A stretch of 64,000 nt of DNA from positions 71,734,001-71,798,000 of the forward strand of contig NC_134473.1 in NCBI RefSeq assembly GCF_964194025.1. Reading direction: 5' to 3'. Numbering within the stretch: the first letter of the stretch is position 1; each line of letters opens with the position of its first letter. The notes below the pieces were generated by a model, which had not been told where the DNA came from, ran no database searches, and saw only the letters and a program-made list of their open reading frames with translations. The DNA comes from Convolutriloba macropyga (Eukaryota). Positions 1-64,000 of the stretch are shown one piece after another. The translations under genes were made by a program, and so were the position numbers.

Positions 1-1030
1 TACTTCAATTTGACTTCAAAAATCATGAAAATGTGTGAACAGATCTTAAAAAAATATATAGCCGGAAGAATTCCGGAAACGACTCGATCGAGAAAATTAC
101 CCATACCTATGACTAAACAATTACAACTATTGTGAACCCCGAACCTCCACAAATGCCATAAAAAATTTGAGGAAGAGTTGAAACGGCATTCAAAAACCAA
201 AAACAAATTGAAAAAAACTAGAAAAACTAATGACTTTTTTAATAGTACAAGAAAACATAAAGCCGAACAAAGTTCCTTTGCAATTAAAGCAATGAAAAGC
301 TCGCAAAACACTGGCCCAGTCATAATAAGCTACGAAACTTGTCTAAGGTTAAAAAAAGGAAAACTGCAAAAACCTAATATGGTTTAAAATTTCTCAATTT
401 TTCTGTCAGTTTTCCTAAGAAAAGAATGATTTATACAAAGAAAACCTTAGCCAGTTGGTATCTGAATATTCTTCAAGTAACAAGCTTCTATTCAAATCCC
501 ACTTACAGCATTAAAACAAAAAACAGGCAAAAAATCATTAAATTGGGTCTAAAAATCAGCAAAACTGATCAAAAAACTCCAAATTAGCATTAAACTCAAA
601 TTAACTACTTGAAACCTTCAATTCCAATCGAAACAAGCCTAAAACTAATGCCATAATGTAATCAAACCTCATAAATATCAAAAGTTGCAAAAAACTGCTT
701 TTAAAAGCCGCAAGTGACCAAAAAAATTCGCTCGCTTAGAGAAAATTTTTTCACGTCAATTTCTCGCTCTCTTAAAAACAGCGGTGTGAACAAAAACCAC
801 TCTTTTCGCTCCGCTCTTCAATTTAGTTCAGCGCCAAATTCACTCCAAATTTTTTTACGCGTTTCGTTTCCCGCTTCAAAAATCACTCCAATAAAATTGA
901 TTAAAAAAAGGACTTCTCCATTACTCCTCTTCGAGTCGTAAAAAGACAGCGCCCCAATACAATTCAAATTCTTTGAATTGTAAAATAGGAGCGCTATAAT
1001 AGCCGGCTAAGAAGATGAGGGCGGCTATTA
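1..1030 (-). mobile_element. Triple-nested HINE/DINE-1-like Helentron stack: family C (about 55-939) inside family B (ends 982) inside family A1 (ends 1029)
   Basis: C has hairpin CCGGAA-gaa-TTCCGG (62-76) and subTIR ACGACTCGA / TCGAGTCGT. B end is AAATTCTTTGAATTGTA. A end is AATAGCCG...GGCGGCTATT. Confidence 0.75.
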
Positions 1031-2804
1031 ACAATAGACGAAAAGGAGTTCATGTTTGAGTATTTCAATGAATCATTCAGGTATCCGATCACTGGAGCTC
1101 CTTCGGTATTCGCGTACTCCACCCAATTCACTATTTCACCACTCATTGCTCGCAATCGTATAATAAAAGCTATCTCATCCTATTGGGTGACAATATTCGA
1201 TAACTTAAACCAAACATACGCCGTCTCCTAGCTCATTGGGTGAGGCAAAACCATATTCCATCGAGCGAAAGGTTTCCAAAAATACATTTTAATTCTGGCA
1301 CGCTTTTATGTGATAAAAATAGGATATGCTGTTGCAATGCATGCATGAACATTAATTTCTGTAACACCTCAATTTGCTGCAAAAAATATTTGCTCAAACG
1401 TCACCTAACTCTCTCATGCTATGCTACGGACCAGATTAAAAAGACGCGAGATAGAATGGTATGTTCTAAATAATTACATTAATAAACTACGGAAGTATTA
1501 TCATCAATAATTTACATTTGCATAAAAATAAAGTGAAGTGTGTGAAAAAGGAACGATGGATGAGATATAGTGAAGCGCAACTAAGGGCTTTGAAAGCAAT
1601 CTTGATGGAATCACTGAACTGAAAGGACAACACAACAACAGTCACAATATCATAAATGATCTCTTTAGTAACACTTCAGCACAAAATCCTGCAAATGATT
1701 TGCTTAAACATTGTCATTACTTGGCAAATTTCTGTTTTTACCGAGTATTTTGATTAGCAGAACTTGTCACACTTTTCCATCATATTATTAAAAAAGGTTC
1801 CAAATTGGCAGAAAATAATGAAAACCTAATTGGAAACTAAATGCAAAATGAAATACCTCGACTTATCAATTGGGGATTGAAAAAAAGATCTATTGTTTTG
1901 CCCCCTCCCGCTCCACCCCAATCGTGGGCATAAAACTTTAACTCCCCTGGGAGGATGCTCCATTTTAACATAGAAACGTGCTATATAACAATACATATTG
2001 AACCTTTAGGTAATGATCAGCACTGGGGTGGGTGGGGGGGGGGGGGGGGGGTGGATAGATACGATAACTTACAACAGAACTAGCCAAACCATGATTCAGA
2101 ATTGGAACTGCGCCCGCGGAATACAGCGAGAGTCGTAAAAGCAGTCACTTGCCAAGTAATGGTTCCAATTTAAAATCAAGTAGAGGGCTCGAATTTCAAA
2201 CAATTTCATATAGATGTCAATTTAAAAGTTGATAGAATTAAGGCACGTTAGAGAGAATCTTGGTAAAAAATGATCTAAAGTTGAATTCAGAAATCATCCC
2301 ATTTATTATTAACGAGTCACTATTTGAATTTGAGATTATGATCTTGACGATAGAGTTACGGAAGACAATTAAAAGAATTTATTTGGTTAATCACAAAAAT
2401 AGTAAATAGCATCTTTGATTTTATTAAATGTTCAGATAAGAATTCCCTGCGCCCATTGAAAATTGAGTATAAAAAAACTAAAATGCACCAGAATTAACTA
2501 AACTGAACTAAAAGGGTCCAAAAATGTAATGACATTCTTTCCTTATGACATATGCAGCCAAAAATGAAACTATAATGACGACAAATAATTCCTGTTTATT
2601 AAAAATGTTTCCGTTTTTTGAGTTAATGCCTTGTAACTACTGATCTTTATAATTTATAATTTTCACCAAGCATATTCTTTTATGTCCCAGATTCTAGTAG
2701 CGTTGAGATCAATTTTTTGGTAGTTATGACGCTGTAATCGTTTCAGCTTCAAGTATACTCAGCTTGAGCTTCAACCCGTTTCTCTGAGCAGTTCGAAAAT
2801 TTGA

Positions 2805-5257
2805 TCAGCAACTGACAATTTTGGCAGCATGATATACAACACTATCGTTGTCTTCGGCCTCCTCTTCCGTATCTGAGCCACTTTCATCCTCCTCGTCACT
2901 GAATTCGTCATCGTCAATCAGATCCAAATCCGCGTCATCGTCCAAAACAGCTCGAGTTGGTTGCCCAAGAGACGACTGCATAGCGAGCCACCTCGGGTCA
3001 ATGTTGTTGGCCAAAAAGGACGAAGGCAGTTCTGATGTATCTTCGTAGATACTTAACTGTGAACCTTTTTCGTCGTCAATAAAAGGAATACTCGGATTTG
3101 AACTGTTTGAGTCGGTAGATTCTTCGCTTCCAGTGTACGAAGATCTAACCGGACCTGGATATCCATATTCAAAACTTCCGCTGTGACGAAATGGAATTTG
3201 AGCGTAAAAGTCTGGGTTTCGAGAACTAGCACTTCTTCTTAGAATACTTCTCGTTGGCTGCTTGGCTAGTGACTGGGTGATCGCAGTTCGGATTTTGATC
3301 TCTCGCTCTTTTTCCTTTTCGGTTTGTTGAGAGTCATTCTCATAATGCAGATAGTCATCGTAAATGCTTTCAACAGAATGCTTACAAACATTTTCATTGA
3401 AAACAATTTTGTTCCGCTTACGCAGTTGTGCGTTAGAACTTACATCACTCTTCGAGCTCGGAGTATCGCTGCCTGAATTGAATGAATTGTCTTTAGAATT
3501 GGTGGCCAGCTCTTGAGCAACTGAACCCGCGGCTCCTTCGATGGGCAATTCATTTTGGATAGCAGGATCAGATCTGACTGATTTCTGCTCATTGCCATCG
3601 TTCAACTGGCTCTGAACAAATTCTTCCGCACTCAAAGTTGTAATAAATTCATCACCTTTGCCTGCATGTTCGTTCTCACCGTTTGCTGTTTCATTTTCGT
3701 GGTCGTCATTTTCGTAGTTATTATTATCACGCAGAGATTTTCCGTCTTTTGCACCGGTTGCAGCTTTGATTTCGTCCAAAGGCATGCTAGTCTTCATAGC
3801 CGGTGGTATGCCATTATAGTACTCGGTTCCGGGGATACTAGCTTCGGCATTGAAATAATTGTTGAACTGAGGCTGGATGTCTCGCTTCTCAACAGACCCA
3901 GTGCTCTCTGTTGAATTCTCCGCGTATACTGAGCTTGATATGCTTCCAGTGTTGTAGTTACTTTCGATGGAATCAAAGCTCTGATCTGTTTTCTGAGTTT
4001 TTCCACGTTGCATAGAGTTCTGAGCACCCTCCAGGTTGATATAAGACGACCCAGCTGCTGACGTAACGGGATAATTGTCTTGAGGTAAATTGGTAACTCT
4101 TTCCAAGCCCGATGTAGCAAAATCACTCGGTATTGGTTCAAGGTACTCCAAATTATTTGATGTCCTGAGAGCTTCTTCATTTTGAGGAATAACGAGAGGC
4201 TGCGGCGACGGTGCTTTGACAGGCTGGGGTTGAGCACTTTGTTTCTCAGCTTTAGGCTTCTTTCTGAAGAACGATAACCTGTCGGTTGCGGACCGGCTAC
4301 GAGACGTTACCTTGTCGGCCGATGGGTTCAAATTGGGGAATCTTTGTTTACCCTGAGACGATCCCGAACCCGTAAAAGTTCCAGTGCTACTTTTATCAGA
4401 ACTGGATCCTTTTGGCTTCCACAAAATATCTGTCCAGGTTGTTTTCTTGGACTTCTTTGATTTTGACGAGGTAGGATTCATGAAACTTGAAACCGGAGGC
4501 TGCGAGTTTACTGTAGGCATCAATTGAAGAGGCTGGGGTTTCCTCTGCAAGAAATCAGGTCTATTTTGGAACCTTGTTGGATCTGAGAATTGGTTCCGAT
4601 TCTGCGACATAATAACCATCTGATTTGGGAAACCTTGAGCTGGTAAGAAGGATCTGTCAATTATCAATTGAGGATCTTGATTGACAAAAGGAGCATTGGG
4701 TGGCTGATATCCCTGGATGCTATAGCCAAAATTTTGCTGCGCATATATTTGGTTGCTGTTGCTGTAATTCGGGTATCCCAAGTTATAAGTCGGGTCACTC
4801 ATTTGACTGAAAAGTAGAGGAGGGTGAGATCTTGAAGACATAATTGGATCTGAGTTTAACTCTGGCTCCTGATAAGGTGTCGGTATTGACTTCGGAATAC
4901 TGCTACTACTGCTGGACTCGGTTTGAGATGATGAGGGCAGAAATTGAGATGAGGTTGGAATGCTTGCTTGATGTTGGGGTTCTATAATGCTACTTTGGGT
5001 GCATGGCAAGTCGGTCTGGGATACGGTGGAGGAACCATCCTGAACAGAGGGCAGAGAATCCTCAGTATTTAGGTTGAACTGATCCTGATTATGGGTGCTG
5101 CTGACAGGAGTTAACACCGGTGCGGCTTCGTCCAGAGGAAGAATGTTCTGATCTTCATCTTCGTCCACTAAGGTCGAGTTGTTGCTCAGAGTGTCTAAGT
5201 CTTGGTTTGGTGGGGTGTCTTCTTTGTTAGAAATAGTGCTAGTCAAACTCTCTGCTC
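2805..5257 (-). CDS. Terminal coding exon (817 codons incl. stop, plus 2 nt) of a large multi-exon gene; low-complexity S/Q/N/P-rich protein with an acidic tail
   Basis: 838-aa open frame. Acceptor ttggtattttag|GA at 5258-5259 (phase 1) matches the phase of the 7624 donor. Stop TGA at 2805. AATAAA on the minus strand at about 2595-2600. Confidence 0.9.
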
Positions 5258-5986
5258 CTAAAATACCAAATTTGCTGAAACAAAATTTACCGACCATTTT
5301 TGCCCAACAGATTAAGAGCAAAATTGCATTAAATTTTTCCTATCAAGTCGCAGAAAACACTTTTTTTATATAAATGTTATTTGATAACTTTTTGAAAACA
5401 AATCTTTATTCTTAAGTCGAAAACAAATACATACATGGTTTCGGATGTGATTTTTACCTCATTGTTAATTAATGTTACGTATGTTGTGTGATTTTAATTT
5501 TTGTTAAGCATGTTAAGTTTGTTTTAATGGTTTTTAAGTTTGTTTGAATGCTTTTTAAGTTTGTTTGAATGGATGCACCATTTGGTTGTAATTTTAATTT
5601 ACTTGTTTTAAATCCTGATCATGATAAAGGGAAAACAGAATCTTTGCGATTGACAGGCATTTTTGCAATTTTACACGACATATAATGGTCAGGCGACACT
5701 GTGATTTCCATTGAGATAAGCAATACACAAGTTCATTTGCACAGTTGAATCTCTCTTCACACTTCCATAACCAAAAATATGTGATCAAGCTTGATCCCGC
5801 TTATAACTTCCGTTGTAACCTGCTGTTTTGAAAGCTTGAATTGCTGACGTCACCATGACAAACCATTATCAATCGAAGCATTACATTTGCTTACTATAGT
5901 TCCGCTACAATATTCAGAATTTGACAATTCCGCTACAAAATTGAAGTTTTCACAATAACAACTGTTGTTAGCAAAGTAGCATGTAG

Positions 5987-7469
5987 AAACATAGCCGGCA
6001 GATTGCCGGAATAGCTGCGAAAGAATAGAACTGCGTGCCATATAATGGAGATAGAAACAGATACAGATCTAAATTGAAAAAATTCGACGCCGCTCAAAAA
6101 ACTAGGTAAAAAACATTCAGCGATAAATTAATAAAGCTTGTTAAAATTCATTCCGGGGAAGCCTCTTATTAGGGACCTTTACTGCACAAATGAGTTCCTT
6201 TGACCTTAAAGAAATTCAAACTAAACTTAAGTTTTAAAGCGCAAAAGTCATTTTATTGAGTGAGGTAAGGCACGTATGATCAAAAACTAATCACGCAAAT
6301 AACCTAAAAAATTTTGCTTAAGCGAGTGAGAAATGACGTCACGCGCGCAAATGCCGTTAGTGAGAGGAAGAAGTCATTCAGAAAATTTGACTTTTTCAGC
6401 TTTGCTGTGTGAACAAATGTAAAACGAAAAAAGAGCGTCAGACGACGAAACAAAAAAACGTAGCAGGACAAGCCCTGACGTACAAATCAAAGAATTTTCA
6501 TTGACCAGACAAACAATTAGACCCAGAACAGACTATGGGAATACCATTAGGGAAAACCATTTCTAAAAAATCAGTTGAAAAAATTTAAAAAAAAACAGAA
6601 AATCGATGTCAAACTGCCGCATGTGAACAAAAACCAAAAGCGAGAAATAGAAATTTGGTTCAAACAAAAAACTAGGCCTAGAATGAACTATTAATGGATT
6701 GGGAAAACCACTGAGAAAAAAAATCCGATCCAAAAAATCGAAAAAACAGTAAAAATCAGAGCGAAACTGCCGCATGTGAACAAAAAACCACTAGCGAGAA
6801 AGCGAATTTTTGTTCAAACACCGTTTTCTCACTCTACTTCAAATTTAGAGCAAAAAATTTCATGTCTCAAAACCACTCGCTTTTTCGCTCCATTTCCTGT
6901 TTCGGCGTGACCAAAATCACTACTCCAGACTTCAAAAATCATGAAAATGTGTGAAGAGATCTTAAAAAAACATAGCCGGAAGAATTCCGGAAACGACTCC
7001 AAGGAGAAAATTGCCCATAATTATGACTAAACAACTGGAACAACTATTGTGAACCCTAAACCTCCACAAAAGCAAAAAACTGCTTTTAAAAGCCGCACGT
7101 GAACAAAAAAACTTCGCTCGCTTAGAGAAAATTTTTTTCACACATCAATTTCTCGCCTTCTCAAAAACAGCGGTATGAACAAAAACCACTCTTTTCACTC
7201 CGCTCTTCACTTTTGTTCAGCTCCAAAATCACTCAATTTTTTTCACGCGTTTCATTTCCGGCTTCAAAAATCACTCCAATAAAATTGATTTAAAAAAAGG
7301 ACTTCACCAATGCTCCTCTTCGAGTCGTAATAATAATAAAAATGACTTCTCTAATACTCTCTTCGAGTCGTAAAAAGACAGCGCCCCGATACAATTCAAA
7401 TTCTTTGAATTGTAAAAAACCAAGAGCACCGCAATATAGCTTTGCTCAGCTTACAGCTTCGCAGCTGTA
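5987..7469 (-). mobile_element. Complete triple nest: HINE-A2 (5987-7469) containing HINE-B (about 6457-7414) containing HINE-C (about 6968-7371)
   Basis: Three terminal hairpins on the left (CCGGCAgatTGCCGG, CAGGACaaGCCCTG, CCGGAAgaaTTCCGG) are closed in reverse order by their matching subTIRs on the right. Confidence 0.8.
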
Positions 7470-7623
7470 AATAATCCCGCAAGCTTCGAATTTAGTAAGA
7501 CATTTTAGCATCGCAGATTATGCAATTGAAGCTGTCAGCAAAAAGTACAAACTAAAATTTAAAGATCAATCCATTTAAACAGCTATCATCATAATCAGCA
7601 GTGAATGATTAAACAACGCTCAC

Positions 7624-7765
7624 CCAGGCTCGTTGGTCTGGAGTGAGGTTGGTCAGCTGAACCATCAGTGCGGTCTTCTCTTTTGGAGTCGAGCGGTAGT
7701 TGTCTGATGTGATTTTCACTACCACTGATACTTGTTGTCACACTCACACTCTGATCATCATCGGC
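7624..7765 (-). CDS. Internal exon (ADDDQSVSVTTS...RPTSLG)
   Basis: aaatttag|GCC acceptor, G|GTGAGC donor, 142 nt, phase 0 to 1, open frame, joins both neighbours in frame. Confidence 0.85.
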
Positions 7766-8822
7766 CTAAATTTAATATTCAATGGTTCCGTATAATAGTT
7801 TCGCACCATCTGACTTTTCTCAAAGATATGACAGAAGAATTCCTCTCTATGTGTCAGGTATTACGGCTACATGCCATACAAAACGTCAAATATAATATGC
7901 CAAAATACAGGAGTCATTTTTACCAGATGATGAGTAAATTGATTCTGCAAATCATGTGTTCAGAAATCCGATATCAAAATCCGATCATTAAAAAGCAGCT
8001 TATATACATTTTTTCTTACCAAGACGCCTTTTTAATAACCCGCTCGTTACACAGGTGTCATTAACCACTCTAGCTCACCTCAATTTTGAAAAGTTAACAG
8101 TCGACTGACGATTGTAAGAAACGTCATTCATGATAAAAAAGATACTCAGGTCACCATTAACAAAAACCGTATCAAAAACAACCTTAAATTTCTAAAATTG
8201 TGGTAGAAATATAAGCGTACAAGTTGTTTAGACGACAAAAAATGAGAAATTTAGCCTAGCCGACAGTTTTATTCTAATTGATTAACAAGTCTCATTAGTT
8301 GATAAATCACTAGTTCGCTGGACCATTATCTCCAGTCGGCCTCTCCGTGACCGGGCGGTGCAGCCGTGGATAGACCTAAATTGACAGAGTGCGCCGTTAT
8401 ATTTCGCCTCTTATAATAATAATTTTTGTTTCTGCGCATGAGATCTTCAGCTCAATAACAGTAGTGAGTTCTCAGTTGTCTTTTAACATCATTCCCCACA
8501 TTTTTAGAGCATGTAAGCATTTTTTGTGACGCCGGAAATTTCTTAAATAATAAATTTAAATGTGCTACTATAGCCGAGATTGGCTAGTCTAAGGTCAAAC
8601 TGTAGCAAGGGTGAGCGCTCAACCTCACCCAGATGGGTTCACGGAGGCAGGGGATTGAACTATCGACCATTGGCATGTGAACCACACAACTAACCTCTCG
8701 GTCGTTCTTAAGAAATAACGTCAAACTTCGTTTGACAGCAATAAATTAACTCGAAGGTTAAGGGTAGTCCACCAGAAGTACGGGCAACTGATAACACTCA
8801 TTGCAATTGAAACAAGCAAAGA

Positions 8823-9892
8823 AAAACATAGCTGGCAGATTGCCAGAAAATAGCCGCAGTAGCTTCGTAGATCTGCAGTCTCAAAAAAAACAGTAAAAGA
8901 CAGACCAAAAAAATAGTCTTTTCATTGAATGCTGATATGTTATATTTTGATTAAAAATCTGCATGTTCTTGCTGCCTCTATTAACTGCTCTCAAATACCC
9001 TTCAATTAGAGTGACACCCACCCATTTGACCTTATCTCTTTGAATTAAAGTAAATAAACGTCAATTTCAAAATGAGGAAGTCATTTTTGAGAGTGAGGTA
9101 AGTCAAGTCTGACCAAAAAATTAATCACGCGAATGAACAAAAAAATTCGCTCCACTAAGAGCGAAAAATGACATCACGCACGCACTTCAGTTGAAATTGC
9201 ATGAACGAATGAACAAAAGGCAGATTTGAAGTGGTTGTGACGTCAAATGGTCGTAACAAAAATCTTGACGGCGAACTAAAAAACATAACAGGACAGGTCC
9301 TGATGTACAATTCAAAGAAGTTTCATTGACAAAACAAAAAACTAGACCTAGAGTGGACTATGAGTGAATTGGGAAAACCAATTCTAAAAAAAATCAGATA
9401 AAAAATTTAAAAAAAAAACAGAAAATCAATCTCAAAATGCTTCATGTAAACTAAAAACCACTAGCGAGAAATGGACTTTTTGGTTCATACAAAAAACTAG
9501 GCCCAGAATGAACTATTAATGGATTGGGAAAACCACTTAGAAAAAAAATTCGGTACAAAAAATTTAAAAACAGTAAAAATCGAAGTGAAATTGCCGCATG
9601 TGAACAAAAAGCAACTAGCGAAAAAGCGAATGTTTGTTCAAAAACCGTTTTCTCACTCTACTTTAAAATTAGAGCAAAAAAATCACGCCGCAAAATCACA
9701 CGTTTTTTCAATCCACTTCCTGTTTCGGCGTGACCGAAATCACTACTCCAATTTGAATTCAAAAATCATGAAAAAGTGTGAACAGATCTTAAAAAAAAGA
9801 CAGAGCCCCAATACAATTCAAATTCTTTGAATTGTAGAAAACCAAGAGAAGACCGATAATAGCCCAGCCCCAGCTGTCGCTGTGCGGCTATT
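8823..9892 (-). mobile_element. HINE-A3 containing HINE-B (about 9281-9835)
   Basis: Hairpin CTGGCAgatTGCCAG; subTIR AATAGCCGCA / TGCGGCTATT. The inner B copy has an empty C site (cagatcttaaaaaaaagacag). Confidence 0.75.
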
Positions 9893-9897
9893 AATAA

Positions 9898-10436
9898 AAA
9901 CATAGCCGAAAGATTGCCGGAAAAAAGCCTACGTTGACGCTCTTATGCACATCGGGATTGAAACAAAAAAAAGTTTTTTTTTCAGTGTCAAAAAGTGTCC
10001 TAATTTTCTGTTTTTCTGTTTTTTTTCAGTGTCAAAAAGTGTTCTAATTTGTCGTGCAGTTTCAGTTGGATTCTAAAACTATAAATCATTCAGCTGCTAA
10101 AATCAAAGCTAATAAGCTTAATACCAATGTCAGCTAGCAAACACTCCAATGGACTTTGTTAACCTAACTCTCAAGGATTTAATGACCGGGCTTTATCGGT
10201 TTATCCCGTCTCCTTTGATTTTGGTCTTTTGACTTTGACAGTATTCACCACATTGCGTAATTGAATGACTGAAAGATTTTAAAATCCATTCAGTTGAAGC
10301 AGTGAGTGAAGTAAGTCAGAAGTCAAACGTGAAAATCGGGACTTGTGTAAAACGAAAAACGCTATCAAAAGGTAAAGCAAATTAAAAAAAAAGAGCGCCT
10401 AAATATTAGCCGTCGAGAGGCTGACGGCAGGTATTA
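9898..10436 (-). mobile_element. HINE-A4 (second copy at about 47626-48136; fragment at about 19920-20080)
   Basis: Same AACATAG+hairpin terminus; colinear homology with 47626-48136. Confidence 0.7.
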
Positions 10437-10449
10437 ACAAACCGGTAAA

Positions 10450-10825
10450 AACAAACCGTCGGACAAATTGCTATCGAACAACAGTCAGAGCAATTTAATT
10501 TAATCAGAGGGGGCATTAGCCTAGATAAAATTTTATGGGTCAAAAACATTGACCAAGGAGGGGTTTGAACACGCCACCTCAGGAGTAAGATACGTAATCA
10601 TTAACCACTTGGATACAAGGGTCCTGCTTTTTCTGATCCTACAACCGCTCTTGTTTTGGCAACATAAAAAATTGCTGTAGGTCACGCAACAATCAAAAAG
10701 TCATACTCGAAAAGTCACTCGAGAAGTGAAATCCAAAGAAGTTCTAGAACAAAAAAGTCGCGCAAAATTTTACATTTAGACACACGTTTATAATAATTGA
10801 TTCAAACTTCGCTCGAGAGCAATAA
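10450..10825 (-). mobile_element. HINE-D subfamily carrying an internal tRNA-like segment (10551-10623)
   Basis: subTIR AATTGCTATCGAAC / GCTCGAGAGCAAT; homologous to 55988-56374. Confidence 0.6.
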
Positions 10826-12169
10826 ATAAAGCGAATATTATACTTAATTTGAGCAAAAAGATACTTAACTTGCCAAAAGATACGGACTTGATAATTTAAT
10901 GCCTGGTGCACAACGTTATCGTCACAGAACGTGGTCGATCTATCCTCGTCTCTTTTATTGCCATCTTTTCCCCGCTTTAGCACTGAATTATTTTTCACTA
11001 GGCGACAGCAATTTTTATACACATTAGGCCGAAATTTTTGACTTAGATTTGTGGAAAGTAGGCGACCACCAATTAAAAAAAACTTGAACGGGGGGTACAA
11101 AGTGATGAAATGTCCTAACATTCACAAGAAAATTTGTCCGTTACACCCTAACATTTGTCTTCACTAGAAAATGCCTTACAAAAAAGTGAAAAGCTTTTTC
11201 AAAGTTTTAAGCATGTTTATCGACCCAGTTCAAACCAATTCGGCAGTTTTCATATTATTGCATTGCCCAATGGCTCAATAGACTTTAACTGAATAAGTTT
11301 CTTATTTTACACGTACTCTATTTTATATTTTTTGCTGTTAATTTGATCAAAACTTGGGGGCATGACACCATCGAAGAGTGGAAATAAGGAACAAAGTTTA
11401 GGAAAATAAACTTTACTTGTAGTTTTCTAACTCATTTACATGAGGAAGCAGCTGTTAGGGACATACACTTAATATTGACAAGTAAATTTTCAAGTTCTTT
11501 TTTTAAAAGTTGGCCTAATTTCCACAAAATTGTACAAAAATTTAAATAGTCTCAAACGCCTCGTCCAAACCATTTGCAAGTGAACTGCTGGCTGAAGCAA
11601 TTCCTATGTCACATATGTAGAATTGAACTGTACCAAAATCAAGCACAAAGCGCAAGGGATTTTTAACGAAAAACATAGCCAAACGAAATTCCGAAACACC
11701 GGGAACTAAAAGAACTAAGATTTTATACAAAACCCAAGATTGATCATAACGTGCTATTCATCAAAATGAACTGATACATCTCGCACACTATATTGCCCCG
11801 CTTAAAAATTTAGAAGATTAATTTAGATAACACAGAATTCAAGCACAAATTCGTAAACAGATTATTGGCGAAAAAACCAAAAAATCGGGGGAGAAATAGA
11901 TAACATGAAATTATTGCCACATATAACCTCAAGGTCCCGAAACTACAACTTCGTTTAAGCGAAATTAAAACATCACTCCGCTGTCAACGTGATATAATAT
12001 TTAAAGAACTTTTGATTCCAAATCCGGAAGTACAATTTTTCATGCCACATCTCAGAAAATATAATTAAAATAGACGGACCGAAACCATTTCGATCATTAA
12101 GCTCCTTTGCTGACATCGCTCTAAAATTATTTTGGAATTTGAAGAACCAATTAAGCAATATGATCGAAC

Positions 12170-12288
12170 CTGAGTAACGACATCGCTGTTGAAAATTGAG
12201 TTAGTAGGAGTAACCGCTTCTTGGTTGCTGTTCTTTCTACTGGTATTTGGGCCGCCACCAGTGTTCATGTAGAAGGCATCCGGCCAAC
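12170..12288 (-). CDS. Internal exon (WPDAFYMNTGGG...DVVTQ)
   Basis: ttttttattcag|GT acceptor, CAG|GTTCGA donor, 119 nt, phase 1 to 0. Confidence 0.8.
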
Positions 12289-13130
12289 CTGAATAAAAAA
12301 AAACACTAGACTAAGACAAGTGGCAAAAATTCAATCAGGCAATTGATTTGTTGAAGACGGCTGAAATGCAAATGGTCATAAGGTCTTTTAAGATCCGATC
12401 AGAAACTTGCATCACTTTTACATTTTAATTAACCCCTTGAAGTAAAAAAAACCCACCTTGCAAGCAAATAGATATCCATTTATCATGCAATATCCAAGAT
12501 GGCTGCATTTGACAAGAATCTTGTAGAAAAGAAAGCATCTTCTAGGCTTAAAAATCTACATGGGCTGGCTATATCTAATAACATTTTTTTAGCAAGCAAT
12601 CATACCGCCAAAGCGAAGAATATTATTCGTCACCATAGTGTTAACACATAACTAGTCTGGGAAAATTTTGCACTAAATTTTGATTGAAAACATTGCTGTA
12701 ACTCGTTTACGAGGATGCAAAACAAACAGTCTAAACAAGGCCGTTCCGAACTGCAATGTGCGTTGGCATAAAGTTCCATTCCTGCGTATGACAAGCACCC
12801 GAACATGAAAACGTGAATATCTATAGATATTTAAAGAGTCTACAAAAAGAGCAGCTGATTAGTCATTAAATCATTTCAAGTTCCATGCATCCCTATGATT
12901 GTTGCATCGTAATAGAAACTCAGTCTCAGCATCAGCAACTAAGTTTGAAAATAGCCTATCAAAAAATGATCGAGGAGAAGTCAGCTTGCATTGTTCTATG
13001 TAAACATTGAAGTCAATAAAGGAAAAAATTCTCAACTCAAAAAACAAAAGTAAGAAAAATTATTGTTTCGAATTTATCTAGAATAATCGAAATAACTGGA
13101 ACTATTGTTAAAGATTTTACATAGATTAGA

Positions 13131-13309
13131 NNNNNNNNNNNNNNNNNNNNNNNNNNNNNNNNNNNNNNNNNNNNNNNNNNNNNNNNNNNNNNNNNNNNNN
13201 NNNNNNNNNNNNNNNNNNNNNNNNNNNNNNNNNNNNNNNNNNNNNNNNNNNNNNNNNNNNNNNNNNNNNNNNNNNNNNNNNNNNNNNNNNNNNNNNNNNN
13301 NNNNNNNNN
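13131..13309. other. Assembly gap (N run)
   Basis: N bases. The gap sits where the (TA)n-containing part of the BEL LTR would be expected. Confidence 0.99.
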
Positions 13310-13553
13310 AAATTCTGTATAGGTTTTTGTTACAGTTTCTTTTATACAGTTGTTTTTATTACATATTTGCGGGTAACCATTTTCAACTTGTTCAAGGACT
13401 TGAGTCAAGTTTTCATGCGCTGTCCCTCTTGACTTAAATGTTACACATTATGCTCCAAGAAGAACAGGAGGCCAGCAACACTTGGAGAGGTTGTCGAAGA
13501 GGGAGTAGCCCAAGTTGCCTAGAAGCGGTTACGTGAAATATCATAGAAGGGGA

Positions 13554-14020
13554 CTAATCCGCCAAAACGCTTGCGAGTGCAGAAACGGGGCGAACGAACA
13601 TACCGTAAGCCGTTTTTACCTTCACCACACGGTGTTGTCCATATCGTCCAGGGTACACCTCCAACACATGCCCAAGAGGCCAAATTCCTTCAGGAGTCAT
13701 GTCTTTCAGGATCCAGACAATGTCGTTAACTCTAAGCGGCGACTGATTGTTCTCATTCCATTTGGATTTCTTGAGTAGTGTCGGCAGGTATTATTTGACA
13801 AGTCGCTACCAGAAGTGGGTCATCATCTGTTGCAGATTTCACCATCTCTTGAAGCTAGCTGGAATTTGGCTGTCAAATTTTTCTGGTGGCAGAGAGTTGA
13901 ACGGACGACTGATCAGGAAGTGGTTAGGTGTGAGGCATCTCGTTGCCTGAATGATCAGCGAAACTTGTGAGGTTGTGAAGTCAGGTTGAATTCGCTCTCT
14001 ACCAGTATTGGTTTGAATAC
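13554..14020 (-). pseudogene. Mirror copy of the BEL/Pao pol fragment
   Basis: LTPNHFLISRPFNSLPPEKF...KSKW...IWPLGHVLEVYPGRYGQHRVVKVKTAYGMFVRPVSAL, with internal stops. Confidence 0.85.
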
Positions 14021-14544
14021 TATACAAACAGCGAAAAAGACGCTGCTGATCTTTCTAGGCTCAAAAAGGCTCTCACTTAACGTATTCCGAACAATACTGG
14101 TAGAGAGCGACGCCATCTTGAAATCAAGACCTCACAAATGTCGCTGATCTTCAAGACAACGAGATGGCTCTCCCACCTAACCACTTCCTGATCAGTCGTC
14201 CATTCAACTCTCTGCCACCAGGAAAATTTGAGAGCCAAATTCTAGCTAGGTTCAAGACATGCAGAAATCTGCAACAGATGATGACCCACTTCTGGTACCG
14301 ACTTGTCAAAGAATACCTGCCGACACAGCAAGAGATCAAAATGGAGAGAGAACAACCATTCGCCGCTTAGCGTTAACATTTTCTGGATCTTGAAAGACAT
14401 AAATCATTGTGAAATTTGGTCTCTTGGCCGTGTGTTGAGGTGTACCCTGGGCGATATGGACAACACCGTGATATGAAGGTAAAAACGGCTTACGGCATGT
14501 TCGTTCGCCCCGTTTCTGCACTCGCACGTGTTTTGGCGGATTAG
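14020..14544 (+). pseudogene. BEL/Pao pol fragment: integrase C-terminus plus DUF5641-like domain (frameshifted)
   Basis: Translates across shifts as IQTAKKTL...FRTILVESDAILKSRP...PNHFLISRPFNSLP...LQQMMTHFWYRLVKEYLPT...KW...WSLGRV..VYPG..G..R.MKVKTAYGMFVRPVSALARV*. This is the hallmark BEL/Pao tail. Confidence 0.88.
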
Positions 14545-14829
14545 CCACTTTTAAGATTTTTCACGTAACAGCTCTTAGGCAACTTGGGCTACTCCCTCTT
14601 CGACAACCTCTCCAAGTGTTGCTGGTCTCCTGTTCTTCATGGAGCATGTTGTGTAACAATCAAGTCAAGAGGGACAGCACATGAAAACTTGACTCAAGAC
14701 CTTGAACAAGTTGAAAACGGTTACCCGCAAAAATGTATGCATCAAAAATATACTAAAACCTTTACTGAATATAATCATTTCACTAGAGACCTTGTTTCCA
14801 TATATATAGATCAGCGATTAAAATCTGAC

Positions 14830-17800
14830 AAAATTTTCCGGAAACTTATAAGAAGCAAATTTGCTTTGTTTCATTAGGAAGTTTTTCTTCTGTGAGCTAA
14901 AATACTAAGAACTTGTTTTAAATGCGATGCTTGTAGGCAACAAGGGCTACGGGAAGGACGCAAAAAGTTGAAAAACTTCAAAAAAACAACAAGAAGCTCA
15001 AGATTTTGTAAAATTGTAATATTCTTATTTTCTGAAAACTTTCATATCAAAACTTGCGCCGCGCCGATTGTTTCAGCCGTTTTTCGCCTTCATTAAAGAA
15101 CTTCAACGTCTTCAACAGCAACAACCAGTCTACAGAACAAAAAGATACAAGATGTCCAAGCAGTTAAGCGCCGAATGCCAGTTTGCCCTCAAGGGTTCAA
15201 AGCGACAGCAATGACAAAAATCAGATCGACCTCTTAGAGAAAACCAATCAGCAACCGAAAAGTATCCGATCCCTGTCTTTGCTGATCGATCGAATTAGAG
15301 CTCAAAGAGTTGTCGCAGAACGTGATGGAACCACAGCCTCATCACAATACCGTAACATCAATCCTGGCCAGACAAGCCAAACTGACCAATCGTCTTAAAG
15401 AACTACAGTTGCAAGTCTTCAGGACAATGATGGTCAATTGAGCCGGATGAGAGATGACAGCAGTTTAGTTGCATGCAAAGGAAACCAATCCCGACGATCG
15501 ACACCTGTTTCAATAGATAACAACGACAGCCACCTCCAACGCGACAGAGCACAAAAGCAAAGTAGCACAGCCAACACTAATCAGCCACCTGCCATGGCTA
15601 AAAGCCTGAGAACTTGTTTTAGATGCGATCCTTGTAGGCAACAAGGGCTACGTGAAGGACGCAAAAAGTTGAAAAAATTTAAAAAACCACAAGAAGCTTG
15701 AAGATTTTGTAGAAATTGTAATTTTCATATTTTCTGAAAACTTTCCCTTTCTCCCACTCTTTGTTAATCTGAGTGATCTTGTGGTGCTTCTATTGCCCTC
15801 CAAAACCATGAAACAAGACCCTCTTTTTAATTGTTACTGAATTTCATTAAGAATTGAGATAACGTCTGAGATCTCTTTATGAAAAAGAATCCGTTTCGAT
15901 GATGAAAAAAATCAAAGATCGGTAACTTCTGAAACCATTCTTCTGACTTCATTCTTTTCCTCTCAGTAAGGTAACGTCTGAAATCAGTTTGCTAAAGGAC
16001 TTCGCAGACGGCAACGTCTAAGACCGAGGCCTTCTGCAAAAAACTAAGTTTTGCGCAAACAAATATTTTTTTGGGCTTTTTTGTTTGTCTTTGATGGGGA
16101 TGGCAAGATTTTTTCATTTATTTCTGACGAATTAAATTTTTGCTAAATTCTGTTGAAAAACACAGGAAACAATTTCAGAGACGGGTATGGGTTATAAAAA
16201 ATTGTTTTCATAAGAATATGAAGCCGACATTTCAAAAAGTTTTTTGCTTTCATCTGGTCAAAAACGGTTTTTTCGTTTTTTAAAAGCTAATTGATTTTAT
16301 CGAAGTAATTACTTTTTTGGCTCACTAACAACCAGTTCAAAAGTCATGTTGAACTATTAAAGGTAGATTTTATAAGAATTTCAGGCCAAGAATTTAAGAA
16401 ACTTTTTAATTTTCTGTTGTAAAAACTTTTTCGTCAATTTTCTTTTGAAAAGCCAGTTGATTTTACCGAAGTAATTAAATTTTCGGCTCACTTATGACTA
16501 TACATAAGAAAAATTTTTCCTGGTAGTTTTAGGTCTGGTGGTGGATCAGAGGCTGTTCCTCAAAGAGGACTCAATCGGTTTTTGAACTTTACAAAAAAGT
16601 TGTTTTAATCTAATTTTTGGTTAAAATTACTGTTGTGACACAACACAACATTCCTGTCTAACAAAGTAATCAAGGCATTTATCGTACATCGTTGAGCTAA
16701 CAATTTTAACGAAACAGTGAGTTCATTTGACAGGAAACAAGCAATTATTTGTGTCTGTTAGACAAAAGTTGAACGAAGCGCGCGGACGTTTAAAAAAAAC
16801 CTCCACTTTTCTCTAGAGCAAAAGCTAAATTTAGCAAAAACAAATTAGCGATAGCGACTTTGTAAAAAAGTTGCGTCGCTGAAAAAACCCGGTTCGTTAG
16901 CAATCAGATCTTAGACAATTTTTCAAATCAAAACTTGCGCCGCTCCGATTCTTTCAGCCGTTTTTCGCCTTCATTAAAGAACTTCAACGTCTTCAACAGC
17001 AACAACCAGTCTACAGAACAAAAAGATATAAGATGTCGAAGCAGTTAAGCGCCGTATGCCAGTTTGCCCTCAAGGGTTCAAAGCGACAGCAATGACAAAA
17101 ATCAGATCGACCTCTTAGAGAAAACCATTCAGCAACGGAAAAGAATCCGATCCCTGTCTTTGCTGATCGATCGAATTAGAGCTCAAAAAAGGAGCTCAAA
17201 GAGTTGTCACAGAACGTGATGGAACCACAGCCTCATCACAATACCGTAACATCAATCATGGCCAGACAAGCCAAACTGACCAATCGTCTTCATGAACTGA
17301 AGTTGCAAGTCTTCAGGACAAAGATGGTCAATTGAGCCGGATGAGAGTTGACGTCAGTTCAGTCGCATGCACAGGAAACCAATCCCGACGATCGACACCT
17401 GTTTCAACAGATGACAACAACGACAGCCAGCTCCAACGCGACGAGAACAAAAGCAAAGTAGCACAGCCAACACTAATCAGCCACTTGCCATCTCGGCTCG
17501 GCAAGGAAGACCAACACTCTTCAACATTCAACTGCTCCACATTCCACTTTTGTCTAACAGACCCAAATAATTGCTTGTTTCCTATCAAATGAATTCAATG
17601 TTTCATTGAAACTGCTAGCTCAACGATGTACGATAAAAGCCTTAATAAATTTAGTAGTCAGGAATTTTGAGTTGTGTCAACTATACCTTTAAAACAAAAA
17701 TTAGTCAAGAAAAAAAATTGTTACATTAAACAACTTTTTCGTAAAGTTTAAAACCTACTAAGTCTTCAAGCAACAGCTATTGAATTACCACCAGACATAA

Positions 17801-19110
17801 AAAATACCAGGAAAACTTTCTCTCACTTCCTTAACCCTAACCGTACAAACTTAGCAATTAAAATCTGACACAATTTATAACATCTGATAAAAGTAATAGA
17901 AGTTTAGAGGAAGCAATTTCGTTTTCTTTTTTTAAGAGTTCTGATTTTCTGTGGACTAAAAGCCTAAAAACTCGTTTCAAATCCGATCCGTGTAGACAAA
18001 AAGAGGTACGGGAGGGAAGCAAAAGGTTGAAAAAACTTTAAAAACCACATGAAGCTTGAGACATTGTGGAAGTTGTAATTTTCTTATTTTCTGAAAACTT
18101 TCCCTTTCTCCCACTCTTTGTCTATCTGAGTGATCTTGTGGTGCTTCTATTGCCCTCAAAAATCATGACATGAGAAACTCTTTTTTATTGTTACTGAATT
18201 TCTTTAAGAATTGAGATAACGTCTACGAGATCTATGAAAAAGAATCCGTTTCGACGATGAAAAAGATCGGTAAGTTCTGAAACCGTTTTTCTTTTCGTCA
18301 TTTTTTTCTTCTCAATATGGTAACGTTTAAAACCAGTTGGCTAAGAGACTTCGCAGACGGCAACGTCCAAGACCCAGGACTTCTGCAAAAAACTAAGTTT
18401 TTCGCAAAAAATATTTTTTGCTCTTCTTTGTTTGTTTTTGATGGGGATGGCGAGATTTTTTCAGTTATTTTTGACAAACTGAGTTTTTGCTAATTTCTGT
18501 TGAAAAACACAGAAAACTATTTCAGAGACGGGTTTGGTTTATAATAATTTGTTTTCATAAGAATATGAAGCCGACAATTTAAAAAAGGTTTCCTGATTTC
18601 ATCTGGTCAAAAACGTTCTCGTCATTTTAGTTTTTGAAAAGCTAACTGATTTTATCGAAATAATTCTTTTTTGGCTCAATAACAACTAGTTCAAAGCTGA
18701 AGTTGAATTATTAAAGGTATATTCTGAGAAAATCAGGCCAAGAATTTACGAAAGTTTCTGTGTCACTTTTTTATCGTCTTTTTCGTTTTTGAAAAAATAT
18801 TTGATTTTATCGAAGTAACTACTTTTGTGGCCCGCTAACAACTAGTTTAAAAGCGAAGTTGAACTATTAAAGGTAGATTCTATGAATATATCAGTCCAAG
18901 AATTTAAAGAACGTTTTTTTCGTCAATTTTCGTTTTTGAAAATCTAATTGATTTTATCGAAGTAAAAACTTTTTTGGCTCACTAACAACTAGTTGAACAG
19001 TGAAGTTGAACTATTAACGGTAGATTCTACGAGATTATCAGGTCAAGAAATTAAAGACCGTTTTTTGGATTTCTGTTGACAAAAACGGTTTCTTTTCGTC
19101 AATTTTCTTT
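14830..19110. repeat. Rearranged local duplication block: segment X (about 15045-15590, again 16929-17492) and segment Y (about 14815-15045 partial, 15598-16500, 17850-19110); Y contains about 150-bp tandem units
   Basis: Direct sequence identity between copies. Recurrent unit ttgattttatcgaagtaa...gttgaactattaaaggtagatt at about 16290, 18645, 18800 and 18950 (partial at 16455). Confidence 0.85.
16508..17822. mobile_element. Foldback/long-TIR non-autonomous element (TIRs about 16508-16773 and 17542-17822) enclosing segment X
   Basis: e.g. GGAAACAAGCAATTATTTGTGTCTGTTAGACAAAAGT near 16733 vs ACTTTTGTCTAACAGACCCAAATAATTGCTTGTTTCC near 17546; outer TTTTCCTGGTA / TACCAGGAAAA. No TSD identified. 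Confidence 0.65.
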
Positions 19111-19484
19111 TTTATGAACGACTTCTTGCCCTAAGAATTTGTCATTGCGTTCATTTAATTTAAACAAGTATAAATCAAAAAATATTGCCTAAAATGGACG
19201 TGAAAATGAGATAAAATGGGACAAGTTTTAGGTTTTAATTTCTCTTCTTTTTACCTGTAAAAAATTGATTTTTGGATTGCCGAGGAACAGGATTTCTTGA
19301 GGTGACGTCTGAAACCTCGTGCGGTCAGCAACGGTGACGTCTGAAACCCTAGTAGAAAAAAATCCTCCAGGGGTAACCTCTGACACCCCCAAAAAAATCG
19401 CCATTCTGCGTAACGTCTGTAACCCAAAAATTTGGCTCAAACCCAAAGCGTCTTTAGGACCTTTGTCTTTAGTCTTTTGATCTT

Positions 19485-19678
19485 TGGTGTTCTGTAGTTT
19501 GTGCGTCGCACAGTCTTAGTTCTCACGTCTTTGATGTGGCAGCTGTTTGGTGATGCATTTGTCTTGTGCCCAGCACAAAATTAAGAACTCGCATGTGGGG
19601 AGACCCATGTCCGGCATTTAGGGACGTAAAAGAAGGTTTTGTTCGAAGGAGGCTCGAAGAAGGGTCACCAATTACTTG

Positions 19679-19738
<60 letters not shown>

Positions 19739-19871
19739 AAACAATTTCTATAGTCAAAGAATTATATTAAGTAAAGGTTTTTACAGTTTTTTTGATGACT
19801 ACATATTTGCGTGTTCAAGGACTTGAGTCAAGTTTTCATGCGCTGTCTCTTGACTTGATTGTTACACAACA
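19485..19871 (-). mobile_element. Probable BEL/Pao solo LTR with an expanded (TA)n at the TATA position
   Basis: Homology to 14647-14811 stops exactly at TGTTGTGTAAC, the sequence following the purine-rich GGAGCA downstream of pol. Termini are TGTTGT...ACACCA. Flanks atctt/atcta are a 4/5 TSD match. Confidence 0.65.
19682..19736. repeat. (TA)n microsatellite
   Basis: Direct read. Confidence 0.98.
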
Positions 19872-20197
19872 ATCTAGCCGTCTCAAAGAGCACGTTAGGT
19901 GTACCGTAGCTGCTATTAAAAGCAGAATATCTGCCGGAAAATAGCCACCGTTGACCACCCGCTCGACGCATATCGGGATTGAAAAAAATTTAAAATTGGC
20001 AGATGTTGTTTTGAAGTGTCAAAAATTGTTCTAATTTGTTGTGCAGTTTCAGTTAGATAACAAACTTATACTTGATTCATTTTCTGAACCAAAGACTATA
20101 GAAAGTATGACAGAATGCACAAGAGGTAATTCCAAGTACAGCTCTCAGATTTATTTGAGCAGCAATTTTGAGAATTCAGGTTTGTTTGTGACCTTAC

Positions 20198-20366
20198 CGT
20201 CATCAGCCTGGACCATGATGGTTGGTGAATTGTTATCAGGGGTCTCTCTTCCCAATATGGTGTATATGGTGGTGTTGAAGGTGTGAGATATGTTATTATG
20301 CGCAGTTCCCACCGTCTCTTTAACCCAAAACTCGGTACGGTACAGGATAGTCTCTAACCGTTCCAT
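20198..20366 (-). CDS. Internal exon (MERLETILYRTEFWVKE...MVQADDG); 5' boundary uncertain
   Basis: Strong donor G|GTAAGG at 20197, phase 1. The proposed acceptor cttttattgag|ATG is a rarer GAG; it could instead be an alternative first exon. Confidence 0.7.
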
Positions 20367-23036
20367 CTCAATAAAAGATTGTCAAACTCAGAAAAGGTTT
20401 TAAATGTCTCAACTCAAAGCTTTTCAGACGCTCAAAAATAACTGAAGTTAACGCATTGTATGGAAAAATATTTGTACGCTTTTTAGTGTCATACAATTCA
20501 ACAAAAGAACACTTGTTTTAAGCGCTTTGGATTAATTTAATCAGTATTAAAAATCTCAAGAGCTTAGACAACAAATAAGTCAGTAAACGATTGACGATCA
20601 TTTTATTATGAAAGAGCAGCTGCCGATCGTGACTTGAGAGCTGATAATACATCGACTCAACATTCATTTAACGAATGGTCAACACAGTATCAAAATTAAT
20701 GAAAATATATTGTGCGGCGATTTAAGTTTCCTGTAATTCTAAAGAGATTCTGACACGCTATGTGGTTTAGGTCGAGTGATATGGGTGTGGAAATAGGGCG
20801 GATTGTAGAAGTAAATGGTAAATGGGCGCTGGACGAGAGACGAGGTGCTGAGGGGCTATGGATTAGAAATAAAGCGTTAGATAATACGGAGTGTGTTAGT
20901 TAGCTGTGGCGGAAACACAGGACGGAAATGGACTCGGTGTGATATAGAAAAAGACAAGACAACCGAGTCAATTAGGACGAATGGGTAAGATAAGAGTGAG
21001 ATCATGACGTACACAATTCCCAGCCAACTTATCATCCATTATCCATGTTTAATCTTTCACCATATACTCCCAATATACTCCTTATTAACGTAAATTAGTT
21101 CAGTCTGGAAAAAGTAATCCCAAACTTTTTATGCCGTTCCTTAAACTAACGTCGACCAATGAATTTACAACACACGAAAAGAATAGCAGAACTTCAAACT
21201 ATAAAAAATTGAGGTAATTAACTCAAGCCTCTGTAAAATAAAGCTCAACTAACTAACTAACTATTAATTATTACGTTTTTTGAAGACTGTTATTGATGTG
21301 GTTGGTTAGCATGTTTGACGTCGGCGTCATATGGAAATATCAGCTAAATGTCGCCGTAATTTATTCAACAGTATGTAAATGTCGCTGTGTGAACAGGGAC
21401 TCCATTTCATTAACAACCATAAATGGAAACTAAACTTGTTCAATTTTGCGTTAATGATTGCAAATGACATTTGCATGCCTGCTGTCCATAAGATCTCCAA
21501 TTTCTTTAAAAGGTAGGAAGGTAGCGGTAATACACACAACCCACAAAAAACGGACTGAGTAAAAAAAGGTTAGCAATGCAAAAGTTCGAAATCTGTCCAC
21601 ATCGAGCGACAATAAAACAAATAACATATTAGCATAATACATCCTATCGATAGATTGAGGCAACCATATACGGGATTAAGCATTTATTGTTACAGGGGAT
21701 AAAATTGGTAGAACTTTGAAGCTCTCTCATTAAAATTGAGGTCACCTATTCTGATTTTAGTATAGCACTTTAGTGTGCAATTCAAATCAACTCCTGCATT
21801 TTTGAAACAGAGTATAATATAATGGTGGAGTTTTTTCAACACATGGACAAGACTGGACAAGTGAGGTTAACGCTTAATGCAACCAAACGACCTGTTATAT
21901 GTAATGAAAAAGAGGTATGTGTTATAATATTACACAGGAAGGCAGCCCACAAACCGGGTAAGGGAAGGGGCTACTTCAAAACAGGCAGACAACGCAACCA
22001 GTGAATAAAAGGTGGAAATAAGTTCCAGTTCCTGTTTTGTTTCCAGTAGATAACCGAATTATAAAAGCCGCCATTCAGATACATGGATTGGGGTTGCCTT
22101 ACTAACAAGTAACCCTAAAAGTGGTACTTGCATGAGTCTAGTAGCATCTGTTCCAATTATATGTTACAAGGTCGACAAGCAATCCAGCCTGTCCGTAATA
22201 GGCATCACATGGACATCGAGAACTTCAAGCTCCCAGAAAATTTTGTAGGGAGTCCTAACTTTCTGATGTTCTAGATTCCAGTCATTTATTGGCTATTAGT
22301 TCCGAAAAAATGGTTACATGACATTTTTACACGATGTCACAAAGAAAAAATGTTGATGCAAAACCCGATGAGGCTAGGCGATTCCATTATAAATCATCTC
22401 GATTAGGTTCTATTTGCTAATTGATTCCTGATAATTTGATCTATAGGATAAAATATGTGGCATTGGTTATTTTGCCCTGGAAAGAAAATGATATTTAAAA
22501 TTGTGTGCCAAAATGTATATCGAAAATGAACGCTGTTTTTCTTTTTTAAATAGACACTAAGCAAAGTTCCTCACAGTGAGAGCTCAGCAAGGAGGGTTGC
22601 ATGTCTATGCTTTGCACGAAAGTAATTGACAAAATAAAGAAGCATCAAACAAGAAATCTATTGAATAAACGTTTCCATTGCATAAGTATTTAACTTTAAA
22701 TGCAGCTCAAAAGCTTGAGGAAACAATAATTTTCAAGATAAAAATGATATTGGGACAATATTTAAACTTCGGTTACAATTATTAACAGAGACTAAATTTT
22801 AACATGAATTAGATTATAGCCGTCAGGAAGCTGGAAAGCAGACCATCGATATTACGCTCCAAAATCACGAAAGAAATGAGACTTAAAGGAAACAATAATT
22901 TTTAAAAATATTTGCCTCCTCAAGCATTCATGAACAGCTTTGGGGAACAGCTAGCTCATCTGCCACCTAAAGTTTGCCTCGTGAAAATAGGCAATGCTGT
23001 ACACATAGAGTAAACTAAAGTTCTAATTAAGAGAGC

Positions 23037-23037
23037 T

Positions 23038-23088
<51 letters not shown>
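23037..23088. repeat. (GA)n microsatellite, probably the 3' tail of the LINE
   Basis: Direct read; lies about 390 nt past the ORF2 stop on the minus strand. Confidence 0.9.
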
Positions 23089-23477
23089 TTAATTCCTCTG
23101 AGTATGAATAAACATCAAAATATAACACATGACAAAATTTCCTACTTTTAGAGTTCAAGAAAAGAAAGCGTCAAGTTATCTTTGCATTATACATAAAAAA
23201 ATTGTACACTCAGAGAGGACAGTTTACGAATCCGACTGGATCACTGAGCACTACCCTTAATTCTTTTTTTACAATTGGATATGACTATTCAAAAAGAAAA
23301 AAAATTCACTATTGAAAGATAATAGATAAATTCTCAATTTATTTGATGGAATTTTAAATTTTTGACAAAGTTTTTCACCCCTTTATGAGACCCCGGCGAC
23401 AGCAAATTGAATCATTTTGTGTTGTCTTTTCAATAACTTTAAAAAAAATTCCGCGAAAGGTGTACACAAAGTCGCAA

Positions 23478-26368
23478 TTAAGAGAAGATTGTTTTTGTTA
23501 ATTCATAATTCGATAAAATGTAATTGTCTCTAATCTTGTGCACAAGACTGACAAACGAAAAACTAGAAAACTCCTTATATTTTGATGGTAACATATTGTT
23601 TTCCATAAAAATATTAAGTAATTTGGCACCTCTGTATCTCAATGAATTCCTTTCGGAATTTCGTTTACACTTTGGTACTTTCAAAAACCATTTCGATGAT
23701 CTTCTTGTGGAATTGTTTGACCGGGATTCGAAAAAAAATAACTCATTAAGATATGTATCTGTGTGCATTTTATTTACTGATTTCATTACAAATTTAAGAA
23801 GTTCGTAAATATGCAATTCGTGAGCAGTTAAGACCTTGTATTTCTCAAAAACTGTGTTACATTTTCTGTGTATTTCTGGAGCAAAATGAGTCTGAGAATA
23901 TTTTTCTGCAATAGAACTAAACGATGAAGGGTAGTAAAGCTCACACATCCATATATCAGCACACCATATTGAATGATTGGTTTGGTATTTGATGAATAAC
24001 ACTGGAGTAAAATACTTTTTGGTAAATATTGCCTTAATTTTGACACTACTCCGCACCGCATTGATAATTTTTTCTTCACATCCTCAATGTGTTCTGTGAA
24101 TTTGATTTTCAATCCAAGCGCACTCCGAGATACTTGCAGCTTTCTGACTCAGTTATATTGAGCATTTAATTCAAATACGGAAAACCTATTGACATTAGAG
24201 GCACTGATTCCTATTTTAATATTCATTAGACAACTTTTTTCAGGATTAAGAGACAGCTTGTTAACATTGAGCCATTTCTCTACATTGACCAAATCCTTTT
24301 GCATTGACTCAAAATCACTATTGACTGCTGTTAAGTTAGCATCATCTGCGAAGAGAAAAGTTCTGAAGACTTGGCACACGTCTGGAAGGTCATTTATGTA
24401 TATTAAAAAAGTAGTGGGCCAAAAATCGAGCCTTGTGGAACACCACAGTTTAACATCAGCCAGCTATAGTTGAAATTATTGACTGAAACACATTGCTGTC
24501 TTTCCGATAAATAATCAATAATCCATCTTAGGCAAATTCCTCTTATACCATATAGTTCAAGCTTTTGTAATAGGATTTGGTGGTCTATCGTGTCAAAAGC
24601 CTTTCTTAAGTCAATAAAAAATGTGGCTACCTGACAATTGAGGCTCACATGAACTGTTTCTGTTAATTTTGCAATGGCATCAATAGTGCTATGTTTTTTT
24701 CGAAAACCAAATTGATTAGGATGGAACAAACCGAAAGTTTCAAAGTAATTTTAAATTCGATTATACATAACGCGTTCAAAAACTTTACTCCACACAAGGA
24801 GAAGCGAAATTGGTCGGTAATTATTTATCTCGTCTTTCGCCCCTGCCTTGTGCATAGGTACAATTTTAGCTTGTTTTAGAATACTTGGAAATTTACCGTC
24901 TTTAAAAGATTTATTTACGAGATGAACAAGATGCTTGCAAATTAAGAAACCTGTTTTCTTAATCAAAATCGTACTAAAATCATCAACTCCCAAAGATGAT
25001 TTTTCTTTGAGATCCTCAATTAATTCCAAGAGTTCGTTGCAATTTGTTTCATAAAGCCACATACTCTGCAAAATATTAACCTCAGGATTAACAAAAATCT
25101 CATTAGGGATGTCTGCTTTTAGTTTTTGTCCTAAACCTACAAAAAAAGTGTTGAGCTCGTTTGCAACATCTAGAATATCATCAATTCTTCTACCATCTTT
25201 TATTAGGTAAGGAACTTTAGTTTTTTTAATAGTAACTCCCTTGAGCTCATTTAAAAATATATAAACTTGTTTTGAGCCGATGCATTTTGAGAACTTTTGC
25301 TCATAGTAAGAATTCTTTTTGGCTTTGATTGTTTTCTCTACTTTAGTTCGTAGTGCTTTAAATTTCTCTAATTTTTGGTTGTTCTGACGGTCCGTTTTCC
25401 ATGACTTGTGTGATTATTTTCTTTTGCAAATCAAATTTTTCATATTTTTTATCAAACCAATTAGGATTTTTTAATTGTATTCCTGCTTGACCTACGATAT
25501 GGTGCAAACATTGCTAATACTTCTTTAAAAGTATTTTCAAATCTGTCAAAAGCACAGCTTATACTTTCCGTTTCCTGGTTCTTCTCAAATTCCAACACAA
25601 TAGGAAAGTGATCGCAATAATTGTGATCCCCCACTACAAAAGTTTTCAGAATCCTTAAATTTTTACAAAAAAGTGATCCAAACAAGTCGAGGTATTTCGG
25701 CTGATACAAGTTGGCTCACGACATCATGGTTGAAAACCATTTGATTGCATAGTCCATAGATATGATGACGTCATCAGATTTTTATCTAGCACGTTGATGT
25801 TGAAGTCCCCGCAAACAATTATTCTGTCATAACTTTCAATGATCTTTTCTAATGTTTTATCGAGCTCAAAAATGAAATTCTGCTTGTTAATTCTGGGGGG
25901 ATTATAAACCACTAACAGAGCAACCTTTAACTCTCCGAATTTCAAGTGAAACAAAAGACTTTCATTCAATTTGCAATTCAGCTCTTCAATCAAGATCACC
26001 TCATCACTTATTTGGATCATAATACCTCCACCCCTACCACTTCTTAAATTTGACAAGCAATTATTGTAATTTGTTACCTTGAAAAAAATCGGATCATCAT
26101 TAACTGTTAGCCAAGATTCTGTTAAACACATGACGGAAGATGGAGACTCAAAACAAGATATCAGTGCCTCTAATTCTTCATGATCATTTTTAATGGAGCC
26201 AGTATTTAAGTGTAAAATTTTGAAGTGATTAGATGCAGATCTAAATTTGGTCGCTTTATTTAATCTAAGGGGTGAACTCCTATGTTCCAGACTCTTCACA
26301 GCACTCTTCGCTCCGAAACGGCTGTTCCTCAATATCAGCAAGAATTTTCTTTGGCATTCGGCGAACAA
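23478..26368 (-). pseudogene. LINE ORF2 (APE endonuclease plus reverse transcriptase), broken into at least 7 fragments
   Basis: APE motifs: ILHLNTGSI, CLTESWL, GGGIM, VYNPP, CGDFNI, DHFPI. RT motifs: NYRPISLL, QFGFRKKHST, FIDLRKAFDTIDH, GVPQGS, LFADD, LSLNPEKS. Confidence 0.93.
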
Positions 26369-27300
26369 CTTATGCGACCCATAAAGTCAAGCAATTCGTC
26401 TTTATCAGCTCTCCTGCTTTTTAGTTCCTCCATTAGATTGGTATAGTCGCTGTTCTCAAAATTGTCACGCATACGCTTTAGGGAAGGCTTTTTGGTCGAT
26501 AAAGGTGTACCAGGCGCAAAAATTGGCTGTTTTGTTAGCTTTGGAACAGGCGTCCTATAAATAACTTCACTGACTTCCATCGAACCCGCTGTTGTCGTGT
26601 ATACTTGGCTCTGCTTTTGTGGTAGTTTCTTTGGATAATTGAACTTCTGTTCAATTTTAATAGCGACTGGTTGCAATTCAATAATATCTTGAATAGAATT
26701 CAGTACAAGATATCGCTTCATCCCATCTGACTCGATCTGAACAAGTGGTGCCGAATTCTTAGTGGTAACCCTTAACTGTTTTGCTTGAGCCTCCTCTTTC
26801 AATGAGTTGTCGTACTTGCTCAATCGCTCGAGAATAAAAACCGGTTTTCCATTACTTGAATTCCTATAATTTCGTAGCAAACCCTTCCTGGTCCAGATTC
26901 TTTCCTTTTGGTCAAAATAGACGAACTTCGCGATAACTGGCGGTGGATTGAATGGCGATCCTTTGCCCAACGGATGGCACCCTTTTAAATCGCGCGGTTC
27001 AATGTTGACATTCAACACATTTTGAATAAGATCAATAACAACTGAGAGGTAAGTTCCATTTGACCCAAAAGATAGATTGCGAAAAATTAGACAATCTTTT
27101 GATTGATATCTTTCGAGTTGCTTCACTTTGATCTTCATCTGTGCCACCTCATTTCAACAAGACTCTCACTCTCATGCAATTTTTTCATCAGATCTCCCAT
27201 GCCTCGCTGGCTCATCTCTAGAACTATTTAATAAGTTTATCACAACAATTAGGCTAGCTGCACAAACTCTTATACCCTCTGGGTTTACCAGATGTTCCAT
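26335..27300 (-). pseudogene. LINE ORF1 (coiled coil plus RRM-like region), N-terminus frameshifted
   Basis: LERYQSKDCLIFRNL...CHPLG...PPVIAKFVYFDQKERIW...VFILERLS is typical of CR1/Crack ORF1. Confidence 0.8.
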
Positions 27301-28403
27301 TTTTCAAGAAGGAAAACGTACCTTAATTCTCTTAAACGAGCGACAGACCACAGAACACTCTAGGAAAAATAGTCAAGCAAAAAATCTTGCATAAAAAAGA
27401 CTTGTTTACAATACTTGCTTCAATTTTTGTTCCAGACTAACTACAATCTACAGCTGAAAATTAGAAAAACAAAAAATAGAGTCAATCCAAAGCATTAGTG
27501 AACCTTCAAGAACTCAACGGTGAAAAAGAACAAATTTCAGAGAAAATGCTATTTCAAAATATACTAAAAACATTTTCAAAAATTTGTTTTTAATATCTGT
27601 AAGTGTGGTAGTTTACAGCAAAATAGGTCTTGAATTATAAGCTTTGCAGAACACAGAAGATTAGGGAAACTTGATTAGGCAAACACGTTGTTTGCACCCA
27701 TTAGGGAAAAATTTTGAACAAAAGTTTTGCGGAGAATAGAACAATACCAATTAAAATCTTTAATGCACAAATTCCATAAATATATTTTTAAAAGCCAACA
27801 GATTTTTTTTAAATGGCTAAATGTAGCTAAACACGCCAAAATTGTACCGTAATTATCGTAAACATTTGGTTACAATCCCTCTTAGAAAAGAAATCATTAA
27901 AATAGTTTATTCCAATGTTAGGTACAGAGAGCTCCAAATGATATCATTGCTCACAATGGTGTCCTAAAAAATTGGAGCTGCCATATAGTTTTCCAACTTT
28001 TCCCAAAATGTGGGATCAAATAAACAAAATCGAATATTCAGAAGAATTATAAGGATGGCAATTATGCACCGAAGACAAGCGCGTTTTTATCAATAAAAAA
28101 ATTCACCGGCGTTAAAATATTATTTGAAAGCGTTTTTCCTTTATTGCAGCCCACATGAACTACAATATTAGAGCACAAAAATTACTAACATCAGCTATGT
28201 GCAATAAAGCTGCGCGCTACTTTCGATTAAAGCTCTTCAAGAAATCATTAAGAGACTTTGTGAGCTCTTTACGATAAAAATAGAAAAAAACTCTTAGTAT
28301 CGCTGACTTGGTAGACCTTTTAAATAAAAATCCTCAAACGCAATAACTTTTCTAAACTACCTTAATGATACTCTCAAAAAAATATTCCATACTGTCGGAT
28401 AAC

Positions 28404-28447
28404 CTTTGCAGTAAAGATGGCGCATTCCTGCCGTAATTTCCACCAAT
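28404..28447 (-). CDS. Small internal exon (DWWKLRQECAIFTAK)
   Basis: cttcattttgacag| acceptor, AAG|GTTATC donor, 44 nt, phase 1 to 0; bridges the 35478 and 20366 exons. An alternative donor GTATGG lies at 28392. Confidence 0.55.
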
Positions 28448-29719
28448 CTGTCAAAATGAAGCAGAAGAACGTTGACAAAAACTAAGGAAATCTGACATGT
28501 TACTATCAAGGAAAATTTCATTTGAAAAATATTTCTGCTTCTTTTTAAACTAGTAAATGAGAAAGATGAATATCACAACAGCAATAGTTCACTAATCGTA
28601 GTCTGATAAAATTCCATGATAAAAAATGATTAACATCTAGTACCGCTAAATAAAAAAAAACCCACGTTCGACTGTTTTCATATATAATGTAAGAATCCAA
28701 TAGTTTAAACATTGTATAAAAATATTTATGCGCCACAAAAGGGGGCAAAATGTAGAAACGGAAAACTGCATAACAATCAAACACTTAATTGAAACAATCG
28801 AACTATCAAATGCATTCAGCGTTGTCAACTTTAGGATGGCCAATAACCTAATACAAAACCAAATAAGAAAGAAAACAGTCCCAAAAATTTAATACACGCA
28901 CAAATTTATTACAAAAACTTCGTAACAAATTAAAAAATATATAGCAGGAGAAGTCCTGGCTTACAATACACAGATTTGAATTCACGAAGGACCCGACAAT
29001 TAACATTTTAACAGCAAGATCAAATTAAGATAGACAACAACCCCCTTGACCCAATATGCGCAATAAAGCACAAAAAATCTACAAAAATATAAATTTGTCT
29101 TTCACGATTTAGTGTTTTAAGAATCGCTAACAATAACAAAACGTTGAGTCTATGCATCGTTAGAAAGAGTACATAAAATAAAAACATTGTGGTAATCAAT
29201 GACAGGAATAAAAAAGAGGCAAAAACTAAGCAATTGACAACAATCAGAATCTCTGTCGGTGGCGTTAAGATAATAAAAACTCAAAGCTACAAGCATCCTT
29301 AACCAAAGCATATTATAAAATTCTAGAAGTCATAAAGTACCTTCTAGCAGTTCTAAATAAGAATTGTTACTTTTGAGACTAACCTATAAGGCACACAAGA
29401 GAAACAACAAAACCAGAAAATGCACATTTGTTGCGCCTAAAGTGTCAAACCAAAAAAAACTGTTAAGAACTCAATCGACTAACTATGTCCAATTAATCCT
29501 CATTACCAACCGCCAACCGACGAAACCTGTCATTAATATGACTAAACGATAAGACCAAATGAGAGCAAATTTTGCAAAAAAAAACTCATTAAAACTTTTT
29601 AAAAACATTCACAGACATAATATAAAATTCAGAGACAGACAGCAACAAGAAAAACAAATACCAGCAAAAATCAGAGAATTCACTGACATTCTTTTGCTTA
29701 CTATCAGTGTATGAATCAA

Positions 29720-30141
29720 AAACACAACCGACTAACGTCGGGCGAATTGCTCTCAAACGACTGGCGAGCAGTTGGCTTCGTCAGTAGCTAGCCATGGTTT
29801 AGTGAGGCTAGCTTTAGATTAATAAAAGGGGCGTCAGGTGAGCACAACGTGGGTGCAACGCAGCGGGAACGCAAAAGTGGATTGAGGGGACTGATAAGAG
29901 GGCAGTGGGTGTGGGATACAATTTTAGGGTCTCCAAAACTGTTTCTTTTAATCGCACACTTGACGACTAGTGCGCTGAAAAGCTCCAAGAGAACTTAATG
30001 CAAAATGGGCGCTACCTCTTTATCCCCTTTCTGAAGACGAAAGTCAAATGGATCAGACAAAAAAACGTCCAAGCAAAATATTGCATGAAAGAGACAAACA
30101 GGATTAGTATCTTTGCTACAAACTGCTTTGGAGAGCAATTA
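29720..30141 (-). mobile_element. HINE-D (further copies or ends at about 30360-31417, 33830-34146, 43560-43785, 46140-46506, 49030-49386, 49912-50106, 63878-64000)
   Basis: Hairpin CCGAC-taac-GTCGG, subTIR AATTGCTCTCAAACG / CGTTTGAGAGCAATT, shared core GGGCGCTACCTGTTTATCCCGTTTT...GGACGAAAAGTCA. Confidence 0.75.
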
Positions 30142-33100
30142 ACAATGATTTTCTAAAAAGTACCTGTTAAGTCATTTATGATAAAAACATTTCGACTCAT
30201 TGTTAATGAGGATCAGAGATGATAAAATTACGCCACATAACAGCAGCTGAAGTTGGGTATCAACAAAAAAGAGATAGAGTGAGAGAGATAAACCGTGAAC
30301 GAGAAAATGACAAACTCTAACCGACAGAGAAAAACAGAGATAGGAATATTTTCCATTATGGGATTCGGCTCTGCAACTTGTAGTTTTCTAAACTTAATTG
30401 TAAAAAATCATATACAAAAAACTGAAAAAGGCAAAACTAAAAAAAACTCAACTTCGCAGTAAAAAAAAAATCAAAATCATTTTTTGTCTCAGAAGTTCTG
30501 TCAAGTAACCGGTCTCTGAGACATAAAAAATTTCGTTGGACAGTAATGGTCCTTAAACTCAGAAAAGGAAAAAAAATGAAAATATTTGAACAATATATTG
30601 CTAAAAAATTTTAACAATATCTTGCAAAAAATCAAGACATCTAGAAATTATACAATAACCTATTTTCAAACCCTAGAGGAGGTACCTTGGGTCTTGAGGC
30701 AGAAAAAAAACCTAAATAAACCTCAAACGTTTTCAAAAAACTTGAAAGCAAATTTATAAAAAAATTGCTAAATTTTGTGACATTAAAAAAATGAAAAAAC
30801 TATTTCATGGCCAATGAAAAATTGTCAGAAACTTACTATCAAGCCCCTCAGGATCTTTTCTGACTCCTTGGTCTGAATAAGGAAAAACAAATGTCAAAAT
30901 AAATGTTAAAACGTTGAAACCATTCCATTAGCACTAGAAACCATGCAGTAACTTATTATTAAAACCTAGACGAGTTTCCCTGACACCTAGGGCTAATAAA
31001 AAAACCTCAAAAATTTTCAAAAAGCTTGAAAAAAATGCGAAATAGTTTACATTTGCATGTTTTTAGCGAGCGGTTGTTCGTCAGCAGCTAGAACCGTGGG
31101 GGGACCGAGGTCTGATGGGGGGAAAAGTGAGGTGGGGGTAACGAGCAGGGGGAGGCAATAGTGCGGGGGGGTCAACAGTGGAGGGGTCTTTAACCTCTAA
31201 AAACCGCCCTTCACCATAAGAAGTCTCCAAAACAGCTTGAGCTGAAACAGCTGAAAAGCTCTTAAGAGCACTTAATGCCCACTGGGCACTACCTGTTTAT
31301 CCCCTTTTTGAGGACGAAAAGTCAGAAGCGTCAGACGAAAAATCGGTCAAGCGAAAAATCGCATAAAAAGACAAAGAGGACTAAAATAATTGCTACAATC
31401 TTCGTTTGAGAGCAAATAAAAAGTTAAGGCTAGGAACTGAAACGATTAATTCGATTAAGTTAGGAATTGTTAACGACAGACGAGATCTGGAATTAATGAT
31501 ACTACGAGATCAGACAAAGATGTGATCAATAAAAACTCGAAAAACTTGATATTAAGTTTCCTGAAAACAGTTAGTGTTAAGGTCATAGAAAGCAAAGGTT
31601 TCATCTGAGATAAAAAAAATCAATTGGAATAAACGTTATTCGCAACCTATACGACCCATCCTTAACGACACTAAAAGATGACACAGCTTAAAGTCCAGCA
31701 ATTGGTCCCCAAGCTCAAAAATTCAATAAATCTTTGAGAACAAATAAGGCCGAAATCATGAAAAGCACTTTGCATGCACTCGAAAAATTAATTTAGTTCA
31801 TTTGTCCCTGATTAGCCAGCAAGAAGACCTGTCAATAATGATACCAAGTGATAGGAAAACAAAAATATTTTAGTGTCAAAAAAGTCAAAGTCATAAAAAA
31901 AGCATTAACTGCCCTGCCCGGTCATAAATTCAAGCAATTGCAAATTTGCACAATTAGAACTAATATTTATCGTCCTAATAGTAATCAAGAGAAGAAAAGC
32001 TGAAAACAGGAGTTAAATTGACGCTGGTGAAAAAACCGGCTTTCAATAACCCAAAAAGTACTTTGAATAAAAAAATCACGCCTCAAACCTATTTGCTTTT
32101 TCACTCCCTTTAGTATTTTAAATAAATTAAAGTACTATATTAATATTAAAGTACTAATAAGTACGTAATAACTTAAGTACTAATTAATATCAGCACTCTA
32201 ATTTGACTTCTCACTGACGTGAAAATGCCGAAAAAAGTGTGAACAGATCTTAAAAAGACAGCACACCAAAACAATCCAAATACCTTGGATTGTAATCAAG
32301 TACAAGCTTGTCAAAACTTTTAAGCAAACATAAAGCGACCAGCGTCGGATAAATTTCTCTTTAATGACAGGCGGGGCGTAAAATTTTCTTCATGGGAGCA
32401 CAAACACCAGTAGAAAGTAGGGTTCGAACCCCGATTCTCATGGACGCCAGAGAGCTTTGATTAGAGCTGTAACACTTATAAAAGTGCATTCAAACCCCAC
32501 TTTTTATTAAAGTATCACATGTCGACCAAATTACTCTTAAGGGCGCCTCTAACATTCAGAGGCCCAAGGAAAAATATAGGCTCGCTTGGGGATAAAACAA
32601 ACTTCCGATGACAGAAAATCAGAAATTTTAGTTGCATTAATAGTAATCTCTTTCGAAAGCTATGATATCCCGGGGCAGCAAGCCTTCTGTGATATTCTGA
32701 ACAACTATTTGTGATCTCCTCTACTGATACGGTTACACCGCCATTTTTCACTTGCAAGCAAGGCGTTTTGCCTAAAAAAATTCCAAAGGAGAAAGAAGTT
32801 GCCCAGATGTCGGGATGCGAGTTAATCAATGGTCTCTCCATAAACATCACGGTATCTATTTAAGCGATCTGCAGATCTCAAAACATAACCCAGAAACGTC
32901 AGGTAATTTTGTCTCAAACGGCTGTCAGACGGTTGGATTCGCCAAGAGGTAGCAGCGGCTCAGAGAGTCTAGTTTAAGTTTAATTAAGGATAGTAGAGCT
33001 TAGAAAGGCTCTAAGAGTAATTTAAAAGCCTATGGGCGTTACCTTCTTATCCCGTTCGTGAGGACGAGAAGCCAGACGGTTAGACAAAATAAAAGATCAG

Positions 33101-35477
33101 ACGAAAAGTCGGTAAAAAGACTGATCGCATAAAAAATTTAGCCAGGAGGATACCGGAATTAACTAGCAGAGTCGTGCAACATTCTGCAAAGCATTACTAC
33201 CTAAATTAGAAAAATCGAGGCAAAAACCAGTTTAGAAGTGTTTAAAAAAATCATCATGAGGGTAGGTAGTTGGGGGGGAGTGTTCGGTAGATGGGTTAGG
33301 TAGGCAGGTGGAGGTGCAGGGGTAGGTAGGTGCTGGCGATAATGCATCAAAGAAACAGAATATGGGATTTCTGGGCAATTATTCAAAAATTTACAAAATT
33401 TTATGCAAACCAGCAGTAAAATCATAAAATCAATAGTTAAAAAGCTAAAAAAGCTAAAGTCTGTATCTCTGTAGACAGGAATGTTAGATTACTTTACAGG
33501 TTGAACAAAAGAGAACAAAGTTCAAAAATACACTGACATTTCTGAAAAAATACTTTTAGAGTCATTAAAACCATTAACAATCAACTGAAGGCACATATAC
33601 ATCCAAGTGAAGCCAGAAAGTCCTGTCATCAATCATAAGTAATTAAACTACAAAAAGCACACCAAGTAGAGAGGAAAAAATGGAGAGAAGTGTTGAAGCC
33701 ATAAAAAACATACGCAACTCAATGAAAACTTCTGCTCAACTGATCCTCAATTCAACTTCAATGGCACCTGACATTTATGCGTTTACGTTACAACACTGAG
33801 CCACATCCTTACGGCCTGATTGATGTGAAGGTGCGGGGATGGGGGGAGATGAAGTGAGGGGTCTCTGATGTGGGAGAGGGTGAAGTGAGGGGGGGGGGGG
33901 GGGGAGGAGGTCAAGCGGCCTTCACACCATGAGTATCCGTCTCCAAAATAGTTTCTGTGAATAGCATATTTGCAGACTAGTGACCTGAAAAGCTCTAAGA
34001 GGACAATGCACTCTGGGTGCTACTTGTTCATCCCGTTTTTCAGGAAGAAAAGTCAAATGGGTCAGAAGTAAAATCCGTCAAGCAAAAAATCGCATAAAAA
34101 ACCACAGGACTAATATAATTGCAACAAACTTTGTCTAAGAGTAATTAAAGAAAAAATGCTAATCAGATTAATTTCTGTGTCAAGAGGAAGAGGATTGCAT
34201 CTCTATTAATTAAGATTATTGATTGAATTAAGAAAAAAAATTGGACAAAGCCCAAAAAATGGGCAAAGTTCTTTTTTAAAACTAAATATATTAATAGCCA
34301 GGAGCGATTAGGTTTTAAATGAGGGTATCAGATGAGTTCATTATACTTCCTCATGATGCAAGTTGGATCTTTGATTTGTGAGACTACCTCATAAGACAGA
34401 GAACCACAAATGCAAGCAAAAATGATTTTCGAAAACATTGCAGCAGCCCTGCAAACAATGAGTTATCCTCTGAGAACAATTTAATGTTCATCTTGGAACG
34501 TGAACCGAATTTGTCCATAATTGAACCTTGATATGAAAACTGACTTGTCTGTTATTGAAATGAACAAGCACGAAAAAAAGTGATGATTTTAAAAAAAAGA
34601 CAACGCCCTAATACGTCTCGAAATCTTTTGATTGCGATACAATAATAATGACACTAAAGTTAGCCTTGCGATTTAATTGAATATACACTAATAGTGAACA
34701 AAATAAACTATTAAACCTCGATAATTCCTCGAAAAACAAAATTCAAAAAAATTATAGCGATACGCTTAGTGATATACTTTCTAGTGATACATTTCTCAAC
34801 GATGAATATTCGACCGGCCGAAACTAACAGAACAAAAACCAGTTGAGCATATAGTTCCCCCTCACTAAGGAGAGGACGGAATAAACAGGTTGTTCGGCAT
34901 AATAAGGGATGGGACGCATTATTTAATTCACATATAGGCTTATGAAAAAAATAGTTATTAATTTTGAATAGAAACAATAACTTTCAGTAGCTGCAAAATT
35001 ATTGATGATTTCAAAGGAATGACTAAAACGGCATTAGCTTTATGTTTCAAACAACCAAAATACGCCATCACGTGGAAACAAAACGAGTATAAACAAAGTA
35101 TTAAATGCCATTAATGGATGGAATAGACAAAATGAGCTTAAATCAGCTCCTTTTTGATATCTCGTCAAAAACGGCGTAAATTAGCCCAAAAAAGCTTCGT
35201 TGAATTTAAAATTTTAGACGAAGTTGACAAAAAACGCTTTGGAAAATTAAGCAAAGTTGAAATAAGTAGAATGAGAAAAGCACTTAAAAACGACAACTTT
35301 CTTACATGCTCCATTAATTTTTTTTAACACTTTGATACTCTCAAATAATGCTAATCAAATTCTGACACAACCTCCGGGCGTAATGATCTTTAAAAAAATA
35401 TTTAATTTAGAAAGCTGCTCTCGAGAGTATTGTATTAAGTTACAGAAAATCGCTTATACATCATCAGTAGTACATAC

Positions 35478-35538
35478 CATTAGTTGATGCCTGACTTCTT
35501 GACTGTCCATCAACCACACCCTTCATTTCAGATTTCGC
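35478..35538 (-). CDS. Small internal exon (AKSEMKGVVDGQSRSQASTN)
   Basis: ttttttttatttcag|GCG acceptor, G|GTATGT donor, 61 nt, phase 0 to 1. Confidence 0.75.
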
Positions 35539-35699
35539 CTGAAATAAAAAAAATGACCTTTCTTTAAATGCTATTTATGATTATGTTGGATATTCCTGAC
35601 AGGAACGAGACCAACGAGTGATGCTACTTCGCAAATTGAGGTCTACATGCAACCAATACCAGTTCCCTCTAGTCTCTTCCTAAAACTTCCCCATCCACC

Positions 35700-35960
35700 G
35701 TTAAACATGACTGTTCTGTATATAAAGCGAACCAAGTTGACTGTTAAACATGACTGTTCTGTATATAAAGCGAACCAAGTTGACTGTTAAACATGACTGT
35801 TCTGTATATAAAGCGAACCAGTTCTGTATATAAAGTTCTCTAGTCAAAAGGTTATATTCGTCAGCAAAGGTTTGTGTTACAGTTTTTTCGATGGTGACAT
35901 ATTTGCGGGTAATCGATTTCAACTTCTCAAAAGGCGTAAGTCAAGTTTTCATGCATTGAC
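35700..35960 (-). repeat. 43-bp minisatellite (about 3 copies, 35700-35832) joined to a diverged BEL LTR U3 fragment
   Basis: Unit starts at 35701, 35744 and 35787. Segment 35835-35955 resembles 13320-13420 and 19745-19845. Confidence 0.8.
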
Positions 35961-36948
35961 GTCTGACGTTTATTGGGGTTGCAAAATCTATCCTCAAAAA
36001 TGGCCATCTTTACTTAAATTTTTCCTTATAATTGTATATATAAATTATAATTAAGTCCCACCTCTTTACAAGCTATGCAAACCATTAGCGTACTATTTGT
36101 TCCGACCCACTTGTGGGGGAGGAACTATATACTCAAATGGGTTTTTTTTTGTTCAGTCAATTTTGACCGATCGATATATTCATCGTAGAGAGTTGCGAGT
36201 GGTATCCTTAAAAAGCCCCTCCAGCGTAGAATATGGAATTAAAAAGATTTTTTGAATTTCGTATTTTACAGGGAGTTATCGAGGTTTGAACTATTGTGGA
36301 TAATAGACAACGGATAATGTTGTTTTTATTCACATTTTCCGGAATTTTCCCTACAACTTCGTAAATTTTGCTTAAATTTGTAAAAATTATTAACAATAGT
36401 ACTGTCAATTTTATTTTTAGAGACAGAAAAGTTTTGTTGACTATTTCAATTGTTTTTTGGCTAAAATTATGGCAAAATATTTCAAAATTAAGCCTTTTTC
36501 ATCAGAAATTGCCCCAAAATTGGCTTCTTTAGTCCACTTTGATTAAATTTACCGACAGTAAACACACAAAAACAACAAACACTATCTTTGTAAACTGCAA
36601 TGAGAGCTAATTATACTTCTACTTCCATTTAGAGTAGTCCAGAATCAGAATTTTGCCGCTTTTTGCTAGGTTTACTCTATTACTATCAAAAACGCAGCCT
36701 TTATTTTTGATCTTTTAACTAAAAAAATTATCAAGATCCGACGCATTCGAAACAATTGAGTGTTTTAAATGGACAAGCAGCAATAGTAGGGCTAGTTTTG
36801 GTCCAATCCTGGACTGCTACAATCCAAAAATAATTCGAAATGAAATCAGTCGGTCTTTTTTTAAAAAAAAATCGAACTTTCTTTTATGCAAGTCAAAGAA
36901 CAGGACATTTCAAATCAAAGATCTCTGTTGATGGGTCCAGAAGGCTTC

Positions 36949-37068
36949 CTAAACATTTCCAAATTAATAGATCCAGTTTACTTACTCGAAAGAGTATGGT
37001 TAATTTCACTAAACATTTCCAAATTATTATATCTAGTTTAATTACTCGAAAGATTATGGTTAATTTCA
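36949..37068. repeat. 60-bp tandem duplication
   Basis: ctaaacatttccaaatta...tatggttaatttca, two copies. Confidence 0.85.
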
Positions 37069-38867
37069 ATAAAAAATGTTTGCTTTTTAAATAAACGATG
37101 GCTTCTTGAACTTTGCCTCTATTTTTCTCTTAATTTGGTCAACTTGTATTTTAGTGCCAACAAAGAAATAATGCTTTTTCTTCCTCTTCTTTCTATTGAT
37201 TTAAATTTTAATCTTTTTGTGGTTTTACGCGTTAAGTTATGGTTTTCTGGATTTGATACTACGAGATTTCACATATTTGTTTTGATTTTTTGGAGTTGGC
37301 CAATTTTTCAAGTTTTTTCACTTTTCGTCATATTATCGCAAAATTGATAGTTCAAATATTACATATTGGTGTTCGAATAAGGCACAATTAAACATATAAA
37401 TGTCTTGAAAGGCATAGATTATGGTTTTTGACGGCTTTGATAATCCTTTCTCGAAGAATTCAACTGATTTTTTTTGAATGGTTTTAACTGTCGTTTTTAC
37501 TTTGTCTTTTAAGTCGTAAAAATTTACCCGGATAATGACAGCTCTCATTTGCTTTCCATGGAGTTATGAATAAGCCTTCGTGCTGATTGGAGCAGATAGC
37601 TGACGGCTTTCATGACTTTGAAAAGAATTGTTTTCAGAAATGAAAAAACTTTTTAACTTTCTTTAATTTTGCATTTTCTTTTTTGTCTGTTTGTTACCTA
37701 GTCTTGTTACTTACAAGTCACATATAAGAATGTTGTCATATAAGAATATTTTTAAAGAACTCTTATGAATTTACTGGTTTGGAGACGGGATTTTCGCACA
37801 AGAAGTAAACTAATTTTTGTTTGTTTTTCCGTATTCAACTTCTTTTCATAGATGTAAGACATATTCTGAAAAATTACAGGTCTCAAGCGCTTCCAATGGA
37901 TGAATAGACGAACCTATTGAATTATTTCATTTTGTAGCTAACGGCTTTCATTACTATGAAAATAATTGTTTTAAAAAAAGCAGAACTACATGAACTTGTA
38001 ATTTTTCACTATTTTTTTCTACTTGCTACGTATTCTCATCAATGAGAGGTCCTATATCACAATTTTGGCGTTCGTGGAAGGCTTGAGGCGCAAAATATGG
38101 CTTTACGGCTTCTACGGCGTTTTCTCGCAATAATGATTAAGTTTTTTTGTTGTCTCTATTTGTTGTTCTTTTTCAAACGGCGTAAACAATTGATTAATGA
38201 TAGGTCTTAATGCTCTCCTATAGAGGCGTATGCGATTATAAACATGTTGGATGTTTTCATTTGCTATTTAATGGTTTTCATTACATTGAAATAAATTGCT
38301 TTTAAAAATATATGACAACTTATTATCTGTGCTAATTTTTTCGTTTTTGTCTAACTGTTGCCGAGCCTTTTTATCGAGTGATCCCATATACTTTCAAGTG
38401 AAGTACAGTTCATTTGTTTAGTTTCAGTTTGATCAGCGCTAATTTAGACCTTGTTAGAAAGTTTTTTATTAAATGGGCATAAAGTTTTGTCTGTTATTAA
38501 TGTTTGTTTATTTTGTTATTTGATTTTGTTGTTTGTCTTGACTTGCTTTCTTAATAATGACTGATCTCATCAATCTAATGCGGCATTTTTACTCCACTGA
38601 TTTAGTTGCGTTAGAGGCGATCTTTTTGTTCATACACATTTTTTTTGGAAAAAACCTCAAATTTTTGGGGATTTTTTTATCTGTTCCTCATTTGGCGGGC
38701 ATTTATGCCAAAAATGCGGATGAGCGGGGTCGGAAATTTATGTGCAAACGCACATTACCGAGCCTCCTTGTTCTAAATTATAATTATTTCTTTGTGTATT
38801 TTCTATTTGTATTTTCTGTGCGATTCATTTGGAAAAAAAATTCTCAGAATTGACTGTGCAAACTAAC

Positions 38868-39058
38868 CATAGCTTCCCTGAGAGCATCTGCATCTAAGTT
38901 TGCGTAATCGTAGAACTTGAAATGATTCACACGAGGCAGAGACATAAATCGGGAGTCATCAAAGCACTGAAAGCTGGCTCTGCGTCTCTCATTCTTTCCA
39001 TTCGCTGTCGATGAATTGTTGTAGTCCATTTTCGCATCCAGCTGAGCGGCGATTAGAT
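38868..39058 (-). CDS. Internal exon (LIAAQLDAKMDYNN...YDYANLDADALREAM)
   Basis: ttaatttag|AT acceptor, ATG|GTTAGT donor, 191 nt, phase 1 to 0. Confidence 0.85.
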
Positions 39059-39419
39059 CTAAATTAATGGTTTTAACCGATTAAAAAATACCCAATTCGG
39101 TAACATGAGATTAGCAACCTCGCAAACATTAAATTTTTTATTTGTTATACAAATACATGAAAGCATAATTTTAGCGCCCACTTTAAAAATGTGTGTCACA
39201 ATTATCAACCGACTAATGTTCCATATAAGCGCCTTCCTGTTGACATACGTCAACTTCAGATATTCTCTAAAAAATACGCAGCAATACATAATAGACTAAC
39301 GCCGCAAGATATATACTCGAACGACTGACGGGAGCTCAATTCCATTGGAGGGGGGAAATGACGTTATTATAGATCACTAATTAAAAAACAAACTAAACAG
39401 AAAAATTCTAGATTTGAAA

Positions 39420-39720
39420 TCTAAAAGCAGCGAAACGAAAGCGAGGCTATTATTGGTCGCATCATGATTTTTTTTTAAAAAATATTTAATATGAACTTGA
39501 ATTGCATTGGGGCGCTGTCTCTTTACAACTCACAGGAGTGGAGTATTGATGGGGCACCTTTTTAAATTGAAAATGCTATTCAAATGTATTTAAAACAGGA
39601 CATCTTTCAAATGAAACGTGAAAAGGAAGTTCTGGTCATTTCATTGAGCGAAATGAAGCATCTGTTTAATGTCCCTTTCTTCGTGGTTTGAACGGTTTTG
39701 CTCAGCGAAAAAAAATTCCT
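39420..39720 (+). mobile_element. Diverged, opposite-orientation ends of an A/B/C nest
   Basis: The reverse complement reads C end (ctcctgtgagttgta), B end (gacagcgccccaatgcaattcaa), A3-type end (accaataatagcc). Confidence 0.6.
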
Positions 39721-40710
39721 TCATGTAAGGCATTTTCAAAACCTTTTTACAATTTTTACTTACTTACCATCTTTTTATTTTCTGTCATTAATTCGGACTG
39801 AATGGTGTTCAGTATTTTTGCTACTTCTTGCTAATATTTTCAAGTTTGCGTTGAAAATTTTCTTGATAGCATTAGTATTATTTACTCCAAAAAACAGTAC
39901 ATACAATTTAAACAAACCACAGGCGATATCAACTGATATTGTTAATTCTTTGGGTTTCTGTTATTTTCTATTATCTGCTGACTTATATAGTTAGTTTATT
40001 TTGAAAAAACGTGGCTCTTTTTAAGTATATTGCAAGTAGTATTCTGCTAAGCATAGATTGTTAAACGACATGAGTTTCAATATTTTTCAATTTCTATTCT
40101 CTTGTTTTTAATTGTTTAGTATCTGGTTCAGATTTTTTATTTCGTGTAATCGAAAAGTAATTCAAAAGACAAAATGGGTCTTCTATTGCATAAAACCCGA
40201 AAAACTCAAAAAAAGTCCAGAGTTCTGAAAGTTTAAAGTGAATTTCCTAGGGTTCATTTGTTTTTTCTCTTTTGCACTTCAACAACTTTGACCTACTACT
40301 TCATGAGCTTGAAAGTGTCGGGTGTATAGAGCAATGTGAAAAGTAATTTTTTGTGTTCTGCGTTGTGGAGTAAAAACTTGCTAAACAATTTTGTAAGAAC
40401 TAATTTATTTCTGATAATGTCATTTTACTACCACGTCCCCCGATTTGTCTATGGCACTACGTTGCCCCCCGATTTTCGAAAACTAAGTTTTAACACCTTT
40501 ATGGCTCAGACTTTTCATTTTTATGACAGGCTACTTTTTCCAAAAAAAAATTGTTCTATCTTGATTCTAGAACAAAATACCAGGCTGAGAGTTTTCTTCA
40601 CGCTTGGTACAATTAAACATACCCGGCAGATTGCCGGAAAAAAGCCGCCATTGATTCCCAAAACCAAGATTGGGATTGAAAGAAGAGAAAACTAGTGAAA
40701 AAATGATTTT

Positions 40711-42611
40711 TGTACAAACATTTTTCAAGTGCGAACTATTTTGATGTCATTTTGGAGCTGAACGTACTCCTGTTTCCAAGTGAGACCACACAGGGGCTAG
40801 TATCAATAACAATAAGCATTAGAGGTTGTAACTAAGATCAAAGTTTGAGTAACGGGCATCTAAAATTGGTCTTTACCACGCAAAATGTTGAACAAGCTGT
40901 GAACTAAGGTAAAGCGAAAAATTTTTATTCGACAAAGTAAAAAAAAGTTAGGAGCGCTCTAATAGCGGGCTGAGAAGCTGAGGCGGCTATTAAAAATTTT
41001 AAAAAATTTTTTTTTGTAATTGGTTCTCAAAGACAATTCCAAGGCAACACAAGGTCTAATTTGATAACAACAATTCTTGAAACTATAGTTCATGACTTGT
41101 CCCTCTATCCTTTCTACAAATCAAAGAAATTAAATTGTACTGGTACACTGGCTAGTGGCTAGATCTGTTGACGCTTTTTTTGACTTCTTGTTGTCAACAT
41201 TTAGATTAGTGATTTAGTGACGCTGGAGTAGTAAAAGGAGCGCAAAGCGAGTACTGTCGAGGTGTGCAGTTTTATCTAACTGCGACAAAAATGGAGTGAG
41301 AAAAACGAGTTTGAAAAGGTGCTTGGCTTTAAAAGAAAGTTTTTTCACCTGAAGCATTTCGACTGGTTTTCACCTTTTGGAAATACTTATCTGCCCGAAT
41401 TATGTTTCATAATGTTGCATTCTCTTAGTTTTTGTTCCCATTCAGCGAAAGACAGCGAATAAATTGTCCAACTAATTGAATCTAAACATTTCAAAAAAAA
41501 CAGAAAGATTACACGAGAAAGGCCAAAAACGACATCTAGAATAATTTCTTTATAAAATTCATCCCAATTTCCACCATCAAAACCACTATTGCCAAAACAA
41601 CTCCCAACACAAAAATAACCTTCATTCAATAACTGGCCAACTTTTGATTTACTCTGTATGTTTTACTCTGTATGTACAAACAATTTTCAAGTGCGAACTA
41701 TTTTGATGTCATTTTGGAGCTGAACGTACTCCTGTTTCCAAGTGAGACCACACAGGGGCTAGTATCAATAACAATAAGCATTAGAGATTGTAACTAAGAT
41801 CAAAGTTTGAGAAACGGGCATCTAAAATTGGGCTTTACCACGCAAAATGTTGAACAAGCTGTGAACTAAGGTAAAGCGAATTTTTATTCGACAAAGTAAA
41901 AAAAAAGTAGGAGCGCTCTAATAGCGGGCTGAGAAGCTGAGGCGGCTATTAAAAATTTAAAACAAATTTTTTTTGTAATTGGTTCTCAAAGTCAATTCCA
42001 AGGCAACACAAGGTCTAATTTGATAACAACATTTCTTGAAACTATAGTTCATGACTTGTCCCTCTATCCTTTCTACAAATCAAAGAAATTAAATTGTACT
42101 GGTACACTGGCTAGTGGCTAGATCTGTTCACGCTTTTTTTGACTTCTTGTTGTCAACATTTAGATTAGTGATTTAGTGACGCTGGAGTAGTAAAAGGAGC
42201 GCAAAGCAAGTACTGTCGAGGTGTGCAGTTTTATCTAACTGCGACAAAAATGGAGTGAGAAAAACGTGTTTGAAAAGGTGTTTGGCTTTAAAAGAAAGTT
42301 TTTTCACCTGAAGCATTTCGACTGGTTTTCACCTTTTGGAAATACTTATCTGCCCGAATTATGTTTCATAATGTTGCATTCTCTTAGTTTTTGTTCCCAT
42401 TCAGCGAAAGACAGCGAATAAATTGTCCAACTAATTGAATCTAAACATTTTAAAAAAAAAACAGAAAGATTACACGAGAAAGGCCAAAAACGACATCTAG
42501 AATAATTTCTTTATAAATTTAATCCCAATTTCCACCATCAAAACCACTATTGCCAAAACAACTCCCAACACAAAAATAACCTTCATTCAATAACTGGCCA
42601 ACTTTTGATTT
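40711..42611. repeat. Recent about 940-bp tandem duplication (40711-41650; 41673-42611) starting inside HINE-A1 (40615-40991)
   Basis: Copies nearly identical, separated by a 22-nt junction filler. Confidence 0.93.
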
Positions 42612-44298
42612 AAAAAAAGAGAAATGTTACATACAGAGAAAAGAGAGGAAATGGGAACCAAAAATGAAATGGGAGCACTAGAACGGACTATGAATGAATT
42701 GGAAAAACCATTTAGAAAAAAAAAGATCAAAGAAACCGAAAAAATAGGTTTCGAAAAGTAGGAATCAAAGAGAAAACAAATTCTCTTTCAAACACAGTTT
42801 TCTCAATCTACGTTAAAATTAGTGAAACATTTTAGGCCGCAAAACCACTCGTTTTTTGCTCCACTCCCTTTTTCGGCGTGACCAAAATCATCACTTCCAT
42901 TTGACATCAAAAATCATGAAAATGTGTGAACAGATCTTTTAAAAAAGACATCTCCCCAATACAACTCAAATTCTTTTTAAAAAAGACGGCATACCAATAC
43001 CATTCAAATATTTTGGATTGTATTAAAAAATAGAAGCGCTAAAATACTCGGCTGAGAAGATGAGGGAGGCTACAAAACGTTGGAAACATTGGAAACAAAA
43101 CGTGAAACACAAATGAAAGTAAAGAAAGTTCACAAATTTCCAGCCGAATGCTAGCAGGATGTCGATAAATAACTCTGAAGTCTCGTACAATTGAAGAAGT
43201 TGTTCGAGGACGGTCCGGTGGCCGGATATAGCCGTTCAAACATAACTGACAAAGGTCAGATATATTGCTCTGAAAAGAGGGGGCGGATGTCATAGTTGCA
43301 TAAGTTGGCTTAATGAGGATAGCCTATCTTGGTGCGCATGTGAGAAAGGGGAGGGGTAAGTGCGCATCATGCATGACTTCAAAAATGGCAGCACGAAACT
43401 GAAATGTTTGCCTTCCCAATTTTGGAGAGCTCCGAATCTTAAGACCTGTAAAGCTCTAACACAATTGCACACCGACTTAAGTTTTGGGATAACACGTTTT
43501 TAGCTTAAAAGAAAATCTTATTGATCAACAGTTTCTGTGAATCACATACTTATAGACTAGTAAGTGAATTGCTGTCAAACGGGCTATCAAACTGGCTATC
43601 GTTTGGCAAGTGACTTCGTCATTAGCTAGCTGCGGCGTACGAAGGCTGGCTTTAGCCTAATTGAGGGGGGCTGAGTGGGTAGTGATTCCTTCAAAGAATG
43701 TTCTAGATCATAACGGTCCAGAAAAAATTATGCATAAATTTTACGTTTACAGCTATTGCGTCAAAATTCGTTCGAGAGCAAATAAAAACCTAACACGTGT
43801 ACAAATAAGATGAATCCATAAAAATTTAATTCAGAATGCAAAATTTAGGAATCGTTTGGACACTATTCGCCCATTTCACAGCAAACTTCTTTTACTAACA
43901 GCATGGTAGACTTAAAGTCTTCTTTCATAATTTAAGTTTGTTTAAAACTAACACAGCTCTGAGACATAGCAAACTGATAAATAAACATGCAAACGTAGAC
44001 TAACTAATTTCTGCTAAATTTAGCTTCATGTTAAGCGTTTATTTATGTAATGCTTAAGTTCCGTTTTTGATTCTAAGTTTCATATTATCCCATTACTACA
44101 GTGAAATAATGTTAGAAGAAAAGTGATATCTGAAAATAATGGGTCACACGTGAAATTTGAGCATGCGATTGTCCTAAAACGGCTATGACGAAGGGGCGTG
44201 AAACAATAGATGCAGCATAAAACATCAGTCCTTTTATATCCCAACAAAATTCAGAATAAGCGCGCATGAAGGATTGGATTATTCGCAATCTGAGTTGA

Positions 44299-44301
<3 letters not shown>

Positions 44302-44350
<49 letters not shown>

Positions 44351-44358
44351 GGGGGGGG
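44302..44358. repeat. (AG)n microsatellite followed by poly-G
   Basis: Direct read. Confidence 0.97.
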
Positions 44359-45360
44359 TAAGCCGACAGCGTTTATGTATAGCAGTACTAGTAATCAATA
44401 TCACCATTGAGTGTTCTGAAAAATTTTAAAGCCAGTCAAAACAAAGCGCTGCAACACTTATATGCTGATTGTAGTAAGTGAATAAAGGTAGGATTTGAAA
44501 CTACTATCTCGACGAGCTCAAAAAATGGAGCATTAATTCAATGCTACGAGTATCTGCGTGAATTTGCCGCAAGTGAACAAGGGAAAAAGAACAGAAAACA
44601 AAATAGATTTCAACGAAAAAAACTTTTGTTCAGAATTTGCCGCATATATGACTTGGCGCGGTTACATATAGCCAGATAGTCACATGAAGTGTCAGCGGCC
44701 TGCATAGGCGAATCATTTAAGAGAAGAAATTTACTTTAACAGAGTTTACTTTCCTAATAAACTTTGGTAGCATTAAGAAAAGGAGATCACTTAGGGTTTT
44801 GCTCATTTTGTTCGACCCGGATCAGGCCCAAATATCAATTCAATCATGAAAAAAGGCCAGCCCATTGCCGGAAAACATCTGCCATTGGGATTGAAAGAGA
44901 AAAACATAACCGAATAACTTCGGAAGAAGTGCTCTTGAACGACTGATGGGAACTGAAATCTATTGCAGCCTGCTTCAGCCGTAAGGCAGGGGTTCATTAG
45001 AGGTTATTATATACCACAACAACAGCTAATAAAAATTACACTACCTTCTGCGCACTTTTCATTTGCCTTTTAGTAAACTGAGTTCAGCTGCTGACTCTTT
45101 GAATGAGAGAAAATTAGATGACGCAAAACGAAACGATCAAGGGCACAAAATTCACTCGAAAAGTAACTCGAAAACGATTAAGCAAAAATTCTGCAGCCGG
45201 TAAAATACCAGAAACGACTCGAAGAGTAGTGCAATATAATCTCTCAATCACAAATATCAAAAAGAAACCAGTGTTCGACCTGTACAGGAAACATCAAAGA
45301 GAAAGAAATTAAATGCATGATTATAGTGTTTTTAAAAAAGTAGACGCAATTTCTTAGTTT

Positions 45361-45947
45361 GAGGGTGCGGGTTGATGGTGGGGAGTAGGTAGGAGGGGTT
45401 AGCTTGATGAGGAGGGGGTAGGTATGTATGGAGGGTAGTTAGATGGGGGAGGATAGGTAGTTGCCGCTGTGGTTGGAGGGGGCTAGCTAGGTGAGGGGGG
45501 TAGGTATGTACGGGGAGGGAAGATAGACGGGGAGAGTAGGTAGGTGGGGGCGGAGGTAGGTACCAACAGTACCTAATCACATGTATTAGTAACTATTAGA
45601 AATATAAATATTTCCGAAATATTGAAATGAAATACAAACAACGCAATATATAGTTAGAACCAACCAATTAGTTAGGAATTTGGGTCGGTGGTGGGAAGCG
45701 TAGGAAGGTGGGTGGGGGTTGGGGTAGGTATTTTGGATGGCGGTGGTTAGGTAGGTGGGGGTCGTATGCAGAGGGCAAACGCTCCCATGGAGCTTGGTAG
45801 GTAGGGGTCAAGTGTTGGGGGGGGGCAGTTAGGTGTAGGTGGTTGGCGGTGGGTCGGTAGTTGAGGGGGGGGGGGGGGGGTACGCAGAGGGTTACGTGAT
45901 GGGGGTGGGTATAGTTGAGCGGGGGATTAGATAGGTAAGAGGGAGTC
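45361..45947 (+). repeat. Two G-rich low-complexity (GGTAGG-like) tracts
   Basis: Dense GG/GGG runs at 45361-45562 and 45680-45947; a similar tract lies at 33258-33335. Confidence 0.85.
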
Positions 45948-47016
45948 AACGTTCAAAAATGGAGGAAAATGTACGAATAGAATGTAAGAATAAAAAGTAA
46001 GAAGTCAAAATTCAAGACATGGACAAAGTTTAAATTAGCAGTGTATCTTAGATTTTGTTGTGGAAAAATTTGGACATGATAGAGCTTCGAAACCGCGATA
46101 TCCCGCATAACAAACTTCATTTCAGAACGGGACCAATTGAATTGATCTCAAACGACTATTGGGAGCTATAATCAATTGCAGCCTGCTTGTCCGGGGTCGA
46201 TACTCAAATTGCTAAAGGGGCTTCAAATGACGTCATCAGAGGTTATTCTAACCACTAATAAAAATTAAAGTGAAAAAAAGACACCAATTTTGGCGCAATT
46301 TTTAATTGACGTTGAGTAGTAAACTCCCACAACTTGAGTTCAGCTGCTTAAAATTGCGAATGAGAGAGAAAATTATATCACGCAAAACGAAAAAGTCAAG
46401 GGCGCAAAAGTCACTCGACAAGTTAAATCTGTCAAGCAATAACTTCGCAAAAAAAAAGAATAACACGTTTACAATAATAGTTTTAAGCATCGTTCGAGAG
46501 CAATTAGTTACTCGAAATGAGGTGAAGTGTGAAAAAATCACAAAATAATCAAACAAAAGAGCAAAAATGGTCAAATGACATTTTTGCATAAAAAAGACCA
46601 AAAAGTTTGCAATAATTGCTTGAAACTTTGATCAAGAAAAATCAAAAGGGAAGAAAAAGATATCAATTTATACAACTCTCTACTAAGAAAACTAAAAAAA
46701 ATTAATACATAAAAAAGTAGAAAACTTATCAGAAAAAAACAATCGCAAAATTGCAAAAAACTCAATTTTTGATTCGTATTATACAAGTACACATCACAAA
46801 ATACCGAATATTACAAAAAATATTGTAATGAAGAATGCTGAACTGCCATGAAATTTGGCGAGCTCATATTTCTAAACTTCCTTAACTTTGACGACACAGA
46901 AGTCGGCAAAGCAATTTACCGATGTTTCATTTTACCTCGACTTTTTGGTATCTTTCCAAAGATTTTCTGAACAAGAGTCTGCTTTATAGCAACCAAACTT
47001 CAATCGCTCTGTATCT

Positions 47017-47559
47017 AAAACATATCCGGCAGATTGCCGGAAAATAGCCGCCGTTGATTCCAATAAGCATGAGTGGGATTGAAAGAATAGAAGATATTGA
47101 AAAAAAAAGATTTTTGTACAAAAACATTTTTTAAGTCCGATTTATTTTGATGGCTTTTCGTAGTTAAACATAACGTATTTCTGTTTCTTAGAGAGAGGCT
47201 ACAGGGGCTACTATCAATACCAATAAGCATTAGAGATGGTAACTAAGACATATAGGAACGACGTTCAAATAGCGGGCATCTAAAATTGGGCTTTATGGGT
47301 TTATCCCGTTTCTACTTCGGACTTCAATTTTTTATACTGACTCTGTTCATTTTGAATTGCTTTGCTGAGCAACTGATGTTCAAAATCACTTTTAGCAGAA
47401 TGAGAGAAGAGAGAAACTAGCCAAGAGAAGTCAAAAAGATATCACGCAAAATGTTGAAAAAGCGGCAAAATGAGGTAAAGCGAAAAATTTTTTTATTCGA
47501 CGAAGTAAAAAAAAATACGAGAGCTATAATAGCCGGCTGAGAAGATGAGGGCGGCTATT
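47017..47559 (-). mobile_element. Uninterrupted HINE-A1 reference copy (empty B site)
   Basis: Hairpin CCGGCAgatTGCCGG; subTIR AATAGCCGCC 47043-47052 / GGCGGCTATT 47550-47559; partial IR AATAGCCG at 47528; A-run flanks. Confidence 0.85.
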
Positions 47560-48727
47560 AAATAGCTTAACAGCAAAATAAATCTATTCAATACCGACAA
47601 ATGAGATTTAGACAGCTCTAATATTAAACATAGCCGGCAGATTGTCGGAAAATAGCCGCCGTTGAAGCGCTAAACGCACATCGGGATTAAAACAGAAAAA
47701 GAAAAATTGGAGATAGAACATGACAGAATTTTCTCCTAAGTGTCGAAAATCGTTTTAATTCAGTGTGCAGTTTCAGGTAGATTCAAAACCTATACTTAAT
47801 TCAGCTTTTATACTGATTAAGCTTAATGCTAACAGCAGCTAACAATAGCTCTAAAGAACTCTGATAACCTAATGCACTATGACTTAATGACCGGGATTTA
47901 TCGGTTTATACCGTTTCATCTGATTTTGCTCCTCCGACATTGACCGTATTCACTACATTACGTTATTCAATGCGTGAAAGAATTTGAAATCCATTCAAAT
48001 GAAACTGAGTGAGGTAAGTCAGAAGTCAAGCGTGGAAATTGTGACTGATGAAAAAAAACGAAGACGTGATCAAAAGGTAAAGCAAATTAAAAAAAAAGAA
48101 AGAGCATAAAAAATAGTTGAGAGGCTGACGGCAGCTCTTCAAAATGGCACATTGAAACTTTTAAATCAAAGAACATTAGCTAAAACCAAGAAAAAGCCGA
48201 ACGTGAACAAAAGAAAATCCATCGCTTGCAGAATTTTTTAAATTTCTCTCGCGAAAACAGCAGTATAAACAAAAACCACTGTTTTTCGCTTCACTCTCCA
48301 AATTTGCTCAGCAGTAAAACGACTACAATTTTCTTCACGTTTTTCATTTCCTGCTTTCAATCAAATTCACAAATTCTCATTCAATTTGAATTTAAAAAAT
48401 TGATTTAAAAAGCTTGAAAATTTCCAGAAACGACCCGAGTTCAAATCTATGCTTTCAGATTACTAATATCTACTGGTAGAACTTATGAAAGCAGAGAAAA
48501 TAACACTTAAATAACTAAGGAAAAATTAAATATAAAATAAAAACTTAAAAATTAGGAATAAAATTGTTGACGCTATTTTAGGCCAGCCGTAACCTCATCA
48601 ACATCTCTATGACTTATCATAAACATCCTTTGTAGAAGAGAGAAATTAAGAAAAAGAGAAAAAATTCAAATTTCTAATTTTTGTCAAATTGTACAGAGAA
48701 ATGCTTTGCGCAAAAAAATTAATTCGA

Positions 48728-48897
48728 TTTGTAATAGAAGATGCCTAGGAGCGTTAAACTTCAATTCAGTTAACAATAAATACAAAAACGAGCAGTGCAA
48801 TGTGCAAAAAATTTGTAATAGAAGATGCCTAGGAGCGTTAAACTTCAATTCAGTTAACAATAAATACAAAAACGAGCAATGCAATGTGCAAAAAATT
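48728..48897. repeat. 84-bp tandem duplication
   Basis: Near-perfect two copies; visible as 28-aa repeats in the spurious ORFs. Confidence 0.92.
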
Positions 48898-49547
48898 GGT
48901 AAAATAGACTAAAAATCAGCAAAATAGCAACTAAATTATGATTACCAAAATGCTTCAAAACGCTTTTATAACAACCTGAATAATAGAACTTTAAAATATT
49001 ATAATCTTCGAGACAGCATAAAAATGCAAAACAACCGACTAACGGCGGGCGAATTGCTCTCCGGCGAATAGTTAGCTTCGTTAGTAGCCAGCTGGGGCTA
49101 ATGGATGCTAGCATTATGGTGGGTTGACTGGGGGGGGGGGGGGGGGGGTCAAACGTTTAGCATTAAGAACCGCCCTTCACGTCATGAAATTGTCTCCTCA
49201 AAGCAGTTTTGTTGAATCACATTCTTAGAATATAGTAAGGCTTAGGGCTTCTACTACTTCATGCCCTCCGAGCGCTACCTGTTTATCTCGTTTTTGAGGA
49301 CGAAAAGTCAAATGGGTCAGAATCAAAATCTCATAAAAAAGGCCACAGGACTAATATTATGCTACAACTTCGTTTGAGAGCAATTAAATAGAAAACAGCT
49401 TGAATAAACCGCACGTGTAAATAAAAAAATTTGCGCGCTTGATGTACCTTTCAACATTTCGCAACTTGACAACGGAATCGAAAAACTACTATCTTTTTGT
49501 ATCACATAAGCTTTCAATCACAATGAGCACCAACGTGTAATACCAAC

Positions 49548-49751
49548 CTGGTTTGACTTTGCTGGGTGTTTCCAAATCGAGTGACATCAGAATGGGCGCT
49601 TCTGCTGTTCCATTGGGCAGAACATTACCATTACATTTGGACTCTTCTTTGCCTTCCTTTTTCTCCCCTTCATCTCTTTTCACTCCCACTGCCGATCCGG
49701 AGCGACCACTGCCCGCACTGGATCCAGATGACATTAGCCGCTTTGTGGCCC
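49548..49751 (-). CDS. Internal exon (ATKRLMSSGSSAG...TPSKVKP)
   Basis: CTAAC branch point then gctcttttag| acceptor, G|GTTGGT donor, 204 nt, phase 1 to 1. Confidence 0.85.
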
Positions 49752-51430
49752 CTAAAAGAGCGCAAGTTAGTTCCACACCTTTACAATTGTATATAAAAAT
49801 TTTGAGCAGACAGTGGGGTTCGTAAGGAGGGGGAGGTGGGTGGACGAGAGGCGGCGGGGGAGGGAGTGGAGTGGGGGTGCAAACGGAGTCAGGGTTGTTT
49901 AAACCTCCAAACTAACATCGGGTGAATTGCTCTGAAACTCGAGGTGGCAAGTGGAACTAACTGATGTGGTAAGCCGAAATGCTCTAAGAGCCCTTAATGA
50001 CCTCTCAGCGTTACGTTAAAAACACTTGACAAAAATACCATCAGCCAAGAATCGCATTAGAAAGACCACGTGACTAATATAATTGCTACAAACTTCGTTT
50101 GAGAGAAACTTAGCGTACATGGCGAAAAAACCGTTCAATTTGCATATATTTTGGCGGAAAAACTGTATAAAACCCTTCACTAGCCTATGTTTGCAGCACT
50201 GCCTCTGCAAAGAAGTGCTGCTGTACAGCTCCGGTAAGTAATTGACTAGGCTCTGCATAAAAATTATGAAAACCTACAACTCTAATTGCTACCACATTTT
50301 AATTCTGAGTTATCTTTCAGTTGTAAGAGGTCGCATATGCTAATTTCTTAAGGTCTTATCCATATAAACGTCAAATTATGAAAAACCAAAAATGAAAAAT
50401 CAGCTGATAAATTTTGAGCATGAAAAGACGACAGTTAGCTTCCAAGCTTCTGCTGAACTGAAAAGGTCTAGCTTGCTATTAATAGGCAGCATTATGAAGC
50501 CTCACCCCATTAAGACCAATATACACCCCTCCCCCATAATAACACACAAATATTGGTTGTTCAATTATGCATAGAAACTACAGATGGAACAACTTCCGTG
50601 TTCAAATGGAGAAAATATCAAATATAGCTTTTATACGCTGTTCCTTTGATACAAGAAACAATCAAACCACTTAGAAGGGATAAGAAAATGGTTATACTTC
50701 AAGACCTCCGGAGACCTACAATATGTCCATTAATAATTGATAACACAGTCAAAAGACTTGACAATGGGAGCAAGAAAAACTTACACTTCATTTCTTTGTG
50801 AAATCACGGCGGATAAAAAAACAATTAGTAGATGACATTCTCAAATGAGCTGAATTCGGATAGTCCACCCATTGTTCGACAATACGGATAGCTCACTCAC
50901 GTTTTGAATAAAAAACAAATTGCGTTGAAGTGCTTCATAACGGAAGAATTTCGACTTCCAAATAAATTTTTTTATCGAGGTATGAGGAAAAACGTCGTTG
51001 AGAAGACGAGAAAAAGGCTCTTACCTTGATTTTGGATCTGGTTTCAGAATAGGCCAGGCAAAAGAACATGAGAACACTTTATAGTCTCAAAAAAACTGCC
51101 TTTGTTCATCGTTAATTTTAGCAACAATAATGACACTAAGGCATTGATTCGTAGCTTAATTTTTCGTCTCGCCTTAAGAAAGTTCAACTTGAATGTCCCT
51201 TTTGCAAAATCAGGGCGTCTTCAAGCACCATCTGAATTGCTTTGAAAAATTTTCAGGCTATTATTCAAACTATGTTCTGTGAAGCCTGATAGCCGATAAA
51301 AGTGATCTAAAAAATAATTTAAACACTTTTTTTGAGGCATTTTCTTGCGAACTATAAAACGGTTTCCAAGAAGCTTGGCTTCAAAGCAATGAGCGGTTGC
51401 TTCTCTCATTAACGTAGTAAAAAAAAAATA

Positions 51431-54261
51431 AAACATAACGGACTAACGTCGGTAAAATTGCTCTCAAACAACCGGTGAGCGGTTGGCTTCGTCAGTAGCT
51501 AGCCACGTTTTAGAGAGACTAGCTTTAGCTTGATTCGACTCTGCAACTTTTAGTTTTCAAGCCTTGTTAGTAAACAAATAAAACCGACATTTGAAAAAAC
51601 TGCAAAATTTAAAAGAAAAGCTTCCAGATTTCGCAGTGAAAATGTTCAAAACAATTTTTGTCTCTGGAATTATGTCAAGTAACCCATCTGCAAGACTTGA
51701 AAAGCCTCGTTGGCCAGTAATGATCGTTTAACTTAGAAAAGGACAAAAATGGTCAAATATTTTGCAAACAAAATTTTATCAAAATCCTGCTAAGACTCGG
51801 GATATTAATATCTTCAAAACAATTTTTTTGTCTCAATAGCCTATCCAGTATCCCTATTTCAAGCTTTAAATAGTTTCACTAGCTCATAAAGATCCATAAA
51901 CATGGTACATGATAATTTTCCAAAAATTTGAAAAATAAATTAAATTTTATTAAAAAATGCTTAAGCTGGAGTCATTAAAAAATGATAACCATTTCATTAG
52001 TTCTAGAAACTATGCAGCAGCTTATCATCAAGCCTTGGAGGAGGTTCCTAGAAACCTCGTGCCGGAAAAAATCAAAACGATTCAAAAAAACTTCAAAAAG
52101 TTCAGTTTTTTTGAAATTGCTGTTATTAAAAACTTGAAGAACAATCTACTACATGTAGAAGCTATGCAGTAACCAACCATAGAGGCGATTATATGGCTGT
52201 TGAGGCTGGAAAAACATAAAAAATGACAAAATTGATAAAGAAAAATGACGAATGAAAAAAAAACCTGAAAAAAACTGCAAGTTGCATAAAAAACTGCTAA
52301 AATTTCCGACAATAAAAGTTAAAACTAATCCATAGCCAAAAATATCAAGTAACTTACTATCAAGTCCTAACGGAGACTTTCTGTTAGGCTGAAAAACCAG
52401 AACAATAACAATGTCAAAAAAATTGAAAAAATGCAGGTTTGGTAAAAAGAAATAATGCTAAAATTCGTAGTGTTGAAATCTTGACAACCAATCTATTACC
52501 TTTAGAAGCTATACAGTAACCTATTGTCAAACCCTGGAGGCTTTTGACGCCGAAGAAACCGAAACCTGACATATTCTGTCGAAAAACTTAAATGCACGTT
52601 TTATAAAAAAAAATTGCTCAAACTTGTGATATTAATTTGAAAGAAATTCCATGGCAAAAAAATTTTATTCAGTAACTTATTATCAACAATTTAAGGAAGT
52701 TTTCTGGCCCCTGCATCTGGAAAGACGAGAATAATGAAAACTAAATGTCAAAAAAATCGAATTTACAAAAAGATGTTAAAATTCGTGATGTTAAAATGTT
52801 GAAACCATTCCACTACCACTAGAAACTATGCAGTATCTTATTATAAAGCCTTAAGGAGGTTCCTTGACACCTAGGGCTGCAAGAACTCAAAAAATGACAA
52901 ATGTCAAAAATCTTGAAAAAATCAAATAAGTTTTAAAAAAATCATTAAACTCGTTATATTAAAATCATCAAAAACATTTCATTACATCTAGAAATTATAT
53001 ATTAACCTATTGTAAAACCCTAGAGGAAGTTCCTTAGCTCTTGAGGCCGGAGAAACCTAAAACGTGACAAAATCTGTCGAAAAACTTGAAAAAATGCAGG
53101 TTTTATTCAAAAAAAAAATTTGTCATATTAAAAATATTGAAACCAATTCCATGGCAAAATAATTTTTTTCAGTAACTTAATATCAAAATTTTAGGGAAAT
53201 TTTCCGGCCCCTGCTTCTGGAAAGACGTGAATAATGAAAACTACATGTCAAAAAACCTGAAAAAATTTGCACGTTTTGTCGAAAAGATGCTACAATTCCT
53301 GATGTTACAATGTTGAAACCATTCCACTACCACTAGAAACTATGCAGTATCTTATTATAAAACACCAGAGGATGTTCCTTGATACTTAGGGCTGAGAAAC
53401 TCAAAAAACGACAAAAAATTGTAAAAAAGCTTAAAAATGCAAACAAGATTTAAAAATCATTTAATTCGTTATATTAAAATCATGAAAAACATTTCATTAC
53501 ATCTAGAAATTATATATTAACCTATTGTAAAACCCTAGAGGAGGTTCCTTGGCTTTTGAGGCAGTAGAAACCTAAAACGTGACAAAATATGTCGAAAAAA
53601 ATGCATGTTCTATAAAAAAGCGCTAAAATTTGTCATATTAAAAAATTGAAAATTCCTTGGCAAATAAAATTTTTTCAGTAACCGGTTATCAAACCCCTAA
53701 GACGCTTTCTGGCCACTTCGTCTCGAAAGATGTGAATAATGAAAAATAAATGTCAAAATTGAAAAAAATTGAGACTTATGCAGTAATATATTATAAAACC
53801 CTAGAGCTTTCCTTGACACCTAGGCCTTAAAAAACTCAAAAAATGACAAAAATTTTCAAAAATCTTGAAAACAAATTGCAAAAATTAGTATAAAATTGCG
53901 TATTTCTAGCGATCAACTATCAGTAGCCACGGGGTGGGATGAGGTGATTGCGGAGGGTGGTTAGCAACAGTGGGATGGGGGACGACAGCGTGGTGGGGGC
54001 GGGGGGTCAACAGTGGGGGTGTCCTCAACCCCTCTAAGAACAGCCCTTCACAGCATAAGTATAAGTCTCCAAAACAGTTTGAGCTGAAACAGAGCTGAAA
54101 GGCTCTAAGAGCACTTAATGCCCGCTGGGCGCTACCTGTTTATCCCGTTTTTAGGACGAAAAGTCAAAAGCGTCAGACGAAAAACCGGTCAAGCAAAAAA
54201 TCGCATAAAAAAGACCAACAGGACTAATATAATTGCTACAATCTTCGTTTGAGAGCAATTA
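51431..54261 (-). mobile_element. Long HINE-D with a central tandem-repeat array (about 51800-53880)
   Basis: subTIR AATTGCTCTCAAAC 51456-51469 / GTTTGAGAGCAATT 54247-54260. Degenerate units of about 120-130 bp (ctagaaactatgcagtaac..tattatcaaaccctagaggag). Confidence 0.8.
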
Positions 54262-54662
54262 ATTAGCCTAATCATTTTGCATCGACGGTCATAAGCACGC
54301 GCAAAAAAATATTTTGTAAAATGACTTTCAATTTTTCACAGAAAAATTAAACTTAAGCCATTTCATCCGTTCCACGCTATTAGTGATACACTAAAACTTC
54401 TAGGTTACACCTGCCGTCAAACGTCAGTTTATGCGAAACAGATATTTATTTTGAACAAACTTGTCGTTTAGTCCAACCAATTAACTGAAAGTGACTCTGT
54501 GATAGTTTCATCTGGTGTCAGGACAGTTTACTCAATGCCATTTCACCCAATGCCAACTTCATTTTACCAATTGTTAAAATTATAAGAACAACTATCTAGC
54601 CGACTATATAATTAAATGGCCCGTTGGAATTGATATGAAACTATCACAACTGAACATGGGAT

Positions 54663-55186
54663 AAACATACCCGGCATATCGGAAAATAGCCGCCGTTGAT
54701 TCCAATAAGCATGATTGCGATTGAAAGAATAGATATTGAAAAAAGAGATTTTTGACGTACAATTAAGAGAATTTTCATTGACTAAACAGAAAACTAGACC
54801 TAGAACTGACTATGAATGGATTGGTAAAACCATTTAGAAAAAAATCCGATCCAAAAAAAAACGAAAACAGTATAAATCAAAGTCAAATTGCCGCATGTGA
54901 ACAAAAAACCACTAGCGAGAAAGCGAATTTTTGTTCAAACACCATTTTCTCACTCTACTTTAAATTTAGAGCGAAAAAATTTCACGCCGCAAAACCACTC
55001 CTTTTTCGCTCCACTTCCTGTTTCGGCGTGACCAAAATCACTACTCCAATTTGACTTCAAAAATCATGAAAATGTGTGAACAGATCTTAAAAAAAAGACA
55101 ACCCCCCAATACAATTCAAATTCTTTGAATTGTAAAAAAAATAGGAGCGCTATAATAGCCGGCTGAGAAGATGAGGGCGGCTATTA
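54663..55186 (-). mobile_element. Internally deleted HINE-A1 + HINE-B composite
   Basis: The A1 left end is fused at about 54753 to B (which ends at 55134), followed by the A1 right end. Confidence 0.8.
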
Positions 55187-55987
55187 ATAAATGGCTATAT
55201 AATTAAATGGCCCGTTGGACTTTATATGAAACTATCACACACGAACGTCGGATAATTGAACGAAAAGATCAAAGAGTAAAGGGTAAGATGGCGTTGGGTA
55301 AAATGGCAGGTTGGGTAAAATATCATTGCGTAAAATTACATTGGATAAAATGGAATCGGGTAAATTGTCATGTAACCTTTCATCTATATAGAATCTAACC
55401 TTAGATGCAAAACCGCGCGTACTTGAACTAAAACCGCTGATAAATTTTCGATAGAAAATAAGAACTCGAATTGATATGATTTAAAAATTTAGAACAAAAA
55501 TTAAATGAAACTTATACGAAGAAAGAGTGAGTGGGTCAGAAATATGAAATTTTTTGAAAAACGCAAGGCTAATTTTCTTTTGAAATGGAGAACATATTTT
55601 GGTAAATCAATTCAGTTAAAAACTTTTCAGTGATACAATAGAAGCGGAACGATGTTTACCCACGCAATCTGATGCTTGTCGCACCAAATGAGCAGATTGT
55701 TCAATCCCTTATTCGAGGTCAAACAAATCTCAAAATGTTTCAAGAGGCACACTGCATTTTTTGGTCACCCTGATAAACGTTTAAAAAATTAACACCCATG
55801 ATACGATAAGTGTGGAAAAGACTGGTAGTCTTAATGAAATGAAAATATCTACCCCAAGTTTAAGCGAGAATCTGGCTGTGTGAAATAATGAGCAACGTAA
55901 AAATTTAAGTCTCAAATTTTCTCTTAAGGATAGATTCAGTTTTTCAAGAACTTTGCAGGTAATTATCAATTGATGTTAAAAATAAAT

Positions 55988-56374
55988 ATCGACCGGCTAA
56001 CGTCGGATGAATTGCTCTCGAACGACAGACGGGGGCAATTTATTTAGAGGGGCGTAGCTTAGAAATTTTATATGGATGCAAGAAAACTTCCCCAGAGGGG
56101 TTGGTTCGAACCGGTACTTCCAGGTTGGCACCCTGACATCTTAACCAATCAACTACGAAGGCTTTGATTTCCTTTCGCTCACAACCCCTTTAACCAACAA
56201 AGTATATTTCAGAACGAGAGCAACTTAGATCACTCAAAAATGAAAAACTAAAGTGCTAAGAAGTCACCCAAGAAGTCAAACAATATTCTAGAACAAAAGC
56301 GTTAAGCGAAAATTGTGCCTAAAAAGGACACACAAGTTTACATTAAATGCTTCAAACTTCGTTCCAGAGCAATT
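55988..56374 (-). mobile_element. HINE-D subfamily with a tRNA-like internal segment (56093-56162)
   Basis: Hairpin/subTIR termini. On the minus strand: A-box-like TAGTTGATTGG and B box GGTTCGAACC. Confidence 0.7.
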
Positions 56375-56406
56375 AGGCATATATATAGTTAGATGTATGC
56401 ACTAAC

Positions 56407-56568
56407 ATTTCCTGCTACGAGCCACAAAACTCTGGTTGCGCTGTGTGGTTGGAGCCTCCGCTGTTTTACTGTTCGCAGATGGCAAGTCATCTTTTGAAGA
56501 CATTCGACGTTTGGGATCCCAACGCGATGGCAAGAGGTCCAGGCTCTTCCGGAGGCCACTTCTCGAAC
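56407..56568 (-). CDS. Internal exon (SRSGLRKSLDLLPSRW...VARSRK)
   Basis: aaatgtccag| acceptor, T|GTTAGT donor, 162 nt, phase 1 to 1. Confidence 0.85.
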
Positions 56569-56848
56569 CTGGACATTTAAAATTAATTAATCTCAGCCAG
56601 CGCAAAAAATGATTTATAAGATCCGATATTGAGGAAAACATTTGAGTGTTGATGAAATTAAAAAGACAGCAACCGTGAAACGTAAGTTAATAGCATAAGA
56701 TAAGTTAAAAACAGTACATCACATTACACCACTGTTAGACTTCGAATTCTTCCACCAAGCAGCCTTATTAGGGTTTAAAAGAGAGAATTGTTAGATATAA
56801 AATCTCGCCCAACCCTCTGAATAACTATCTTATATATCGCAATTCAAT

Positions 56849-57792
56849 AAACATACCCGGCAGATTGCCGGAAAATAGCCGCCGTTGATTCCAATAAGCA
56901 TGATTGGGATTGAAAGAATAGAAGATATTGAAAAAAAAAGAATTTTGTACAAAAGAATTTTTTAAGTCCGATTCATTTTGATGGCATTTCGTAGTTGAAC
57001 ATACTTCTGTTTCTTAGAGAGAGGCTACAGGGGCTACTATCAATACCAATAAGCATAAGAGATGGTAACTAAGACTTATAGGAACGACGTTCAAATAGCG
57101 GGCATCTAAAATTGGGCTTTATGGGTTTATCCCGTTTCTACTTCTGACTTCAATTTTTTATACTGACTCTGTTCATTTTGAATTGCTTTGCTGAACAACT
57201 GATGTTCAAAATCACTTTTAGCAGAATGAGAGAAGAGGGAAACTAGCCTAAAGAAGTCAAAAAGATATCACGCAAAATGTTGAAAAAGCGGCAAAATGAG
57301 GTAAAGCGAAACATTTTTTTATTCGACGAAGTAAAAAAACATAGCAGGACAAGTCCTGACGTACAATTCAAAGAATTTTCATTGACTAAACAGAAAACTA
57401 GACCTAGAACTGACTATGAATGGATTGGTAAAACCATTTAGAAAAAAATCCGATCCAAAAAAAACGAAAAAACAGTATAAATCAAAGTCAAATTGCCGCA
57501 TGTGAACAAAAAACCACTAGCGAGAAAGCGAATTTTTGTTCAAACACCATTTTCTCACTCTACTTTAAATTTGAAGCGAAAAAAATTCACGCCGCAAAAC
57601 CACTCGCTTTTTCGCTCCACTTCCTGTTTCGGCGTGACCAAAATCACTACTCCAATTTGACTTCAAAAATCATGAAAATGTGTGAACAGATCTTAAAAAA
57701 AAGACAGCGCCCCAATACAATTCAAATTCTTTGAATTGTAAAAAAAATAGGAGCGCTATAATAACCGGCTGAAAAGATGAGGGCGGCTATTA
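56849..57792 (-). mobile_element. HINE-A1 with a full HINE-B inserted (57337-57740)
   Basis: Colinear with 47017-47559 except for B in the A-run after CGACGAAGT. B has a perfect 17-bp subTIR (57362-57378 / 57724-57740) and hairpin CAGGACaaGTCCTG (57345-57358). Confidence 0.88.
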
Positions 57793-59131
57793 ATTACAAT
57801 CTTTGAAGACGCACAACATACTTCGATTTCATGGCGCATGTTTTGGTCGAATCGTAAGGAGACAGAAGCCATCTTTAACAGCCCTACATTGATCATAAAC
57901 CTATCAGTGCGCACCCTAGCACTAGGAAATGCCCGACTAGAAACAAATAGAGTTTGTTACCCGGGGCAATGCAACCCTACCCAATTAACTAGAATTCCCA
58001 GACAAGGAGATTGTCTAATGTGGGATTAACAAAATTAACTGGTGAAAGCATTCATGTATTCAAAATGCATTAACATACACTTGGTAAATTCAGCTTCTAT
58101 TGATATTTTCCTTCCAGCTTTGTTGAACAAGCGTACGTAATTTATCCATTTCCCAATTTTGAAGCCTTCCTAAACGTTGAATGGAAAAGGAAACAGGATT
58201 GATTAACGGGAAGCTCATTATGCTTACTGTAGATTTCTGAATCAAAGGAAAAACAATCTGCCGTCGCTTAAAATGGCAACGCGCTCTACAAAATAACAAT
58301 TACTTCCTAGGAAAAGGAATGACGAAATAGCGTCGACGCCTTCTGACTAATTAATGCATACTAACCCTCAGAAATAGGTATACTACTTTCTATCAATCGC
58401 ATTTCTTGACATTATTCGGCTCTATATGGTAGCGCCACCTAAGTACGTCACCCGTCGCGAAGAATTCTTCACGCTCGATCTATATTAACATAGAAAATCA
58501 GTACTGATTCATGATATTTCAATTCTGTATTTTTATTACCAAATTCTGACTATCGAGCATGAAGACTCAGACTCAAATAAAACTTATAAAATATTCACTA
58601 TCTGTTAATAGAATGAACTCAATTCTGATGAGAGATACCATATTGACCATGTCACTTTTACAATGTCACCTTAAAAAATCATATTTAAAATTTTGAATGT
58701 CTGAAATACCCTGCCCAAGGGTGTTTTCATGGCCACTTTTGGAATCGAAATGTTCAAATGTCAAAACGGTTTCTAGTAAGGAAAACGTGCCTTACCTAGT
58801 CTTTAAATGGAGTTTAAAAAAGTACAGATAGAATGAGTGCTTTGACACCAACAGAATGCAATTGAGATATATAAAACAGCAATGTTATGAGACACCAATT
58901 GACCAAGTGAAAAAAGAAACTGTTTCTTTCTGCTACCCCTCCCGCTATATTTGGACCCTCCATAAAAATTTACGCCAATAAAATGGTAATGGCTAAACCC
59001 ACCTCTTAATATGCTATGCAAACCAATGTCAGTGCAATAACAATCATCAGTTTGTTCACGCGTAACATTGAAAAAAGTGTACACGGAGGGGAAAAGAAAC
59101 AGTTCCGAGAATATCAAATTCAGACTCAAAC

Positions 59132-59440
59132 CATCTGTGATTGTCTCTTTAGTCTTGGACTCATCTTCACTCTGATTGGATAGATTGTTTTCACTGTTTG
59201 TACCAATCAAATTTCGTGGACTTTGCTCTGAGTTATCTGAGCCGCCGTAAATGACAGAGGCATTATCACCAGACGAGGTATTAATAAGACCTTTATTACG
59301 TAACGTTTCGTAATTGTCAGAGGTTATGACATAAGTGTCACTAGTTATGTCATTACTATCAGCTTCTTCCTCATTCTCTTCACTCAGCACTGGCAGGTTA
59401 TCAAGAACTGAGTCGACTTGATCACTGCTCTGATCAAATT
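59132..59440 (-). CDS. Internal acidic exon (FDQSSDQVDSVLD...KETITDG)
   Basis: catttgggcag| acceptor, G|GTTTGA donor, 309 nt, phase 1 to 1. Confidence 0.85.
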
Positions 59441-60235
59441 CTGCCCAAATGCCAACAAAGTTAAATCGAACATTCATATTTCTTTATCTTTACTTGCAGT
59501 TAATACATTAAATTAATCCTCGGAGTTGTTACTTAATCAAAAAACGAAGCAAGCACATCTGATTTGAGACAAACTAATTGTGCCACAAAAAGGTCCCTTG
59601 AACTCGGACCTTTGCTGTTAATGCCCCAACTCACTAATCACTTATGCCTTATCCTTAATATTGGGGGAGAGGAGCAAATATACTGTCGTTCGAAGCACTC
59701 CGAGGGAGGTGGGGGGAGGGGCGGGGGGGGGGTGGGGATTGACGGAGAAAATTTCAGGATTTCCAGTGCCAGTATTTAACGAAAAAGCAGAAAATCCGAC
59801 AGCACCCCAAATCTGATGGTCCTACAGAAAAGTGACAATTTGACAGATCAGATTAGCTGACCAATTGAAGATCTTGTCCACAATTTTTTTTCGTTGTCGG
59901 GTAACCCCCCCTGGTCGCCAATATTCATAGCACTATTGGTTTTCGTCATTCTATTGAGTTTAGCATGCGCGTGCGCGGAACAACTGAACACTCCACTTTC
60001 AGTGGCCAATAGATCTCTCGATCAAATTCTATTAAATAACTGCGCACATTTTTCATAACGGGAACAAATTGTTGAAACAACCCTATCTTTTTACCAACAA
60101 AAAATCAACTGTCCTTATTTCTCACTATCTTCATAGGTTTCTGGCGTCTGAACAAATTTCCATTTTCCAAAACATTTTGGTTGAAACTTTCTTAGACCAG
60201 GATTCGAGTTTCAGCGATTAACGAGAAAATCTAAC

Positions 60236-60596
60236 CTGAGTGCTGCAGTGAAGTTTGCATTTTATTGACGCCATCCTGCAACTGTTTTCCTTCGAACAGA
60301 GACAGAGGTCTATCCTTGACCCCCGAAACCACTCTCTGATTCGCGTACAACCCTCTTCCCCCTCCACCCAGGGGAGGCGGATGCTCAGCTGGACCCGGTT
60401 GCTCGCTGGTGGAATTGGATGATGTCGAGGACACCAGATCTGAACAGGACGAGGTAGGTTGTTTGGAATCGGGGTCGTGCCTTGAGGACATCGCCAACAT
60501 TGACGAATATCGGAACTGACCCAAGGCATTATCAGCTGACGGATGGAGCAGCTGCTGCGCTCGTAATTCATACTCCACCAACTGATTAGATGACTC
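60236..60596 (-). CDS. Most upstream exon found (ESSNQLVEYELRAQ...SLQHS); the gene probably continues upstream
   Basis: ttgtgatttcag|GAG acceptor, G|GTTAGA donor, 361 nt, phase 0 to 1. Confidence 0.85.
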
Positions 60597-62199
60597 CTGA
60601 AATCACAAGTTTGGTACGAAGATATCAAACTAATGCGCTTGTGCACTTAGGTCACACGTCAATTAGGACAATTAAAAACTATCAACTGTACTTCAAAGTC
60701 CATCATTGCCACTACTAATCCCAGCACCAATGATACCATCCTTTATCATTCATTGCGTCTTTGTAACAATAAAATCTTGCAGAAATAGTTCTAACTCCGC
60801 AGAACTGCACTTCTCATAAGCTAATTGCCGTTTGATGTAATAAGCAAAATTGTTGATAGCAAATGAAAGCCGACAGTTAATATTATAGTGACTCATTCTG
60901 TTGCAATAGAAAGTAACCCAAATTATTCTAAGTTTGAGCATGAAAACACTGCTGTGTAACAAAAAGCAGAAGAAACCCAAAATTCAACATGGTATGACTA
61001 TAATGAGAACTGTTAAGCTAAGCATTGTTTCACTATCTTCAACCATGAACCAGCGATGCTAAGTTATTCTTAAAAGTTATGAAACAACTTGTACGATCCG
61101 AGTACTCAATTGACGTGGCTTCTACTTCTTGGATATCATATCGCTCATTTAAAAATAGATTGAAATATGTCGCTACAATTACAAGAAAATTTTGAATAAT
61201 TTCTGAAACAGAAAGTAACTCTTCAAAAGATAGAAACGCGTCTTTGATATCACTTTCGAATGGATTTGAATGAACTAACTAATAAAAAAAAAGCTGGAGC
61301 GATAATGATGACGTAATGAAAAAGGACACGAAGACTAAGTCAGTAAAAAAGGGGTTCGACAACCTAATTTACACCCATACAGTAAGTTCCAAAAGCCTCT
61401 GGAAATTACTCTCAGCTACGTGAAAAAGGTTTTATGACAACTGGAGAAGCCAGAGGAATTCTGAACGTATGCCCCCACCACCCCCCCCCCCCCCCCAGTT
61501 TTTTTTTGAAATTTAAGTCTGAAAAAACTTTAACTTGCCTTTTTTTAATGATCTTTCCAAATGCACATCAAAATTGAATAGTATCAATTGTATAAGCTTA
61601 ATAAGTTTTACTTCCCGTTCTCTCAGTTCCATCCCCCCACCTTTTGTGCACACGTATCCCGTACATTTTAAGGCTTTTAACCGCTAAATTAAACAGAGCG
61701 TTTGAATTACAAATTTAAATATCAAAACAAAGTTCTTGAAATTGGCAACTGGCAGCATTTAATGATACCAATTGAGTTCTCGAATACTGATAATTCAACG
61801 TCAAAACTTCTTATAGTTTCCAACACAAATAGTAATCAGTGAAAACATTGCCGGATGAATTGGCGGATGAATTGCCGGATGAATTGGTCTCATTGAACGA
61901 GTGATGGGTCATCAAAACCTGCTTCAGAAAGGAGACGGACTTTTAAATGCTTTCATTAAGGCCAAATTTACAATCTATACGTTGAAAAAATGAAACCAAT
62001 TTCGGCACACTTTCCATTAGGCTTCGAATAGCAAACGGAGTCAATCCGCTTTTAACAATGCAATACGCAAACAAAGAAGTCAAGCGTGAAAAAAGTCCCT
62101 GGCGAAGACATCAGGAGAAAAATAGCCAGGCAAAAAAATCACACGGTTTGCCATATGCCTATGAAGGGCGCAGGTTTTAGAACCTTCAGCTAAAAATTT

Positions 62200-62660
62200 G
62201 AAACTTGAAAATTGCAAATTCTATCAAAAAATCAAATTTTGTGATATTACAATGTTGAAAAGCTTCCATTACCACTAGAAAAAAAATGCAGTAACCTGTT
62301 GCCAAACACAAAACTTGGAAAAATTTGTCTTATATAAATGTTAAAAACCTAGACAGTAACCCACTAAACTAGACAGTAACCCACGGTTAACTCTAGAAGA
62401 GGTTGCAAGTCCTCTATACAAATTCAAATAGAAAAAAACAAAGTAAAAAAAAAACTTGACAAAATTTTTAAAAAAATGCTAGTTTTACCAAAAAATTGCT
62501 AGAATTCGTGATAAAAAACCTTGAAAATCTTGAACACTAGAAAATATGCACTAACCTATTATCAAACTCCAGAGGAGTTTCACTGACCCCTGAGGCTGCA
62601 AAAATCTTTAAGAAAACTCGAAAAAAATCGCAAAAATTATATATCATTTTGCGTGTTTAT
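62200..62660 (-). repeat. Fragment of the HINE-D central repeat array
   Basis: Same unit as 51800-53880 and 30560-31040. Confidence 0.65.
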
Positions 62661-62959
62661 CTTTGTAGTACCAAAAGATATAGCTCATAAAATGGTCAAA
62701 AAAGTAATTATATCTTGCAAAAGACTTTTATCAACTTTGCCAAACGTCAATTCAAAACTGATCAAACAAAAACTCGAAAAATGACAAAAAATTCAAAATT
62801 GCGCCATTTTGGGCTCCAAAATTCTAATAAAGACCTTTTAACCTTGAAAAAAGGCTTTCCAGTGTAGCTGTACGACTCTAAGCAATTGAAGGGCTACTAT
62901 AGCCGGGTTGGCGCCCCTAATGAAACTTACTGTCCACTGTTCATCACTTGTTTAGCTCC

Positions 62960-63459
62960 TTTTGAAAGATCAAAGTTATGAAAAATGTGTAGAAACCTCT
63001 TACAAAAAAAAGACAGTACCAATACAACCCAATTCAATACAACATAGCAGGACAAGTCCTGGCCTAAAATTCAAAGAATTGTCATTGCATAAACAAAAAC
63101 TAGACCTAGAATGGACAATGATTTGATTGGGAAAACCATTTAGCAAAAAAATTGTGAAAATTGAAAAAAACTGAAAACAGAAGTCAAATTGCCGCACGCG
63201 CACAAATATCAAAAAAGAGAAAGCTGATTTTTAATCAAACGCCGTTTTCTTACTCTACTTAAAAATTCGAGCAAAAAAGTTCTTTTCGCTCCACTTCCTG
63301 TTTCGGCGTGGTCAAAATCACAACTCCAATTTGACTTAAAAATCATGAAAATGTGTGAAGAGGTCTTAAAAAAACGAGTGCTCCCAATTAATTCAAATTC
63401 TTTGAACAAAAACCAAGAGAAGTCCAATAATAGCTTCAGCTATCTCTTCGTGGCTATTA
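62960..63459 (-). mobile_element. Tandem HINE-B end, HINE-B (63039-63406) and A3-type end
   Basis: AACATAGCAGGACAAGTCCTG at 63040; ends aattcaaattctttgaa then accaagagaagtccaataatagc...ggctattaa. A similar degenerate B+A end lies at 42670-43073. Confidence 0.7.
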
Positions 63460-64000
63460 AACGAGTGAACAACAAAGAAACAGAGCAAACTTGAGGCAAT
63501 GTACGAAAAAATTCTACCAAACTTTAATTAAATTGTTAATTTTTCTATTGCATTTGTCAACTTACTTTAGAATGTTATCTCGCAAGATCAGAAAATCCTC
63601 AAAATTATATATTACGGCGTTGAACTCCTCATGAGCCACGACACTTGTTCAAAATAGCCAACTTTCACGTATAAACAGGAAAATGTGGGACATTTTATTC
63701 TAAAAATGTGGAACCAAAGTAATTCAGCTAGCTGCAACTAAAATAATTTTAGAACCACAAGATCTAATGACCGATGGAACAATGGTATTTAACTCATATT
63801 AACTCACCTCATATAAGGAGGTCAAGGATATTGCTAATCCGCATTTATACGTCGTACTTCGGTTAAAACATATTGGGCCAATTGCTCTCAAACGTCGGGT
63901 GAATTGCTCTCAGACGACCGGCTGGCTTTGCCAGTAGCTAGCCACAGTTTAGTGAGGCTAGCTGTAGTTTAATTGAAGGGGATGAGGTGAACGAAGGGGG

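Follow-up and report, generated by a model that had tools for sequence, protein, structure and literature searches.

The closest described relatives of the elements considered here are the HINE/DINE-1-like Helentrons, which show a general preference for T-rich or TT targets (Thomas et al. 2014, PMC4067079; oyster Cg_HINE, PMC7492417). Both those elements and the ones described below possess 9–14 nt subTIRs, with a stem-loop following the one at the 3′ side and an inverted repeat able to pair with the one at the 5′ side, a varying number of terminal Ts, T|T insertion without target duplication, internal tandem repeats and a very high copy number; in contrast, a fixed 5′-end landing run and stacks that cross family boundaries, as seen in the present set, are not described in those papers. 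The closest precedent for the nesting is offered by FoHeli, a Helitron2-type element of Fusarium oxysporum, in which self-insertion yields 2–5 stacked 5′ termini in pieces of 31–85 nt; the explanation given is that a copy inserts just inside the 5′ end of another and that copying then starts at the outer 5′ end and stops at whichever 3′ end comes first (PMC5148889; PMC13342296). Finally, in bat, maize, silkworm and Drosophila, related and unrelated Helitrons lie adjacent and in tandem, and such arrays are usually put down to missed termination signals (PMC4067079; PMC5148889). Our searches of the literature on acoel Helitrons and nested Helentrons recovered no description of a fixed 5′-proximal landing run. 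The statement in the initial annotation that no description of its three-level rule was known needs qualification, as the stacking of 5′ termini by self-insertion is already known from the Fusarium Helitron2 elements (PMC5148889; PMC13342296).

The window, i.e., the entire stretch of 64,000 nucleotides from Convolutriloba macropyga that we analyzed, harbors a dense population of short, non-coding rolling-circle transposons, which have landed time and again in one T-rich spot a short way into the 5′ end of an older copy. Its families A1, A2, A3, B and C are non-autonomous HLE2 (Helentron/Helitron2, the label covering either type) elements of the HINE/DINE-1-like kind, a class already proposed in the initial annotation and borne out by their subTIRs, 3′ stem-loop, T|T insertion without target duplication and lack of coding capacity. 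They are reversed relative to the plus strand and almost all in one orientation; accordingly, the features located below are on the minus strand unless stated otherwise. On the left side, their common build consists of an A-run followed by (A)ACATA, the 3′ hairpin and the subTIR, and on the right side, of an inverted copy of the subTIR. This build is shared by the copies of A1 (47018–47561 and 56848–57793), A2 (5987–7470), A3 (8824–9895), B (57337–57739, 9281–9836, 6456–7417 and 63041–63406) and C (55–939 and 6968–7372). Each family has its own subTIR in the length class of about 9–17 nt: AATAGCCGCC/GGCGGCTATT in A1, AGCTGCGAA/TTCGCAGCT in A2, AATAGCCGCA/TGCGGCTATT in A3, TACAATTCAAAGAA and its inverse in B, and ACGACTCGA/TCGAGTCGT in C. 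The 3′ subTIR and the 3′ end are separated by a short stem-loop whose G+C-rich stem of 6–7 bp immediately precedes CTATG-TTT on the element strand and displays compensatory changes across the families (CCGGCA/TGCCGG, CTGGCA/TGCCAG, CCGGAA/TTCCGG, CAGGAC/GTCCTG), and the 14 hairpin matches in the window are far above the 0.33 expected by chance. The opposite end, earlier described as the non-hairpin end, also folds: the 5′ subTIR and its inverted repeat constitute a hairpin, a DINE-1 feature, which is followed on the element strand by a T-run. The fold is good in A1, A2, A3 and B (z −2.3 to −3.6) and weak in C and in the further A′ and A″ elements. B additionally contains internal repeats of about 155 bp (6506–6666 versus 6661–6820; 9334–9487 versus 9489–9640), which have an identity of less than 76% and were missed by Tandem Repeats Finder; the program did detect the stacked B 5′ ends.

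No ORF of at least 150 aa lies within any A, B or C copy. The search for Rep-Hel ORFs called for in the initial annotation was run on the five ORFs of at least 150 aa in the window, and none of them has a Rep/helicase match that would mark an autonomous partner. The sole endonuclease match among these ORFs is a retroelement fragment (25724–26368). A partner of Helentron proper would encode an AP-endonuclease domain besides the Rep-helicase, and the elements are accordingly assigned to HLE2 as a whole. An 838-aa ORF at 2805–5321 gave, in an atlas look-up, weak matches to disordered-protein clusters alone. A reading of the elements as tRNA-derived SINEs was dropped after a tRNA scan came back empty.

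The guests sit in an A-run of the host (a T-run on the element strand) 42–59 nt inside the host 5′ end and in the orientation of the host; the host segment on the right-hand side of every guest measures 42–59 nt, in agreement with the 40–60 nt placement first proposed. On the element strand, this run comes 10–15 nt after the 5′ hairpin and 33–59 nt from the 5′ end. Junctions of a B end with an A end are found at 981/982, 7417/7418, 9836/9837, 43020/43021, 55134/55135, 57739/57740 and 63406/63407. Empty sites are present in A1 (47507–47515), in an A1-like element (40939–40946) and in B (9791–9798, 55089–55096 and 57695–57702). All junctions and empty A1 and B sites listed in the initial annotation proved to be real.

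One of the nests has an A2 host (5987–7470; 3′ hairpin CCGGCAgatTGCCGG) containing B (6456–7417), which in turn contains C (6968–7372). At its right end, four 5′ termini are stacked within about 180 nt (7290–7470), namely C to ~7330, a second C to 7369, B to 7413 and A2 to 7470. The window start cuts another B copy (b1, 1–981, comprising 1–54 and 940–981), whose A-run holds C (55–939) between AGATCTT and GACAGC, and an A1-type 5′ end (982–1031; A-run, GGAGCGC, hairpin AATAGCCG...CGGCTATT) adjoins the B 5′ end. The A3 host (8824–9895), in which both the hairpin CTGGCAgatTGCCAG and the subTIR show compensatory changes relative to A1, carries B at 9281–9836, whose own site (9791–9798) is empty. 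An A′ element (9898–10437; A-run 10384–10392 empty) follows A3 in a head-to-tail arrangement, a few nt separating the A3 5′ end from the start of the A′ 3′ end. The assembly gap at 13131–13309 falls in unrelated DNA, the nearest element ends being at 10437 and 13310, and is not crossed by any of the nests; hence, continuity across it is irrelevant to the finding.

Further along, a tentative B-like element of 3.4 kb (28936–32295; hairpin CAGGAgaagTCCTG at 28945; 5′ end 32187–32295) has no A host around it and harbors interior elements away from its 5′ A-run; an old B-like 5′ end (34555–34634; A-run 34591–34598 empty) is likewise followed by no A-type end. Thus, B does not always reside in A as originally claimed, even though the junctions on which that claim rested hold; an inverted B-like pair arranged head to tail at 41008–41411 is a further case at odds with the claim. 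An inverted stack of C, B and A-type 5′ ends (39420–39560) has the plus strand as its element strand. The A1-like element with the empty site 40939–40946 (40614–40993) is partly repeated at 41673–41952, inside a 943-bp tandem duplication. In b4, an old copy of B, the B 5′ end occurs twice in a stack (42937–43020, period 38), and an A1-like 5′ end comes next at 43021–43072 (together 42674–43072). A 1.6-kb element at 44905 (hairpin CCGAAtaacTTCGG, CCGAA-taac-TTCGG; subTIRs at 44929 and 46490) interrupts an A1-like remnant (44857–44900, within 44857–46505) close to the 3′ end of the remnant; it sits in an A-run off the usual site in a degraded context. The A1 copy with an empty B site at 47018–47561 (A-run 47507–47515 after CGACGAAGT) shares 95.4% identity with the filled copy that begins at 56848 and is followed after 60 nt by an A″ element (47625–48141; site 48089–48097 empty), whose interior has a module in common with B and C. 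Two A1[B] loci come next: a derivative (54663–55187) in which a deletion fuses A1 position ~95 to the sequence immediately beyond the 3′ hairpin of B, placing B interior between A1 termini, and the composite at 56848–57793 (B at 57337–57739), a polymorphic insertion in an A|A step without target duplication. Finally, at 62972–63452, a degenerate B-like 5′ end (62972–63040) is head to tail with a complete B (63041–63406), which is followed by an A3-like 5′ end (63407–63452).

The module shared by A″, B and C raises the question of whether insertion needs to be invoked at all. Families could instead have exchanged modules if rolling-circle copying switched templates, or underwent recombination, at homopolymer runs, for which one might cite the interior modules common to families (the right half of C and the A″ interior match B), the deletion-fused chimera at 54663–55187 and the conservation of the site flanks among the A families (left flank CGACGAA, right flank AGAGC). 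However, the guests are complete with both of their own termini and are bounded on either side by a single interrupted A-run; moreover, comparison of the uninterrupted A1 paralogue (47018–47561) with the B-filled copy (56848–57793) shows a gain of about 5 As, as expected of element-borne terminal As. With two precise junctions in one run, integration is the simplest explanation, and we regard module swapping without insertion as highly improbable. The empty allele described below and the paralogous empty A1 site establish that insertion is of the T|T type without target-site duplication. A 3-bp TAA duplication at the polymorphic insertion was considered and rejected, other copies having GAA or AAA on the left.

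Evidence from the rest of the genome comes from contigs of four public runs, in which these families attain copy numbers of tens of thousands; the comparison covered the A1[B] composite, and joint counts are given for the runs X2, X3 and X5. Contigs of at least two and probably all four runs show a seamless empty allele that lacks the whole A1[B] composite (56848–57790), the missing segment ending precisely at the A1 boundaries; contig records 17 and 24 join 56847 seamlessly to 57791 at single-copy depth. Hence, the composite moved as one unit, vindicating the earlier inference that nesting leaves the host termini intact and the composite able to move, and its polymorphism indicates that the system has been active recently. 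The target was a plain A|A step (caattcaata|attacaa), and so a long run is not required for insertion; other stand-alone A copies also occupy short AA or AAA targets rather than long runs.

Across the runs X2, X3 and X5, the B 5′ end with its A-run continues into the consensus CCAAGAGAAC...AGCCC, an A2/A3-type 5′ end, in about 800 contigs per run. The contig tables list the best-supported joints only, which undercounts off-site insertions; among these joints, the B site leads into a B 3′ end (57693→57332) in 5, 4 and 6 contigs, B 5′ ends are stacked (57739→57697/8) in 11, 14 and 12, and an A1 3′ end follows the A-run to the right of a B 5′ end (57744/57747→56849) in 11, 13 and 14. Joints skipping 400–404 nt represent A1 copies with an empty site. 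The 57693→57332 joint is rarer than the matching right-hand joint, in line with the chimera model considered below.

These observations reproduce both hallmarks of FoHeli: two or more short 5′ termini precede one 3′ terminus (7290–7372, 42937–43020 and the joint 57739→57697/8), and a same-family guest lies just inside the host 5′ end (57693→57332, 4–6 contigs per run in three runs). The stacked and repeated 5′ pieces are comparable (31–85 nt there, 42–59 nt here), and the B-in-B joints, together with the stacking of 5′ ends in B and in C, parallel the fungal self-insertion. However, FoHeli is an autonomous fungal element, present in a handful of copies, that inserts into itself, with TNAT|A as the target of FoHeli1 and FoHeli2. 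In the present case, several non-autonomous families take part, in an animal genome that contains them by the tens of thousands; guests land in a conserved T-run located downstream of the 5′ hairpin, and there is direct evidence of a heterologous composite moving whole. As in the Helitron clusters of other animals and maize, head-to-tail pairs occur (9895/9898, 63040/63041 and an inverted B-like pair at 41008–41411), along with many B-B contig joints. Such tandems can pair diverged subfamilies, which speaks for repeated insertion into a single run and against read-through.

Composite copying as units is the source of much of the copy number. Counts of nested copies therefore exceed the number of events, and only about 5–6 independent events can be argued from the window. 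One could go further and posit that a few old, chance nestings in T-runs have since simply been copied as units, with no landing preference. The presence/absence polymorphism of A1[B] (56848–57790) is indeed the size of the unit, the same A1[B] composite occurs at three loci, with the B copies b1, b5 and b6, at 97–98% identity, and the b3/b7 and A2/A3 alignments continue across the junctions. Against this, B copies that are about 90% alike (B segments across the A1, A2 and A3 composites are 79–97% identical) lie in hosts whose identity over the adjacent 113 nt directly left of B is 42–62%, i.e., at the random level (shuffled baseline 46 ± 12), the host right ends being 20–70% identical. Additionally, C is present in b1 and in b2 (A2 host) and absent from b5 and b6, the closest relatives of b1, with which b1 clusters (A1 host, 98%), implying at least two entries of C into B. 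A tree of six B copies supports the b5+b6 pair and leaves the old copies b4 and b7 without supported placement. The genome-wide B-in-B joints at the same site and the stacked ends of several families also speak against unit copying as the full account, which we consider unlikely. There were at least three independent insertions of B into A and at least two of C into B. Consequently, amplification of a nest as one unit, which the initial annotation had named as an outcome contrary to its proposal, did take place for the composites, while their origin lies in several independent events rather than a single one.

Does the preference then extend beyond run length? The possibility that long T-runs are favored as such, the 5′-proximal run being merely the longest and the neighboring hairpin irrelevant, is somewhat better placed than unit copying, though still improbable. 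HINEs and Helentrons are known for a T-rich target preference (PMC4067079, PMC7492417), the empty sites have 8–10 As and fall within the top 10% of runs by length, and the site is usually the longest or near-longest A-run of its host. Window-wide, 6 of 8 B/C guests are in sites when A-runs of at least 6 are considered (p = 1.5e-5), and enrichment is weak for runs of at least 8, where it is not significant with all guests counted. Within hosts, however, the probability that five independent events all fall at the site is 2e-6 with any AA step as the model and, when weighted by length, 1.5e-4 for runs of at least 5 and 9e-3 for runs of at least 7. Moreover, equally long runs in the same hosts remain unused in the window (47100–47108 in A1; 57457–57464, 9409–9418 and 6587–6595 in B; 8883–8890 in A3), and the short AA/AAA targets of the polymorphic A1[B] and other stand-alone A copies do not fit a length rule. 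T-run length thus goes some way toward explaining why the site is preferred but falls short of a full account (p about 0.009 to 2e-6).

The initial annotation had further cast the nests as a three-level rule, with C restricted to B and B to A. The repeated targeting of one homologous A-run by independent events in diverged hosts stands; the restriction to tiers does not. B-in-B joints at the same site and A1 3′ ends beside B 5′ ends show that the strict C-in-B-in-A order is no rule. Within the window, C is also stacked on C (7290–7372), and off-site cases comprise the element at 44905 near an A1-like 3′ end and those lying in the 3.4-kb B-like element but not at its site; in one class of contigs, moreover, an internal run of B contains an A1 end. 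The order seen in the window is better explained by the timing of family activity together with the copying of composites as units.

The data thus directly show that the elements are nested at this position, that several of the insertions are independent, that a composite has moved and that B also uses the B site. Taking these lines together, we consider it probable that the 5′-proximal T-run of HLE2-type elements attracts insertions of their relatives and that the resulting composites were recopied or became chimeric. Each family, read on the element strand, opens with the hairpin formed by the 5′ subTIR and its inverted repeat; the T-run downstream would be a favored target for other members of the superfamily, which would necessarily take the orientation of the host. 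With the guest between the host 5′ signal and the remaining host, both host termini survive. Two outcomes may follow: the host transposase might ignore the foreign inner 3′ end and recopy the composite as one unit, or copying might stop at the inner 3′ end and generate chimeras with stacked 5′ ends. Deletions of inner termini could then give rise to new families of mixed modules, and the C-in-B-in-A order would reflect activity timing and composite amplification without any tier rule. We infer that the transposase reads the hairpin and downstream T-run as a look-alike of the 3′ end (3′ subTIR sequence, spacer and T-run), which it cuts and joins. More speculatively, the hairpin and T-run might be a true HLE2 recognition target mimicking the 3′ end, with the families retaining the run because mobile hosts afford guests hitch-hiking; we offer this only tentatively and hold it to be less likely than not.

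To our knowledge, the target choice of Helitron-type transposases is little understood beyond a dinucleotide preference. If the landing pad is real, it would provide a testable substrate for target selection by HLE2 Rep-helicases and would account for mosaic non-autonomous families and stacked 5′ ends. It would also mean that annotation pipelines may wrongly split or merge composites, with tens of thousands of copies in this genome. Should the proposed recognition of the hairpin and T-run prove true, these elements would constitute a self-organizing network of transposons parasitizing transposons and thereby driving their own modular evolution.

The A (A1, A2, A3, A′ and A″), B and C families share one architecture. 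On the forward strand, the left part of each element runs from a stretch of A's through (A)ACATA to a G+C-rich hairpin of 6–7 bp, the subTIR and the interior, and the right part from an A-run through a spacer of 10–15 nt to a second hairpin, formed by an inverted repeat and the inverse subTIR, and on to TTAA or GTAA. Helentron/Helitron2 elements are usually drawn as the reverse complement of this order; the element strand is therefore the reverse strand, with the 5′ end on the right and the 3′ stem-loop on the left in the forward-strand view. The subTIR pairs were located mechanically. The A-type hairpin has 14 matches in the window against 0.33 expected, and the 3′ ends of B and C have 4 and 2, each against 0 expected. 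Compensatory changes distinguish families in both the hairpin stems (A1 CCGGCA/TGCCGG versus A3 CTGGCA/TGCCAG) and the subTIRs (A1 ...GCCGCC/GGCGGC... versus A3 ...GCCGCA/TGCGGC...). Folded as single-stranded DNA, the element strand displays a 5′ hairpin with an unpaired T-run downstream of it in A1, A2, A3 and B (z −2.3 to −3.6) and a weaker 5′ hairpin in C, A′ and A″. All the structural hallmarks of HINE/DINE-1 elements that were tested are present; within the window no autonomous partner was found, so that the assignment covers Helentron and Helitron2 alike. A further Helentron-like family, with hairpin CCGACtaacGTCGG and subTIR ATTGCTCTCAAA, is found at 29720–31422, 33919–34156, 49028–49395, 51430–54266 and 63891–63990; it has long internal tandem repeats (52251–53771) and 5′-proximal A-runs of just 5–6, and all five of its sites in the window are empty.

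The initial annotation placed B always at one fixed site in A. The junctions are confirmed in three A subfamilies, with B occupying the A-run of A1 (57337–57739 inside 56848–57793), A2 (6456–7417 inside 5987–7470) and A3 (9281–9836 inside 8824–9895), and self-comparison of the window returns repeat clusters at the places it named. A B 5′ end is followed by an A-type 5′ end at 981/982, 43020/43021, 55134/55135 and 63406/63407; an inverted stack within 39420–39560 shows the same succession. C likewise lies in B's A-run at 55–939, at 6968–7372 and in that inverted stack. To the right of each guest remain 42–59 nt of host, and guest and host always share their orientation, as expected of a target that is a T-run on a single strand. 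An empty A1 (47018–47561), 95.4% identical to the filled copy (56848–57793), retains an unbroken A-run of 9; the 7 + 8 A's of the filled copy imply that about five terminal A's came with the guest, in agreement with the variable number of terminal T's known for HINEs (PMC4067079).

Conditional on landing in their five hosts, the chance of five independent events all falling at the site is 2e-6 if any AA step counts as a target, and with run-length weighting 1.5e-4 among runs ≥5 and 9e-3 among runs ≥7. Window-wide, 6 of the 8 B/C guests occupy sites accounting for 9% of A-runs ≥6 (p = 1.5e-5), an excess that is weak when compared with runs ≥8. The junctions are real and non-random, but "always" is too strong given the exceptions in the window. 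A B-like 5′ end (32187–32295) and a B-like 3′ end at 28940 tentatively delimit a 3.4-kb B-like element, which lies outside any A host and contains further elements elsewhere than in its own 5′ run. A second old B-like 5′ end (34555–34634) has no A-type end after it, a 1.6-kb element (44905–46505) breaks into an A1-like remnant close to the 3′ rather than the 5′ end, and elements stand head to tail in pairs at 9895/9898, 63040/63041 and 41008–41411.

The window is AT-rich (GC 31–42%). Its strand bias is strong, with 58 A-runs ≥8 versus 12 T-runs, and almost all independent HLE2 copies, about 14 or more, have the same orientation, the only inverted exceptions being the stack at 39420–39560 and the pair at 41008–41411; the bias could stem from insertion into a single strand of the replication fork or from selection acting within genes. 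A tandem duplication of 943 bp (40711–41651 and 41673–42612; 97.6% identity) contains a portion of an A1-like element together with two B-like copies that are inverted and lie head to tail. Low-complexity G-rich blocks (GGTAGG-like repeats, poly-G/poly-C tracts) lie within or beside elements at 45320–45930, 31090–31180, 33880–33905 and 61478–61497. An uninterrupted 838-aa ORF on the reverse strand (2805–5321), long for chance in AT-rich DNA, matches nothing in Pfam, and its atlas look-alikes, disordered proteins of fungal type, are all weak. An ORF fragment on the same strand (25724–26368) contains an endonuclease/exonuclease/phosphatase domain (E 1.9e-5) and probably derives from a non-LTR retrotransposon. 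The single assembly gap (13131–13309) separates unrelated DNA from a retroelement-derived region, and continuity across it is irrelevant to the nesting because 10437 to its left and 13310 to its right are the nearest positions of any element discussed.

A single nesting amplified as a unit explains part of this picture: three B copies (b1, b5 and b6) belong to one A1[B] composite, i.e., an A1 host with B inside, copied at three loci with 97–98% identity. Between the A1, A2 and A3 composites, however, the B segments are 79–97% identical, as against 42–62% for the 113 nt of host directly left of B (shuffled baseline 46 ± 12) and 20–70% for the host right ends, so that identity jumps at both junctions. 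Moreover, b1 (1–981) groups with the C-less b5 and b6 while b2, the copy in A2 (6456–7417), carries C; therefore C entered B at least twice. The nested copies are products of both amplification as a unit and independent events.

Logan contigs of four public runs (X1, X2, X3 and X5) were matched to 56400–58300 at ≥80% likeness. Words from the single-copy flank have depths of 58, 34, 27 and 6–12, and in the large runs the summed depths, which are not copy numbers, are 0.9–3.0 million for the A1 part and 2.9–9.6 million for the B part. The families reach tens of thousands of copies, with B-like sequence exceeding A1-like. Records 17 (X3) and 24 (X5), of 969 nt each, join 56847 directly to 57791 at flank depth, and partial records of X1 and X2 agree with an allele lacking the composite. 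The 943-bp A1[B] composite is missing as a single unit whose edges are the exact A1 termini, at an A|A target with no duplication, and thus moved whole and recently; this bears out the proposal that host termini stay intact and the composite can still move. Its A|A target also implies that a long run is not needed by the composite. At most 35 nt away, 5 letters of the TA-rich stretch 56815–56825 are missing in the contigs of all four runs; with several common flank substitutions, this marks those contigs as a haplotype other than the assembled one.

A1 copies with an empty site appear as joints skipping 400–404 nt (57335–9 to 57740). Among the best-supported joints, B's site runs into a B 3′ end (57693→57332) in 5, 4 and 6 contigs of three runs, a B 5′ end is followed by B's site and 5′ end again (57739→57697/8) in 11, 14 and 12, and an A1 3′ end comes after the run following a B 5′ end (57744/57747→56849) in 11, 13 and 14. 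The sites hence serve same-family guests and A1 too, and a strict hierarchy of C only into B and B only into A is not supported. Also among these joints are head-to-tail B–B copies (57739→57334/5; about 20 contigs in X2) and one contig class with an A1 end in an internal B run; stacked 5′ ends are more numerous than matching left junctions in the joints listed. About 800 contigs per run (X2, X3, X5) depart from the reference right after the B 5′ end and A-run into the consensus CCAAGAGAAC...AGCCC, an A2/A3-type 5′ end (cf. 7420, 9842), making an A-type 5′ end the commonest follower of a B 5′ end genome-wide. The best reading is a landing hot spot shared by the families, combined with composite amplification.

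A preference for T-rich or TT targets (PMC4067079, PMC7492417) and Helitrons adjoining Helitrons in tandem insertions (PMC4067079 section 15) are already known. To the initial annotation, no description of such a three-level rule was known; self-insertion of Fusarium Helitron2 elements yields stacked 5′ termini of 31–85 nt (PMC5148889, PMC13342296). In the literature searched, we found no account of a conserved 5′-proximal T-run as a cross-family landing site or of a polymorphic insertion consisting of a heterologous composite.

Guests integrate repeatedly, in one orientation, into the T-run 10–15 nt downstream of the 5′ hairpin; the host survives and is re-mobilised as a composite, and stacked 5′ ends arise. 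Since the 5′ hairpin's inverted repeat is identical in sequence to the 3′ subTIR, the order "IR, spacer, T-run" resembles a true 3′ end ("3′ subTIR, stem-loop, TATG, T-run"). We posit that the transposase with its incoming strand might cut and join at this look-alike. The host's transposase would then read through the foreign inner 3′ end of a composite. A same-family nest would be copied only as far as the first 3′ end and give a chimera with a double 5′ end, a route proposed for FoHeli in the Fig. 7 legend of PMC5148889. The excess of B-in-B right junctions over left junctions fits such a stop.

Nests also give rise to derivatives. At 54663–55187, a deletion has joined A1 position ~95 to B just past B's 3′ hairpin, leaving A1 termini around a B interior and so providing a new chimeric family ready-made. 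This copy is flanked on both sides (54604–54664 and 55195–55255) by a direct repeat of 61 bp with 88.5% identity, unlike the duplication-free insertion at 56848; the repeat may be pre-existing or reflect another route of arrival. The right half of C (678–983, E 6e-16; 7057–7415, E 8e-16) and the interior of A″ (48182–48418, E 0.005) match the B profile, and this interior module common to B, C and A″ is consistent with family turnover through nesting followed by deletion.
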